Program-made: the position numbers and the translations under genes
The notes under the pieces: model-generated
What the model was told of the DNA's origin: nothing
Databases searched by the model: none
The model's input: the letters and a program-made list of their open reading frames with translations, nothing else
Assembly (NCBI GenBank): GCA_051294375.1
Contig: JBJCIZ010000744.1
Span: forward strand, 1,106,262-1,170,261
DNA length: 64,000 nucleotides
Reading direction: 5' to 3'
DNA from: Paraspadella gotoi
Taxonomy: Eukaryota > Animalia > Chaetognatha
In this document: positions 1 through 64,000 of the stretch, one piece after another
Position numbering within the stretch: position 1 is the stretch's first letter
Layout: every line of letters starts with the position of its first letter

Positions 1-650
1 TCATCATCTTTTGATGATTTTATCAGTTTTTTTATATTTTCACTTAGAAAACGTAAGAATTTTTAAAAGCTGTAATTATATTTCTTGTTTAACTTTTTAT
101 GCTCTATCAGAATCCATCAAAAAATTTTAAGATTTTAAAAAAATATTTTTTGCTCTATATAGTAATATAATATTTTTAATTAGGCGAGTACCCTCAGAAG
201 AAAGCATTTTTGACAAAAAATATTTTAATACCATAATCTATGGTCATGATAGATTATTTTTACGCTGTATCCATTAGCATTTAAATTTCATCGGCTATGG
301 CTACTAATAATTTAGCAAAAAATGAAGACGATTTCATGGCGATGAGATGAAAATAGAACAGCGATGAATCAATAGCGACTGTGGGAGATTAAACAAACAA
401 AAAAAACAACCCAACATCAATAAACCAATTTCAACAACTCGCAACAAAAAATGACAATCGATAACGACTAAAAAGAGAACGACGAAGCAAGAGAGAAAAC
501 ATACAAAGTACAACTAGATCGAAATATGACACTGTGGCGAATCCTAAATTCGGCCTCCCGTAAAGCTTGGTGAAACTCAGCTCGTCCCATTGGCTTGGAC
601 AGCTAAGTACTCGTTCACCAACCGTGAGTTCCGGGTTCAATCCCCTCACG

Positions 651-731
651 CTGGTTAAAGTGTGATGGTGTCGGCATAAAAACGCCAGTGACATGGGGTG
701 GTCAGTGCAGGTCCAAAGCCCTGAGCACCAG
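651..731 (+). ncRNA. Twister ribozyme, P5-type (family A, LTR1)
   Basis: P5 CTGGT/ACCAG; GTGT-GA-TGG...TAA-AAAC-GC (one P2 mismatch); P3 CAGTGAC/GTCAGTG; P4 CAGG/CCTG; L4 TCCA-AA-GC. Predicted cleavage at 677/678. Confidence 0.75.
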
Positions 732-1090
732 ATGTCGAGAGATGCCTCACACCCCAGGCATCGCATGTCCCCCGTTGCCATAAGTGGTGAGCCTTACTAT
801 CAAACACGCAACCGCTGCGTACCGTCGCTCACGTCGTTGCTTAAGGGTGTGCATCCTACTCCTATGCCCTAATCCTCACTCACTCTCTCACTGTGGCAAT
901 GAGTCCATCTACTCTCAAGACAGTCACTCTGGGCTTGACCCCAGTGTGCTGTCTTGGGGTGGGCATGTGTGGCAAATCCTAAATTCGCCTCCCGTATAGC
1001 TTGATGAAATTCAGCTCGTCCCATTGGCTTGGACAGCTAAGTACTCATTCACCAACCATGAGTTCCGGGTTCAATCCCCTCACGGTCACG

Positions 1091-1171
1091 CTGGTTAAAG
1101 TGTGATGGTGTCGGCATAAACACGCCAGTGACATGGGATGGTCCCTGCAGGTCCAAAGCCCTGAGCGCCAG
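1091..1171 (+). ncRNA. Twister ribozyme, P5-type (family A, LTR2)
   Basis: P5 CTGGT/GCCAG; P2 GTGT/ACAC perfect; GA-TGG pairs with L4 CCA; TAA; GC/GC pseudoknot; P4 CAGG/CCTG. Predicted cleavage at 1117/1118. Confidence 0.8.
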
Positions 1172-1243
1172 CTGTCGGGAGATGCCTCACACCCCAGGTA
1201 TAACAAATGTCCCCCCTATCAAATAACTCTCTCTCCTTCTAAC

Positions 1244-4200
1244 CTTCCGTCTCCATTCTTTCGGTCCCTCGTCGTTGAAATCCTCTTCCGCCCGAACGAT
1301 CGAAGTTCTGCTCGAGTTTTATCGAGTCGATCACTCGACCGCAGCCGCCGCCGCCGCTGCCGCCGCCGCCGCCGCGGTCGTCGTCGTCCACGTCGCCCGA
1401 GGAGTAGGCGGAACCGCGGAGGCCGCGACGGGCGGCGGCGCTGAGCGGGTTGCGGCCAGATCCCCTGTCGTCGATATCGTTCGGACCGTCGAAGCCTGTG
1501 AGGGGGGGGGGAGGGCAAAATTAATTGATAAGCCTCTTATTTTCTTATTTTATATTACTCACCGTGTAGTTCTATTGTATCGCCGGCGTTGATGGGTCCC
1601 GCGCTAAACCACTCCGGCTCAGTTTCGGAAGGTTTGAACCTGAGAAAAAAGGGGTAAATGAGTATTAATTAACAACATTAAATACCTTCAAAGCAATAGC
1701 ATAACAATTTAATTATACTCATTCGGAATACGGCAATATGAAAATTAGATTTAAGGTAATACCTTCTTCTATCGTGATGTCGTCCTCCGCCGCCTTCATT
1801 CCGACCTCGACGATGATCGTCCCTCTGATCCCGCATTCCGTCTCTGTCTCGCTCTCTGTCCCGTTCCCTCTCTCTCTCCCTCTCGTCTCTCTCCCTGTTC
1901 GAGAGGCTCCTAGAAAGCGGCGGCGGAGGCGAAGGAGCCTCGCCACGAAACCCGTTGTTACTATGCATATCCCGTCGATCGTCCATCCGCCTTCCTCCGT
2001 CTCTCTCTCTATCTCTCTCCCTGTCTCGATCTCTATCCTTTCGATCGTCCCTACGATCGAACCTTCCCCCGCCGTCTCTTCGATCCCCAGACGGCGAGGG
2101 ATCTCCGTTCCCTCGATCGAGAAAAGCCGAAGTCGGTCCTCGACCGAAGTCCCTCCCACCTCCGCCTCGAAGATCGGCAAAGTCTCGATGGAACGGCTCC
2201 TTTCCGGCGCCTCCGTTTCCGGCGCGGTCGGCGTCTCGGTCTCGGCGTTGCCGCTCGTTGCGTAATTCTCTCAATTCTCGGGGACCCACGCCGCGGTCCA
2301 TCCTTTCTCCTCTGTCCCCTCTCTCTCCCCTCCCGTTCCTCTCTCCCCTCCCGTCCCTCCTCCCTTCCTCCATCAACCCTCTCCTCGGCGGCGGCTCCTC
2401 CTCTCCTCCTCCTTCTCTCTCTCCTCTTCCTCTTCCTCCTCTTTTTCCTCTCCTCTCTCCTCCTCGAGCGGGCGGCGTCTCTCCGCGCGAATCCGGCGAG
2501 GAGGCGCCGCCGCGCTGTTGTTGCTGTTGCTGCTGACGGCGCCCTTCGGCCTTGCTGTTGCTGGAGGAAGAAGAGCCTGGGTCGTTGTTGCCGTTGTTAT
2601 TGGTTCGTCGACGTTTGTCTTCGGCTTCGGAGGCGCCGCTCGAGGCTGTGGCTTGACCCTTGGGAGATTTGGGGAAGAGGACTCGAATTTCTTTTTAAGA
2701 ATCTGAACCTGATAACTTATCTCATATGTTACTCATTTAGTAAATAAAACATTGGTTCATATTCTAGTTAATTTGAAATGATTAGGTTTACGACCATATT
2801 AAAAATGGGAGAAAACTAACGCCCATCGAACCATCGACTCGCCTCCATCGAACTAAGGCCCATCAAAACCATTGACTCACCTCCCATCAACTAAGGCCCC
2901 ATCAAACCATTGACTCACCTCCATCACCTAAGCCCTCAACCTTGACTCATCCATCAACTAAGGCCCATCAAACCATTGACTCGCCTCCATCGAACTAAGC
3001 CATCAAAACCATTGACTCACCTCCATCGAACTAAGTCCCATCGAAACCATCGACTCACCTCCATCGAACTAAGCGCCCATCAAAAACCATCGACTCACCT
3101 CCATCGAACTAAGGCCCAATCAAACCATTGGACTCACCTCCATCGAATAAGCCCATCGAACCATCGACTCACCTCCATCGAACTAAGGCCATCAAACCAT
3201 CGACTCACCTCCATCGAACTAAGGCCCATCAAACCATTGACTCACCTCCATCGAATTAAGGCCCATCAAACCATCGACTCACCTCCATCGAACTAATGCC
3301 CATAAACCATTGACTCACCTCCATCAACTAAGGCCCATCAAACCATTGACTCAGCCTCCATCGAAACATAAGGCCCATCAAACCATTGACTCACCTCCAT
3401 CAACTAGCCATCGAACCATCGACTCACCTCCATCGAACTAAGGCCCATCAAACCATTGACTCACCTCCATCGAACTAAGGCCCATCAAACCATTGACTCA
3501 CCTCCATCAAACTAAGGCCCATCGAACCATCGACTCACCTCCATCGAACTAAGGCCCATCAAACCATTGACTCACCTCCATCGAACTAAGTCCCATCGAA
3601 CCATCGACTCACCTCTATCGAACTAAGGCCCATCAAACCATTGACTTCACCTCCATCGAACTAAGGCCCATCAAACCATTGACTCACCTCCATCGAACTA
3701 AGGCCCATCGAACCATCGACTCACCTCCATCGAACTAAGGCCCATCAAACCATTGACTCACCTCCATCGAATTAAGGCCCATCAAACCATTGACTCACCT
3801 CCATCGATTAAGGCCCATCAAACCATGACTCACCTCCATCGAACTAAGGCCCATCAAACCATTGACTCACCTCCATCGAACTAAGGCCCATCAACCATTG
3901 ACTCACCTCCATCGAACTAAGGCCCATCGAACCATTGACTCACCTCCATCGAACTAAGGCCCATCGAACCATCGACTCACCTCCATCGAACTAAGGCCCA
4001 TCAAACCATTGACTCACCTCCATCGAACTAAGGCCCATCAAACCATTGACTCACCTCCATCGAACTAAGGCCCATCAAACATTGACTCACCTCCATCGAA
4101 CTAAGGCCCATCAAACCATTGATCACCTCCATCGAAACTAAGGCCCATCGAACCATTGACTCACCTCCATCGAACTAAGGCCCATCGAACCATTGACTCA

Positions 4201-7200
4201 CCTCCATCGAACTCGTCTCGCTGTCGTCGGTGAGGCCTGATTTGGTGATGGCGTGACAACCTTGACCGAAGCTGCGGCGTTGAGGACTCAGCACCACGTC
4301 CGAATCTGAGGAGTGGGGGGTGGGGGGGTAAAAAGGTGAGTAATAATAAAGGCAAGGTCAAAGGTTACAATCCTTCGATTTAATTTACATATCAAAGTTG
4401 CTCAGTTGGATCGTTAAAATACATTAACATTCCACACATTTGCCTACAATACATGTCATGTCATGACGTAATCAAATAACTTTTTTAATTTTGTAATATG
4501 TTTAATAAATTCAAAACGAATAAAACAAAAACCTCTCGCTCTCTTCGTCACTCCCCAAATCTTTTTCAATCAATTACTTCTAATATCTATTCATGGAATT
4601 GAGGCGGCGAAACTAATACTAATTATTTATTTAGTATTTACCAATTTTCTGAATGTCACTAAACTTGGCCCAAAACTGCCTTCTTCCTCCTTCTCCCTTT
4701 AAACTCACCCGTCGCCTTGACTCTCTCTTTAGGATCCAAAGCTTTCCTCTTCGTCGTCGTCGCCCCCATCTCCCTCTCCAACTCCATCGCGTCGCTGACG
4801 AGGCCACGCCCTCTCACGTCTCTTCTCTCCATCAATCCGTCGGCGTTGCGAAAATCCTTCGGGGAGTCACGGTCGGGCCCGTCGGCACCGCCGCCGCCGC
4901 CGCCGCCGCGACGCAGCGAAGGACCGTCGGAGCCGCGTCCGCCGCCGCCGTCGGGGTCGCCGCCGCCTCTAGACTCCCGGTGGTGATCGCGTGAATGGCG
5001 GTCGTCGTAAGAGTTGGAAGTCTGCAGAGGGTCATCCAGTCATTGGTAACACATTATTCGACATAATAAAATCCAATATGACGTAATTTATCATCGCAAA
5101 GAATTGATTATTGCCTCCATTGTCTTCTCCCCTCTTTTTTCTGATTGACCAATCAGAGAGGAGGCTTCCCTCAGCAAACTGACGGCGGGAAAACAAAAGA
5201 GGGAACGTGATCACTTTTCAACTTACCTTCAAGAAACCAACATCAAACTCCTTATGCACGACTCGTTAGTTGTTATATTGTTTATTACCTGCCTATTCTC
5301 TGCATAATCTACCTAATTTTCATGTCTATTATCATCACCCAAACGACCCAACGTGTTCTTATGCCAATAAAACTCCTCCCATTTCTCATGTCTAATTTCC
5401 TTCGATGTGGTGGAAGTAGTGAGATTCGAACCCACGCCCGTTTCTCTTAAACCTCCGGGTATCAAAAAGGAGAAATAAAAAACACCGGACCTTTTTAAAA
5501 CTTTCTAAAAAGGGTCCTAAACCTTAGGTCTTCTGGAAAGTGCGAAGAAAATTCGAACCAATAACTCCCGAACCTTTTTCAAAAGCTGCCAACGAATCCC
5601 TAATAACCTTTAAAAATTTATCATTAACTCCCGAACCTTTTCGAAATTTTTCATGAGGCTCATACAGTGACCACGAAACCTTATAACCATTTAAAAATTC
5701 CCCCCTAAGCCCGGCCTACCTTTTCGAAAGTGCCCATAAACCATCGCTCCGGATCCCAAAAGTTCCCATCGTCGGTGAAATGATCGTCCGTGAGACAATC
5801 AGGAATCCGTTGCGCCATTGGTGCCTTGGCCAGTTCCATCAGCAACAATCTGCAAATAAAAAAAAGGAGAATCGTTTTTCAGCAACAAAGATCGAAAACG
5901 AGGTTCAAAAATTACAAGTTCAAGCAAACGATGCCGAATCTGCCCACGATCATTACAGCGGTCAGTAGATGATGTTAGATTAAAAAAATCATAGGAGTTT
6001 TTTTATGTTTTTCATTTAAACTAATTTCCACTCAAACGATTCCATCGAAACTTGATTTCCAGCTCAATCACACACTTCTTTACCCAAACACAAAACACTT
6101 CAAGCGAATCGCTCAATCCACTCGTGAGTAATTGGCGTTTAAATCTAAGAAGGATATACAAACAGACAGACATACGGATTGACGGACAGAGAGACAAGAC
6201 TTTTTTTTTACATAATTTATTATAATTCGATGTTCCGACATAATCCAAGTGTTTTACCGGCAAGATTTTCGAACCGACGTGCCGACAAAGTGGGAGCAGG
6301 AATCTGCTGCAAGCGGATCCGGCTAAAAACTTACCTCGGGTAAACTTACCTATCGTACTGATGTCTCTCCTTCCTCCAAATCTCCCGCCTCTCTTCCTCC
6401 CTCCTCTCTTCCTCCTTCTCCTCGGCGCTCTTCCAAACTTCTTCCTCGGCGTCGTCCTCTTTCTCCACGACGACGCCGTCTCGCGTGGAAAAGACGCCCA
6501 CACGAAACACGTCGCCGGATACTCCGTTTCCTCCGGCGCCGCTTTCTCCGGCGGCCGGGGCGCTGTCGTCGAAAAAGTTGGTGCCGCCGGCGCCGCCGCC
6601 GTCGCCGCCGCCGCCGCCGGAAAAGTCGCGACCTCTGACGACTTCGACTGAGGTGAAGAAATATACAAATAAAACTTCAAAAAAGTTAATTAAAGATTGC
6701 GAATAAGTTAATAATTTAAATGTTGCTGTCAATGATGGAATACGAAAAAAATATTTGGATTCAACTGCGGGGGAACGCAGTTTTTTTTTTAATACAATAA
6801 TTTATCTCGTATCTACCCTCGTTAATCTATTAACATTTCTTGTTTAAAAAATACTGTTCTCTTTTTTTAAGAAGACTTGGTAGCATTGTGTATGGTTTGT
6901 TAATGTTTGTACTGTATAAACCATGCTAGATTCGTATAAAATCCTATATATTGATAAATTAAATAATTCATATAAGCCCACCTCCTTTAAAGACGTCAAC
7001 GGTGCTGCCATCTAGAATACCAACACCGCCGCCGCCGAAGACTCCGCCCTCATTTACGCCGCCGCCGCCGCTTCCGCCGCCGTCTTCTGGACCTCGATCG
7101 GAGTCAGAGCCGTTATTCAACGAGGGGCGGGGGGAGTCGGACGGCGTCGGGGAGGCTGAGAGAGAAGAGAGAGAGAGAGAGAGATAATGAGGTAAAAAGT

Positions 7201-7700
7201 CGACAAAATGGCGGAATGTATAAACTAATAAAGATTGGAGTCCATTTTGATGAAGGAAATTAGTTAATACTACTGAAGAAAATAAACAATTAATTATCAA
7301 CATTGATTCAACAGCCTTAAAAGTTATGTCCAAAATAAGGTCCTTAATAATAAATTACTAGTCGAGCTTACCTTCATTTACATAATTTGGTTCCTTGGGC
7401 TTCGAGCACGATTCTTTGTCCCCAACGGGAACGTCCTCGTACCTAAAGCCACGAATAAAATCTTGTTTAATGTTATATAACATTAATAATTATATAACAT
7501 TATCTAACAAACATGTAAAATCGTTGTAACAAAAAAATTACATAATCATCGGTGATCAATTAATTATTAAATTAAATTAAGATTAAATTAAATTAAGATA
7601 TGGGTTACCATGTGAGCGGCGTCTCGGCCTTAGGAACGGCGAGGGGAGAATCCTCGCCGGTCGACGCGTAGGCGACGACGGAGTTCGAAGAACCCGACAT
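1244..7700 (-). CDS. EIF4ENIF1: eIF4E-transporter (4E-T) homologue, multi-exon, 3' part probably beyond the window start
   Basis: Spliced exons give the eIF4E-binding YxxxxLphi motif (QYDR|LLLMEL), then WDPERW, LDPKERVK|DSDVVLSPQRRSFGQGC and the Cup-homology motif EPEWFSAGP...DTIELH|GFD. Approximate exons: 7700-7609, 7442-7371, ~7156-6982, ~6647-6350, ~5869-5740, ~5022-4710, 4305-4202, 2658-1763, ~1640-1564, ~1495-1244. Confidence 0.9.
2820..4213. repeat. 37-bp minisatellite (~37 units) that duplicates a 4E-T exon end and its 5' splice site
   Basis: Unit CCATCAAACCATTGACTCACCTCCATCGAACTAAGGC. On the minus strand it reads ...CCTTAG TTCGATGGAG|GTGAGT... Confidence 0.95.
5408..5440 (-). pseudogene. 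3' fragment of a tRNA (Leu-like T-arm, acceptor strand and encoded CCA)
   Basis: Minus strand reads CGGGCGTGGGTTCGAATCTCACTACTTCCACCA. No 5' half of a tRNA is present upstream. Confidence 0.55.
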
Positions 7701-10112
7701 GGAGGGAAAGCCGAGGCGCTGCAGAGGAAGAGCGAGGGGGGGCGGGTAAGCATTAAGCAAGCGGTTGAGTTAATGGATCGAACAAGCGATCCCGTAGTTG
7801 AGAGAAAATCTTCATTATGGAGAAGCAAATGTCCGGGTGAGTTTGGAGGGAGAGAGAGAGAGTGAGAGTCTAAACAAACATTTACATGAACAAGGAAAGA
7901 AAACTTACCAGTTCCCCGCGCGGCCGAGGTGGTTAGCCGAAAGAAGCCGCCCTCACCCAAAAAACTGGGCACCCAGCGATGTGCCAGAGAGACGGCCTTC
8001 ACGGGGGCAAGTTTCGCGCCCCGAGAGGCAGGGAGGAATCCCAAAGGACCTCGAATGGGAACCCGATATTCCGCGCGAAGAAACCCTTTCTCGGTGCAGA
8101 TGAATTTTTTTTTTTTTCAAAGACCAAATCTTGATTTCTATTTATTTTTAAATTGGTTAAATTTTAGTGAAAATTTGTGTGTGTGTGTATTTTGCGTTTA
8201 TTTATTTAAAATGTTTTTGTGCGACGGAATTTTATTAGCGTCGTTTATTGATTCCGAAATCAAGCGAGAGATAGAGAGCATAACTTTTTATTTTGTTTAC
8301 ACGAAAGTCTGTGTATTTGTGAGTTTTTTTTGTGTATGTATATATCACAGGCAGGTAGCTTTGTTTTATATAAAGGTTTAATAATAGTCAACAAGAAGGT
8401 TACGTGTGTTTTTTTATTTGTTAAAAAGAGATCCGATTGTACGGACAAAAAAAAACGAAATTTGAACAAAGTCTCTTCAATAAAAGGAAGAGAGAGATAG
8501 ATGATTGCAGAGTTTACTGTACAAACGAAAGAAACAAAGTTTGTTTTTTTGTTTTTTTTTTAATTAAACGTGTATCTACAGAAGAGTCGGCTTCATTTTT
8601 TTCTCGTGAGTTGATTTTTTTTTCCGTATTTACAAGCGAGTCGAGAGATAGAGCAGACGAAAAAAAAATAGAGAGAGAGAGTGTACCGCGTGTCGTCGTC
8701 GTCCTCGTCTTCGTCTCTCGAGTTTGTGTGTGTGTGTGTGTGAGCTAGAGAGAGCGAGAGGGCGAGAGAGTCTTCCCTTCTGCTCTTGAGTATCATCGGT
8801 GGAGGAAAAAAAAAAGGAATAAAATGGCGAAGACAAAATGACAAGAAAATTATTTATTTTTTTTGCTTTGGAGCAAAAAAATGTAAAAAAAAAAATAAAT
8901 AAAAATAAAAAGGACAAATTAACTGGCGTCTGTTGTTGTTGTTGTAGTCGGTCGCGAGTCGTAAATCGAGCGAAAGAGTTAATTTAGTTTTTTTGGGGGA
9001 AAAGTTTGTTTTATTTTTTCATAAAAGTCATAAACTGGAAAAAGTTTTATTCATTTTCGTTAAAAGGTTTTTTTTTTTAATTTTTTTTCAAAAATGGCGC
9101 CAGTGACGAGAAAGAAAGAGAGAGAGACACAAAAACAGATTTAACAATTTGATTGGTTTGAGTTATTTTTTTGTTTTAATTAAAAGCGAAATAAAAAAAG
9201 GTTCGATGGTACAAAACAGCCTTAGGGGTTTTTTTTTCGCTTTTGCACGGGTGGCGGGAGAGAAGCTGCTGAAAAGAGACAATTATGTTATTAAAAATAT
9301 TAATTAATTAAAAATTAAAAAAAAATACTGAATCGAATCAATAATTAACGATTTTAAAGGAAAAAGAAGGCAAAGAAGATTAGTTTAAAATAAAAAAAAA
9401 TAAAAGAACCAAAATAGGTTCGGTAGTACAGTAAGTCAACTTCTAAACAAAAGCGTTAAAGGTAGACTAGGAGGCTTGTAAATATATTTTTTTTTTATTG
9501 TAAACGATTGGGTACAATGAAGAACGGCAACTGTAAATCTCGTGTTTTCAAGTTCAAATAAAAAGAGTGAACAAATAAAAAAATATTTTTTATACAATCC
9601 CTTCCCAACTTGTATAATATTTTAAACCAATAGGCCTAAAAAAAATTTAAATATATATAACTATCGGTTTACGAGAATTAATCCGAAAGCGGGAGAGAGG
9701 AAATACAGGGTTTCTGATGAGACGAATCCATGAGAAAAACAGTTATAAACAAATAATATTGCGTTGTTAAGACGGATAAAAGTCACCTTAAAATCTCGGA
9801 AGGTAAAATAAAGCATTTCTTCGGTGGAAGCTAATCTAAAAGGTCATTTTTAATTAACAAGGGAATCAATTGTATAATGCTAATTAAGGCGCGAGTATTT
9901 CATAGGCAAATAGGTACAAAGAAGGTCAAATTTTGCATGGATAAGAAAAAATAGGGTAAATGTGATTCGGCGATCGGCATAGTGAAGCATCCCCACATTT
10001 CGGATTTAAAAACCACATATCTCAAATTCGAAAAACTATTGCCACGTTTTAGAAACTCAGGATGCGGAAAACTTCGCTGCTGCAAACCGCTATGCTGCAA
10101 ATCAGCAATTCG

Positions 10113-10901
10113 CTAATCGTATATCTCGATGCTGCAAGGCGCCATGTTGCAGGCGAAAGTTCCTTTTTGGCCGCAGACGCATCTCTTGCACATGTCGCGA
10201 TAAAAGACGGAACCTGAAAAGAAAAAAAAATTAAAAAATTGATCAAGATTTAAAAGGGAGCATCTCGTGCATACATTGAGTCTAAATATGACCAAATGTA
10301 ATGTCGAAAACTAAATCATCATTAAATCTGGTAAAAAAAAATAACTCTGAAATAATAAAACAAAACATTTGAGAAAGGCGAATCAAAAGGTACGAACAAT
10401 TATCCTAAGTGCTACAATATGCAAATTAGATTATTGAATTTGGAGAGGAACTAAAAGTCACAAGAGACAGAAATAATTCGAGTAAAAGTAAAGACTGACC
10501 CGGCAGGCACTGGGGACAGGCGTAGGTGGTGCAGGCGGCGCCGCTTTTGGTGCACATACAATCGTTACATCCGTCCTGACTGAAAACCTGATTTGATTTA
10601 CAAAATCGAATTATTAACTATTATTAATTAATAATTTTAAATATTATTAATTATTAACTATTTATATTTTGAATTAATAATCTTGTTGGAAGAGAAAAAA
10701 AAAAACCTCGCCGACGTGGACGTCCGATGGGCAGTAGATCGATCGCTGACGCGGCGTGAATCCCACGACGCACGACGCCAGCGACAGCATCAGTAACGGC
10801 AGAACAGGACGCAGCGACAGCAGCATCGGACGCTGTAGGGGCAGCGTTTGCGGCGTAGACGAGAAAGGCCGTCGCGTCCGGCCGGAGGCGAACATCTTCA
10901 T
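10113..10901 (-). CDS. Secreted pacifastin-like protease inhibitor precursor with two domains
   Basis: Three exons (10901-10707, ~10588-10501, ~10214-10113). Hydrophobic signal segment MLLSLRPVLPLLMLSLASCVVG, then C..CNDCMCTKSGAACTTYAC and CLPG..CKRCVCGQKGTFACNMAPC, matching the pacifastin six-Cys spacing. The start may be the ATG at 10826. Confidence 0.75.
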
Positions 10902-11829
10902 CTTCCTTTTTGATTTATTTGCTTTTTTTTCTACTTTTTTTTTTTTGCTCAAGACATGTGAGCAAAGATGAGGGTCGATATTCCCGCTTAATCCTTACAT
11001 CGCAAGCCGATGTCAGCAATTAAAAGGAAGCGATGGAAATTTTGGTGGATGAGTATCTGGACTTGGACGAGCTTCTTCGAACAGGACCAAACTTCCCAGT
11101 TTTTTTTTTTTTTTTCAAAACCTGATAGTGAATCGCTGTGATTTGTAAATGTAAATGTAAATGTAATCCTGCAAAAAATAAGGAAAACGATGAACATAAA
11201 AATAAAAATAAAAAGTGAGGAGGAAGCGGAATTGACGACGAAGGAAGGAAGGAAGGAAGGAAGGAAGGAAGGAAGGAAGGAAGGAAGGAAGAGATGAGGA
11301 GAGGGAGGAAGGGAAGGGAAGAGGGGAAGAAGGGAAGGAAGGAAGTAAAAAAAGGGAGAAATATAAAAAAGAGCGGAGATGAAAACCTTCGATTATTTCA
11401 CTCAAATAAAAGAGACCAAGTGAATTTCCCCCCCCCCCACAACCCCCGATAGAAAGAAATGATTTAATGATTAAATGCGATGGAAGGAATTCCGTGAGAG
11501 GAAACGTCACGTGATTTGCGTAAATGTGACTTGATAAACGGGTAAACCTAATCTTAAGAAGCCAGTGAGTAACCCAACTTCGGTGTGAAAACCAAGAGAC
11601 GTTTCCAATCAAATCGTATCAAACGCCATCAAATGCTATTTCGCATTTGTAAATCAAAATAAATCTGGAATTCAAAAAAAAAATCATTTCTTCACCCCCA
11701 CCTTTCTATCTCAACCCGAACTAAAATAAAAACGATTCTATCATGTGCAAGATACCAAACACTAGTATAAATATAAAACTACGTATTTAAACTAACAACT
11801 TCGTGAATACATTAAAACAAAAAGGAATG

Positions 11830-11935
<106 letters not shown>

Positions 11936-12092
11936 GAGACACGAAGAATAATATATTGGTTGTACCAAATTAAAAATTAAAAAAAAAAAAATAAAAATCG
12001 ATAACACGGGGCTGAATAAATAGTCTTGTTTTTGTTTAAAAAAAAAAAAAGAAAACAAATAGATTTTGTTCGATAATAAAAATTGGAATAAT

Positions 12093-12125
<33 letters not shown>

Positions 12126-12126
12126 T

Positions 12127-12431
12127 TCATTTTCCGTTTTCCTTTTCTTCTTCCTTCGGTGGATCAACGATTTCAACTGCGGCCGAAGTCGTCGTCGTCG
12201 TCGTCGTCGTCGTCGCGGCGCCGACTTTATTCCCCGACGATTTGACGCCGCCTCCACCCGACGGCGTCTCCGACTTGGATTCCTTGGGCTTTGACGCCGC
12301 TCCGCCGCCGTTCTTTGGGCCACGCCCCATTTCGACGACGGCGGCGCCGTTGGCTTTGACGGCGCCGGTGCCATCTTTGCCCTCGTCGATCGCGTTGTCC
12401 GTCGCCGTCCGAAGGAGAATCTTTGGCGCGC

Positions 12432-12469
<38 letters not shown>

Positions 12470-15400
12470 CCACCGCCGGAAAGGACCGAAGAGCCGGTCG
12501 CCGCCGCCGACGATTTAGCGTCGGCGTTGGGCCTTTGACCAAACGACTGGCCGACCGTCACGCTCGTCTGAATCGGAAAAAAAAAACAACCCGTAAATCT
12601 CATTTGCATATTGCGGTATGAGAGTAGAAGAGGTAAGAAGAATTCATTTATTTTTCAAAAAGAAATTAGCTCTCAAAATACATTCAACGAGAGAGCGAGT
12701 GAAATAGAGAGTTTTGAACTTCTAAAAAAGGAAATGTACACCCTAGTCTAAAAAAGGAAATGTACACCCTTGTCTAAAAAAGGAAATGTACACCCTAGTC
12801 TAAAAAAGGAAATGTACACCCTAGTCTAAAAAAGGAAATGGACACCCTAGTCTAAAAAAGGAAATGGACACCCTAGTCTTGCTAAAACGAAACGTTAATC
12901 AAGAAATCGAAAATGCTTCAAAAAAATGGGAAGCCCCCCCGCCCCTTCCCTCTCCATCGACCCCCCCCTCTGCTGCCCCCCTTAAAAATTCACCCACGAA
13001 CCTGGCCCCCGGCCTTCCCGTAAGGTTGCGCGGCGGCGGCGGCTGCGGCGGCGCAGTTGTTGGGGTTGTAGGCGGCGCCGAGTCCGTAGAGTTGACCGCA
13101 GTATTTCTCGTCGTCGAGATCATCCTCGAAGAAGAGGCGACGCATCTTGAAGAAGGCGGCGCCCGTGAGGAGAGAGTCGCTGCCCGCTTGGTGTTGAGGG
13201 CCTGGGAGGGGGGGGGAGGGGGAAGGAAGGGCAGAACGAGAGAGAGAGTGGGGAGGGGAGTTTATTTATCAGGCTAATCGAGTTGTAGAACTTCGTAGTG
13301 TATTTATGTTTAATACAATTATAACGTAACATTAATATTAACGTTGTTACGTTATAAAAAAGGCTGTCCGATGACTTTTTTTTAAGTTTCCGAGACAAAC
13401 GATGTTGACACACACTCTCTCTCTCTCTCTCTCTCTCACCAATCCTCTCCAGCTCTAGCTGATCGGCGACCTCTTGCAATCCGCCCTTGAGATTCTTGCA
13501 ACTTTTCATGATGTACTTGACGTCGTAGATGAGGGGAAAGAAAATACGGAGGATTTCGAAAAATTCTTCCTCGTCCTCGGGAAGGTCGACGTCCGTCAAG
13601 AGTCTGGGGGACATGGATTCATTATTAGTTTTATTAATTTTTATTAACAATAAATAATATTCTATCAAATATGCGTGAAATATTAATTTATTTTTTTTGA
13701 AAATTTATCACAATTCTTACCGAGTCTAAACCCGAAAAAGAAAAATATTTACCCCAATCTATTTTTAGATAGTATAACAATAAAATTAACAAACATATAC
13801 AATAGAATCGACTCTTGATATATCACCTATCGAATTTAATTCAAATTTAAACCATTTAACTACATTTTAATGCAACAACAAATTGACAAAAAAAAGGGGG
13901 TTTTTAAGCGAGTTCTGGGACTGAAAAGAGAGGAACTTGTCTTTCTCACCTGAGCAAATATCCAAAGTCGTATCCTGAATGGAAGGAGAGCCACTTGACG
14001 GAATCGGAAAGAACTAAGCCTGACGTCATCAGAGATTCTGCGAACTCACGCACTTCGATGCCTTTTCAATGGGGGAGAGAAGTGGACGGGTAAAGTGGGG
14101 CGGAAAGGGGGGGGGCGATGTATGGATAAAGATTGAAGACTTAAGGAAGAGGGTGGATCTCTCTCTCTCTCTAATAGATATTCTTTATCCCTCTCCCATC
14201 CTCGTCTCTGTCTCACTTTCTCCCTCTCTCTGTGTCTTTCATTCTCTCTCTCTCTCTGTCGCGCTTTTCCAACCTTGTTCCTCGTGCTTTTGAAACTGGA
14301 TGCCTGATTTCTGCAGAAGATCGATTGAGTCCTGCGCGTACATGTCTTCGTTGAGGCTGAACTTGAAGTTAAATTGGTAAGTGAAGGTCGGGGGCGTCTC
14401 TCCCTTTTCGTCCATGAAGGTCAGGCCAAGCTGGAGGGAAATACCATGTATGGTCACACAGAAAATTCACTTCATAATAACTGATATAATGACATAAAAA
14501 GTCAGTCAATGACAATAGTGACAACCTTCATTACTCTTTTGTTTTATGTTAAAAATTCGTATCAAACCATGAAAAAAATAATATGAAATACTACAATATG
14601 CAAATGATATTGGGCGATGGAAGAGCAAGAAACGTTTAATCCAACCCTAAGATCCCATTCTTCTACATAACCCACACCCCCTCCTTTGTTACTCCTTGCC
14701 ATCTGCACCTCCCAAAATCCCACTTTTCTGCACCTGGATGATTTTAAGGAGATCCACGTTGCACCTGAGGAGTTGATGTTGATAATCGGACGCGGATCGA
14801 AATTCTCCGATCGGTCGCGCCACCACACCTTGGTTCAAATGGAATGAGGTTGAGATGAATGAAATGGAATGGAATAAAGTAGAGAATGGAATGGAATGGA
14901 ATCATGTAGAGAGAGGAGTTAAATAGAATGAAGTAGAGAATGGAATGGAAAGAAGTCGAGAGAGGAATGGAATGAAGGAGAGAGAGGAGTGAAATGGCAT
15001 AGAATATAATGAGTGGAATGAAATGATCTTCTTCAGCAAAACTCGGCCGTCTAGTATTCCTTAGTCTGTCTCTATAGATCATTGGTTAAGACGAGTTTGA
15101 AAGTTAGTTCTGTGATTAGTCATCTATTTGATGTGCGAATTTTAGGACGAACAATAAAATCACATAGCCAACCAAGCCCGTCCCATTCGGTTGATTATAT
15201 TTTAGCCCATCCAAAGTCAGGAGCAAGTTAGCTTAGTTATTGAACGAATGAATTATTTTTATATTGATGGTTTTTTTACATAATATTATGTCTATTGTCT
15301 AATTGAATGAAGTCGTTAACCCCCCCCAAAACTTTGCACTGAGCAAAGTTTGTACTTTAAACAATTATTATACATTGGCTGTACCAATAAACTAACAAAT

Positions 15401-15578
15401 TACGATACTCAAAAACGAGTTTATATCCATCCAAAAACGCTAATCCCGAACCTGGAAATTCCGTATCCATGGCGACGTATTCGTATTTCTGGACGAGACG
15501 TCGAATATCGCGGAAGGCGTCTTCCATGTTGTGCGCCCACACGTCCTTGATTCCCGCCTCCGCCGACGCCGATGGCAT
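12127..15578 (-). CDS. CNOT7: CCR4-NOT deadenylase subunit CAF1/Pop2 (CNOT7/8)
   Basis: Seven exons giving DVWAHN..AMDTEFP|[22 protein letters not shown]|[33 protein letters not shown]. DEDDh residues intact, followed by a long low-complexity tail. Confidence 0.95.
12721..12878. repeat. 26-bp tandem repeat x6 (intronic)
   Basis: Unit TCTAAAAAAGGAAATGTACACCCTAG. Confidence 0.95.
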
Positions 15579-16191
15579 TATTGCTCTCTTATTTTTTTTT
15601 TTTTTAATAAATGAGAGCAAAGAAGAGGAGGTTGTTGCTCTTTTGTTTATTGTTTTCGTTCTTGATTCCGACGAGGGCGAGCCAGAGTCACGTCAGTCGT
15701 CAAGCATCCTCGCCTCAGCGTCGCGTCGTAAGCGAACGACGAAATCTACGAATCTTTGTTTCGTTTAGTTTCTTGTCCGTTTCGTTTTCTTCGTCTTTGT
15801 TTCGCGCGGAGCGAAATCCTTTTCGAAAAGACGTTTAACAGTATACGATCCATGTTGACACTGTTTTTTTTTTTCCCGTTTTTTTTTCTACATGTTTCCT
15901 TTGCTTTTTTATTTTTTGTTTTTTTTTTTTCAAGTTTGATCTTCCGACCGTCAAAAAATTCTGCAAAGGGCTGAACAAAAAATTAAACGGTTTTTAAATT
16001 CCACACACAAAAATTCGTAACGTCGTAATCTAACAACCATTCACAAGGGAATATGTATTCGTGTAGTTACAATTGGATTAAATGTAAAAATCGTTTTTAA
16101 TTATTTCTAAAGTTTTTTTTTGAGAAAATTCGGCGAAGAAGAGGGGAAGGGACAAAAAAAGAGGGAATCCTTGAAGGTTTAATTAAGTCGT

Positions 16192-16438
16192 TGTGGCGAA
16201 TCCTAAATTCGCCTCCCCGATAGCTTGGTGAAACTCATGTCATCCCATTAGCTTGGACAGCTTCGTTAAACAACCATGAGTTCCGGGTTCAATCCCCTCC
16301 CGACCACGCCAAGTGTGATGGTGTCAGCATAAACACGCCAGGGACATGGGGTGGTCACTGCAGGTCCAAAGCCTTGAGCGCCAGCTCTCGGGAGATGCCG
16401 GAAATCCCCGACATCACACAAGACTCCTCGTTGCCATA
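16192..16438 (+). mobile_element. Solo LTR-like copy, family A (tRNA head and twister)
   Basis: TGTGGCG...GTTGCCATA flanked by 4-bp TSD TCGT (16188-16191 and 16439-16442). B box GGTTCAATCC. Twister core at 16313-16385 with the 5' P5 strand eroded. Confidence 0.85.
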
Positions 16439-16502
16439 TCGTCAACTAATTAGGTCATAATTTGTTGAGATTTTCGTCGAAGAAGGTTGAGCGTCAAAGC
16501 CT

Positions 16503-16765
16503 TGAGGATAAGGCGTAATGCGAGTTGAAGAGTCCTATCCTCAACTTCTTTAAACCCCTCTAGCAGCCATGGAACGGGTCCTCGGCTTGGAACCAGGCGC
16601 GAGGGTTTTCCAGGCCTCCAGAGCGGTCTACGGCCGTCCGCAGGGTTCCCGCAGGTTAGGTACCATTGGCCATCGATCCCGGTACCTAATGGTCATGATG
16701 AGCTGATAGAATTACTCAATGAGCCAACGGGTCATTGAGTAATACCCAAGCAATGCACGACTACA
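16503..16765 (-). mobile_element. Solo LTR-like copy, family B (tRNA-Met-like head and degenerate twister)
   Basis: Minus strand TGTAGTCG...CCTTATCCTCA flanked by 4-bp TSD GCCT (plus strand 16499-16502 and 16766-16769). Twister-like block 16575-16651 has core substitutions (GA>GC, TAA>TAG). Confidence 0.8.
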
Positions 16766-18001
16766 GCCTCGACCTCTTCTAGGTTGGGTCAGGCAGGGAG
16801 TCCAATTGTTGAAAACCTCGAAACTTTAAAAAAGGTAAAGAGTGATGAGAAAAGTAAGGACGAAGTAAACAGAGAGAAGGTAATAAGAAAGAGTGAGAGA
16901 GAGAGAGAGAAATGGCGGCAGAATTACCAAAAAACAAAAACTACCAGCAGCGAAAGGAAAAACTTTTCAAGAAGAAAACGATTTTTTGTAATCATTATTA
17001 TTTACTATTATTCCGGTGATAATTAGTAATTTTCACACTCAAATTTAAGACAAGTCATATATAAACTTTAGATTGAAACGATTACAATATTATTTTCTGC
17101 AATTAGCCGGGTTTTAATCTAAAAAAAAATTATGTACGTATAAAAATTTATACTGGAGACAAGCGATGTCTTTTTTGGTTTATGTTTGTTTTGTTTTTTT
17201 TAATCGTTTTGTTTATTTTCGCGGATGAATTATAACATTTCTGCTTTTACATTTATACAGATTGTTTAGGATACATAGTCATTGAATTAAGAACTGGCCA
17301 AGAGTTATTCTCCGGTCGCGGATGACCTTTCTGGTTTTACTCTCTGGTGGCAAATTCGAAAACTGATACAAATTTAAAGAATGAAAAAAAAAGGGAACTA
17401 GCAAATCTGGTTGTTATTCTGCGGAATCGTGAACAAACATTTAAATCACAGATGAAAAGCGACGCCGCCGACGTCTCAGTCGCGAGCATTTCCGAGAAAT
17501 TGAGATAATTTCTTAGAAAAGCGATTTTCGTTCCGGATTGTCGAAAGATTTTTCGAGGCCACGAGTAGTAGAGTGGAATGAAAAATCGCTACTCAGGTGG
17601 AACAAAAACCGAGAAAAAAAATACAATGACAATTGTTAAGTCGCAAAAATTAGTTACTAAACTAAATTTAATAATGATAGAAAAAAAAAGAAAATGAAAT
17701 AGACAATTGTGATTCACAAAAAGGAAATATTAAAAAAATCAAATAATCTAATAATCTAAACTTTTTTATTCAAAGAAAATAAAAGAAAGCCTCTTTTCAA
17801 CCTCAAGCGACCTATAAACATTAATCTTAATGTAATAATAATGTAATAAAAATCTAAATAATAGTTTATCGCAATAACATCCATACTGGAAATCCAAATA
17901 AATAAAGTAAAGTGTTCCCTTTTCCCCTCCAATGTGCAACCATTCCCTTTTCCCTTTTCCCTTCATTCTAGTCCCGACCACAAGTTACCACATAGTAGTA
18001 C

Positions 18002-18384
18002 AGAAGGATTCATATTATAAAATGAGGTACCCATTTTTGTGACCAGAATCTGTTCCTACCAAACTACCTGATCGAATTTCATGAAATTTTACATTTAGAG
18101 TCCTAATGAGTAATGACGTATATCGAGGCGAATTTTAATATTCAACCCCTGACTAGAGATACAGGGCCTTGGGGGTGGACCCCTGGGGGGCCAAAAAAAC
18201 CTAAAATTTTTTTTATATATCTCGGCTCAGGGGTCAAATATTTTAAATTTGCCTCGATAGTTCTATTTGTATTCACATAGGGATCGTTCATACTAAATTT
18301 CAATAAATTTGGTCCAGTAGTTTTCTCGGAACGTGTTCTAGTCACAAAAAAAGGGGTAACTCATTTTATAATATGAAGCTTTCT
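18002..18384. mobile_element. MITE with long terminal inverted repeats
   Basis: TTCATATTATAAAATGAG..TTTTTGTGACCAGAA..TGTTCC at the left end is mirrored by GGAACGTGTTCTAGTCACAAAAA..CTCATTTTATAATATGAA at the right end. Confidence 0.7.
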
Positions 18385-18839
18385 GTTTAATCTTTATATC
18401 CCGATAATATAACCCATACTTAAATCGATCATACATTTTGATTGTTTGTTGGTTGTTCTTTTACATGCAAAGCTCCTTAATCTTCTCCACGATAATTATG
18501 TGTCGAGTTTACTGGGCATTTAATTACTCCTCCGTTACAACAGATATCGATATTTTTGAACAAGGGGGGTGTACAGTTAACAATAGCTTAAGATACAAAA
18601 AAAATCATTGGCACGTAAGGTTGAAAAAAATGAGCGGATTAATAATACAGTATTAATAATACAGTATTAAAAATAATACATGTGTCATCTTTTATTTTTT
18701 CCTCATTTTTGAGTCTTGACAGGTTCTTCAGCACCGGAGGGGGTCTGGGGATCTGGAAGCAAATAATTCAAACTCATTTATTGCTGCTAGGAATTTAGGT
18801 CAAACTCACTAACCACTGAAGGAAATAAGTCAAACTCAC

Positions 18840-19053
18840 CTATTGCTGCAACAAGTAAGTCGTCGTTTGGCCGAGAGATGGCGATCGGCGCCGAGACGGG
18901 GATGGACAGCGAAGCGGATGAGGTGGTCCCGCCGGGATCCGCCCTTTCCGGCGAAGAGGAAGATGGAGCCGGATTCTGAAGTGAGAAGAGGATTGATTGA
19001 TCGATTTCTTTTAGTTCTCTTTCTTTCTTTACATAGTTGTTTCTTTAGTTTTT

Positions 19054-19122
<69 letters not shown>

Positions 19123-21681
19123 AACAAACCTTAGTTTGAGGTTTGACGAAAGCGACGGGGGGCGAATTGGCAAACGTAGGAGCGCCGCCGCTGACGCCCT
19201 CTTTGAATTTGCTCTCGTTTCCGGCGGCGGAGGTCGGCCGAGAGGAAGGGCCGGACGGGGAAGCGCCGGAAATCGGCGCCGTCGAAGAAAGACCGAACGG
19301 CGTCGAGGCGAAAGGAGCCGCGGAGAGGCCGCCACCGCCGGGACTCAGGGCGCCTTGGTTGGGAATTAATTAATTAATTAATTACATAATGAATTAGTTA
19401 TGTATTAAGTTGATACAACCAATATGTATTAATGCAAATGTATGGCAACCGTTTCAAAATTTACTAAGTTTTAAAGGACAACAAACTTTAATCATTTTCG
19501 TTTAAGAGTGGATAAGGCGCTAAATTGGCTGAAGACTACTATGCGTATCTTCTGTGCCCCTTCAGCAGCAATAGAACGGGTCCAGGGCTTGGAACCAGGC
19601 TTGAGGGGTTTTTCCACGCCCCAAATGCGGTTTATGGACGTCCTCACGCTTCCCGCAGTGCATGTATCTTTGAGGATGGAAATGCTCATGAGCTCAAGGT
19701 GTCATTCTCATAGGCGGGGGATGAACTTGTTGCAATGCCCGACTACAAAGACGATTTTCACCTCAACGGACTTGCGCTCACCGTGAAGGGCGACGCCGCA
19801 ATTGGGGCATCGACCGAAGGTCGTCGCCGTGGAGACGAACGGCGCCGTCAGTGGCGCCACGGAGGGAGCAGAGGCGCCGCCTACCGAACGAACCAGGGAG
19901 CGGTTAGGCCTGAGGTTGTGGGGGGGGGAGAGTAGAAGGGGAGGAGGGGAGAGAAGAGGAGGGTGAGTGGGAGAGAGAAGAGAAGGTGAAGGGGAAATAG
20001 AAAGAGAAGTTTGGGGGAGAAGACAGAGATTTGAGAGATAGAAAGAGAAAGATTTGAGAGATAGAGAAAGATTTGAGAGATAGTAAGAGAAGGTGGAGAA
20101 AGAGAGACAACAATGAATGTCTATTCCGTTGTGAAATGAGCTCTTCTGGACAGAAATATTATATTCTTCATTATACTTATCCCAGAATATTAAAAGTCAT
20201 TTGCAATTATTTTGACGAAACGTCCAAGTTTCACCCTCCCCGCCCTTCCTTCACCCCCCTACCCTCTTTCACCCCCCTACCCTTCTTCTCACCCCCTACC
20301 CTTCCTTCACCCCCTTGCCCTTCTTTCACCCCTACCCTTCCTCACCTCCCCTTCCCCACACCTTCATTCACCCCCCTACCCTTCCTTCATCCCCCCACCT
20401 CCGAATCCGGTCATCGACGCCTCGAAACATCCCGCCCCCACTTTAGGGACGCTGGTGCTGAGACTCCCCGCCGGCGACATCTGGGCGCCCGAGTGCAGCC
20501 GATGGCGGCGCCGCTCGGAGGAAGGCCGCTCATGGCGCCGTAAGGGATCGGGGAAGAGGCCGTGCGGGAACGGTGGGCGACTGGAGGATGGGGAAGGGAG
20601 TCTTTTTTCGAGGGGGGGGGGAAAGAGGGAAAGGAGTTCATTAACCACATTTGCATATTGTCGTATTTCGACCAAGTATCCAAAAGATTCTGTTCATGCC
20701 TTGAAAAGTTTAAAATTGTTATTTCACGATGGCAAATGATTAATTGATCATGTTTGTTTCTGGTTTCATCAATAGTATAATAATTAGTAATTTGATATAA
20801 TTTATTACGATAATCTCTTATCGCGCGGATCAACTTACTGGTAGACAGCGCGGGCGAGGTCGGGTACGGTAAGGGATGACCGGTCGCCATTTCGTGGAAA
20901 TGCCTGCGATGAGGCGCGGGAGATTGAGTCAGTTGTCAGAAACATTTATCAAATTATATATAATATTATGGGCGGTATAAATCACACCACCTCACGTCCA
21001 TCGTCGTTCAGCCAAACATCAGGCATCACAGGCAACCCCGCTGTTTCCATAATATTCAAATTATATTCACAAACTTTAAATTCGGCAAAATTTATCTCCG
21101 TTCGTCTAATAGATGTGATTTTTGTCCAACCTACCTTCATGCGTTCAAACACAGCCCGTCTTTCTTTTCCCAGCCACAAGCCCATCTTTCCCCATCAACC
21201 CACCTCTCTTCGTCCATCTCCAGACTGGATTCTGATTCGCTAAGATGTCGACAGAGATTCTCTCGTCTCTCCGTCTCGAGTTGGAGTTTTCGCTGAAGGA
21301 GAAAAGAGGAAGACGGGAGAAGGAAGAGGAGAGCAGGAAGAAGAGGAAAAAGAGGAAGAGGGCGGAGAGAAAGAAGAGGGGAGGAGGAAGAGGAGAAAGA
21401 AGGGGAAAAGGGGAGGGGGATGAAGAGGAGGAAGAGAGAAGGATGAGAAAATTAGAAGACGGCTTTAGAATTTTCAAGAAACGTTTAATCCAAAATCTCT
21501 TTCAAGATTTAAATTTGATCTTTTGTTGATCCAACAAGACTCATATAGCCTCCATCCAAAGCCTGTCCAAAGTCAGGGGCAAGATAGCTTATTTATTAAA
21601 TGAATGGATAATTTTTATATTGGTTGTACTAATTTCATAAGATCATTTTAAATAATCATCTCTTACACTTATTGTCCCCCT

Positions 21682-21738
<57 letters not shown>

Positions 21739-24700
21739 TGCAATCTCAAATTTTCCTCCCTGATCTGCTTCTCCTCCTGCATGTACTGCGCCATTTTATC
21801 CGTGTGTTCCTTTTGAGCGACTCGGAGACTTTCTCGCAACCTGGAATTATTAATAATGATTATTAATACTTGTGAATAAGACGCTAAGCTTCACGGCACC
21901 AATGGGATCGATCCCAGTACCTAATAGTCATGAGCTAATGGCTTTACTCAATGAGCCACGGGTTCACAACTAAGAGTCATATTTATTGCGCAATGCCCGA
22001 CTATCTACCGATTAATATTAATTAATACCTAATAAAATGTAATAATGCCAGGAGCGGACATTTAGCACAACTTCAAATTCCCCGCCCTTTTTACTCTTTC
22101 ATTAACCTGTGCACTTCGTTCCTTAAATTCTGAATGTGTTGGGTCAGATTTCCGGCGGTTTGGAGGCTGATGGCCGCCGATTCGTCCGGTTCCGGCGGCG
22201 GTGGCATCGAGAGGCGGAGACCGCCGCTGCCGGGAGGAGGGCGGAGACCGGGAGGCGCTGGGGAGAAAAATTGAACGCTTGTGAGATAGAGAGAGAGAGA
22301 GACATTTGAAATTGCAGGCGAGAGAGCGAAAGAGCAAGAGAGCGCGAGAGAGTGAGAGAAAGAGAGAACCTCCTATTCTCCTTACCGAACGGATGATGCA
22401 AGGATCCACCGGAACTTCCGCTCGAATGGCGTCTTTCCCGTCGACTCAGCGGAGCGAAGGGAGACCCCAGTGGAGGCGGTCTGAAGTAAGAAGCAATATT
22501 TTCAGTTTAGGAAAAAAGATAAAAAAAGTTTTTTTCAGATAAATATAATGTTTCTTGGCAAGCTTCCTCTTTCTTTCTTTCTTTTTTTCTTTCTTTCCTA
22601 ATTCTATATCATATTTATTCAATACTTAATATCTTTTAAATTACATTTCCCCTGCAATAAGTCCGATTCCGATCGCGAGTTTCATCCAAGTCCCCTTCCC
22701 TTCCAAGTCATCTTCCCTTCCAAGTCCCCATGCCTTCCAAGGCCTCTTCCCTTCCAAGTCCCCTTCCCTTCCAAGTCCCCTCCCCAACCCGCCTCTCCCC
22801 CCCAATCTACCCACCCTAATCCCAGACTGGCGTTGTGAGATGCGTTGAGTCCGACCGGCGGCGGCGGCGGCGTCGCGTCCAGCATGAGGGCGTCGCTGGG
22901 CGACGGCGGCGTCGACACGGGTTCGTTCAATTTCTCCTGCAGCATCCTGCAGCAAGGAGAGGGGGGAAAGACGGGAGAGTTTTGTAGCCAAAACCTCAAG
23001 CATCTAATGGTTGAGGGAGTGGCCCCTTTATCAATTTGACATGCTATTTAATTTGTTAATTAATTAATTGGTCAATTTGTTCTGTGATTATCTTGTAAAA
23101 AGGAATGTAGGCCTGTCCATTGTCTCAAGTAAGTTAGATGGATGAATAAATTTTATATTTATTTTCATAGAGTGAGGAAGGAGATTTCAGGTCATTATCC
23201 ACAACAACAACAACAACAACAACCCCCTCTCACCTCTTCTCCGCCTCAAGCTTCTCCATTCTCTTCCAAAGTCGATTAACGAGAGACTCTTGCTCTTGCT
23301 CCAACGCGTTCTCCAGCTCGATCTTCTCTCGTCTCAATTGCTCCAGCGTAATCTGAGGACGGAGGAGCTAAAGTTAAAGGTTAAAGCGAATGTATGTCTG
23401 GCTGGGTCTGTCATATCTTGTAAGGACGGAGGCCTAAACCCATCATCGCCTGTCCAAAGTTAGGGGCAAGATGATTGGTTTCTTTAATGAATTACTAATT
23501 GTACCTATTTTAGAGAATACAATTCTCAATAAATAAATATTTTTTTGTAAATTACATCAACCATGTGTGACGTGATTAACTCATTTTCCGATGCACATTC
23601 GGATGGTCTTTCCTCATCGCCTTTGCCTTTCAATTCTCACTCTTGTGAAACTCTCGCTCTTAAAAAGTGAAGCTCTTCACGACATGACATGACATTGTCA
23701 TAATCGTTTCATCTTCGGCTTCGCATTCAAATTATTAACTTAACATTTTTTAGATATAATTTCTCGAGTTAAAATATCAAAATCCAATTAGAAACTTCTC
23801 ATCAACGAAGAGAGAGAAAAAAAAATCGAGAAGAATCCTCAACCCTCATTTTTTCTTCTTTTTTTTCCCCCGCCATTTGTCCTCTAAAAAAGATTATCCA
23901 ATTAGCAACAAAAAAATGTTTTGTCTAAACATATAATTTAAGCCAATTAGCGGGAAAAAGTTCATCGTCCCGTCAGGATTTCCGTAAAATATTTTTAGTC
24001 GGATCTGCTTATCAGCAGATCCCGACTCTATAACTCACTTTTTATAACTCACTTTTTCGGTCCGTCGGTCCGCCCCTCAATATTGTCGGGCACACACTTA
24101 TATCATGTCAGAACATCGAATTATGATAAATTATGCAAAAAAAATGTCCGTCCGTCCGTCTGTCCGGTCCGTCCGTCGTCCGTCCGTCCCACCTTAGCAA
24201 AAAACACCAATTACTCGTGATTGGATGGATGGATTTAAATGAAATTTTGTGTGTGGATAGGTAAGTGTGTGATTGAGCTGGATATTAAGTTTCGATGGAA
24301 TCGTCCGAGTGGAAATGAGTTTAAATGGAAAAAACAAAAAAAAATATTCACTATTTGAACACCAATTGCTCATGAGTGGATGGGCTGATTGACCTGGAAT
24401 TTTTGTATTGTGGGTAGGAAAGTGTGTGATTGAACAGGAAATCAAGTTTCGATGGAATAGTTTGAGTGGAAATGAGTTTAAATAAAAAAAACAAAAAACC
24501 TGTTTTACTAATTGATTATGCTTCTTTTTCCTTTTATATTAAATGTATCTGCAGGATGTATTAATAAATCAAATTAATTAATCAGTTAATTAATCAATTA
24601 GTAAATAAATTAATCAATAATTAATTAATTAGTCAATCAATCCGTCCATCCGTCCCATCTTAGCAAAAAGCTCCAATAACTCGTGATTGGCTGGTTGGAT

Positions 24701-25182
24701 TGGAATTAAATTTGTGTGTGGTTAGGAAAGTGTGTGATAAAGCTGGATATAAAATTTCGATGGAATCGTGTGAGTGGAAATTAGTTTAAATGGAAAAAAC
24801 ATAAGTCGAATTTACTAAAATCTTTTTACTTATTTTAACCAATAAATACTCCAATTAATCATAATTTGATGGATAGATTGAGTTGAAATTTTGTGTGTGG
24901 GTAGGAAAACGTATGACGAAGCTTGATATAAAGTTTCAGTGGAAACGTACCAGTGGAAATGAGTTTAAATGAAAAAATATGAGTCACATTTACTTGAATC
25001 TTTTTATTTATTTTAACCCATGATAGATTGAGATGAAATTTTGTGAGCCGGTAGGAAAGTGAGTGAAGAAGCTAGATATAAAGTTTTGACGGAATGCAAG
25101 TTGAAAAAAATTATGCAAGTTGAAAAAAATGATGCAAGTTAAAAAAATCTAAAAGCATAAGGATCGTCGCTATTGCATAAAA

Positions 25183-25237
<55 letters not shown>

Positions 25238-25602
25238 GAGAGAGAGAGAGAGAAGGAGACATAAAATAAAAAAATCTTAAAAGACTCAAGATCGAGCCAG
25301 AGCCCACTATCATAGAAAATTAATGAAAAAACCGGGAAAAAAACGAATGAATCATGCGATAACGAATTGTTGATGTACTAGTAATTGATTGAGGTAATAC
25401 TAATTGATTGATGTAATAGTAATTTATTGATGTAATAGGAATTGATTATTGATTCGATGATAATCAATTATTGATGCGATGATAGTCATTCACTGCTGTG
25501 ATATAGTCATTCAGTGATGCGATGATTGTCATTCATTGATGCGATGATTGTCATTCATTGATGCGATGATAGTCAATAAAACAAACAAATGCGTGTATGA
25601 GT

Positions 25603-25672
<70 letters not shown>

Positions 25673-26167
25673 AGAGAAAGAGAGAGAGAGAGAAGGAAGA
25701 GAAGAGAGAGAAAGAAAGAATAAATCCACGAAAATCTCGGATGAAAATATGGGATTTTGTATTGAAAAAAAGCGCGGAATAAATGGCAATAATAAAAAGT
25801 TTTTAGAAGGAAAAAATTATCAGAATTTTTCAAAAAACAAACGATCACGCAAAAGATCGGACAGATAGGGACAGACACACACAGAGAGACAGAGAGACAG
25901 AGAGAGAGAGAGAAAAAGAGAGAGAGAGAGACAGCCGCTGCAGAGAAAAAGAGAAAGAGAAAGAGCGATATATAATAATTAAAAGAGAGAGAGAGAGAGA
26001 AGCTCTACAGCCCCTTTACTCGTTAAAGAATCAGCAGTACTTATGGCGCCGCACGTAGCGTGAGCTATTCTCTACCCAAAGGACCCGGGGTTCGCGCCCT
26101 GTTCGTGGCATCGTTTTTTACATTAGTGAACCCACATTATATCTAAAAAATTTTTTGTAAAAAAAAA

Positions 26168-26212
<45 letters not shown>

Positions 26213-27053
26213 AAGAAGCTGGACAGACGCTGCAGAGCCGGAACTCGTTTTTTAGAAGAAGCAGTGACGGAGAAAAAGAGAGAGAGAGAGAGCGACATAT
26301 AATTAAAACGTTTTTGTTTTGTAAATAAAACATAAACAAATACCAATATTGATATGAAACATGAGAATTTTAAAGATCTTGATGATTAAGAAGCCATATA
26401 TGAAAATTCAACTCCCTATGATATCACACTTTCAGAAGCCATGATTGCAAAAAAGCGAGACCGAAAGCTAAACCGAAAAAAAATCTAGACAGGACGGGCT
26501 TTGCCCGCCTGGCTCGATAATAGAGGATATTTGTTTGTTTTGATAAAATGTAAACAAAACATTTAATAACTGTCCTGACTCAATTTTAAGGACATCGATG
26601 ATGACAAGCTGAATATAAATTATAATTAATCTATTAATTAATTAATTAATCTATTAATTAATTAATTAATCTATAATTAATTAATTAATCTATTAATTAA
26701 TTAATTAATCAATTAATTAATTAATTATTGTGGCAGATCCGACATTGTTTGCTCAAACTTGTTTTATTACGACGAACTCGTCTGGGCGGAGAAGAGTTTT
26801 TATTATTTCTAGTTTCTGCATTCTCCTAAATGAGTCTTAGTCTTTCTCTCTCTCTCCCACCCCCTCGCCAGGACTGACTGGACGAAACGTACAATGAATT
26901 TCGTTTTGTTTTGGTTACTTAAAATTGCAAAAGACCAATTTCATTTCCTTTCCCTCTCCTTTCTCTCTCTCTCTCTCTCTCTCCCCAACTTAACCTGTCC
27001 TCACAATTTCACCACTGTCCTGTCTCACATCTTTGTTGGCAACTTTCCTTCCA

Positions 27054-27085
<32 letters not shown>

Positions 27086-29218
27086 GATATTATTTTGGTG
27101 AACCAAATCTGTCCAATTATTAAAGCGCCGTTTTTTCTTCATATTTTTCAAATCAAAATTTGTTTTCCTTTTTTTAAATACTTCAGCTTCACTGGTCAAT
27201 TAGGAAATTCAAAGGAAAAAAAATCCACTCCTGATTCCGCCGTAATTAAAAAAAAATAATAATATTTAAAGGACGATTTATCTGCGCACAAAAAAAAATT
27301 AAATAAAAAAAAACTTGAGAAAAGATCCAACTCGGATTTTCGTCGTTTATCGAATTTCGTCGCTAAAAAAACAAAAAAACAAACATTGTCTACGTCTTCG
27401 CGTCACCAATTTCCCGCGCATCGCAAAACAACAACAAAAACACTTACAACAAGAAAAATCCAATACAAGAAAAAGGAAATGGGGAACGAGTTGGCGATCC
27501 CGGCCGGCGGAGCCTTCGGCCCGGAAGAGATCAAGAGGCTGAAGAAAAGATTCAAGAAATTGGACGCGGATGGAAGCGGAACTTTGAGCGTGGATGAGAT
27601 TATGGCATTGCCCAATGTGAGAGGGATATGGGGGGGGAAGAGGGTTTAAAGGGGGGGCTGAAAAGGAGGATTAAGGAGTAAATCGATTTTGGATAAGGCG
27701 CGAAGTGGGCTGAATTTCTTTTAACCCCTCTTGCACCCTAATGGTCATGAGGTAATCCCGGTACTTAATGGTCATGAGCTGATGGTATTACTCACCGGGT
27801 TACAACTGAAGATGTCATGCTTATAGGCGGGGTGAAGGGGACGAGGGGAAGTTGAACAGGAGGAAAGGGAAAAAAATAAAAAGAGGAAGAGAGAAAGACT
27901 TTTTTTTAAGAGAGATTGTATTTATGACACGCACTGCATCGCAATTCCGTCTTTTATTCCTTAGTTTTTCGAAATTCCTGAATGCGGCGCTAGCAGTCCC
28001 TTAGATTTGAGGTTTTTTTGTCTTAACAAATGAGCAACCAACTATTGGCAAATTATATGCAATTTCAACGTAAGTGGGACAGACATACTGACGGACCGAC
28101 CGAAAAGTGACTTATACTCGCGGCGCAACTAATTATGGGACAAAGATAAAAAGATTATAGGGATGGAAATGGGGGGAAAAAAAGAGGTCCGCAATCAGTA
28201 GATGAGAATAGAAAGAGAGCAAAGAAAAAAAAATAGAGAAGAGAAGGAAAGGAAGTAAAATAAAAACTGAAGCGGTTTGAAGAAGAAGCCGAGGACAAGA
28301 AGAAGGCGAGAGCAAGAATGAAGATCGATTCATTGAGGTTAAACTGATTTATGCCAACGGGGAGACGTGGTTGATGCCCGGCGTGTGAGACAGCTGCCGC
28401 TCAGAGCTTTGGACCTGCATTGACCACCCTATGTCACTGGCGTGTTTATACCGGCACTAACACAACTAAACAGCGTGACCGTGAGGGGATTTAACCCAGA
28501 ACTCACCCAACAAAACAAACTGATCTAATTTAATCTAAACAGATCTAATCTTCACCCAAAAACAAAATAAAAACTAATCTAACCTAAACTAATCTAATCT
28601 TAACCCATCAAAAAACCAAACTAAACTAATCTAATCTAAACTGATCTAATCTTCACCCAAAAACAAAATAGAAACTAATCTAATCTTCACCAATCAAAAA
28701 AACAAACTGATCTAAACGAATCTAATCTAAACTGATCTAATCTTTATCCAACAACAACGACCAAACAGATTGCGGAGAATCCTTTGGTTCGTCGCGTGGT
28801 CGACGTCTTCGACACAAACGGTGACGGAGAGTTGGACTTCAAGGAATTCATCAATGGTTTGGCATCTATTGCAAACAGGGCGGACAAGAACTCAAAGCTG
28901 CAATTCGCCTTCAAGTATGAGAGAAAGAGAGAGATTAAAAAGAAATTGAAAAAAAAAAGAGGGATGAGAGAGAGAGACCCTCAACTTCTCCATCAAACAT
29001 CCCCCAAAATCTTCACTCCAGCATCTACGACATCGACAAAGACGGGTTCATCACCAACGGCGAACTCTTCCGCGTCCTAAAGGCGATGGTGGGCAACAAC
29101 CTCAAGGACACGCAATTGCAACAGGTCGTCGACAAGACCATCATGATCCACGACAAGGTGAGTCGAGAAAAATTTATTCTGCGCGTCAATCCATTGGCCA
29201 ACGCCTCGTAAAACGTTC

Positions 29219-29259
<41 letters not shown>

Positions 29260-31326
29260 GTCTCTCTCTCATATGCCCTGAAGAAGCTTAAAAGCCGCAA
29301 TACATTAATATTGTCCGTTTTCTCTCCCTCTCTCTCCCCTCCCCCTCAGGACGGCGACGGTCGGATCGGATTCGAGGATTTCTGCGCCCTCATCGCCAAA
29401 ATGGACTTTGCCGAAAAGATTCACATCGAGGGAGTGTGAAAATGTGTGAGAGCGTGCGATTAGCTACAATTCCGTCTTTTTTCTTTCACGATCGCGTCGT
29501 CCATATTTGAGTTCCACTTCGGATTCGTCGTTAGCATCTCATCTTTAAGACTCTCCTAATTTTATTATGCTTTCTCAAATTAAAAAAAAAACAACAACTT
29601 CTTTTTGTTATCATTTATATGAAATGTCTTGTTAAATTATATGGTTTTCGTTTACATTTTTGAGTTAATCGATAAAGATTACATTTTATCACCTCATTCG
29701 CAATACTGTATTGTAGAAGAGAAGGCCGCGGCTCCTTCTAGATTTACGGGTCCCATCTATCTTGCTGACAAGTCTCGGAAGAACTTTATTCTATCATCTA
29801 TAAAAGGAATGATAGTATCCCAGTCCCCCCACACACAATCTCAAGGCACACGCATGTAGGTTGGGGCTCAGAATATCACAAAATTATCCATGAATTAATT
29901 AAACTAATAAACGGTATAGAAAGGCAAAATAAACCCGAAAAATAGGCCTACTATTTAAATACAACATAAACCATTGGGACTTGAAAAATGTTACGACTAT
30001 ATGCAAATGAGATTGATGAATTCAATCTCATTTTGAAATATTCTAAGAATTTTTTAAGAATCAATCTCTTGCACGTATTTACACACACAGTCCACCCCAC
30101 ACACACAGACCTGCTTGTTCATCGTCTCCGACTCCAACTTTTCGATTTTCCTCATGAGTTTGTTGACCTGAAACTCTTGCTCTCTCTCAAGCGTCTCTTC
30201 CAGATGGGCCTTCTCTTGTCGAAGCTAAAAAAAAAGACAAGGTTTTAGTTAAAATTATTAATAATAATTAAAATAAAATAAACTTAAGTTTTAATAATAT
30301 TTATTTATTTAATCTAGACTACGGACTAGGGGAAAAAGACTACCGAGTAGAATTGTTCGTTCTGACATTATTAATTATTCATGTATTAATCCCCGAGTTA
30401 ATATGGGAGTTCTCAATCTCTGAGACCTGCGTGAGCTTCCTGGAGAGGTCGTTGGTGAGGTACTCCTCTTCCTGCTCGTAATTCATCGCCAGCGTCTCTT
30501 TCTCTTTCTTCAATTTGTCGATCTTCTTGAGAAGAGTGTTGCTGATGAACTCCTCTTCCTGCTCCGCTTTGGCTTGCTGCGGAAAGAAAAGGGGGACAAG
30601 GAATGATGGACAGACGGATCGACTACGGACAACAACAACAACGAAGACTCACGATAGAGACTGACGCTTTCCTCAGCTCCCTATTGTCCTCCTGCAACTG
30701 CTTGCACTTGAGCTTGTATGTGTCCACTTCCATCCTAAGAACTCTGGTCTCCTGCTGCAGCGACTCGATCCGTTTCAGCTGCTGCTGCTGCTGATCGTCG
30801 CTGCCGCCGCCGGGTTTTCCGCTTCCGCCGTCGACCAGCATGGAACTTCCGACGCTGCTTCGACTCTCGCAGTCGCGCCCGGCGCCGCCTTGCGAGTTGT
30901 GGAGGATAATTTATAATATCAGTTTATCAGTTTTATTTAATTTTTATTATACTAGACGAAAACATAAATATTCAATGAGGTAGAGAATAACTGGTCTTAT
31001 ACCCTAATAAAGAACGAGAAATTAATATTAGAGAGCCTTACGAATAAAGAATTACCGCTTATTCGAGGTAAATCACTAAATCTTTTCTAAATCACTACTA
31101 TATGCAAATGAGATTAAAGCGCTTTCATCTCGTTTGATCTTGATCTTTATACTCATCGTCCAGTTTTAGTTAGTTTCATCAGAATGATCATCTCAATACT
31201 CCAATTAATAGCGGTCCACTCTCCAGTCCCCCAATATAAACACTACTCACCCTGAAAGGCGAGGTTTCCATCGACGGAGCTTGTGTCCGATTCCAGATCG
31301 AGTTCGGACGCGCTGTCCGCCGCCAT
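18840..31326 (-). CDS. CCDC6: Coiled-coil domain-containing protein 6
   Basis: [15 protein letters not shown] start; exons [93 protein letters not shown]|[30 protein letters not shown]; Ser/Pro-rich tail with TAG at 18840-18842. The middle exons are less certain. Confidence 0.9.
19508..19747 (-). mobile_element. Solo LTR-like copy, family B, with twister fold at 19577-19655
   Basis: Flanked by AAGA duplication. P5 CGGG/CCCG; G[C]GT-GA-GGA..TAA-ACC-GC; P4 CCTGG/CCTGG (one mismatch); L4 TTCC-AA-GC. Confidence 0.7.
21871..22005 (-). mobile_element. Family B copy with the ribozyme block deleted and the tRNA-Met-like head retained
   Basis: Similar termini to family B. Minus strand GTGGCTCATTGAGTAAAGC..TAG-CTCATGA-CTA..AGGTAC-TGG-GATCGAT-CCCA (CAT anticodon, initiator-type T loop). 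Confidence 0.7.
23414..23472 (+). ncRNA. Degenerate twister-like motif (family D), the most complete family D copy in the window
   Basis: TATCTTGT..GA-CGGA-GGCCT-AAA-CCC-AT-CATCG-CCTG-TCCA-AA-GT-TAGG-G-GCAAGAT. Confidence 0.55.
23992..26766 (+). mobile_element. Helentron-associated (HINE/DINE-1-like) non-autonomous element
   Basis: Perfect 11-bp sub-terminal inverted repeats GTCGGATCTGC (23998-24008) and GCAGATCCGAC (26733-26743), a 5' palindrome, a (GTCC)n tract at ~24146-24190, internal tandem repeats, a short 3' hairpin and T-rich flanks. Confidence 0.6.
27479..29439 (+). CDS. PPP3R1: Calcineurin B regulatory subunit, divergent copy nested in a CCDC6 intron
   Basis: Four exons: [39 protein letters not shown]|[31 protein letters not shown]|[43 protein letters not shown]|[16 protein letters not shown]. 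Four EF-hands and Gly2 are present. Confidence 0.9.
27689..27833 (-). mobile_element. Truncated family B copy without the ribozyme block
   Basis: Shares GGATAAGGCG, CCCGGTACTTAATGGTCATGAGCTGA and ATAGGCGGGG blocks with the copies at 16503 and 19508. Confidence 0.6.
28350..28506 (-). mobile_element. 5'-truncated, degenerate family A copy
   Basis: Minus strand GGGTTAAATCCCCTCACGG..GCCGGTATAAACACGCCAGTGAC..GCAGGTCCAAAGCTCTG..CCCCGTTGGCATA. Confidence 0.75.
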
Positions 31327-32090
31327 CGCGTCCGTACGGAGGGGAAATTGTCTCTCTTCCTTTTCTAGGACCGAAGTTGTCTGTCTCTAAATAGCATCTC
31401 CGACCAAAAAAAAAAAACCGGACGAACGGATTTCTACGGATTCCTTTGGTTCTGGTTAATAAATACAATATTGAATGTAATTGATAATATTTTAAGTTTA
31501 ATACCACAGTATTCAGTTTGATTTAAACATTTGGTATCGAATTTGTCATAACTTGTCACAAATAAATATTTCGCTCATTCTCGATTAAAACTATATAAAC
31601 GCGCCAAGTTAAACGCCCTGGAGCAGAAATGATAGCAAGTCTCAGCGGTCACTTTCTCAAAAAAATGTGGAAGAGTTTTCCTTTCACTGTAAAAAAAATG
31701 CCCAGTACAAAATAAGACAGTGTTGTACTTTTGATTTAAGCGAGGCACTTAATAAATTAGCGAGAGTGCGCAAGTCAAGTTTTTTTTCTTTCTGGAATGC
31801 GTCTAGTAGAAAATATAATTTTGTGCACATAGCCTAAGTTCTTTTGTTTGTTTTTTTTTTTTTTGGTACGTAAATTACCAAAAAGTAAAAAATTGACCGA
31901 ATTGATAATACGAGGTGCGAAAGAATAAATTTTATTGGACGGAATTTTTAGTCGTGAGAAAAGTTTGTGCGTGAGAGAAGATTGTGTGTGTCTTTGGTGA
32001 AAGCGCGTCGTAAATTCTTGCGACCAAAAGAGGAGAGAATCGATCCAGACCCGAAACGGCACACGAACGGCTCCAAAAACCCCCCTTTTT

Positions 32091-35000
32091 CTACCCTCCG
32101 ATCGGCGCGTGACAGAGCGGACAGTTCTTGTGCGTGGCTATCTCCTTGTCGTACGCCTTGTGCTTACAGGTGGAGCAGAGCCAGAACTCGTACGCTTGAA
32201 TGAGCGGACGTCCGCTGACTACGCAGGGCGGTACGAACTTGGCGTCGCAGTGCGGACAAACCGAGGACCAATCGGGTATGAGAGCCTCGCAGGAAGAACA
32301 ATCGACGCGATTGACTCTGGCATCTTTGGGACTGTGTTTGGTGAAGATCTCCAGCGCCAGTTCCTCGTACTGGCGCCGCTGAGCGGTGCTGAGCCCTTCG
32401 CAAGACTCGAGCCGGACGAAGGCTTTGGAGGCGGTGCCGAAGGAACGATTAGCGCAGGAGGCGAGAGCGACGAGCGAGTGGATCTTCACGGGATCGATGG
32501 AGTCTTCGTAGTCGCGAAGAACCAGCGCCGTCTTCATCGCCGCGTCCACGTAACCCGCGTGTAATTGACGCTGCGCGGTGAGGAAGAGATGATAGGCTTC
32601 GGCGCGGTGCCAAGCTCGATCCAAGATCCTCGTCTCCGTCAAAGTCGCGTCTTCCTCCAGCAGACCCTCCAGCGCGGCGGATTGGACGAAGCCGGGTTTG
32701 CGTTTGTCGCCGGCGCCGGAGGCGTCGTCGGCGACGCCGCGTTTGTGGCGGACCACGTGGGCGTGGTGCTTCTCGACGAGGAGGGCGGAGAGGACGTAGA
32801 GCTGTTTGAGGCGGAGAGGGCTGGAGGAGCCGCGCTCAACTTCGTCGTCCGCGACCTTGGGAAAACAAGTTTGGGTAGTTAAATAATTACCCGTTATATT
32901 TATTTACACCGTTTTATTTAGTACGTAAATTGTAAAATTTACGGAAATAAACGATAACTTTCAATTTTTTAAGTTATTTTACAAGCATACACCTTCTACA
33001 TTCGGTTACGATTTGAAGTTAGAATTATTAATAATTAATTATTATGATTAATAGTAACATCGTTACCAGTTATTTATTTTTTTCTAGATTCTCACTAGTA
33101 TTTTAAATTTTATAAATTACCCCCCCCCTTAGTCCCACGCTCCTCTCCAAAACCTTAAACATCAACTGGGCGGCCTTGAGATAATTGGACGCCTTGCAAT
33201 AAAGTTCGATGGCGGAGAGGGTCTTATTCTTCTCCAGCAAATGAGCGGCGTATCTCCCCAACAGCTGATCGATCTCCTTGACGTCGTGGCGTTTGGCCAG
33301 ATCGATGGCCTGGCGCCATTGATTCAGTTGGACGCAGACGTCGATGGCGTCCTTGACGCGGTCGCATTTCGCGAAGGCCGTCACAGCCTGGGGGGGGTTT
33401 CAGCAAAGGCATTGGCGGTTTAACAGTTTGATAATAGTTTGCTATGAAATTGGTATAACCAATATAAAATTAATTCAATAAATTAGCTATCTTGTCATGG
33501 GCTTTGGTGGTTTAAGGCCTCATCACACTTACAAGATAATAACATAGCAAGCTTTCAATCAATACTTCTTCACAGTCTCGTTTATTCCTGGTTTCCCTCT
33601 CAATGAAGAAATAAAATATTTCAAAGAATGTTTCAACTGTATAAAAGGACCACTCTCTTAACTTAAGAAGGGAATACAATGTTGTACTCTCGATAAGTTC
33701 ATTTGTTTACAAACAACGGGTTTTTTATTAAAAAAAAAGGACAAGTTTTGACTAATTTTCCGTCACACTTACAAGATAATAACATAGCAGGACCCTGCAA
33801 GCTTTCAATCAAGACTTTCTCACAGTCTTGTTTATTCATTGTACTTAAAACCCACTCACACCTGTTCGCACATCCCGACAGTCGAGAACATGGAGGCGAT
33901 CTCCGGCAGCAGCCTATGATTCTCGGGCAACGAGAAGACCATCTTGTCCAGCCCCTCGTAATCCTCCAACATGTAGTAACACTCGGCGATCCTCTCCTGG
34001 TTTCGCCCCTGATGATAATAAGTCACGGCCGACTGCCACTTTTGCCGATCCGCGTAGTAATCGCCGATGGCGTTCCACGCCTCCTCCAGCTGCGCGTCGT
34101 CTCCGCCCGCTCCTGCGCCGGATTTCAGCAGCTGCACCACGCGGAACCAGTCGCCGAGTTTGCGGCGAAGGGCGACGGCGAGATCGCGTCGATCCATCTC
34201 TAGATAAAGACGTTCGGCCTCGTCGAAGCGTTTGAAGTGCGCCGCCACTTCCGCCCGACGCATCTCTTCTTTCTGGAGGTTGGCCAACTTCTTGACGAAC
34301 TGAAGGCCTTGATAATCCTTGCAGCGGACGAAGGCTTGATCCGCCATCTTCAGCTCGAGCTTCTCCAACGAGGCTTCGGCCAAGAGACGCCAGAGACGAG
34401 GATGTGGATTGTCCTCGACGAACTGCGCCGCCTCCTGGACGCCCACCTTCTCCAGCAGGTCGCGAGTGTCGCGGAGAGACTTGACCTCCAACTCCAGCAC
34501 CGAGGCCTCTTTGCTGGGGTGCTCCGGATCTTTCATGATCTCGTCCAGCAGCACGGCCTTGACTTGAAGATCCTCGAAGTGGCAGATCCATCCGCTGCTG
34601 AGGATTGGCTCCTCTGGATCCAAGTTGCGGAAGACGTACATCCGGGTCTTTTCCATCATGGCGAACATCTCCGGATTATCCTCGGCCCACTTCATATCCC
34701 ACACGTCCTTTCGCTCGAACTTGAGTTGCTCTCCGTGGACCTTGGATAAGGGGGGGGGAGTGTAGGTTGTAGTTTAGCATTTCTCGGAATCCATGAAGTA
34801 ATTAATTCACAAAACATTTACTTATACCACTTATAGACGTGAACTTTTCATGACGTTCTGGTTTAGTCACGGTGTATCAAAAATATATGTATTATGTAAG
34901 TAATTTAAGTATTTAATATATATGTAATATATGTATATTTACGTATTTAAGCTTTTAATACATGTAAGTAATTAAAATATTTATTTTTAGGACTATCCAA

Positions 35001-38000
35001 AAGTAAGAGAATATGGCAACGGGAGGATAGCCTGTGATACCCGGGGCGCGGGGTATCTCACCAACTGGCGTAGGGGCTGCGGACCCTCAGTGACCGCCTC
35101 CTGTCACTGGCATGTTTATACCGGCACCGTCACATTTAAGCCAGAACCGGGATACCCAGGGATTGAACCCGGGACGCACGGATGGAATGAGATGATTTAG
35201 CCTGCTCAGCCATTGAGACGAGGCTGAGGACGGACAGCAGTGAGGCAGCTTTAAGTCTTGCTGCCACAAGAAACTCATTATTTTTTCTCTCGATTCAATG
35301 TTTGAAATAAATTCAACACTCCTGCCACCGCCACCGCCACACGCACTCTCTCTCTCTCTCTTCCTCTCTTCTCACCTCCTGCCCGCTTATATCCACCACG
35401 TGCGTGTCCAGATCGAAAAAGGTCAGAATCCCCAAATGATCGATGATCGCCAATCGAGTCGAGACGCAATTAAGACTCATCGTCTGCGGCCGAGAATTCA
35501 AAGCGTACTTCCGCTGCAGCGTTAGATGCGGGACGGTGTAACGGTGCAGAGCGCCGCTCTCCCGCGCCACAAGCAGCAGCCTGTCGCTGGCGGCGACGCT
35601 GCAGATAGGATCGTCGGTCTCCTCCGCCGCTTTGACGTAATCCAGCTCCGACTCGGGAACTCCGGACGGGATGTCGTCCACGTGATGAAGTCTCTCCGTC
35701 CCTTGACGCTTCTTTCCGCCGACGTCGCCGATCCCGTGACCCACGCGGGTCTCGCCAAGCAGACCAGCGGCTCCGCCGCGACTGCTGCCGCCTTTGGACG
35801 CTTCGGCCGCGGCGAGCGATCGATACTGCCAGGCGTAGAAAGCCTGGCGCGAAGCGACGAAGACGTGAGATCGCGTCATCGCCAGAAACACGGGCTCGAT
35901 ATCGATGTATTTATTATCGAGCGGGGTTCCGATCGCGTTGCAGAGAACGAGGACGTAAGCGCCGGGAGCTGCAGCGCCCGACGCCGCGGAGCCGTTGCCT
36001 GGCGCTGGCGCTGCTCTGGTGGCCAGAACGCAGTGATCTCCGCATGCGGCCACGCCCATGAGATTCCTGACGAACTTGATGTATTTCTCGTTATTCTTCG
36101 TGTCCCAAAAGACGACGCAATGCTCTTGTCGAGCCGGCTTGGTGTAGGAGTAGACGACCGTGTTGGCCAAGTAGCCCCACTTGTAGTCTGGACGGATGTT
36201 GGCAAAGTAGATGAAGGAGTCGACGGCCAGAGCGATGCGGAGGGAACCCCCTTCCCAGGAGCATGAGGTCACCTGGTTATAGGATATATATTTCTTTTAT
36301 TTACAGTATATATAGTTTTTAATTCAATTAATAAATAAGCTATCATGCCCAAGACATTGGACAATGGACACTGTCCATTGACAGGCTAAGGTAGGTTAAA
36401 GCCTCTCACTAGGTAATACTACATATAGCAGGACTCTGCAAGATTTCAATCAAAACTCGCTCACAGTCAAAGAGTTAAGGGAATTAATAGCCTGGTACTG
36501 TGGAAGTGAATAAACGAGACTGTGAGAGAGTCTTTGTTGAAAGCTTGCAGGAACCTGCGACGTCTAAAGCCTGTCCAAAGTCAGGGGCAAGATAGCTGAT
36601 TTAGAATAAATGGATAATTTTATATTGGTTGTATCAATTTCATATTATATAAGTAAGTATATTTTTAAACACATCCACGATCTAACCTGTTTTCCCGGGA
36701 CCTTCAACGTCCTCAGATGTTCTCCCATCGCAGAATAGAACTGCACCACGTTGATGTCTTTGTCCGCGGCGCCGGGCAAGGCACCCGCGGGCGCCCGCTG
36801 CGAGCCGGCAATGGCCAGGACGCTGCCTAATGGAAGGAAGGATTGGTTGGAAAAAGGGATAAGGTGATTGGGGAAGCAAGATTTTTAAAAAGTTTATTAT
36901 GGACACTGTCCACAATGACCAAAGTAAAATGCTCCAAGCAAAAATATCTACCTAATAAAATCTAACATGGGTTGGGGTCCAGTATCTCTTTCTCTTTATG
37001 AGTAAAGACAAAGGAAAAGTCCAAAAAATGGTCAAAAAAAGTATATTCTCTGAGAGGGAGCTCTCGAGCTGAAGTAGAACCCAAGACAGAACTAAAATCT
37101 CTCTCTTTGCTCCTTCTTCTGTCGTCACTCGATGAGGAGGGAGGGAAAGGGAGGAGGAAGAGGGAAGAGAAATGGGGGGAATCCGATGGAATCTACTCAT
37201 CCCCTCTATCCGGAAACTCAATTCAGTTTGCCCTAACACTCGGTCAAAACACACGCACTCTCTCTCTCCCTCACTCCTTCCCTCCCTCACCCGTATGATT
37301 CCACTGTATCTGGGCCACGCCCATCCCGGTGTCCAAGAGCACGGGATCGTCGTCGGCCTCGTCCCTCATAATCTGACATCGCCCGTTGTCGAAACAGATG
37401 GCGAGACACGGACAACGCGGGGCCGCGTATCCCTCCGACCCGTCGTACCACTCGATGCCCGCCAGGTGGACGGCGGAGGTGACGTCCGTCAGGCAGACCA
37501 CGCCCAGTTTGGCGACGAAGTTTCCTTGGTTGTCGAAAATCTGGACGTCGCCGTTGGTCATGCCGAAGAGGAGGGAGCGACTATCGGGAGACCATTCCAC
37601 TTTGGAGAGTTGGAGGCCTGGGGAGGAGGAGGAGGAGGAGGGAAGGGAAAATGGAAGGAGGATCCAAGTGATCACATCGCGTGAAGGAGCGATCACACAA
37701 TTATTAGATTTATGGTGGACTAAAATCCACCAACCGTTCATCAGAGGCCATTGGTGCCGGAGGCAAGTCATTCGGCTCCCAACCCAAGGGTCCGGGGTTC
37801 TAGCCAAGAGGTCGCCTAGCAGTTAAGAGGGACGGGGCGCTTAACCCGCCTGTAACACGGTGTTACAGCCTGATCCGAAGCTCAGGGACTGCTTATATTG
37901 AACGGTTCTGTCACTAACACATAATAATAATCACTGTCTCTTCAGATTGTTTTCAAGTATTCAAAATATATTTAGTATTTCTTATCTCTGTCTCTGTTTT

Positions 38001-39600
38001 TTTTTCTCTTCCTTATTCTGTAATTTTTTTTTCCTCCTAAAAATAAATTATTTTTCCAACAACCTCTGATAAATTTGCATATTACACTTACAGAGGGCAC
38101 GAGAATCGGCTTTTTTAAAGACAGCTTTCACAAAAGTAATAAGTAAAAATCTTTGCCTCCTAATTGGACGTGATAAGGGTTGAGGTGTCAAATAACCTTA
38201 ATCCTTAAACCACCAAAGCCTGTCCAAAGTCAGGGGCAAGATAGATTATTTATTAAATGAATTGATAATTTCATACCTAGTAACCAAAAACACCAGAGAT
38301 TTTTTTTTCCAAAATAATTTTTAGACTAAAACTAATGCAAAATTAATATAATTAATAAATAATAAATATTTATGAAATTGGTACAATCAATATAAAAATT
38401 ATCCATTCATTTGATAAATAACCTATCTTGCCCCTAACTTTGGTGGTTTAAGGCCTCCATCACTCTTACAAGATATTTACATAGCAGGTCCCTGCAGGCT
38501 TTCAATCAAGATTCTCTCATAAATAAAATTAATTCATAAAATTAATAATAAATTAAATAAACAATCTATCTTGGAAAAGGTTATGGTGAACTAAGGCCTC
38601 CATCGCTCTAAGATATTAACACAGCTGTAAGCTTTTAATGATCGCCATCCTTCCAGACCCCCTTTTAATGATCGCCATCCTTCCAGACCCCCCTTTTAAT
38701 GATCGCCATCCTTCCCAAACCCCTTTCAACTCTGTACAACTCTCGCCGATAAAAAGTTAAAAGGGTTCTCTTAACATTAACAACAACAACAACAACAACC
38801 AGAGTCCACTGGCCTTTAAGCTCCTTTCCCCAAATGCGATTCCCGTCGACGGAACCGACGATGACGGCGCCATCTTCGTAAACGATGCAGATTTTTTGTC
38901 CGTCGGAATTCCACTTCATCCCGCGAACGACGGATTTGTTGCGGTTGTTGATCATCTCTTCGTACCAGGCGCCTGGCAGAAAGGATCGCCGGATCTCAGC
39001 TCAATTTCACAACTCGACTTATTTCCAACACTCTGTCTCTCTTTCTCTTTAACCGAGTCTCTCTCTGTTCGCGGTTTATCGAGCAGACAAAAGCGGTTAA
39101 AACCTAACCTCAACTCTAAGCATTTATCTTCGCATTCATCTTAAAACGTTTTTTCGAATAATCCTATTCCTAATTAATTAATCCTAACTACTTCATTATT
39201 TAAATTATCCCTTCCATCCTCCCCGATCAACCCCGCCTTCATCTCCCCTCCCTCCCAACACCCCCACACCTTTGTACAGCATCCAAACGATGATGAGTCC
39301 GAACTGATCGCTCGTGGTCAATTTGTGGTACTGCTCGTTCCAAGTGACCACCTGGACGGCGCCCGAATGACCCTCCAGCGTCTGATTCATGGCCAGATTG
39401 CTGGGAGCTGCCAAACCTCTCGCCTTGCCGTCTTTCCCGTCCTTGCCGTCCTTTCCGCCGGCCACAGTTTCCAGCTTGAGAACTTTGAGCAGCCCATCCT
39501 CTCCACCGCAGGAGATGTAGCCCTGACCCTTGTTCCACGAGACCGAGCGGAGTTTGGTGTTGTTGGGGATCGCGATCTTCTTGCTCAGGTAGATGAACAT
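32091..39600 (-). CDS. WDR35: WD repeat-containing protein 35 / IFT121 (IFT-A subunit)
   Basis: [14 protein letters not shown] start, [68 protein letters not shown] and C-terminal Cys-rich ..NCPLCH; eight exons. Confidence 0.97.
35012..35268 (-). mobile_element. Solo LTR-like copy, diverged family A subfamily, in a WDR35 intron
   Basis: Minus strand TGTGGCAG...GTTGCCATA with 4-bp TSD AGAA (35008-35011 and 35269-35272). A box TGGCTGAGCAGG, B box GGTTCAATCC. Confidence 0.85.
35065..35144 (-). ncRNA. Twister ribozyme, P5-type, P2-P5 perfectly paired
   Basis: CTGGC-TTAA-ATGT-GA-CGG-TGCCGGTA-TAA-ACAT-GC-CAGTGAC-loop-GTCACTG-AGGG-TCCG-CA-GC-CCCT-AC-GCCAG. Predicted cleavage at 35118/35117. Confidence 0.85.
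37819..37892 (+). ncRNA. Twister ribozyme, P5-type (family C), preceded by a tRNA-like head (~37744-37817)
   Basis: GCAGT-TAA-G[A]GG-GA-CGGG-GCGCT-TAA-CCC-GC-CTGTAACA-CGG-TGTTACAG-CCTGA-TCCG-AA-GC-TCAGG-G-ACTGC. Predicted cleavage at 37842/37843. Confidence 0.85.
38204..38475. repeat. Two tail-to-tail family D fragments with complementary halves of a twister fold
   Basis: Plus 38206-38243: TAA-ACC-AC-CAAAG-CCTG-TCCA-AA-GT-CAGG-G-GCAAGATA. Minus 38424-38475: TATCTTGT-AA-G[A]GT-GA-TGGA-GGCCT-TAA-ACC-AC-CAAAG, with P4 deleted. Confidence 0.65.
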
Positions 39601-40298
39601 CGCGGGATTATTGTGGGGGGGGGGAGAGAGAGAGAGAAGAGAGAGAAGAGAGAGAAGAGAGAGAGAGACGGGTCCTTGTGGTTAGGTAGTTTTCTTTTGT
39701 GGTTGAATTTCTTATGCTATCGTATCGCGGTCGATTTTTCCCCCTGTTTTTTCTAAACGCGCTCAAATGTTTAGTTTCGATTAAATATTAATTTCGCCGT
39801 GTTTTTCTTTGTCGATTATAAATAGTTTTCGATCTTTTTTCAGGCACGAAGGTCATTGTATATATTTGATATACGCTTCAATCTAAAACAAAATCGGGTA
39901 AACTACGTTTTATACAATGAACTCTCTCTCTCTTCCCACCCTTTCTCTTCCTTTCATCGTTACAGACTCGAGTCTTCGATCACAAAATAACCAATTCACT
40001 TGTTGACAAATACTAATTACTAAAAATTAGTCCCGGATATCAATCAACAAATCAAATCTTTTTTTTCGCTAACGGGTAAAAACACGCGGAAAAACGTCTT
40101 TCCCGAAGATTTAACCATTAGCCCCCTCCCCTCGCCCCCCCAAAAAAGGGACGAACGATGCCCTCCCCCAAAAAAGCATCAACTTCGACGAGACTCGAAT
40201 TTAAAAAAAAAACAAAAAAACTCGACGATGTGGTTACTCAAAAATAACGACGATATAAATCCAAACCTCATCCAAACAATAAACGAGTTTCTCTCCCC

Positions 40299-42470
40299 TT
40301 AAAAAAACCAAGGTCCCTTCTTTCCATCGTCCAAATCCGCCCTCTCTCCCTTAAAATTTTTGGAGTGCATCGTTGGCTCCCACTTCTTCGCCCACTGAGA
40401 CGGTGGCTTCTTTCCGCAGCCGATCGGCCCGTGGCGTCTCTCGAAGACCATGCGGTGCTTTTGCTTGTAGAAGGCGTTGAGGGCCGTGGCGTTGACCCCT
40501 TGGTCCCCGTGTTTTATCTGGGTGGAGGGGGAGATGACTCATTCTTTAGAATACACATGTAAAAAAGTTAAAAGAGAAGAGAGGTGAGAAGAGACAAGAA
40601 AAATAGTTAAGAGACAGAATAGATGAGGAAAGACCGAAAAAGAAGAAGAGAGAAAAGAGGAAAAAAAAGATTAAAAACAGAAAAAAAAGGAAAGAGAAGG
40701 TTAAAAGGGAAGATTAAGATTAAGAGAAGATTAAGGCGGACCAAAAGAGAGACGAAAAAAAGAAAAGGAGCGAAAAAGAGAAAAGAAGAGAAGATAAGAT
40801 GAGCTACCTGCCAATTACGTTCTGCAACGTACAAATCGTCTCTCTCCTTGCAGCACTTGAACTCGTGGTCGGGCATCCAATGGTAATAACATTCCGCTTT
40901 CCTGTCTCTCAGGATTTCCAGAATGGCGTTGTCCACGCGGAGATCCCTGAGGGAAGAAAAGAGTTGTTTAGAGGCCAGCAAAGAGTAGGTCAGAGGCCAG
41001 CGAAGAGTAGGTCAGAGGCCAGCGAAGAGTAGGTCAGAGGCCAAAGAAGTGTTGGTCAGAGCTGACAGAAGAGTTGATCATACTGAGTTGATCATTCATA
41101 GGCGACTGAAGAGAAGGTCAGAGGCCAGAGAAAATTTGGTCAAAGGCCAGACAAGAATAGGTCATACCACAGGTTATTTTGCGGAATGTATTTAATTTAC
41201 TCGTTACAATGCTTTTTTCACTTTTTACTTGACTCAAGATTAATTTCTTGAGCCGGTAAAAATTTTACTTTCAGGGCTTTGGCGTCTTTTGAAAAACCAC
41301 TTAAAAATACATAAGTATTACTTATTTAAAAAAAAAAAATAATTATGATCTAATTACCCTAACCCTATTAACACGAACCAACCCCTAACGCTAAACCACC
41401 CTTAACCCTTGCCCCTCCCTAACCCCGGTAGGCGAAAGTAAAATTATGCCTCCAATCCGTCTTCTCTGATAATTTCCCAATACTAAGGCCATGCGATCGT
41501 GTCTCTCTCTCTCTCTCTCTCTCTCTCAACAATTGCATTGTTACTGTGTTAAATTTTCACATTTTGAGCATAATAAATCAAATCAAATCAATCTCTCCAC
41601 CTTACTCCTTTCTCCCATAGCTCCTTACCTCTGGTACTGCATGTTGGCCTCGTAAACGCATAAAACATCGTCAGAATTACACTGATCGACGGTCGCTACT
41701 CGAGGATATTTCCTGAGATAAAATAACAATCGTATCCCATTGTAAATAAATACATAAATAAACAAATAAGCTATCTTGCCATTGACTTTGGGAAGACAAT
41801 CTCGAGCACCCCATCCCTCCTACAAAATAATAACATTTTGTACAATTGAAACATTCTTTGAAATATTATACCACCTCATTAATAGGAAAGCAAAGTGAAT
41901 AAACTCGACTGTGAGATAGTCTTGATTGAAAGCTTATAGGGACCTGTTAAGTTATCTTAAACCTTCATAGCCAGTCCAAAGTCAGGCTCAAGATAGATTA
42001 TTTATCTTTTAGATCGGATAATTTTATATTAGATGAATCAAGTTCATAGCAGGACCCTGCAAGCTTTCAATCAGAACTCTCTCGCAGTCAAGACGACTTA
42101 CTCCCACATGGCTTCCCTATCAATCAAAGAATGTTCAAATTGTATAAAGGACCACTCCTAAAGAAATACATCGGGAAATACTATATGGAACTCCGCGCAA
42201 AATACTAAATATAACAAAATTATCCATTCATTCGATAAATATGAACAGGCTATGAAGGGTTAAGGCCCGCCATCCCTCTTACAAGATATTAACATATTAT
42301 TTATTAGTCATATTACCTAAAGACCCTGACCTGTGGTAATAGGGATACTCTTTTCCTCTGAGTTTGGGCAAGATGCTTTTCCGGAAGAAATCCCCCGGCC
42401 AAGCGAGGAGATGGGCCAAAGGGCCATGTTCCTCGTTGCCGAACCAGACCAGCTCGTCGTCATCGGACAT
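40299..42470 (-). CDS. NDUFB10: NADH dehydrogenase (ubiquinone) 1 beta subcomplex subunit 10
   Basis: Four exons: ..YPYYH|RKYPRVATVDQCNSDDVLCVYEANMQYQ|RDLRVDNAILEILRDRKAEC..CCKE..|IKHGDQG..AFYKQKHRM, matching the PDSW subunit pattern. Confidence 0.85.
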
Positions 42471-42827
42471 CGTGACGAGGACGAAGACGACGACGACGAC
42501 GTAGACGACGATGAAGAAGATTCGAGCGTCGACACAAATTAATAAATAAGGTTTCTCGAGATATAAGGTTAATCTAAAATTTAACGATCAACAGTTTTTT
42601 TGTTTTTTTTTATAAAAATAAAACAAAAAATTGATAAAAACGGAAAAATTAAATCGTGATAACAAATTAGCAGTGAATAAAAAACTATGAACGTTTTAAC
42701 TGTTTCATAGTAGAAAGATAACAAATCATAACAATAACATTATTCCTCTTAATTGTAATAAACTGAAGTCTATCTATAGATGTAAACCCCGACCACCCAC
42801 GCGACTAATCCCTCGTTACAGCCCCCA

Positions 42828-43943
42828 CAACCCAAAGTTTCCAAAACCCAAGTTTCCACAACCCAAAGTTTCCTCAACCCAAAGTTTCCACAACCCAAAA
42901 GTTTCCTCAACCCAAGTTTCCACAACCCAAAGTTTCCCAACCCAAACTTTCAAACAACCCAAACTTTCACACCTCAACTTCAATAACCCAAACTTTCAAT
43001 AACCAAACTTTCAATAACCCAAACTTTCAATAACCCAAACTTTCAATAACCCAAACTTTCAATAACCCAAACTTTCAACAACCCAAACTTTCAACAACCC
43101 ACAAACCTTTCAAAACCCAAACTTTCAATAACCCAAACTTTCAAACCCAACTAACAACCAAACTTTCAACAACCCAAACTTTCAACAACCCAAACTTTCA
43201 ACAACCAAACTTTCAACAACCCAACACTTCAACAACCCAAACTTTCAACAACCCAAACTTTCCAACAACCAAACTTTCAACAACCCAAACTTTCAACAAC
43301 CCAAACTTTCAACAACCCAAACTTTCAACAACCCAAACTTTCAACAACCCAAACTTTCAACAACCCAAACTTTCAACAACCCAAACTTTCAACAACCCCA
43401 CTTTCAACAACCAAACTTTCAACAACCCAAACTTTCAACCCAAACTTTCAAACCCAACTTCAATAACCCAACTTTCAATAACCCAAACTTTCAATAACCC
43501 AAACTTTCAATAACCCAAACTTTCAATAACCCAAACTTTCAATACCCAACTTTCAATCAAACTTTCAATAACCCAAACTTTCAATAACCCAACTTTCAAC
43601 AACCAACTTTCAACAACCCAAACTTTCAACACCCAACTTTCAATAACCCAAACTTTCAAATAACCCAAACTTTCAACAACCCAAACTTTCAACAACCCAA
43701 ACTTTCAACAACCCAAACTTTCAACAACCCAAACTTTCAAACAACCCAAACTTTCAACAACCCAACTTTCAACAACCCAAACTTTCAACACCAAACTTTC
43801 AACAACCAAACTTTAACCAAACTTTCAAACCCCAAACTTTCAACAACCAAACTTTCAACAACCCAAACTTTCAACAACCCAAACTTTCAACAACCCAAAC
43901 TTTCAATAACCCAAATTCAATTACCCAAACTTTCAACAACCCC
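42828..43943. repeat. 16-bp minisatellite (~70 units)
   Basis: Unit ACCCAAACTTTCAA(C/T)A; begins a few bases after the mARC paralogue 1 stop codon. Confidence 0.95.
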
Positions 43944-43949
43944 TACTCT

Positions 43950-46122
43950 TTACAGTTCCACTTTCCTTTGACCAACCCAAACGGCGTCACCTTCCCTGAC
44001 TTCTCCCTCTACCACGACGCCCATGCAATTTCCGAAGACGGGTTCTCGACGCAGGTTGACGAGCGACTCGAACTTCCCAATGGTCGACTCCAAGGAGCGG
44101 AAGGACTTGAGGGTAGCCAGGGGTTCTTTATCAGGGTGCAAGACTCCGGAGTCTGGGTTCACGGTCGTCGCCTTGAAAGGGGATAAAGTTTTGGAACAAT
44201 TGGGCTATTTTTACTGCATCTTTTTTTGAGAAATCATAAGTTTTTATAATTAGATTTATTGTATTGTTACTAATTTATATTCTAAATAATACATACATTG
44301 CATCTCATGCACGGCCCGACTCGGCGAAGGATCACTTGACGGCCATCTAAGATATCGATAGACAAATTCATGAGTTAATAGTACCCTTGGACATGGACAA
44401 ACAGATTGTCACAGTTGCCGACCAGAAAAGCGTTTCATAGAACTATTATTTTAAGCAGCGGCCAGAAATTCATTTTTGACGAACCAAATGCGATCCTCGT
44501 CTGGATACAGTATGAAGTGATCAAAGCCGATTATCCTCTCTTATTATAAATTTAAATATAAACTCTTATGTTTTCAATTATTATCCATTAACCTCGATCG
44601 ACATTGGGATCGACGTCCTTGGAACAAAAGACAATCAACTCCCATTCATCTTCCTCCCAAGCAGCGGGTCCCTCGATGACGATGTTGGGCCGAAATCGAC
44701 GCATCGTGATTTTCTCTTCGAGTCGAGAATTTAACACAGTCAACGAGGACGCATTTGTCACTAAAACTGGTGAGTCATTTTGGTAGGCGATGTGACGGTA
44801 TCTGTTGAAAGGATGATGTATCACTTGACAGGCGAAAGATGAATAAAGTAATGTATCGAGTTGAAATTTCTAATCTCAATTTCATTTTATATGTAGTTTA
44901 CATTTATGTTTTATAAACAAGCCAAAATATTATTAACATTAAATTGACTCACTTTAAATTTTTCCCATCAATATCACTGTGGGGCAGGGTATCGGCAAGG
45001 TCTCTTGTTTTAGCCTTGAGAGCCATTGGGGCGCGATAGATCAACCTATGACCTGTAATAATCATTATTGAACATTTTTTTAAATAAAAAGGAACAAGTG
45101 ATAAAGATTTTTTTTAAAACCTGGTTTTCTCAAATAATCGGAGAGCCACTTTGCGACCTCATCCCCGCAGTCAATTCCCTCAGAGAAGACACCAAATATG
45201 TTGGTGTTAACCTTCTGCTCTGGTGAGCAAAGGCGAGTTGGGGGAGAAAAAGTTAAAGGAGCAGCGGAGGGAGCAGAGAAGGTTACCAAACCGAGTGTCT
45301 CGCTAAAAGACAGTCTGGAAATGATATTGTTAAGTTTAAAAGATAGTAAAATGGAATGGAACATAGGGTTTTAAGGTATTTTTAAAAATACTAATTAGAC
45401 CAATTGTTACCCTTTATATTAAGATTATATTTATATATCTATCAAATAAAAAGTCTGAAGATGGAATTTAAAAAAAAAATTACTTGATGAGCGACAACGT
45501 AGGTTCATGGGTGATCCTCACTAATCTGTTTTCATTGCCAAAAACGAGAAGGAACCCGCGATCGATAAGCGAGGAAGAGACAGAGGTAGAGACACCCAAT
45601 TCTCCGCAGTGGATGGCAGACTGGGAAATTCCTGGTAGTTAGGAGGAAAATGTATCTTTAATAATTGTCAACTTTTAATGATTATGAAATAATTTTTTTA
45701 AATCTTAATTTATCTTCCTGACCGAGTCAAATAATTTGAAAATTATATAAGCGATAAAATTATAATCTAATATAAAATGAGCTCAGAGTTTCATATAACT
45801 TGCTTAATAATTTTTATTATAATGCCGATTCATATCCTATAATTGTATTTCTGTCAGTCTTTACCTCAATGTAAATTATTAAGTGTTAAGGACATTATCT
45901 CCAAAAAAATTAGGTATTATAACCTGGAAATGATTTGACGGGATAGATGTTGAGCTGAGTGACAGTTCCAGCAAAAGAAAGTCTGGCATTCTTCAGAGCC
46001 CGGGTGGAACGAATCCGGCCAGCCCAGCGCCTCATTCGCGGAAGGATTTTGTAGAGGAAAAATGAGCCGCCGAGAGTCGCGGCTGCAATAGTGAACAGTA
46101 ATCGTATTTCCGGGATGAGCAT
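43950..46122 (-). CDS. MTARC: Mitochondrial amidoxime-reducing component (MOSC family), paralogue 1
   Basis: N-terminal hydrophobic anchor, LNIYPVKS, GIDCGDEVAKWLS, LNSRLEEKITMRRFRPNIVIEG, PCMRCN|ATTVNPDSG..EPLATLKSFR; seven exons. Confidence 0.9.
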
Positions 46123-46692
46123 AGTATTAAGTATATTGTCCTTAGCTTTATATTAAATTTTTTACCTATTTAATAAAAATATCCGTGATATAACAACTTT
46201 ATAAATGGAATTATAAAAAGAATACAAATTAAAATAAAAAAAAAAAACCACCCAAAAATTAAAAACACCAAATATTAATCAAAACCATAGGTACAACTGT
46301 TGTTCAAATGAATTGTACAGATTTTCCCAAAAATTAAATTATTTGCTTTAAGTATATAAGCAAATGGTAAAACCATCATAAAAAAATAATTTGGTAAAAA
46401 AGTATTTAAAATTGCCAACAATAAAAAAATAGTAACATTACACCAGAAATATAGGAGGCACTTGCATGTAGGGAGTACGTAAGTTAGAACAGAAGTCACT
46501 GAAAATGTTGACCGGAATCATGCAATACCTATTGTTTAAAGCAGGAAGACAGTTAATTTTATTGTTCAACGAATATCAATTATTTAAACCGAAATTTGCC
46601 ACAATTTTTTTTCTTCCTACATTGCACGGTCCTTTCCAATTCTTTTTTTCCGAAACTTTTCAAGCCCTTCTATTTAGTTCTAACAAAACTTT

Positions 46693-48542
46693 TTATCCCT
46701 TATAATTCCACTTTTTCTTAACCACCCAAACGGCATCTCCCTCCCTAACATCACCCTCAACAACTACCCCCATGCAATTCCCAAAAACGGGTTTGCGTCG
46801 ATGCTCTTGGTTAGAGTCGAACTTCCCGATGGCGGATTCAAAAGGTCGGAACTCTCTCAAGGTGGCCAGGGGTTGTTGCTGCGGGTGGACCACGCCCAAG
46901 TCGGGATTCACAGTGGTCACCTTTATTAAGGTTAACATTTAACAAATAAATAAAACATTGAATATTTTAAAAAATATCAATATTTATTCTTTGTAATTAC
47001 CATGCATCTCATCGACGGAGTGACACGGCGAAGCACTACATGACGGTTTTCTGTTTAAAAAAATCCTAAAATTTGTTAACCGTCATTAAAGAACTGCAAC
47101 GCAAAGACATTTTGACAAACCATGATCTAGGTTAGGGTTGACATCCTTAGGACAAAAAACTAGCAAATCCCATTCATCTTCCTCCCAAGCAGCGGGTCCC
47201 TCGACGACGATGTTGGGACGAAATCGACGCATCGTGATTTTCTCTTCGAGTCGAGAATTCAACGCCGTTAACGACGACGCATTGGTCACTAGAACTGGAG
47301 CCTCATCTTGATACGCAATGTGACGATATCTGCCAGAGATGGCGCGTTAAAGACTCTTCTAACTAAACAGTTTGCCTTTATTCCACCAACCTTAAAAAAT
47401 ATACATCGAAAAATATAACTAAATGAAAGCCTTCTCACTTAAGGTTTTTCCCATCTATATCGCTATGAGGAATCGTCTCTGCAATCCCTCGCGAATCGTC
47501 CGTGAGAGCCGAAGGGGCGCGATAAATCATTCGATGCCCTTAATAAATTGAAAATAATAGAAGTTTGGATCTTTTCATTCTTGGCAAATTTTAACTTTCA
47601 ATCTCGCTGTAGCCTACAGTGTAGGAGCTAAAACCGGATATTTATCGAGAATCGCCAGATATACGGCTGCCACAAATACTCTCTTTCACCGAGCTATCGA
47701 TATCACAAAGGACATTTAAATTATTTTAAAATTATTTCTAAAACACGTCCTTTTTTTTCTTTCTCTTTTACTCTTCAGCATCGGAACCTGGTTTTCCCAA
47801 GAACCGCGACAGCCAATCGGCGACGGTTTCTCCGCAATCGAGTCCCTCGGAGAGAACGCCGAACACTTTGGTCGCGATTCTCTCTTTGGGCGAAGGAGCG
47901 CGGGAAGGAAGAACGAAGGTCAACGGAGAGGCGGCGGTCGGGGCGGAGAAGGTAACTTCGTGGGTGGATTCGTTGAAGGAGACTCTGAATGGATTGTGGG
48001 TGAATAGAGTCAAATACTCCATTAACTTTTTCATCAATGGCAATAAATAACAACTTTTTTATAAATAAACTTGTTATTCGTAGCTCAAATTACACGGAGG
48101 ACACCACAAAAAGTAATTACAGATATCATAGAAATTAAACGCGATAACTTTTCAACTCTGTATGAATTACTGCTATATGCAAATGAGATTAAAGACCACG
48201 AGCTCTTTCAAACTGACTCGATGAGGACGAGCGTGGGCTCTTGTCTCATCGTGACGAATCTGTGATCCTCGCCGAAGACGACGAGGAGACCGCGATCGAT
48301 GAGCGGAGATGATGAAGAGGAGGAGACGCCCAAAGCGCCGCAGTGGATCGAGGATCGGGGAATCCCTCAAAGGAAAAAAATTAAATCAATTTAATAATTA
48401 AAGTCATTAAATTCACTGATGATTACATGTTTTGCCATATTAAGATTTATCTTTGAGACATTTTTACACGTTTCATTCTTAAGTCTACAAAATCTTATTT
48501 ACTAAATATCACAAACACAATTACATTTTTGATATTCAGTAG

Positions 48543-48589
<47 letters not shown>

Positions 48590-49215
48590 TTATTATTATT
48601 ATTATTATAAGTGTATACAAGATTTTACGCCTCGCCACTACATTCTTAACTTTTTCTCGGCCAGTTTTCAAATGGGCCAATATATTTCGCGGTCATTTAA
48701 CCCGTATTCCGAGAGAGAAATAGTTTTAAATCTCACTAATGACGTTTCGCCCGGAGGAAACTCCGTTTTTACGAGTTTTCCGGTGGATTTTTTGATATTA
48801 AAATAAAGTCTAAATATTCAATACGACTTTTTCTTCCTAATTCTTCGGCACTACTCGTGTTAAAACGTTACGACGAGCGTTACGACGACGTTTCGACTCC
48901 ACGGGCATAGAAAATACAAAAACATTTTCTACAATAAGTTTTTATCAGTTTTTTTAATTAGTTGGGTGTGAGTTACACAAAGGTGAAAAATGAGAGTCGT
49001 TGTACAGAGAACTCACTCTTGAAAGACTTTGCCGGATAGATGTTGAGCTCGCCGACTGTTCCGGCAAAGGAGAGGCGGACATCCTTTAAGGCGCGGGCGG
49101 ATCGTAGCCTACGGATCCAGCGTCTCGTCAGCGGTAGGAGTCCGAAGAGAAGGATGGAGGCGCCGAGCGTCGCCACGCCCACCGTCAACCATTGACGCGC
49201 ATCCGGATGCGACAT
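46693..49215 (-). CDS. MTARC: Mitochondrial amidoxime-reducing component (MOSC family), paralogue 2
   Basis: Same seven-exon layout: LNIYPAKS, GLDCGETVADWLS, AYQDEAP, FRPNIVVEG, PSMRCM|VTTVNPD. Confidence 0.9.
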
Positions 49216-51557
49216 CTTGTTTGTTTATTTACATTTTTTTTTAAAGGATGTTTATTATTTCGAATAGAGAGTGAGCTCTGGAAAACACAAATTAAAAAAA
49301 ATCGGTAATGATGTCTTCTTTCAATGCAGAAAATTGTGTTTGCCAACAAATTGCATAATAAGTGAGGAAAGTATTTTATGTGTAATCGTTAAATATATGG
49401 AATCTTTTATCACAGTTTTAGTCCCTTTTTTCCCTTCGCCCATAGAATCATAATTTTTAGTCTCAATGATGGGAAGATAATATTGGATTCGCGTCGTCAA
49501 GGATGTAATTCGTTGACTCCAAGTCCCCGGATGTTGAAGAACTCGAAGGAAACTGAGCAAAAGTTAATAAATATCAAAAGGAAAGTTAAAACAAAGTCAA
49601 CCTATCTTATCATTAATGTTAGGATATCAAGCTAGATAGCAATCTGACTAAAAAAAAAGTAATTAGCGAAGAGACTTGCTCAATGCTTTCATAACAAATA
49701 GTTGTATCTCTTCATTGGCTACTATTCAAAACTGAACAAAGGAGTTTCAAGATATTTTGGAATTGACTTATATTTCGGACTAGTGTGTTGGATCGTGATA
49801 TACGGGCAAAGCTTGGTAACATAGCGGAATTTGGAAAAAAAAAAGATGGTGAATACGAACGAATTGAGACCGTGGAATTCTCTGTGAAGAGGCAATGAGC
49901 TAATTAGCGAACAAGCTAATAGGACCATTAGCTTCTAAAGCTTACAAACGAATAAAACGATCAACTCTTTCAAAAAGATAATAAATTTATTCCCATTTTA
50001 TTTCCAGCCCAAAATTGGTTCCTCCCCGTCTTGTCATCATTCGACGATCTCGACCCGTCATGTTAAAAAAACATGTCAACAAATGGTTCGTCTCTTTCTT
50101 TTTTAAATACTGACCCCCCCCTCAATAGGGGGAACATATGTCGCGGGTTACGTGATTTGTAATAATTAAATATACGCATGACAACTGGGATCGTTTACGA
50201 ATCTCGAGAAACTTAAAATTTTAGTTTTTCTTTGTATGTTATAATTTATAAAATCGTGAACCAAAAAACACAAAATAGTAATTTGTCCGTTTCAAAAAAA
50301 AATGTAGCTTTTAATTATTATTTCTGAGCATTTGTCTTCGTGCGCAATGTATTGCTGGAGTATTGTATACACGTATATGCATTTAGAACTATAACAGTTA
50401 AGGCGAATAGCCATGCAAATTATTTTTAAAACGCGCGACGATGACGCAAACGAGATAATAATTTTATTATGAATGAGATTAATCATAATAATCAACGTCG
50501 CGTTTCTCTGATTAAGGCGAATTTACCTGATTACAAAGACTACGGTCTTCCTTCACCAAACTGATAATTATGTAAGTATATATAGTTTGTTATATCGATA
50601 TCGGGGTTATGGTTAAATTTTTGACACAAGGGTACTCTTTATTCGGAATAAAATTCCAGAATGAAAAAGAAAATTAGACTTTTCGACAGATGAGAAGAAA
50701 TTTTCTTAGAATTTAATGAATAACTTTAGGTATTTTTAATATTTTATCCTATTCAATTTAATTTGTTGAGTAAAATAATTTATTATACGATTAACTTGTG
50801 ACAAAAAGTGTCTTGGTTTTAACTGTCGGACAATAATTTTCTCAGATGGCGTTTGCAAAAAAAAAAAAAAAAAAAAATATCTGATATGGAGTTTGAGAAA
50901 TTTTAGGGATAAGAGGTAATTTACATATTACAACGATTGATTATTAACCAGCGGAGATAATTTTTTTAAATTTGTTTCGTGTTAAAACTATCTAGAGGTA
51001 GAGAGAGAGAGAGACATTAGTTTATGCGGTACACACATTAACAAATCGACTTCTATAAACGTTTTAAATTAATGATATATAACATCTCAAAAAGCAAATG
51101 ATAAAAGATTAATGGCATGACAGTCTAAAACAATTGATTTAATTTACCCCTCAAAAAAAAAAAAGAAAAAAAAAAAAGAGGCCCGAAGCTAAATATGACA
51201 GCGAATCAAAAAAAGGCGTTCAGCCCCGGGAGAGATCACGCCAAGCTCATTGCAATCGGCAATCTGCACCCAGGGAAGATCGTCCAAGTGTCTCAGCGAA
51301 GAGAGATCATGCAAAACGGGAAGATCATTGAGGAATCATATCCCCAAGGGGAACCAACTTTCCTCCCCAGGGGGAAAGATTCATCTGAAAATCTCAACCT
51401 CCCCTGGAGAACCGTTATCCGAATGATCTTTTCCCAGAGTGGGTGATTAGGAAAGCCCCCATAAATTCTACCCCCTAGGGGCAAAAGCTCCTTTTCCCCA
51501 CCCCCTCCTTCCCCTAAAGGGGAATAATCTTCCTCCTAATCTTCCTCAGAGTCAAGA

Positions 51558-54500
51558 TCATCCGTTGAATGCGGAAGAGGAGAACCCGATGCGTGGGGGT
51601 GGACCCGGGGAAGACCCCCCCGGGCCGTACGAGTTCGCGTTGCTGTGGGCGCCTGAATAAGAATTTATTTATTTTAGTTAATAAATCTGTGAATATTTTT
51701 AATTAATTTTATTGGTTAAAGAGACATTGATAATTTTATACAATGTTTTGAAGCATTGCATTAAACAACCCAACACGCGCTAAGGAGTTTCCTGTGCCTC
51801 GACTAGCTCCTTCTATTCAGATCTGTCCTTATCTTACCACACTGTCCAATCCCTTTGAATCACAGCATTCAGCAATAGACCAACCTGTCCTGGCCTTCTT
51901 GGCCTCCTGCTCCCTCTGCAGCTCGTCCAGCCGCCTGAGCAGTTGATCCCTCAGTGCGAGCAGCTCGCGGTTGCGCAGATGGATGGGCTCCTGGGGTCGC
52001 ATGCGCGGGTTCCATCGCACGAAGTAGTTCGTCCACAACTCGATCCGGCGGAGGCTGGCCACGGGATGCAGCACGTGGGTGCAGTAGTAGGGGGCGAAGA
52101 GGGGGTTGAGGAATTCCTCGATGTTGCTGGAATGAGGAGATGGAGGAGGGGGGGAAGAGAAAGGAAGGGAAGACAAAAGCAGGAAGGAGAGAGAGGGGGG
52201 ACATAATACCAGTTTCGATCAAAATCCAAATTCCAGAGCAAAAAAAACCAAAAAACAAGTTCACATTTAATTACAAAATGCGATGCTATATTTTAATTAA
52301 ACAAGAACTATAATTCAAATGTGTTGCGCCGCAGTGACTGCCTAATCACGATATGATATGACGTGACATAACACGACTACATGACTACATTAACTTTCTC
52401 AGCCCGCGTATTTAAAGACATACACTGCATCAAAATTCCGTCTTTTAATCTATTTTAGTTTTAGGATTTCTTGAAAGCGGCGATTGCAGTCCCTTAGATT
52501 TGAGCTTTTTTCTGTCTTAGCAACCAACTATAAGGAAATTCTATGCATTTTTAACGTAAGTGAAACAGACCGATGGACAGACATACCGACCGACGGACCG
52601 AAAAGTAACTTATAAAGTTGCTCCGCGAGTACTCGCGGCGCAACTAACAAGTACCGATCACCGTCCATCGGCAGGAAAAAGGAAAACAACAACCAATCAA
52701 TCACCAATCAATCAATCCATTGAAACCACCAACCTGTTGACGAGCGACCAGAGGGACTGAGTTCGATCCTTGACCTTTTCCTTGGTTCTCTCCTTCTCCG
52801 AATTGAAGAGGAAAGTCCCGAAGAGGTTGGAGTAGAGATGATCCAAGACGGTGATGAGGAAATACTCGTTGAATTCCAACGCGTGAGGAAACTGGTTGCT
52901 GATCTGTGTTGGGGGGCGGCGGTGGGGAGGGGGGAGAAGGGGGGCAAGGTGGAATATGAGGGGAGGGGGGTGGGAGGGAAAGAGAAAGAGAAAGGGTTGT
53001 ACCGGCGTTAGCAAAATGAGATCCGAGTTTACATCGAGTCAAATTAGCACTTTAATTGCAAAGATGCAAGTCGAAAATTTTGAGACCTTATCAATTTTTC
53101 CCCCCTCAGAGCCGAGGCCACGCTAATAATATCAGCTCAACTCCCTTCTATTTGATTTCATTATTTTTACGGAAACGCTACGAAAAGCAAGCCTCGACGA
53201 GCCGCTTCAACGCAAGACATTTGAAAAAGACGACAAAGTAAATCAAAATCAAGTTATTACTCTAATAGACTAATAGAAGAAAATAACGCCCAAAACTTGT
53301 AAACACCGCAACATGCAAATGAGATTAATGAACGCTCCCCACACACTACCTGCCAAACGCAGTCGATAAACTGTAGAAATACTGGTGATCGGTCCGGGTC
53401 GGAGTGTTTGTCTTCGCCGTGACCGACGCGTTGCGCAAACTTGTGGCCGAAAGCCAGCCACTCTTTCTCGATGAGGACCTCGAATCCGCGAACGGTTCTT
53501 AAGGGGAGGGAATGTTATGGTTACTAATGATTATAATTATAATCAATGTGACTTTTATCACGTCTGTCTGTCGCTTTTTGATCCATTATTCTCATCTTCA
53601 TCGGTCAATCATTATTTCTTTCACCACAAATAATCATTATGCTCATTATCACAGTCTTCATCTTTATCAACATCATTTTTATCACCATAACCACAAAAAT
53701 CATAAGAACAATCATCATATCTTCAGAGATAATAATCATTATCATCGTCATCCTCACGCATTATAACAATGCTGACCCCTCCCCCCCCCTCACCGATAAT
53801 AAGGATCGAGCAGCAGCATGGCGAGTGAGGTTAGCTGCGAGGTCCTGTCCCATCCGTCCGAGCAGTGGACCAGGACCGAGGTCTTGTTCCCCTCGACGGT
53901 GTGGGCGATGCGGACGGCGCCGGCCAAGATGAACTTTATGTGCTCCAACCAGTGCGTCGACTCGAGATTCGACAACCTGTTTGGCGAAGGGGGGGGGGCA
54001 AGTGAGAGGAAAACGGAGGGGGGGGGTTGAGAGGAGAGCAGGGGGAAAGAGAGAGACGATGAGGGTTAATGAGGGAAAGAAAAGAGGAAAGGAAAGATAG
54101 GATAATAAAAGTAGAGTGGAGGGAGGGAGATAGAAAGGAGACCAATTGAAGGTGAAGGTTGAGGCAGAATCGGGAGATGGGCAAAGACGGAGGTCAAGAA
54201 AGGTAATTATTAATTATTAATTATTAACGACATTTCGTCATCAATGATCACAGTTTAGTCGCTTAAAAACCAAGTTGTCTTCCGACCAAAACGACATCGA
54301 TCACTATCACCAATTCCTTCAATTAAATTCACACGAATTCCTCCCTCAAAACCTAATCACCCAATCACCAATGAGGAAAACCCAATCACCTTTGAACGCA
54401 ATTCCTCTCACCAATGATTATCGTCGATGGTGGGAAAGACGAGTTCCTTGAGTTTTCGCAGTGACTCCCTCATCACGTGAATGTTGTGAATGTCGAGGAA

Positions 54501-57500
54501 GACGAGGTCGATGTTTTGATAAACTTCGTCGTTCTCGTATCCACCGCCTTTCGCTTTGTTCGCCACCGCGTTAACCGACGGTCTGATGAGGAAAGAAAAG
54601 ACGAGTTGTTGGCCTTTTCTCTTGGTTTTCGTTTGTTGTTAAAATTGGTCGTTTGTTGTAAAAAGCGGGTGTCGTCGAAATTGGTCTTAGTTTGATGTTA
54701 CTTGTGAGGCCGAACGCCCTCGACGCTCTTTCTCTCTTCGCCCATCGAGAACCAGACCTTATGTGTCACCTGACCACCTGACCGGTCTGCTGTCAGGTCG
54801 CCCCTTGCTCTAACGACTTTCTTCGATCGTGGCCGTCACCACAAGATCCACAACTGATTCAACACTCGAACCCGTCACGACGTTAGCTGACTTTTGACTC
54901 CTTTAACATTATACTATGTTTCTAAACTTGTTTGTTTAATGTTTGTTGTTGTATTTTCGATTGTTGAACGTTGATTGCTTGTGTAGAGGAAGTAATTGGA
55001 TACAATATTTTGGCGGTAAGGATTTCGAGGTGAAAAAACAAAAGAAAACTAGGTCCTTTTAAGTCAAAGTCAAATTCCAACCAGGGTCAACTTTGATTAA
55101 CAATCAACGGTTCCCAGGTTCCCACCTGGCGTCCATTATGGCAAGCTTGTAGCTCTGAGCATTGGCCTCCATTATGTGTTGAATGTATTTTTCATCCTCT
55201 TTACATCTTTTCCCGCCGACTCCGACCATGGGCTGGAAGGAAAAAAAAAAATTTTGTCGTGAGTCTTTCAGTCCATTCGTTTGATTAGTTGACAATTTCT
55301 GGATTAATTTCAAGTCGGTGTTTTGTTCACTGAAAATCTTAATAATAATAATATTAATATTAATTAATATTACTTGAGAGCTCCGAGTTATCGTGGCCTG
55401 CGATTCCGGGTGAATCCAGGAAAGAACTGGAATGCGAGACCGGGATCGGAATTGCGCCACGGCTGAGAAAGAGACAAAAAAAGAGTATTAAACATTGTTA
55501 TACATTATACAAAATACATTTGACTAAATATCAAACTGATAACAATTCAAATCTGATCAAAACGCAAACCGATATTCCACAATCGGCCAACTTACCCCTG
55601 AGATCTTCGTCGGAGGCGGCCTGAGGGACGCCCAAGAGCGAAGGGTAAGTATCGCAAAATTCGAATCGCTCGTTGATCCTCGCGATCCGCCACGACTCGT
55701 TGGGGAGGCCCATTCGCTTCAACTCCTATTCAATGGTTAATTCAGTATTATAATCAATGTTTTTAATACATTCATCAACGGGTTCATTACCTTGAGCGCG
55801 TCGTAAACGCTCCAGCCGTTTTCCTCGTACTCTTCCGTGTACTCGTAGGCAAAGAGCGGAAGTTTGTGCGAAAGTGGAAAAGCGTATTGTTGCAGCTTTT
55901 CGAAGACTTGACGTCTGGAAAAAAGTTAAATAAAATTTAGATATTAAGATTTCGTAAATATAAACGGGAGAAAATATATACATTTAGGCATCAATGAAAT
56001 TTCATCCCATATAATATCTACTAGAATTCATTTATTCTGACCTACAGCTAATTAATTAATTAATTCATTCATTCATTCATTCATTCCATCCTTTCAGCCG
56101 GAACCGATTCATTCAGTCGCCAAAATCTTTCAAACAGATAAAATTAATAATCGGTTTCCAAAAAAAAACAAAAAAAAAAACAAACTTTTAAACCTTAGCC
56201 TCACCTGGAATGATTTTCCTGTTTACAAGCGAATCTCAAATTGCGAATATCTTTGCAAAATATTTCGATTCCGTACGAATTTTCTCCGCGCGAAGTTTGT
56301 CCGCCCACTTTTTCCACGCGGACGACGACGCCCAAAGGGACGTCGAGAACGAAGGGAGGGTCCTTGGGAGTTTATGACCGAGGTCGTTAACCGATTGACC
56401 GAGGTCGTTAAATCACTCACGACTTTTAACCGTTAACCCGTTTTATACCTGGTGAATACTGCAGAAATACAACTTGTAATTTGTGACTGATAAGGTTCCG
56501 GGAATGGTTTGGGGGAAAGTGGAATACGGGCAGAGGTAAGTCACGTCCATGGCTTTGCCTGAAACACGATCAAATTCTAAATTTATATTCAAATTTGTAA
56601 TAATAAATAATTTTAAACATCAGCAATGCCTAAATATTATTAGAATAAAAGTAAGTTCATCATAAATTTTAAAATTTAAACGCCGTTAAGGGCTATAGGG
56701 AGTCGGCCATAAACAATGCTCTAAAAATCTGTTTTAAGTAATTATAGTACTTTTTCGACGAGAACGTTATAGGTCAATGACCAAATTTCGACATAATAAT
56801 TATTGGACTCCCTATAGCCCTTAATGTAAAATTAATCTTATTTACTAAAAATTACTAAAAAGCAGAAGAGAAGTAGAAAAAAAGCAAATCGTGAAATGGG
56901 TATAAAACCAGGGCCCAACCCATAACCTTACCCCTCCCCCCCGCCCATCCTCCTCTCAAAAACTTACCCTGAACGCGTTCCCCCGGCAGCAGCGGGGGAT
57001 CTTCCGAGGGGACGAGCTTGGCGGCTTCTTTGAAGACCCGCGGCTCTTGTTGCTTCATCACATTTTCCGCCGACGTCGATGTCGAACTGCTCGGACTCGA
57101 GCAGAGGCTCTGCGCGGAGGACGAAAATACCATTTGCATATTGCGGTTTAAATTAGGTGATAAATGTTAACTGAATTAAAAAGACTGTTTTGCTTGACCC
57201 ATTGGGGTATTCTCAAGCTTTACACGAGCTATCAGATACATTATTCTCGCTGACTGAAAATAACTGAGCTCGCCGAAGCGGTTGCTAACAACACATGAGC
57301 AAATTCATCGTTCTAACAGATTTTAAAAGAATAAGTGAGAGGGGAAAGAAGGGAGAGAGGAAAGAAGGGAGAGAGGAAAGACGGGAGAGAGAAGACGGGA
57401 GAGAGGAAAGACGGAGAGAGGAAAAGGGGAAGGATGGAAAAGGAGAGGCAGAAAGAAAGTATGATGAAAGAGAAAAGTAGAAAAAACAAAATGAGAAGGT

Positions 57501-57666
57501 AGAAAGGAAGGAAGGAAAAAAGGGAAATGGGGGGGGGGAAGGAAAGAGAAAGAAAACGAAGACGGAAAAAAATTTAAGAGCCGAAAAAACAACAACAACA
57601 ACGACAACTCGTTACCTTTGAAGGCGATCCGGCCTTCTCAGAATGAGTCGTGTCTGTGCTGACCAT
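51558..57666 (-). CDS. MTMR2: Myotubularin phosphoinositide 3-phosphatase (MTM1/MTMR1/MTMR2 group)
   Basis: PH-GRAM exons ([34 protein letters not shown]), [15 protein letters not shown], catalytic [13 protein letters not shown] and coiled-coil exons; TGA at 51558-51560. An upstream exon may be missing. Confidence 0.93.
56690..56820. mobile_element. 131-bp MITE with TTAA target duplication (Kolobok-like termini)
   Basis: TTAA|GGGCTATAGGGAGTC...GACTCCCTATAGCCC|TTAA, perfect 15-bp TIRs. Confidence 0.8.
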
Positions 57667-58223
57667 TGAGTCGCCTGAGAAAAAGAAAGAATCGCTGTTA
57701 AGCGAAAAATCGGCGACATCGCGACGACACACTCGTCCCATCCCCAAGCAACTTAAAACCACCTCGACAAACCGTCTAACCACTCTTCACCACTTTTACC
57801 ACGACCCAAAACCACAGATCATCCCCCGCGACACAACATTCAAACCTCGCTCAACCACCATTTCCATAATCCACGAACCACTCCAAATCCCCCACCTCGC
57901 CAAACTCCCTCTTCACCACGCCCCAGAATCCCCCCTCACGATCACCGGCCGACGTCGGATCCCCAGATTTCTCCATTCTCCTTCCCCCCCCCTCCCTTCC
58001 CTCTCCTAGTACTAGATTAGCGTGGCCGGCGATGAATGAGAAAATTTTAAAGAGTGAGGCTAACAATCAGGCCTTTATATACTAGTTTGGTGGGGCTCGT
58101 GAGAGGTTGGAAAAATTTAAAGGCAAGGGCCTTACGATCGGGCCTTTCTATACTAGATTGGAGGAGCTGGTGAGAAATTAGAAAAAAATTTTAAATTTGG
58201 GGCTTATAATCGGACTAATGCGA

Positions 58224-58249
58224 ANNNNNNNNNNNNNNNNNNNNNNNNN
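58224..58249. other. Assembly gap
   Basis: Run of N. Confidence 1.
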
Positions 58250-59219
58250 GAGAGAGTAGATCTCGCTGTAGCCTACAGTGTAGGAGCTAACGGATATTTT
58301 TATGGTGCTTTAGAGAGAGATGCCACAAAACCTCTTTCACCGAGCTATCGTTCAGACATTTAAATTATTTTAATTATTTTAAACCGTCTTTTTTCTTTCA
58401 TCTACTCTTCAGACCATCGGGGACCATGGTTTTTACCCAGCAAACCGGACACAACAAGCCACGGCAAGGGGGAGTTCTCACGCATGGTCCCACGGGGCCC
58501 GCCAATACTTTAGAGAATCGCAGGATCTACTCTGAGGGAAGGAGCGAGGGGCGAGGAGGATGGAGAGGCGGCGGTCGGGCGGAGAAGGTAACTTCGTGGG
58601 TGAATTCGTTAAGGAGACTCCTGAATGGATTGTGGGTGAATAGAGTCCAAATACTCCATAACTTTTTCATCCAATGGCAATAAATAACAAACAATTTTTA
58701 TAATTAAACTTGTTATTTCGTAGCTCAAATTACACGGAGGACACCACAAAAAGTAATTACAGATATCATAGAAATTTAAACGCGATAACTTTTCAAATAC
58801 TTGTATGAATTACTGCTATATGCAAATGAGATTAAGACCACGAGCTCTTTCTACAAACTGGACCGTATGAGGAAGAGCTTGGGTTCTTGTCTCTGCATCG
58901 TGAACGAATCTGTGCATCCTCGCCGAAAGACCGACGAGGGACCGCCGATGCGATTGAGCGAGGATGATGAAGATGGAGGAGCACGCCCAAAGCGCCGCAG
59001 TGGATCTTGAGGATTCGCGGGAAATCCCTCAAAGTGAAAAAATTAAATCAATTTAATAATTAAAAGTCCATTAAATTCACTGAGATACATGTTTTGCCAT
59101 AGTAAGATTATCTTGAGACATTTTTACACGTTTCATTTCTTAAGTCTAACAAAATCTTATTTACTAAATATCACAAACACAATTACATTTTTGATATTCA
59201 GTAGTTTTAATTAATTATA

Positions 59220-59259
<40 letters not shown>

Positions 59260-62200
59260 AGTGTACAAGATTTTACGTCTCGCCACTACTCTCTTAACTT
59301 TTTTCTCGGCCAGTTTTCAAATGGGCCAATATATTTCGCGGTCATTTAACCCGTATTCCGAGAGAGAAATAGTTTTTAAATCTCACTAATGACGTTTCGC
59401 CCGGAGAACTCCGTTTTTACGAGTTTTTCCGGTGATTTTTTGATATTAAAATAAAGTCTAATATTTCAATACGACTTTTTTCTTCCTAATTCTTCGGCAC
59501 TACTCGTGTTAAAACGTTACGACGAGCGTTACGAGACGTTTCGACCTCCACGGGCATAGAAATAACAAAAACATTTTCTACAATAAGTTTTATCAGTTTT
59601 TTTAATTAGTTGGTGTGAGTTACAAAAAGGTGAAAAATGAGAGTCGTTGTACAGAGACTCACTCTGAAAGACTTTGCCGGTTAGATTGTTGAGCTCGCCG
59701 ACTGTTCCGGCAAAGGAGAGGCGGAACATCCTTTAAGGCGCGGGCGGATCGTAGCCTACGGATCCAGCGTCTCGTCAGCGGTAGGAGTCCGAAGAGAAGG
59801 ATGGAGGCGCCGAGCGTCGCCACGCCCACCGTCAACCATTGACGCCATCCGATGCGACATCTTGTTTGTTTATTTACATTTTTTTTTAAAGGATGTTTAT
59901 TATTTCGAATAGAGAGTGGATCTGGAAAACACAAATTAAAAAAAAATCGGTAATGTGTCTTCTTTCAATGCAGAAAATTGTGTTTGCCAACAAATTGCAT
60001 AATAAGTGAGGAAAGTTATTTATATGTAATCGTTAAATATTATGGAATCTTTATCACACAGTTTTAGTCCCTTTTTTCCCTTCGCCATAGAATCATAATT
60101 TTTAGTCTCAATGATGGGAAGATAATATTGGATTCGCGTCGTCAAGGATGTAATTCGTTGACTCACCAGTCCCCGGATGTTGAAGAACTCGAAGGAAACT
60201 GAGCAAAAAGTTATAAATATCAAAAGAGAAAGTTAAAACAAAGTCAACCTATCTTATCATTTAATGTTAGGATATCAAGCTAGATAGCAATCTGACTAAA
60301 AAAAAAGTAATTAGCGAAGAGACTTGCTCAATGCTTTCATAACAAATAGTTGTATCTCTTCATTGGCTACTATTCAAAACTGAACAAAGGAGTTTCAAGA
60401 TATTTTGGAATTGACTTATATTTCGGACTAGTGTGTTGGATCGTGATATACGGGCAAAGCTTGGTAACATAGCGGATTTGGAAAAAAAAAAAGATGGTGA
60501 ATACGAACGAATTGAGACCGTGGAATTCTCTGTGAAGAGGCAATGAGCTAATTACGGACAAGGTAATAGGACCATTAGCTTCTAAAGCTTACAAACGATA
60601 AAACGATCAACTCTTTCAAAAAAGATAATAAATTTATCCCATTTTATTTCCAGCCCAAAATTGGTTCCTCCCCGTCTTGTCATCATTTCGACGATCTCGA
60701 CCCGTCATGTTAAAAAAACATGTCAACAAATGGTTCGTCTCTTTCTTTTTAATACTGACCCCCCCTCAATAGGGGGAACATATGTCGCGGTTACGTGATT
60801 TGTAATAATTAATATACGCATGACAACTGGGATCGTTTACGAATCTCCGAGAAACTTAAAATTTTAGTTTTTCTTTGTATGTTATAATTTATAAACGTGA
60901 ACCAAAAAACACAAAATAGTAATTTGTCCGTTTCAAAAAAAAATGTAGCTTTTAATTATTATTTCTGAGCATTTGTCTTCGTGCGCAATGTATTGCTGGA
61001 GTATTGTAACACGTATATGCATTTAGAACTATAACAGTTAAGGCGAATAGCCATGCAAATTATTTTTAAAACGCGCGACGATGACGCAAACGAGATAATA
61101 ATTTTATTATAATGAGATTAATCATAATAATCAACGTCGCGTTTCTCTGATTAAGGCGAATTTACCTGATTACAAAGACTACGGTCTTCCTCACCAAACT
61201 GATAATATGTAATAGTATATAGATTTGTTATATCGATATCGGGTTATGGTTAAATTTTTTGACACAAGGGTACTCTTTATTCGGAATAAAATTCCAGAAT
61301 GAAAAAGAAAATTAGACTTTTCGACAGATGAGAAGAAATTTTTTTAGAATTTAATGAATAACTTAGGTATTTTTAATATTTTATCCTATTCAATTTAAAT
61401 TTGTTAGTAAAATAATTTATTATACGATTAACTTGTGACAAAAAGTGTCTTGGTTTTAACTGTCGTACAATAATTTCTCAGATGGCGTTTGCAAAAAAAA
61501 AAAAAAAAAAAATATCTGATATGGAGTTTGAGAAATTTTAGGGATAAGAGGTAATTTACATATTACAACGATTGATTATTAACCAGCGGAGATAATTTTT
61601 TAAATTTGTTTCGTGTTAAAACTATCTAGAGTAGAGGAGAGAGAGAGACATTAGTTTATGCGGTACACACATTAACAAATCGACTTCTATAAACGTTTTA
61701 AATTAATGATATTAACATCTCAAAAAGCAAATGATAAAAGATTAATGGCATACAGTCTAAAACAATTGATTTAATTTACCCACTAAAAAAAAGAAAAAAA
61801 AAAAAAGAGCCCGAAGCTAAATATGACAGCGAAAAAGTTAAGCCCGGGAGAGATCACGCCCTCATTGCAATCGGCAATCTGCACCCAGGGAAGATCGTCC
61901 AAGTGTCTCAGCGAAGAGAGATCATGCAAAACGGGAAGATCATTGAGGAATCATATCCCCAAGGGGAACCAACTTTCCTCCCCAGGGGGAAAGATTCATC
62001 TGAAAATCTCAACCTCCCCTGGAGAACCGTTATCCGAATGATCTTTTCCAGAGTGGGTGATTAGGAAAGCCCCCATAAATTCTACCCCTAGGGGCAAAAG
62101 CTCCTTTTCCCACCCCCTCCTTCCCCTAAAGGGGAATAATCTTCCTCCTAATCTTCCTCAGAGTCAAGATCATCCGTTGAATGCGGAAGAGGAGAACCCG

Positions 62201-64000
62201 ATGCGTGGGGTGGACCCGGGGAAGACCCCCCCGGGCCGTACGAGTTCGCGTTGCTGTGGGCGCTGAATAAGAATTTATTTATTTTAGTTAATAAATCTGT
62301 GATATTTTTTAATTAATTTTATTGGTTAAAGAGACATTGATAATTTTATACATGTTTTGAAGCATTGCATTAAACAACCCAACACGCGCTAAGGAGTTTC
62401 CTGTGCCTCGACTAGCTCCTTCTATTCAGATCTGTTCCTTATCTTACCACACTGTCCAATCCCTTTGAATCACAGCATTCAGCAATAGACCAACCTGTCC
62501 TGGCCTTCTTGCCTCCTGCTCCTCTGCAGCTCGTCCAGCCGCCTGAGCAGTTGATCCCTCAGTGCGAGCAGCTCGCGGTTGCGCAGATGGATGGCTCCTG
62601 GGGTCGCATGCGCGGGTTCCATCGCACGAAGTAGTTCGTCCACAACTGATCCGGCGGAGGCTGGCCACGGGATGCAGCACGTGGGTGCAGTAGTAGGGGG
62701 CGAAGAGGGGTGAGGAATTCCTCGATGGTTGCTGGAATGAGGAGATGGAGGGGGGGGGAAGAGAAAGGAAGGGAAGACAAAAGCAGGAAGGAGAGAAGAG
62801 GGGGACATAATACCAGTTTCGATCAAATCCAAATTCCAGAGCAAAAAAAACCAAAAAACAAGTTCACATTTAATTACAAAATGCGATGCTATATTTTAAT
62901 TAAACAAGAACTATAATTCAAATGTGTTGCGCCGCAGTGACTGCTCTAATCACGATATGATATGACGTGACATAACACGACTACATGACTACATTAACTT
63001 CTCAGCCCGCGTATTTAAAGACATACACTGCATCAAAATTCCGTCTTTTAATCTATTTTAGTTTTAGGATTTCTTGAAAGCGGCGATTGCAGTCCCTTAG
63101 ATTTGAGCTTTTTTCTGTCTTAGCAACCAACTATAAGGAAATTCTATGCATTTTTAACGTAAGTGAAACAGACCGATGGACAGACATACCGACCGACGGA
63201 CGAAAAGTAACTTATAAAGTTGCTCCGCGAGTACTCGCGCGCAACTAACAAGTACCGATCACCGTCCATCGGCAGGAAAAAGGAAAACAACAACCAATCA
63301 TCACCAATCAATCAATCCATTGAAACCACCACCTGTTGACGAGCGACCAGAGGACTGAGTTCGATCCTTGACCTTTTCCTGGTTCTCTCCTTCTCCGAAT
63401 TGAAGAGGAAAGTCCCGAAGAGGTTGGAGTAGAGATGATCCAAGACGGTGATGAGGAAATACTCGCTTGAATTCCAACGCGTGAGGAAACTGGTTGCTGA
63501 TCTGTGTTGGGGGCGGCGGTGGGGAGGGGGGAGAAGGGGGGCAAGGTGGAATATGAGGGGAGGGGGGTGGGAGGAAAGAGAAAGAGAAAAGGGTTGTACC
63601 GGCGTAGCAAAATGAGATCCGAGTTACATCGATCAAATTAGCACTTTAATTGCAAAGATGCAAGTCGAAAATTTGAGACCTTATCAATTTTTCCCCCTCA
63701 GAGCCGAGGCCACGCTAATAATATCAGCTCAACTCCCTTCTATTTGATTTCATTATTTTTACGGAAACGCTACGAAAAGCAAGCCTCGACGAGCCGCTTC
63801 AACGCAAGACATTTGAAAAAGACGACAAAGTAAATCAAAATCAAGTTATTACTCTAATAGACTAATAGAAGAAAATAACGCCAAAACTTGTAAAACACCG
63901 CAACATGCCAAATGAGATTATGAACGCTCCCCAACACACTACCTGCCAACGCAGTCGATAAACTGTAGAAATACTGGGATCGGTCCGGGTCGGGAGTGTT
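58250..64000 (-). other. Error-rich second copy of ~47600-53410 (mARC paralogue 2 5' exons and MTMR2 3' exons); probable false duplication at a contig overlap
   Basis: Colinear and near-identical including introns. Differences are mostly 1-bp indels, densest next to the gap. Confidence 0.8.

What the first reader, a model, noticed from the sequence alone, without database searches (positions are those of the whole stretch)
533..1216. Candidate twister retrozyme: a mini LTR element whose LTRs each carry a Pol III tRNA-like head and a twister ribozyme
Seen: two ~250-bp direct repeats starting TGTGGC (the first ends GCCATA), a PBS-like TGG motif 2 nt after LTR1, a G-rich tract before LTR2, and solo copies elsewhere with 4-bp TSDs. 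Each LTR reads A-box-like sequence, B box GGTTCAATCC, P5-type twister fold, then a hairpin. Known: plant LTR retrozymes have this layout with hammerhead ribozymes and produce circular RNAs, Cassandra TRIMs carry a 5S Pol III promoter in their LTRs, and twister cleavage leaves 5'-OH and 2',3'-cyclic phosphate ends that RtcB ligates. Inference: a transcript from LTR1 would self-cleave at 677/678 and 1117/1118 to release a 440-nt monomer. That monomer could circularise and be mobilised by an autonomous LTR retrotransposon. I do not know of a described element combining LTR termini, a tRNA-type promoter and a twister.
Basis: partly seen in the sequence, partly recalled or inferred. Interest (0 to 1): 0.92.

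Follow-up and report, generated by a model that had tools for sequence, protein, structure and literature searches.

The report
Twister-ribozyme mini LTR retrotransposon
An animal genome carries many copies of a tiny non-coding LTR retroelement whose terminal repeats hold a tRNA-type promoter motif followed by a conserved twister-ribozyme fold, which likely cuts the RNA into a 440-nt piece predicted to circularise, a layout I found described only in plants and with a different ribozyme.

Summary
Two ~250-bp repeats (533-782, 968-1215; 90% identical) flank a 185-bp interior with a PBS-like start and a G tract. Three more copies lie in the window; both complete solo copies have 4-bp TSDs. LTR2 lacks its last ~10 bp, so this locus is decayed and has no TSD. 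Each LTR has box B, a weak box A and a P5-type twister fold. It scores below Rfam's thresholds, but the catalytic bases are kept and a divergent subfamily shows four compensatory pairs, one in a pseudoknot. LTR plus tRNA-like promoter is known: this fits Helenus (Kojima 2024). The ribozyme is new. In the papers I could search, LTR retrozymes are plant elements with hammerheads, and animal retrozymes lack LTR, PBS and PPT. Most likely mechanism (0.55): Pol III transcript, cleavage in both LTRs, a 440-nt circle, copying by a Gypsy-type partner. Cleavage, circle, promoter and partner are all untested, and a competing hairpin may slow cleavage. By eye, two published wasp Helenus LTRs hold a hammerhead the paper does not mention, at the same position, which suggests the design arose twice.

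The parts
533..782 (+). 5' LTR (TGTGGC...GCCATA)
   Evidence: same termini as the two solo copies with 4-bp TSDs
591..598 (+). box A-like motif (TRGCY+YGG as in Helenus); degenerate here, canonical in the 35 kb copy
   Evidence: motif definition from PMC10886601 section 3.5
634..644 (+). box B in a T-arm-like hairpin
651..731 (+). P5-type twister fold of LTR1 (core 660-723), predicted cut 677/678; 20 of 22 core pairs intact
741..762 (+). 7-bp hairpin in the 3' part of the LTR
783..967 (+). 185-bp non-coding interior, more structured than shuffles (z -2.9)
   Evidence: recurs in other contigs; single copy in the window
785..797 (+). PBS-like motif; primer tRNA not assigned
   Evidence: very high summed contig depth at 784-815; 8 of the first 10 nt match the tRNA-Trp-type PBS in Fig. 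S2 of PMC10886601
956..963 (+). G-rich polypurine tract 4 nt before the 3' LTR
968..1215 (+). 3' LTR, lacking the last ~10 bp; box B 1068-1078
   Evidence: loose ends at 1216 show other copies continue with the usual end
1091..1171 (+). P5-type twister fold of LTR2 (core 1100-1163), predicted cut 1117/1118; 21 of 22 core pairs intact
678..1117 (+). predicted 440-nt monomer between the two cut sites
   Evidence: inferred; folds better than shuffles (circular z -3.8; linear z -4.4, antisense z -2.2)
16192..16438 (+). solo LTR with TSD TCGT; twister core 16313-16376
35012..35268 (-). solo LTR of a divergent subfamily (71% identical) with TSD TTCT, canonical box A and 22 of 22 twister core pairs; source of the four compensatory pairs
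28350..28506 (-). 5'-truncated LTR copy with decayed twister (3 of 22 pairs broken)
37744..37895 (+). separate family: tRNA-like head followed by an independent P5 twister (37816-37895); no LTR termini or TSD assigned

Best explanation
This is a decayed copy of a multi-copy, non-coding LTR mini-retrotransposon of the Helenus kind whose LTRs carry a conserved P5-type twister fold just behind the tRNA-like head, and it likely works as a retrozyme: a predicted Pol III transcript would be cut in both LTRs, and the 440-nt piece would be ligated into a circle and copied by an inferred Gypsy-type partner. Shown: LTR termini, 4-bp TSDs, PBS-like and PPT motifs, box B, no T run, twister core with compensatory changes. 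Inferred steps: (1) Pol III starts near 580 in LTR1 and reads through because the element has no T run; (2) both twisters cut at U^A, leaving 5'-OH and 2',3'-cyclic phosphate; (3) the monomer has no terminal repeat, so normal strand transfer is not possible, but its two ends are the two halves of one twister and can pair, placing them for an RtcB-type ligase; (4) a tRNA primes at the PBS and reverse transcription runs more than once round the circle to rebuild two LTRs; (5) a Gypsy-type integrase inserts it with a 4-bp TSD.
For: LTR nature: 2 of 2 complete solo copies have 4-bp TSDs and shared termini; 39 contigs in run X2 continue behind 1216 with the usual LTR end and 46 have unrelated sequence before 968. 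Linkage: contig 23 of run X9 covers 770-1018 with 35 differences; contig 9 of run X10 joins a divergent-subfamily head, an LTR end and the same PBS collinearly; summed depth at 784-815 is 278,140 in X2 against 239-307 on the flanks. Twister: 88.9% of 135 cells paired against 34-43% when slid; 4 of 27 pairs change on both sides, in P2, pseudoknot T1 and twice in P4; chance of 4 or more such pairs from 16 random substitutions 0.00086 in my simulation; core 73-75% identical between subfamilies against 47-56% upstream and 54-69% downstream. At the three positions where this locus breaks a stem, 93-98% of summed depth in X2 carries a base that pairs. A sixth, independent twister behind a tRNA-like head scores 31.3 bits with a model not trained on it. 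No run of 3 T in 683 nt. Precedents: plant LTR retrozymes (PMC4918200); twister ends are ligated by RtcB in the engineered Tornado system (bioRxiv 2023.07.11.548538).
Against: No RNA evidence of any kind. Rfam scores are below threshold. All four compensatory pairs come from one copy, that is one lineage split. Isolated ribozyme regions do not fold better than shuffles (z -0.3 to -0.9). In all five copies the RNA made up to the cut site is predicted to pair the spacer with the first P2 strand, and the nested twister fold is 7.8-20.7 kcal/mol worse than the best fold, pseudoknots not counted, so cleavage may be slow. P1 is 2 bp; cleavage without P1 is reported as inefficient (PMC8501958). The 35 kb copy changes one otherwise conserved L4 adenine. 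A circle keeps a whole twister and must avoid being cut again. T-run absence is weak against dinucleotide shuffles (P 0.135 for the 435-nt unit; 0.0075 against mononucleotide shuffles). The X9 contig has only 13 nt on the LTR1 side. No autonomous partner was seen (0 of 12 ORFs scanned match a retrotransposon family).
Confidence: 0.55

Rival explanations
1. Same element and an active twister, but no circle: only one of the two twisters cuts a given transcript, setting one RNA end (replacing the T-run of ordinary Helenus, or removing the head), and the terminal repeat that remains allows ordinary LTR strand transfer.
For: A competing hairpin is predicted in every copy and could make cleavage partial. 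The twister sits where most Helenus LTRs have a T run (supplement parts 1, 7, 8, 9 read by eye). The first T4 lies 10-102 nt outside the copies, so the 3' end is otherwise undefined. Twister variants process the 5' end of Perere-3 LINEs without a circle (PMC8501958).
Against: Both twisters have the same sequence and near context, so a selective switch has to be assumed. The only described elements with a ribozyme in both LTRs make circles.
Confidence: 0.27
2. A Helenus-type TRIM formed by insertion of a tRNA-head plus twister SINE into an LTR; the twister is a passenger that no longer cuts and is kept only as structure or by descent.
For: Kojima proposes SINE insertion as the origin of Helenus. 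The same head-plus-twister module occurs without clear LTR ends at 37744-37895, and a third, decayed twister-like repeat family is common in the window. Rfam scores are low.
Against: The compensatory changes separate two subfamilies that both have LTR termini and TSDs, so the fold was kept within the LTR lineage, including a pseudoknot pair; catalytic positions are invariant or nearly so.
Confidence: 0.13
3. Two SINE-like copies inserted 185 bp apart by chance; there is no LTR element.
For: No TSD around the pair, LTRs differ at 18 of 240 positions, the interior and the LTR-PBS junction occur once in the window.
Against: Fixed 4-bp TSDs, precise ends and no A tail in solo copies; PBS-like and PPT motifs at the expected places; the interior start is about 1000-fold deeper than the flanks and is joined to LTRs of two subfamilies in other contigs.
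Confidence: 0.05

Closest known systems
Helenus TRIMs / TRIMp3 (Kojima 2024, PMC10886601)
   Same: Two short LTRs with tRNA-like box A/B, PBS, PPT, non-coding interior, 4-bp TSD in animals, size inside the 311-1263 bp range, solo LTRs.
   Different: No ribozyme is described (ribozyme occurs once, in the reference list; twister 0). Most Helenus LTRs I read have a T run behind the head; this one has none and carries a twister there. Twister loop motifs gave 1 hit in Data S1, in an interior without twister context. PBS not among those listed.
Plant LTR retrozymes (Cervera 2016, PMC4918200)
   Same: Self-cleaving ribozyme in each LTR, PBS, PPT, 4-bp TSD, monomer without R region, structured RNA.
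   Different: Hammerhead type III versus twister P5; plants versus animal; LTR 300-400 bp and interior 300-600 bp versus 250 and 185; tRNA-Met PBS; no tRNA-like Pol III head described; circles shown there, untested here.
Animal non-LTR retrozymes (PMC7761336; bioRxiv 2026.07.22.740005)
   Same: Animal, non-autonomous, ribozyme-delimited monomers that form circles.
   Different: Tandem repeats with type I hammerheads, no LTR, PBS or PPT, linked to Penelope-like elements.
Schistosoma hammerhead SINE-like repeats and Perere-3 twister variants (PMC6765202, PMC8501958)
   Same: Pol III-type promoter followed by a ribozyme; twister used by a retrotransposon.
   Different: Non-LTR elements; the Perere-3 twisters are P1-type at the 5' end of an autonomous LINE.
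Helenus-2_SyJa and Helenus-2_SyUm (Data S1 of PMC10886601)
   Same: By eye, tRNA-like head followed by a self-cleaving ribozyme core in the LTR, no T4 run in the LTR, Trp-type PBS.
   Different: Type III hammerhead core, not twister; not noted in the paper; their interiors do hold T4 runs; not run through any tool.
Tornado circular RNA expression system (engineered; bioRxiv 2023.07.11.548538)
   Same: Ribozyme cuts at both ends leave 5'-OH and cyclic phosphate ends that pair and are ligated by RtcB.
   Different: Synthetic; the ribozymes are removed from the circle, whereas here a whole twister would remain.

Membership tests
Helenus TRIM | Two LTRs around a short non-coding interior, 311-1263 bp | tested here: met
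   683 bp, LTR2 lacking ~10 bp
Helenus TRIM | tRNA-like box A (TRGCY, YGG) and box B (GGTTC) in the LTR | tested here: met
   591-598 and 634-644; canonical box A in the 35 kb copy; ARAGORN finds no full tRNA
Helenus TRIM | 4-bp TSD in animals | tested here: met
   2 of 2 complete solo LTRs; host is an animal (WDR35 77-81% identical to hemichordate, mollusc and annelid proteins); not testable for the truncated pair
Helenus TRIM | PBS complementary to a host tRNA 3' end | tested here: inconclusive
   TGG 2 nt after LTR1; 8 of 10 nt match the Trp-type PBS of Fig. S2; host tRNAs not available
Helenus TRIM | PPT before the 3' LTR | tested here: met
   G tract 956-963
Helenus TRIM | Gypsy partner sharing the PBS; Pol III transcription | not testable with these tools
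   no genome held; no RNA data; not validated for Helenus itself
LTR retrozyme | Type III hammerhead in each LTR | tested here: not met
   no hammerhead among the Rfam matches in 400-1400; twister fold instead
LTR retrozyme | PBS, PPT and 4-bp TSD; monomer between two cut sites without R | tested here: met
   cut sites are predicted
LTR retrozyme | Plant host, tRNA-Met PBS, 300-400 bp LTR | tested here: not met
   animal host, 250-bp LTR; definition
LTR retrozyme | Self-cleavage and accumulation of circular RNA | not testable with these tools
   needs in vitro and RNA experiments
Twister ribozyme (Rfam clan CL00120) | Reaches the Rfam gathering score | tested here: not met
   24.1 of 67.2 bits (P1 model), 19.3 of 37.6 bits (P5 model); 0 hits
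Twister ribozyme (Rfam clan CL00120) | Conserved L1, L2 and L4 nucleotides with P2, P4 and pseudoknots T1, T2 | tested here: met
   match to the element table in PMC8501958 with a compensated T1 pair
Twister ribozyme (Rfam clan CL00120) | Covariation of stems | tested here: met
   4 of 27 pairs two-sided, all from one divergent copy; further different but paired stems in the independent copy at 37816
Twister ribozyme (Rfam clan CL00120) | Self-cleavage at U^A | not testable with these tools
   bench assay needed

The most novel reading that the evidence does not exclude
Animals have Pol III-driven LTR retrozymes: TRIMs with a tRNA-like promoter have more than once replaced their T-run with a self-cleaving ribozyme (twister here, hammerhead in Synergus Helenus-2) and spread through small RNA circles, a natural counterpart of the engineered Tornado system and the first twister-based retrozyme.
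Probability: 0.42. Interest if true: 0.9.

Novelty: new variant of a known kind. Interest (0 to 1): 0.74.

Why it matters
Reviews state that animal retrozymes lack LTR, PBS and PPT and that retrozymes seem to have no promoter of their own (PMC7761336; a later plant study did find LTR promoter activity, PMC9695139); twister has few assigned roles in eukaryotes (PMC8501958). This element joins three lines (Helenus TRIMs, retrozymes, twister biology) in one 680-bp unit. It would show that ribozymes in LTRs are interchangeable, extend LTR retrozymes to animals, and give a small, testable model for reverse transcription from a circular template and for the proposed link between genomic retrozymes and viroid-like RNAs. 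It also suggests rescreening all TRIM libraries for ribozymes, since one published set already seems to hold unnoticed hammerheads.

Tried and rejected
Genome-wide search: no genome is held. Rfam at gathering score: 0 hits in 64 kb. ARAGORN: 0 tRNAs. Pattern scan of metagenome contigs: 5 matches, none aligning to the element by BLAST and none scoring with the twister model, so chance; viral contigs: 0. Earlier findings of this scan: 0 in three look-ups. Sequencing runs: no RNA holder on record; run X9 is only guessed to be RNA, so its depth was not used as evidence of expression. Contig depth was used only as a rough sign of repetition, not as a copy number. Autonomous partner in the window: 12 of the 51 ORFs of 130 aa or more were scanned with Pfam, none matched a retrotransposon family; weak nhmmer hits at 21014, 45041 and 53983 (E 0.5-6.5) were dropped. 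MFE folding of the ribozyme alone is uninformative because it omits pseudoknots. Rfam's P1-type alignment at 674-745 was rejected in favour of P5 because it needs several non-standard pairs, while the P5 reading pairs throughout and covaries. LTR ends for the 37.8 kb twister: one TG..TA candidate with a 4-bp match, no better than chance. Host phylum was not resolved.

Full report
Observation. The sequence shows two direct repeats, 533-782 and 968-1215, 89.96% identical over 249 columns, with 18 substitutions in 240 aligned positions. BLAST and nhmmer find five copies of the repeat in the 64-kb window: these two, 16192-16438 (+), 35012-35268 (-) and a 5'-truncated copy at 28350-28506 (-). Both complete solo copies start TGTGGC, end GCCATA and are flanked by 4-bp duplications, TCGT and TTCT. 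LTR2 stops about 10 bp short of the usual end, so the pair has no TSD; in run X2, 39 contigs continue behind 1216 with the usual end. The locus is therefore a decayed copy. TGG follows LTR1 after 2 nt, and a G tract (956-963) precedes LTR2. The 185-bp interior and the LTR-PBS junction occur once in the window. The host is an animal: a WDR35 exon is 77-81% identical to its best matches in hemichordates, molluscs, annelids and echinoderms, with no close relative among the 120 rows listed of 1082. No genome is held.

Is the two-LTR unit real? Contigs of four public runs were laid on 400-1350 (4 of the 10 runs listed). In X2 the summed depth is 239-307 on the flanks, 46,000-525,000 over the LTRs, 278,140 over 784-815 and 1,956-6,812 over 848-943. 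The tool warns that this is no copy number, so I take it only as showing that LTR and interior start are highly repeated and that this locus's mid-interior is a minor variant. Contig 23 of X9 covers 770-1018 with 35 differences and 7 gaps: it bridges interior to LTR2 (51 nt on the LTR side) but has only 13 nt of LTR1. Contig 9 of X10 (a small-share run) carries pieces 619-644 and 769-813 in collinear order, with a loose end that resembles the head of the 35 kb subfamily, so LTR, PBS and interior start are joined in a second subfamily. No listed piece spans the whole unit, and only 29 pieces were shown, 6,863 more not. An intact two-LTR copy with a TSD was not seen; this remains open.

Promoter motifs. 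Box B (GGTTCAATCC) is intact in 4 of 5 copies. Box A is canonical in the 35 kb copy only; LTR1, LTR2 and the 16 kb copy match the looser TRGCY plus YGG pattern that Kojima gives for Helenus. ARAGORN finds no tRNA. The 683-nt element has no run of three T; for the non-redundant 435-nt unit P is 0.0075 against mononucleotide and 0.135 against dinucleotide shuffles, modest support for Pol III read-through. The first T4 lies 10-102 nt beyond the copies.

Twister. Rfam gives nothing at gathering score and weak hits in E-value mode: twister-P1 24.1 bits at 674-745, Twister-P5 19.3 bits at 1101-1163. Read as P5, the core has every conserved element listed in Table 1 of PMC8501958 (section 17 read): UAA in L1, the G-A on the other L1 strand, GC in L2, and the L4 loop, with one G-C of pseudoknot T1 replaced by U-A. 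A descriptor finds 4 of the 5 copies and nothing in 40 shuffled windows. On the five copies 88.9% of 135 cells pair, against 34-43% with slid partners; 4 of 27 pairs change on both sides (P2, T1, two in P4), reached by 5 of 500 shuffles. All four come from the 35 kb copy, so this is one lineage split; in my simple simulation 16 random substitutions give four or more such pairs with frequency 0.00086. The core is more conserved between subfamilies (73-75%) than the parts before (47-56%) and after it (54-69%), gaps counted as differences. LTR1 breaks 2 and LTR2 breaks 1 of 22 core pairs; at those three positions 93-98% of summed depth in X2 has a base that pairs (40 of 151 difference rows shown). 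A model built on the five copies finds a sixth twister at 37816-37895 (31.3 bits, rough E 5e-7, next hit 10.8 bits) with different P3, P4 and P5 sequences that all pair, a 3-bp P2 with one mismatch, and a tRNA-like head upstream; a relaxed descriptor finds it and 4 LTR copies, against 7 hits in 30 shuffled windows. Against fast cleavage: P1 is 2 bp; isolated ribozyme regions have z of -0.3 to -0.9; and in all five copies the RNA up to the cut site can pair the spacer with the first P2 strand, the nested twister fold being 7.8-20.7 kcal/mol above the best fold with pseudoknots and tertiary contacts not counted.

Mechanism. Shown are the anatomy and the conserved fold. Inferred: Pol III starts near 580 and reads through; cuts at 677/678 and 1117/1118 free a 440-nt RNA with 5'-OH and cyclic-phosphate ends (end chemistry as). 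This RNA has no terminal repeat, which is the situation Cervera et al. resolve by circularisation for plant retrozymes (passages). Its ends are the two halves of one twister and can pair. The monomer folds better than shuffles (circular z -3.8; linear -4.4, antisense -2.2), and its best fold hides the first P2 strand, which could protect a circle from being cut again. A tRNA would prime at the PBS and a Gypsy-type enzyme set, suggested by the 4-bp TSD (Helenus discussion), would rebuild and insert two LTRs. I give this 0.55. The main rival (0.27) is single-end processing with ordinary strand transfer; a passenger ribozyme (0.13) and two adjacent SINEs (0.05) fit worse.

Comparison with what is known. 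This element meets the Helenus features I could test. The paper does not describe a ribozyme. Twister loop motifs gave 0 hits and 1, without twister context; line breaks can hide matches. One search turned up something else: the LTRs of Helenus-2_SyJa and Helenus-2_SyUm show, by eye, a type III hammerhead core (motif recalled, not run through a tool) directly behind the tRNA-like head and no T4 run in the LTR, though their interiors have T4 runs. It is not a member of the LTR retrozymes as defined (hammerhead, plants), but it likely works like one. Passages of PMC7761336 and of bioRxiv 2026.07.22.740005 state that animal retrozymes are non-LTR and lack PBS and PPT. Twisters in retroelements are reported for non-LTR Perere-3 and RTE elements (passages). 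Passages of PMC6765202 describe Pol III hammerhead SINE-like repeats in schistosomes; PMC12859917 adds nothing on ribozymes.

Novelty. Eight full-text searches (listings seen, papers opened as named above) found no LTR element with a twister and no animal LTR retrozyme. The library holds only openly licensed PMC papers and bioRxiv; Repbase, Dfam and subscription journals were not searchable, and bioRxiv supplements were not seen. No relatives were found in metagenome or viral contigs or in earlier findings. Verdict: a real feature, a new variant that combines two known kinds; interest 0.74, held down by the lack of any RNA or bench evidence and of an intact two-LTR copy.

Noticed in passing
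PMC10886601 Data S1, Helenus-2_SyJa-LTR and Helenus-2_SyUm-LTR: Both gall-wasp-inquiline Helenus LTRs show by eye a type III hammerhead core with complementary loops just behind the tRNA-like head; the paper does not mention it.
   Followed up: partly
window 37744-37895 (+): A second family with a tRNA-like head and an independent P5 twister (31.3 bits, all P3/P4/P5 pairs kept with different sequence), single copy in the window, framed by a 9-bp inverted repeat; no LTR ends or TSD assigned.
   Followed up: partly
window 38167-38242 (+), 38423-38476 (-), 23413-23474 (+), 21556-21640, 33443-33549, 36566-36644, 41912-42296: A third, AT-rich, decayed repeat family with a twister-P5-like core (Rfam Twister-P5 22.7 bits at 38178-38234), short P3 and a changed T2 pair; about ten fragments in the window.
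   Followed up: partly
window 35012-35268 (-): The solo LTR with the best-paired twister lies in a WDR35 intron on the gene's sense strand, so the pre-mRNA would carry the ribozyme fold; one conserved L4 base is changed.
   Followed up: no
window 764-790 with 888-910 and 956-966: In the predicted monomer the LTR 3' end and PBS start pair with an interior stretch resembling the LTR 5' end and with the G tract, which could hide or present the priming sites.
   Followed up: no
window 32091-39681 (-), 13123-13704 (-), 40610-41011 (-): Host genes: WDR35/IFT121, a CAF1-family ribonuclease and NDUFB10.
   Followed up: no
window 2814-4213 and 42827-43942: Minisatellites: 37-bp unit in 38 copies and 16-bp unit in 72 copies.
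   Followed up: no
window ~51700-52270 and ~62300-62900: A near-identical duplicated segment with an open frame on the minus strand, about 10.6 kb apart.
   Followed up: no

What the first reader, a model, noticed from the sequence alone, without database searches (positions are those of the whole stretch)
651..35144. Compensatory substitutions across family A copies support a selected twister structure
Comparing 651-731 and 1091-1171 with the diverged copy at 35065-35144, four helices covary: P5 CTGGT/ACCAG vs CTGGC/GCCAG, P2 GTGT/ACAC vs ATGT/ACAT, P4 CAGG/CCTG vs AGGG/CCCT, and pseudoknot T1 TGG/CCA vs CGG/CCG. The GA, TAA and the two GC dinucleotides of T2 stay invariant. The layout matches the known twister core (UAA-P2-GC-P3-P4-UCCN-AA-GC), permuted to open at P5.
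Basis: partly seen in the sequence, partly recalled or inferred. Interest (0 to 1): 0.85.

Follow-up and report, generated by a model that had tools for sequence, protein, structure and literature searches.

The report
Twister ribozyme in miniature LTR retrotransposon
A 250-base repeat in a probably invertebrate genome has the hallmarks of the terminal repeat of a miniature retrotransposon and holds a twister-type RNA fold kept by paired substitutions, which likely cuts the element's transcript into unit-length RNA, a job so far described for hammerhead ribozymes in plant elements.

Summary
The covariation is real, with corrections. The copy at 35065-35144 lies on the minus strand. It differs from 651-731 by five two-sided pair changes (P5, P2, T1, two in P4) and from 1091-1171 by four, and keeps 27 of 27 pairs. 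Chance placement gives P about 0.001-0.002. All changes come from this one diverged copy. 651-731 breaks two pairs and 1091-1171 one. The layout is a type-P5 twister with a 2-bp P1; it scores below Rfam's cut-offs and cleavage is untested.

The context is the larger result. Family A is an LTR: TG...TA ends, exact 4-bp target duplications at two solo copies, and a 693-bp LTR-internal-LTR element at 533-1225 with PBS-like and purine-tract sites. tRNA-type A/B boxes sit just upstream of the ribozyme. This fits Helenus-type TRIMs (Kojima 2024), which were not reported to carry ribozymes. Cutting in both LTRs would release a 440-nt monomer, as in plant hammerhead retrozymes. A sixth, sequence-unrelated P5 twister behind a tRNA-like segment lies at 37818-37893. 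Ten literature searches found no twister-bearing TRIM. Verdict: new variant of a known kind.

The parts
533..1225 (+). Full miniature LTR element (TRIM), 693 bp: LTR-internal-LTR, non-coding
   Evidence: flanks match at 3 of 4 bases only
533..782 (+). 5' LTR (copy c1), 250 bp, TG...TA ends with an imperfect terminal inverted repeat (6 of 8)
591..644 (+). tRNA-type A box (591) and B box (634), 43 nt apart; predicted Pol III promoter
   Evidence: box motifs as in PMC10886601 section 3.5
651..731 (+). Type-P5 twister fold in c1; 25 of 27 pairs; predicted cut 677|678
741..762 (+). 7-bp hairpin in the LTR 3' part; its closing pair differs between copies and is kept
785..794 (+). PBS-like site starting TGG two bases after the 5' LTR; primer tRNA not identified
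783..967 (+). Internal region, 185 bp, with a long hairpin before the purine tract; single copy in the window
   Evidence: related internal sequence joined to an LTR start in run X1
955..967 (+). G-rich, purine-tract-like stretch (9 of 13 purines) abutting the 3' LTR
968..1225 (+). 3' LTR (copy c2), 258 bp, last bases diverged; 229 of 249 aligned columns identical to c1
1091..1171 (+). Type-P5 twister fold in c2; 26 of 27 pairs; predicted cut 1117|1118
678..1117 (+). Predicted 440-nt monomer between the two cut sites (inferred, not observed)
16192..16438 (+). Solo LTR c3 with an exact 4-bp target duplication; twister core kept, 5' strand of P5 partly deleted
28350..28506 (-). 5'-truncated, decayed copy c4; two core positions changed
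35012..35268 (-). Solo LTR c5 of a diverged subfamily (181 of 240 columns identical to c1), exact 4-bp target duplication, in a WDR35 intron
35065..35144 (-). Type-P5 twister fold in c5; 27 of 27 pairs; predicted cut 35118|35117
37744..37893 (+). Sequence-unrelated second element: tRNA-like segment (37744-37816) followed by a type-P5 twister (37818-37893) with 3-pair P2 and no P1

Best explanation
Family A has the anatomy of the terminal repeat of a miniature, non-coding LTR retrotransposon of the Helenus type, and each repeat holds a type-P5 twister fold that likely cuts an RNA polymerase III transcript in both repeats to release a 440-nt monomer, which would be circularised and copied by a Gypsy-type helper. 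Shown: LTR anatomy, A/B boxes, fold and covariation. Inferred steps: (1) Pol III starts near 580 and reads through, since the sense strand of 533-1225 has no T4 (about 0.75). (2) The twister cuts at U|A in intact copies (about 0.85). (3) The double-cut monomer holds one non-redundant copy of LTR, PBS and purine tract, so it needs circularisation before tRNA-primed reverse transcription can regenerate two LTRs, as proposed for plant retrozymes (about 0.6). (4) A Gypsy integrase inserts it with 4-bp duplications.
For: Fold: 5 and 4 two-sided changes, P = 0.0009 and 0.0024, c5 27 of 27 pairs; slid-partner controls fall from 92% to 34-45% of cells paired; descriptor 4 hits versus 0 in 150 shuffles; sixth unrelated twister at 31.6 bits, rough E 1e-7. 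c5's A-to-C change in L4 is at an A-A contact where that change was tolerated in natural twisters (PMC11662667 passages); P1 is dispensable (PMC5408937 passages); P1, P2 and P4 mismatches are often tolerated (PMC5113685). LTR: exact 4-bp duplications at 2 of 2 complete solo copies, only at the homology-defined end (chance 0.0055 each); TGG site and G-rich tract at the expected places; in run X1 one contig with 35 other letters and 7 gaps spans 770-1018, and another joins 831 to 968. Size, 4-bp duplication and A/B boxes match animal Helenus (PMC10886601). No TTT in 693 sense bases against 17 AAA; P(0) = 0.028 in shuffles. The monomer folds as a circle at -154 kcal/mol, z -4.1, 0 of 60 shuffles as stable.
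Against: No cleavage, transcript or circle was observed. The two copies in the full element are themselves imperfect and 8% apart, and its flanks match at 3 of 4 bases. No copy reaches an Rfam gathering score; c5 and the sixth twister get no twister hit even at E 10. The minimum-energy folds are not the twister fold and are no better than shuffles (z 0 to -0.9); the nested twister structure is 6-14 kcal/mol above the minimum. Absence of T4 alone is unremarkable (P = 0.67), and the TTT test is not significant in c3 or c5. The PBS matches none of the tRNA ends listed by Kojima exactly. The core is no better conserved between c1 and c5 (61 of 80) than the flanking LTR parts (81 of 111, 39 of 49).
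Confidence: 0.52

Rival explanations
1. Same TRIM and active twister, but a linear intermediate: transcripts that escape cutting in the 5' LTR are cut in the 3' LTR, so the ribozyme replaces the T-run terminator of ordinary Helenus and fixes the 3' end of a roughly 100-nt R repeat for normal strand transfer.
For: Most Helenus LTRs seen in Kojima's Data S1 have a T-rich run right after the tRNA-like part (by eye); this family has the ribozyme there. Competing folds exist, including a 5-bp pairing of the cut-site strand with a downstream segment that changes on both sides in c5, which could damp cleavage. Cassandra is described as starting in the 5' LTR and ending in the 3' LTR (PMC10886601).
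Against: Both LTRs carry the same sequence from the promoter on, so nothing shown makes the first ribozyme slower than the second. The downstream segment's change is equally explained by its own hairpin.
Confidence: 0.22
2. The tRNA-plus-twister cassette is a passenger: a SINE-like head was captured into an LTR, the fold was selected earlier in that SINE, and the TRIM does not need cleavage.
For: Kojima proposes that Helenus arose by SINE insertion into an LTR. The sixth twister sits behind a tRNA-like segment with no proven LTR ends (2 candidate duplications found, 0.9 expected). Most Helenus families lack a recognisable ribozyme.
Against: c5 and c1-c3 share LTR termini and 4-bp duplications yet differ by compensated pairs, so the fold was kept during divergence inside the LTR.
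Confidence: 0.12
3. Not an LTR element: a SINE-like or Penelope-derived non-LTR retrozyme in a short tandem, like the Pol III hammerhead repeats of Schistosoma.
For: Pol III plus ribozyme in tandem repeats is known (PMC6765202 passages); animal retrozymes are described as non-LTR and Penelope-derived; c4 is 5'-truncated.
Against: Fixed 4-bp duplications, inverted TG...TA ends, no A-rich or simple-repeat tail, about 57 conserved bases upstream of the A box, and PBS/PPT-like sites; metazoan retrozymes are stated to lack LTR, PBS and PPT (PMC7761336).
Confidence: 0.08
4. The fold is conserved for another purpose or is catalytically dead, and the twister match is a relic.
For: Scores under Rfam cut-offs; 2-bp P1; competing minimum-energy folds.
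Against: Catalytic G, cleavage-site UAA and both pseudoknots are kept in 4 of 5 copies and in the unrelated sixth.
Confidence: 0.06

Closest known systems
Twister ribozyme, type P5 (Rfam RF02684, clan CL00120; anatomy from review PMC5408937)
   Same: Order P5-P2-GA-T1-P1-UAA-P2-GC-P3-P4-L4-P4-P5; both pseudoknots; catalytic G and cleavage-site A.
   Different: P1 of 2 bp with a 4-nt loop, a 7-bp P3 inserted; 19.3 bits against a gathering score of 37.6.
Helenus / TRIMp3 (Kojima 2024, PMC10886601)
   Same: Non-coding TRIM under 1.3 kb, tRNA-type A and B boxes in each LTR, PBS- and PPT-like sites, 4-bp duplications as in animal Helenus, solo LTRs.
   Different: A twister follows the B box where most listed LTRs have a T-rich run; the paper's main text has no occurrence of 'twister' or 'self-cleav'; LTR ends in TA, which is rare but present in its Data S1.
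Plant LTR retrozymes (Cervera et al. 2016, PMC4918200)
   Same: Self-cleaving ribozyme in each LTR, PBS, PPT, 4-bp duplication, no coding capacity, predicted unit-length RNA between cut sites.
   Different: Twister instead of type III hammerhead; animal host; internal tRNA-type promoter; 440-nt monomer against about 700; circles not shown here.
Twister variants at the 5' end of Perere-3/RTE non-LTR retrotransposons (Liu et al. 2021, PMC8501958)
   Same: Twister embedded in a retroelement of an invertebrate.
   Different: Those are type P1, at the 5' terminus of an autonomous LINE, with P1 formed partly by the target site; here type P5, internal to an LTR.
Schistosoma SINE-like hammerhead repeats (as reviewed in PMC6765202)
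   Same: Pol III promoter and ribozyme in a repeated unit; upstream copy drives the next.
   Different: Non-LTR, hammerhead, no PBS/PPT.

Membership tests
Twister ribozyme (type P5) | Stems P2 and P4, with termini in P5 | tested here: met
   c5 all pairs; c1 one P2 mismatch; c3 lacks part of P5
Twister ribozyme (type P5) | Pseudoknots T1 (3 bp) and T2 (2 bp) | tested here: met
   intact in 4 of 5 copies; one T1 pair changes on both sides
Twister ribozyme (type P5) | Conserved core nucleotides (catalytic G, following A, U|AA site, L4 U and A, GC pairs) | tested here: met
   kept in c1, c2, c3, c5 (c5 has a tolerated A-to-C); c4 fails at two
Twister ribozyme (type P5) | Stem P1 of at least two pairs | tested here: met
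   2 bp in 5 of 5 copies, no two-sided change; absent in the sixth twister
Twister ribozyme (type P5) | Rfam gathering score for RF02684 or RF03160 | tested here: not met
   best 24.1 of 67.2 and 19.3 of 37.6 bits; so a variant outside the curated models
Twister ribozyme (type P5) | Self-cleavage at U|A | not testable with these tools
   needs an in vitro assay
Helenus-type TRIM | Two LTRs around a short non-coding internal part, total under about 1.3 kb | tested here: met
   533-782, 783-967, 968-1225
Helenus-type TRIM | tRNA-derived A and B boxes in the LTR | tested here: met
   boxes 43 nt apart in c1, c2, c5 and 37 in c3; no cloverleaf called over them
Helenus-type TRIM | 4-bp target-site duplication (animal type) | tested here: met
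   exact at c3 and c5; 3 of 4 at the two-LTR element; c4 truncated
Helenus-type TRIM | PBS complementary to a tRNA 3' end | tested here: inconclusive
   TGG in place; by eye 9 of the first 10 bases can pair with the honeybee tRNA-Trp end in Fig. S2, one by wobble; host tRNAs not available
Helenus-type TRIM | Polypurine tract before the 3' LTR | tested here: inconclusive
   9 of 13 purines, G-rich
LTR retrozyme | Type III hammerhead in each LTR | tested here: not met
   the ribozyme is a twister fold; it works like a retrozyme but is not one as defined
LTR retrozyme | Circular and linear monomer RNAs between the cut sites | not testable with these tools
   no raw-read RNA run was listed
SINE or Penelope-derived non-LTR retrozyme | Promoter at the 5' end, simple-repeat tail, variable longer duplications, no PBS/PPT | tested here: not met

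The most novel reading that the evidence does not exclude
Animals harbour a group of Pol III-driven LTR retrozymes in which a self-cleaving ribozyme of any class sits behind the tRNA-like promoter in place of the terminator and yields a small circular RNA intermediate: twister here in two unrelated families, and a type III hammerhead, unremarked in print, in the published Synergus Helenus-2 LTRs.
Probability: 0.4. Interest if true: 0.75.

Novelty: new variant of a known kind. Interest (0 to 1): 0.6.

Why it matters
What eukaryotic twister ribozymes do is largely open; the one worked case I found is 5' processing of a LINE in Schistosoma (PMC8501958). A twister in both LTRs of a 693-bp element gives exact predicted cut sites and a predicted 440-nt product, so the role is directly testable. 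It would extend LTR retrozymes from plants and hammerheads to an animal and a second ribozyme class, join them to the Pol III TRIMs, and offer a genomic source for twister-bearing circular RNAs. These cores fall under Rfam's cut-offs, so such elements are probably under-counted.

Tried and rejected
No whole genome is held, so no genome-wide alignment or R-scape-type test. Rfam at gathering score: 0 hits in the window. ARAGORN at default: 0 tRNAs. Sequencing runs: one holder, X1, no RNA holder listed; it is contigs only and may be the source sample, so it says nothing on expression. A position-by-position variant table of the ribozyme core in X1 was not obtained; one search showed 40 of 179 variant rows. 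Family-specific patterns: 0 hits in viral and metagenome contigs. A B-box-plus-twister pattern: 0 in viral contigs and 1 in metagenomes, L001, which by eye is a type-P1 twister in AT-rich DNA with no LTR; rejected as a relative. Single-sequence folding does not recover the fold. T4 absence alone is not significant. Rfam's type-P1 reading of c1 uses a downstream segment that cannot pair in T1; rejected. No exact twister L4 motif in an LTR of Kojima's Data S1 (line breaks can hide matches; parts 2-4 and 11 not read). The c5 row picked the wrong site and was redone. Seven weak model hits at E 0.25-4.4 were not followed. Earlier-findings look-ups by place and by sequence were empty.

Full report
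Observation. BLAST and nhmmer find five copies of family A in the window: c1 533-782 (+), c2 968-1225 (+), c3 16192-16438 (+), c4 28506-28350 (-, 5'-truncated) and c5 35268-35012 (-). On an 81-column alignment I placed a 27-pair type-P5 twister structure with both pseudoknots. c5 forms 27 of 27 pairs, c2 26, c1 25. c1 versus c5 has 5 two-sided pair changes among 13 differences in paired columns (P = 0.0009 for random placement); c2 versus c5 has 4 among 11 (P = 0.0024). Random substitution left all pairs standard in at most 7 of 200,000 trials. On the sequence-only alignment of all five, 91.6% of cells pair against 34-45% for slid partners, and 5 of 500 shuffles reach the 4 two-sided pairs; the model-fitted alignment gives 5 pairs and 0 of 500 but leans towards the structure. 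The tool warns that these shuffle counts are not probabilities. The structure was derived from these same sequences, and the changes in P2, P4 and T1 all sit in c5, so this is one subfamily contrast.

Is it a twister? Published anatomy (PMC5408937, passages) requires P2, P4, pseudoknots T1 and T2, a catalytic G and the U|A site; P1 is dispensable. These are present in c1, c2, c3 and c5 (the mapping to rice twister numbering is my inference from anatomy and the Rfam alignment). A descriptor of that layout hits those 4 copies and 0 in 150 shuffled windows. The four positions that tolerate no change in the rice twister (PMC5113685, whole text) are kept in those four; c4 has changed two of them. 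c5's A-to-C lies at an A-A contact where that change did not lower cleavage in natural type-P1 twisters (PMC11662667, passages). Against: no gathering-score hit, weak twister hits for c1 and c2 (E 0.012, 0.19), none for c5, and minimum-energy folds that differ from the twister fold. A covariance model from the five cores, run without filters, found a sixth match at 37818-37893 (31.6 bits, rough E 1e-7) that BLAST, nhmmer and Rfam miss. It forms P5 (6 bp), P3 (8 bp), P4, T1 and T2 with other letters, has a 3-pair P2 with a bulge and no P1. This is the widest covariation support available here, although it was found by fitting to the structure.

What carries it. The shared ends are TGTGGC and GCCATA, an imperfect inverted repeat. 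c3 and c5 have exact 4-bp flanking duplications at the homology-defined ends and at no neighbouring offset (0.0055 each by chance). c1 and c2 are direct repeats 185 bp apart, with TGG two bases after c1 and a G-rich tract before c2; their outer flanks match at 3 of 4, and c2's last bases are diverged. A and B boxes 43 nt apart precede the ribozyme. In run X1, 279 contigs lay on 450-1350; one with 35 other letters spans the internal region into the LTR start, and another joins 831 to 968, so other two-part copies exist. At the three places where c1 or c2 break a pair, 97-98% of the contig depth carries the pairing letter, so those mismatches look like decay of single copies. X1 may be the source sample and is not independent. 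The host gene WDR35 is closest to invertebrate proteins.

Class. Kojima 2024 (PMC10886601; main text parts 1-4 of 6; supplement parts 1 and 5-10 of 11; motif searches of the whole file) defines Helenus as TRIMs with tRNA-like LTRs, PBS, PPT and 4-bp duplications in animals, probably moved by Gypsy. Family A fits, with PBS and PPT inconclusive. The text does not mention ribozymes in these elements. By eye, most listed LTRs have a T-rich run after the tRNA-like part, while two Synergus LTRs have a hammerhead-like motif there; I did not score it. Plant LTR retrozymes have a hammerhead in each LTR, PBS, PPT, 4-bp duplications and circular monomers (PMC4918200, PMC7761336, PMC5680766, PMC9695139, passages); animal retrozymes are described as non-LTR.

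Mechanism. Shown: anatomy and fold. Inferred: Pol III starts near 580 and meets no T4 in the element (TTT 0 against 3.1 expected, P = 0.028, not significant in c3 or c5). Cuts at 677|678 and 1117|1118 would free a 440-nt RNA with one complete non-redundant LTR, PBS and purine tract, which folds stably as a circle (z -4.1). Such an RNA has no terminal repeat for strand transfer, so circularisation, as in the retrozyme model, is the simplest route to a two-LTR copy (0.52 overall). The main rival is a linear RNA cut only in the 3' LTR (0.22). Passenger capture (0.12), a non-LTR element (0.08) and a dead fold (0.06) are less likely.

Novelty. Ten full-text searches returned no paper describing a twister in a TRIM or LTR retrozyme; most subscription papers, the original twister paper and Repbase are not in this library. 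Related prior art: twisters in RTE LINEs (PMC8501958, abstract and sections 3 and 17), one sentence that type-P1 twisters are enriched near plant Copia and Gypsy elements (PMC11933835), twister-bearing circular RNAs of unknown origin (bioRxiv 2022.07.19.500677, passages), and Pol III hammerhead repeats (PMC6765202). PMC10085705 (passages) reports no non-circular twister permutations. Earlier notes of this scan mention twisters in Penelope-like termini and in animal repeats; they are unchecked leads that prompted the non-LTR rival, not support. The ribozyme is a variant member of a known class; its placement behind a tRNA-type promoter in both LTRs of an animal TRIM is a new variant of known kinds. 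Interest 0.6.

Noticed in passing
window 37744-37893 (+): A second, sequence-unrelated tRNA-like segment plus type-P5 twister in a WDR35 intron; A- and B-box-like motifs 44 nt apart; a possible 4-bp duplication around 37711-37944 is within chance expectation.
   Followed up: partly
PMC10886601 Data S1, Helenus-2_SyJa-LTR and Helenus-2_SyUm-LTR: By eye these two published LTRs hold a type III hammerhead with complementary loops right after the B box, use a tRNA-Trp PBS and lack the usual T-run there; the paper does not mention it. Not scored with a model.
   Followed up: partly
window 673-677 with 742-746; 35122-35118 with 35056-35052: The cut-site strand can pair over 5 bp with a downstream segment, with a two-sided change in c5; the same segment also forms a local hairpin, so a fold switch is possible.
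   Followed up: partly
window 755-782 with 950-976: The LTR 3' end is complementary to the purine tract and LTR start (duplex -24.4 kcal/mol), which would close the predicted monomer into a long stem.
   Followed up: partly
window 32091-39681 (-): WDR35/IFT121 gene; best matches 81% to hemichordate and mollusc proteins, which points to an invertebrate animal host.
   Followed up: partly
window 47601-53408 and 58260-64000: A 5.8-kb duplication at 94% identity; segmental duplication or an uncollapsed haplotype.
   Followed up: no
window 2814-4213 and 42827-43982: Two tandem arrays (roughly 37-bp period and a shorter degenerate unit), seen as self-matches.
   Followed up: no
window 15204-15271, 21555-21640, 33443-33846, 36321-36644, 38204-38519, 41836-42089: Another interspersed family with inverted matches, MITE-like.
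   Followed up: no
L001:287-364 (-): A type-P1 twister by eye in an AT-rich metagenome contig, with the same A-U pair in T1 as c1-c4.
   Followed up: partly
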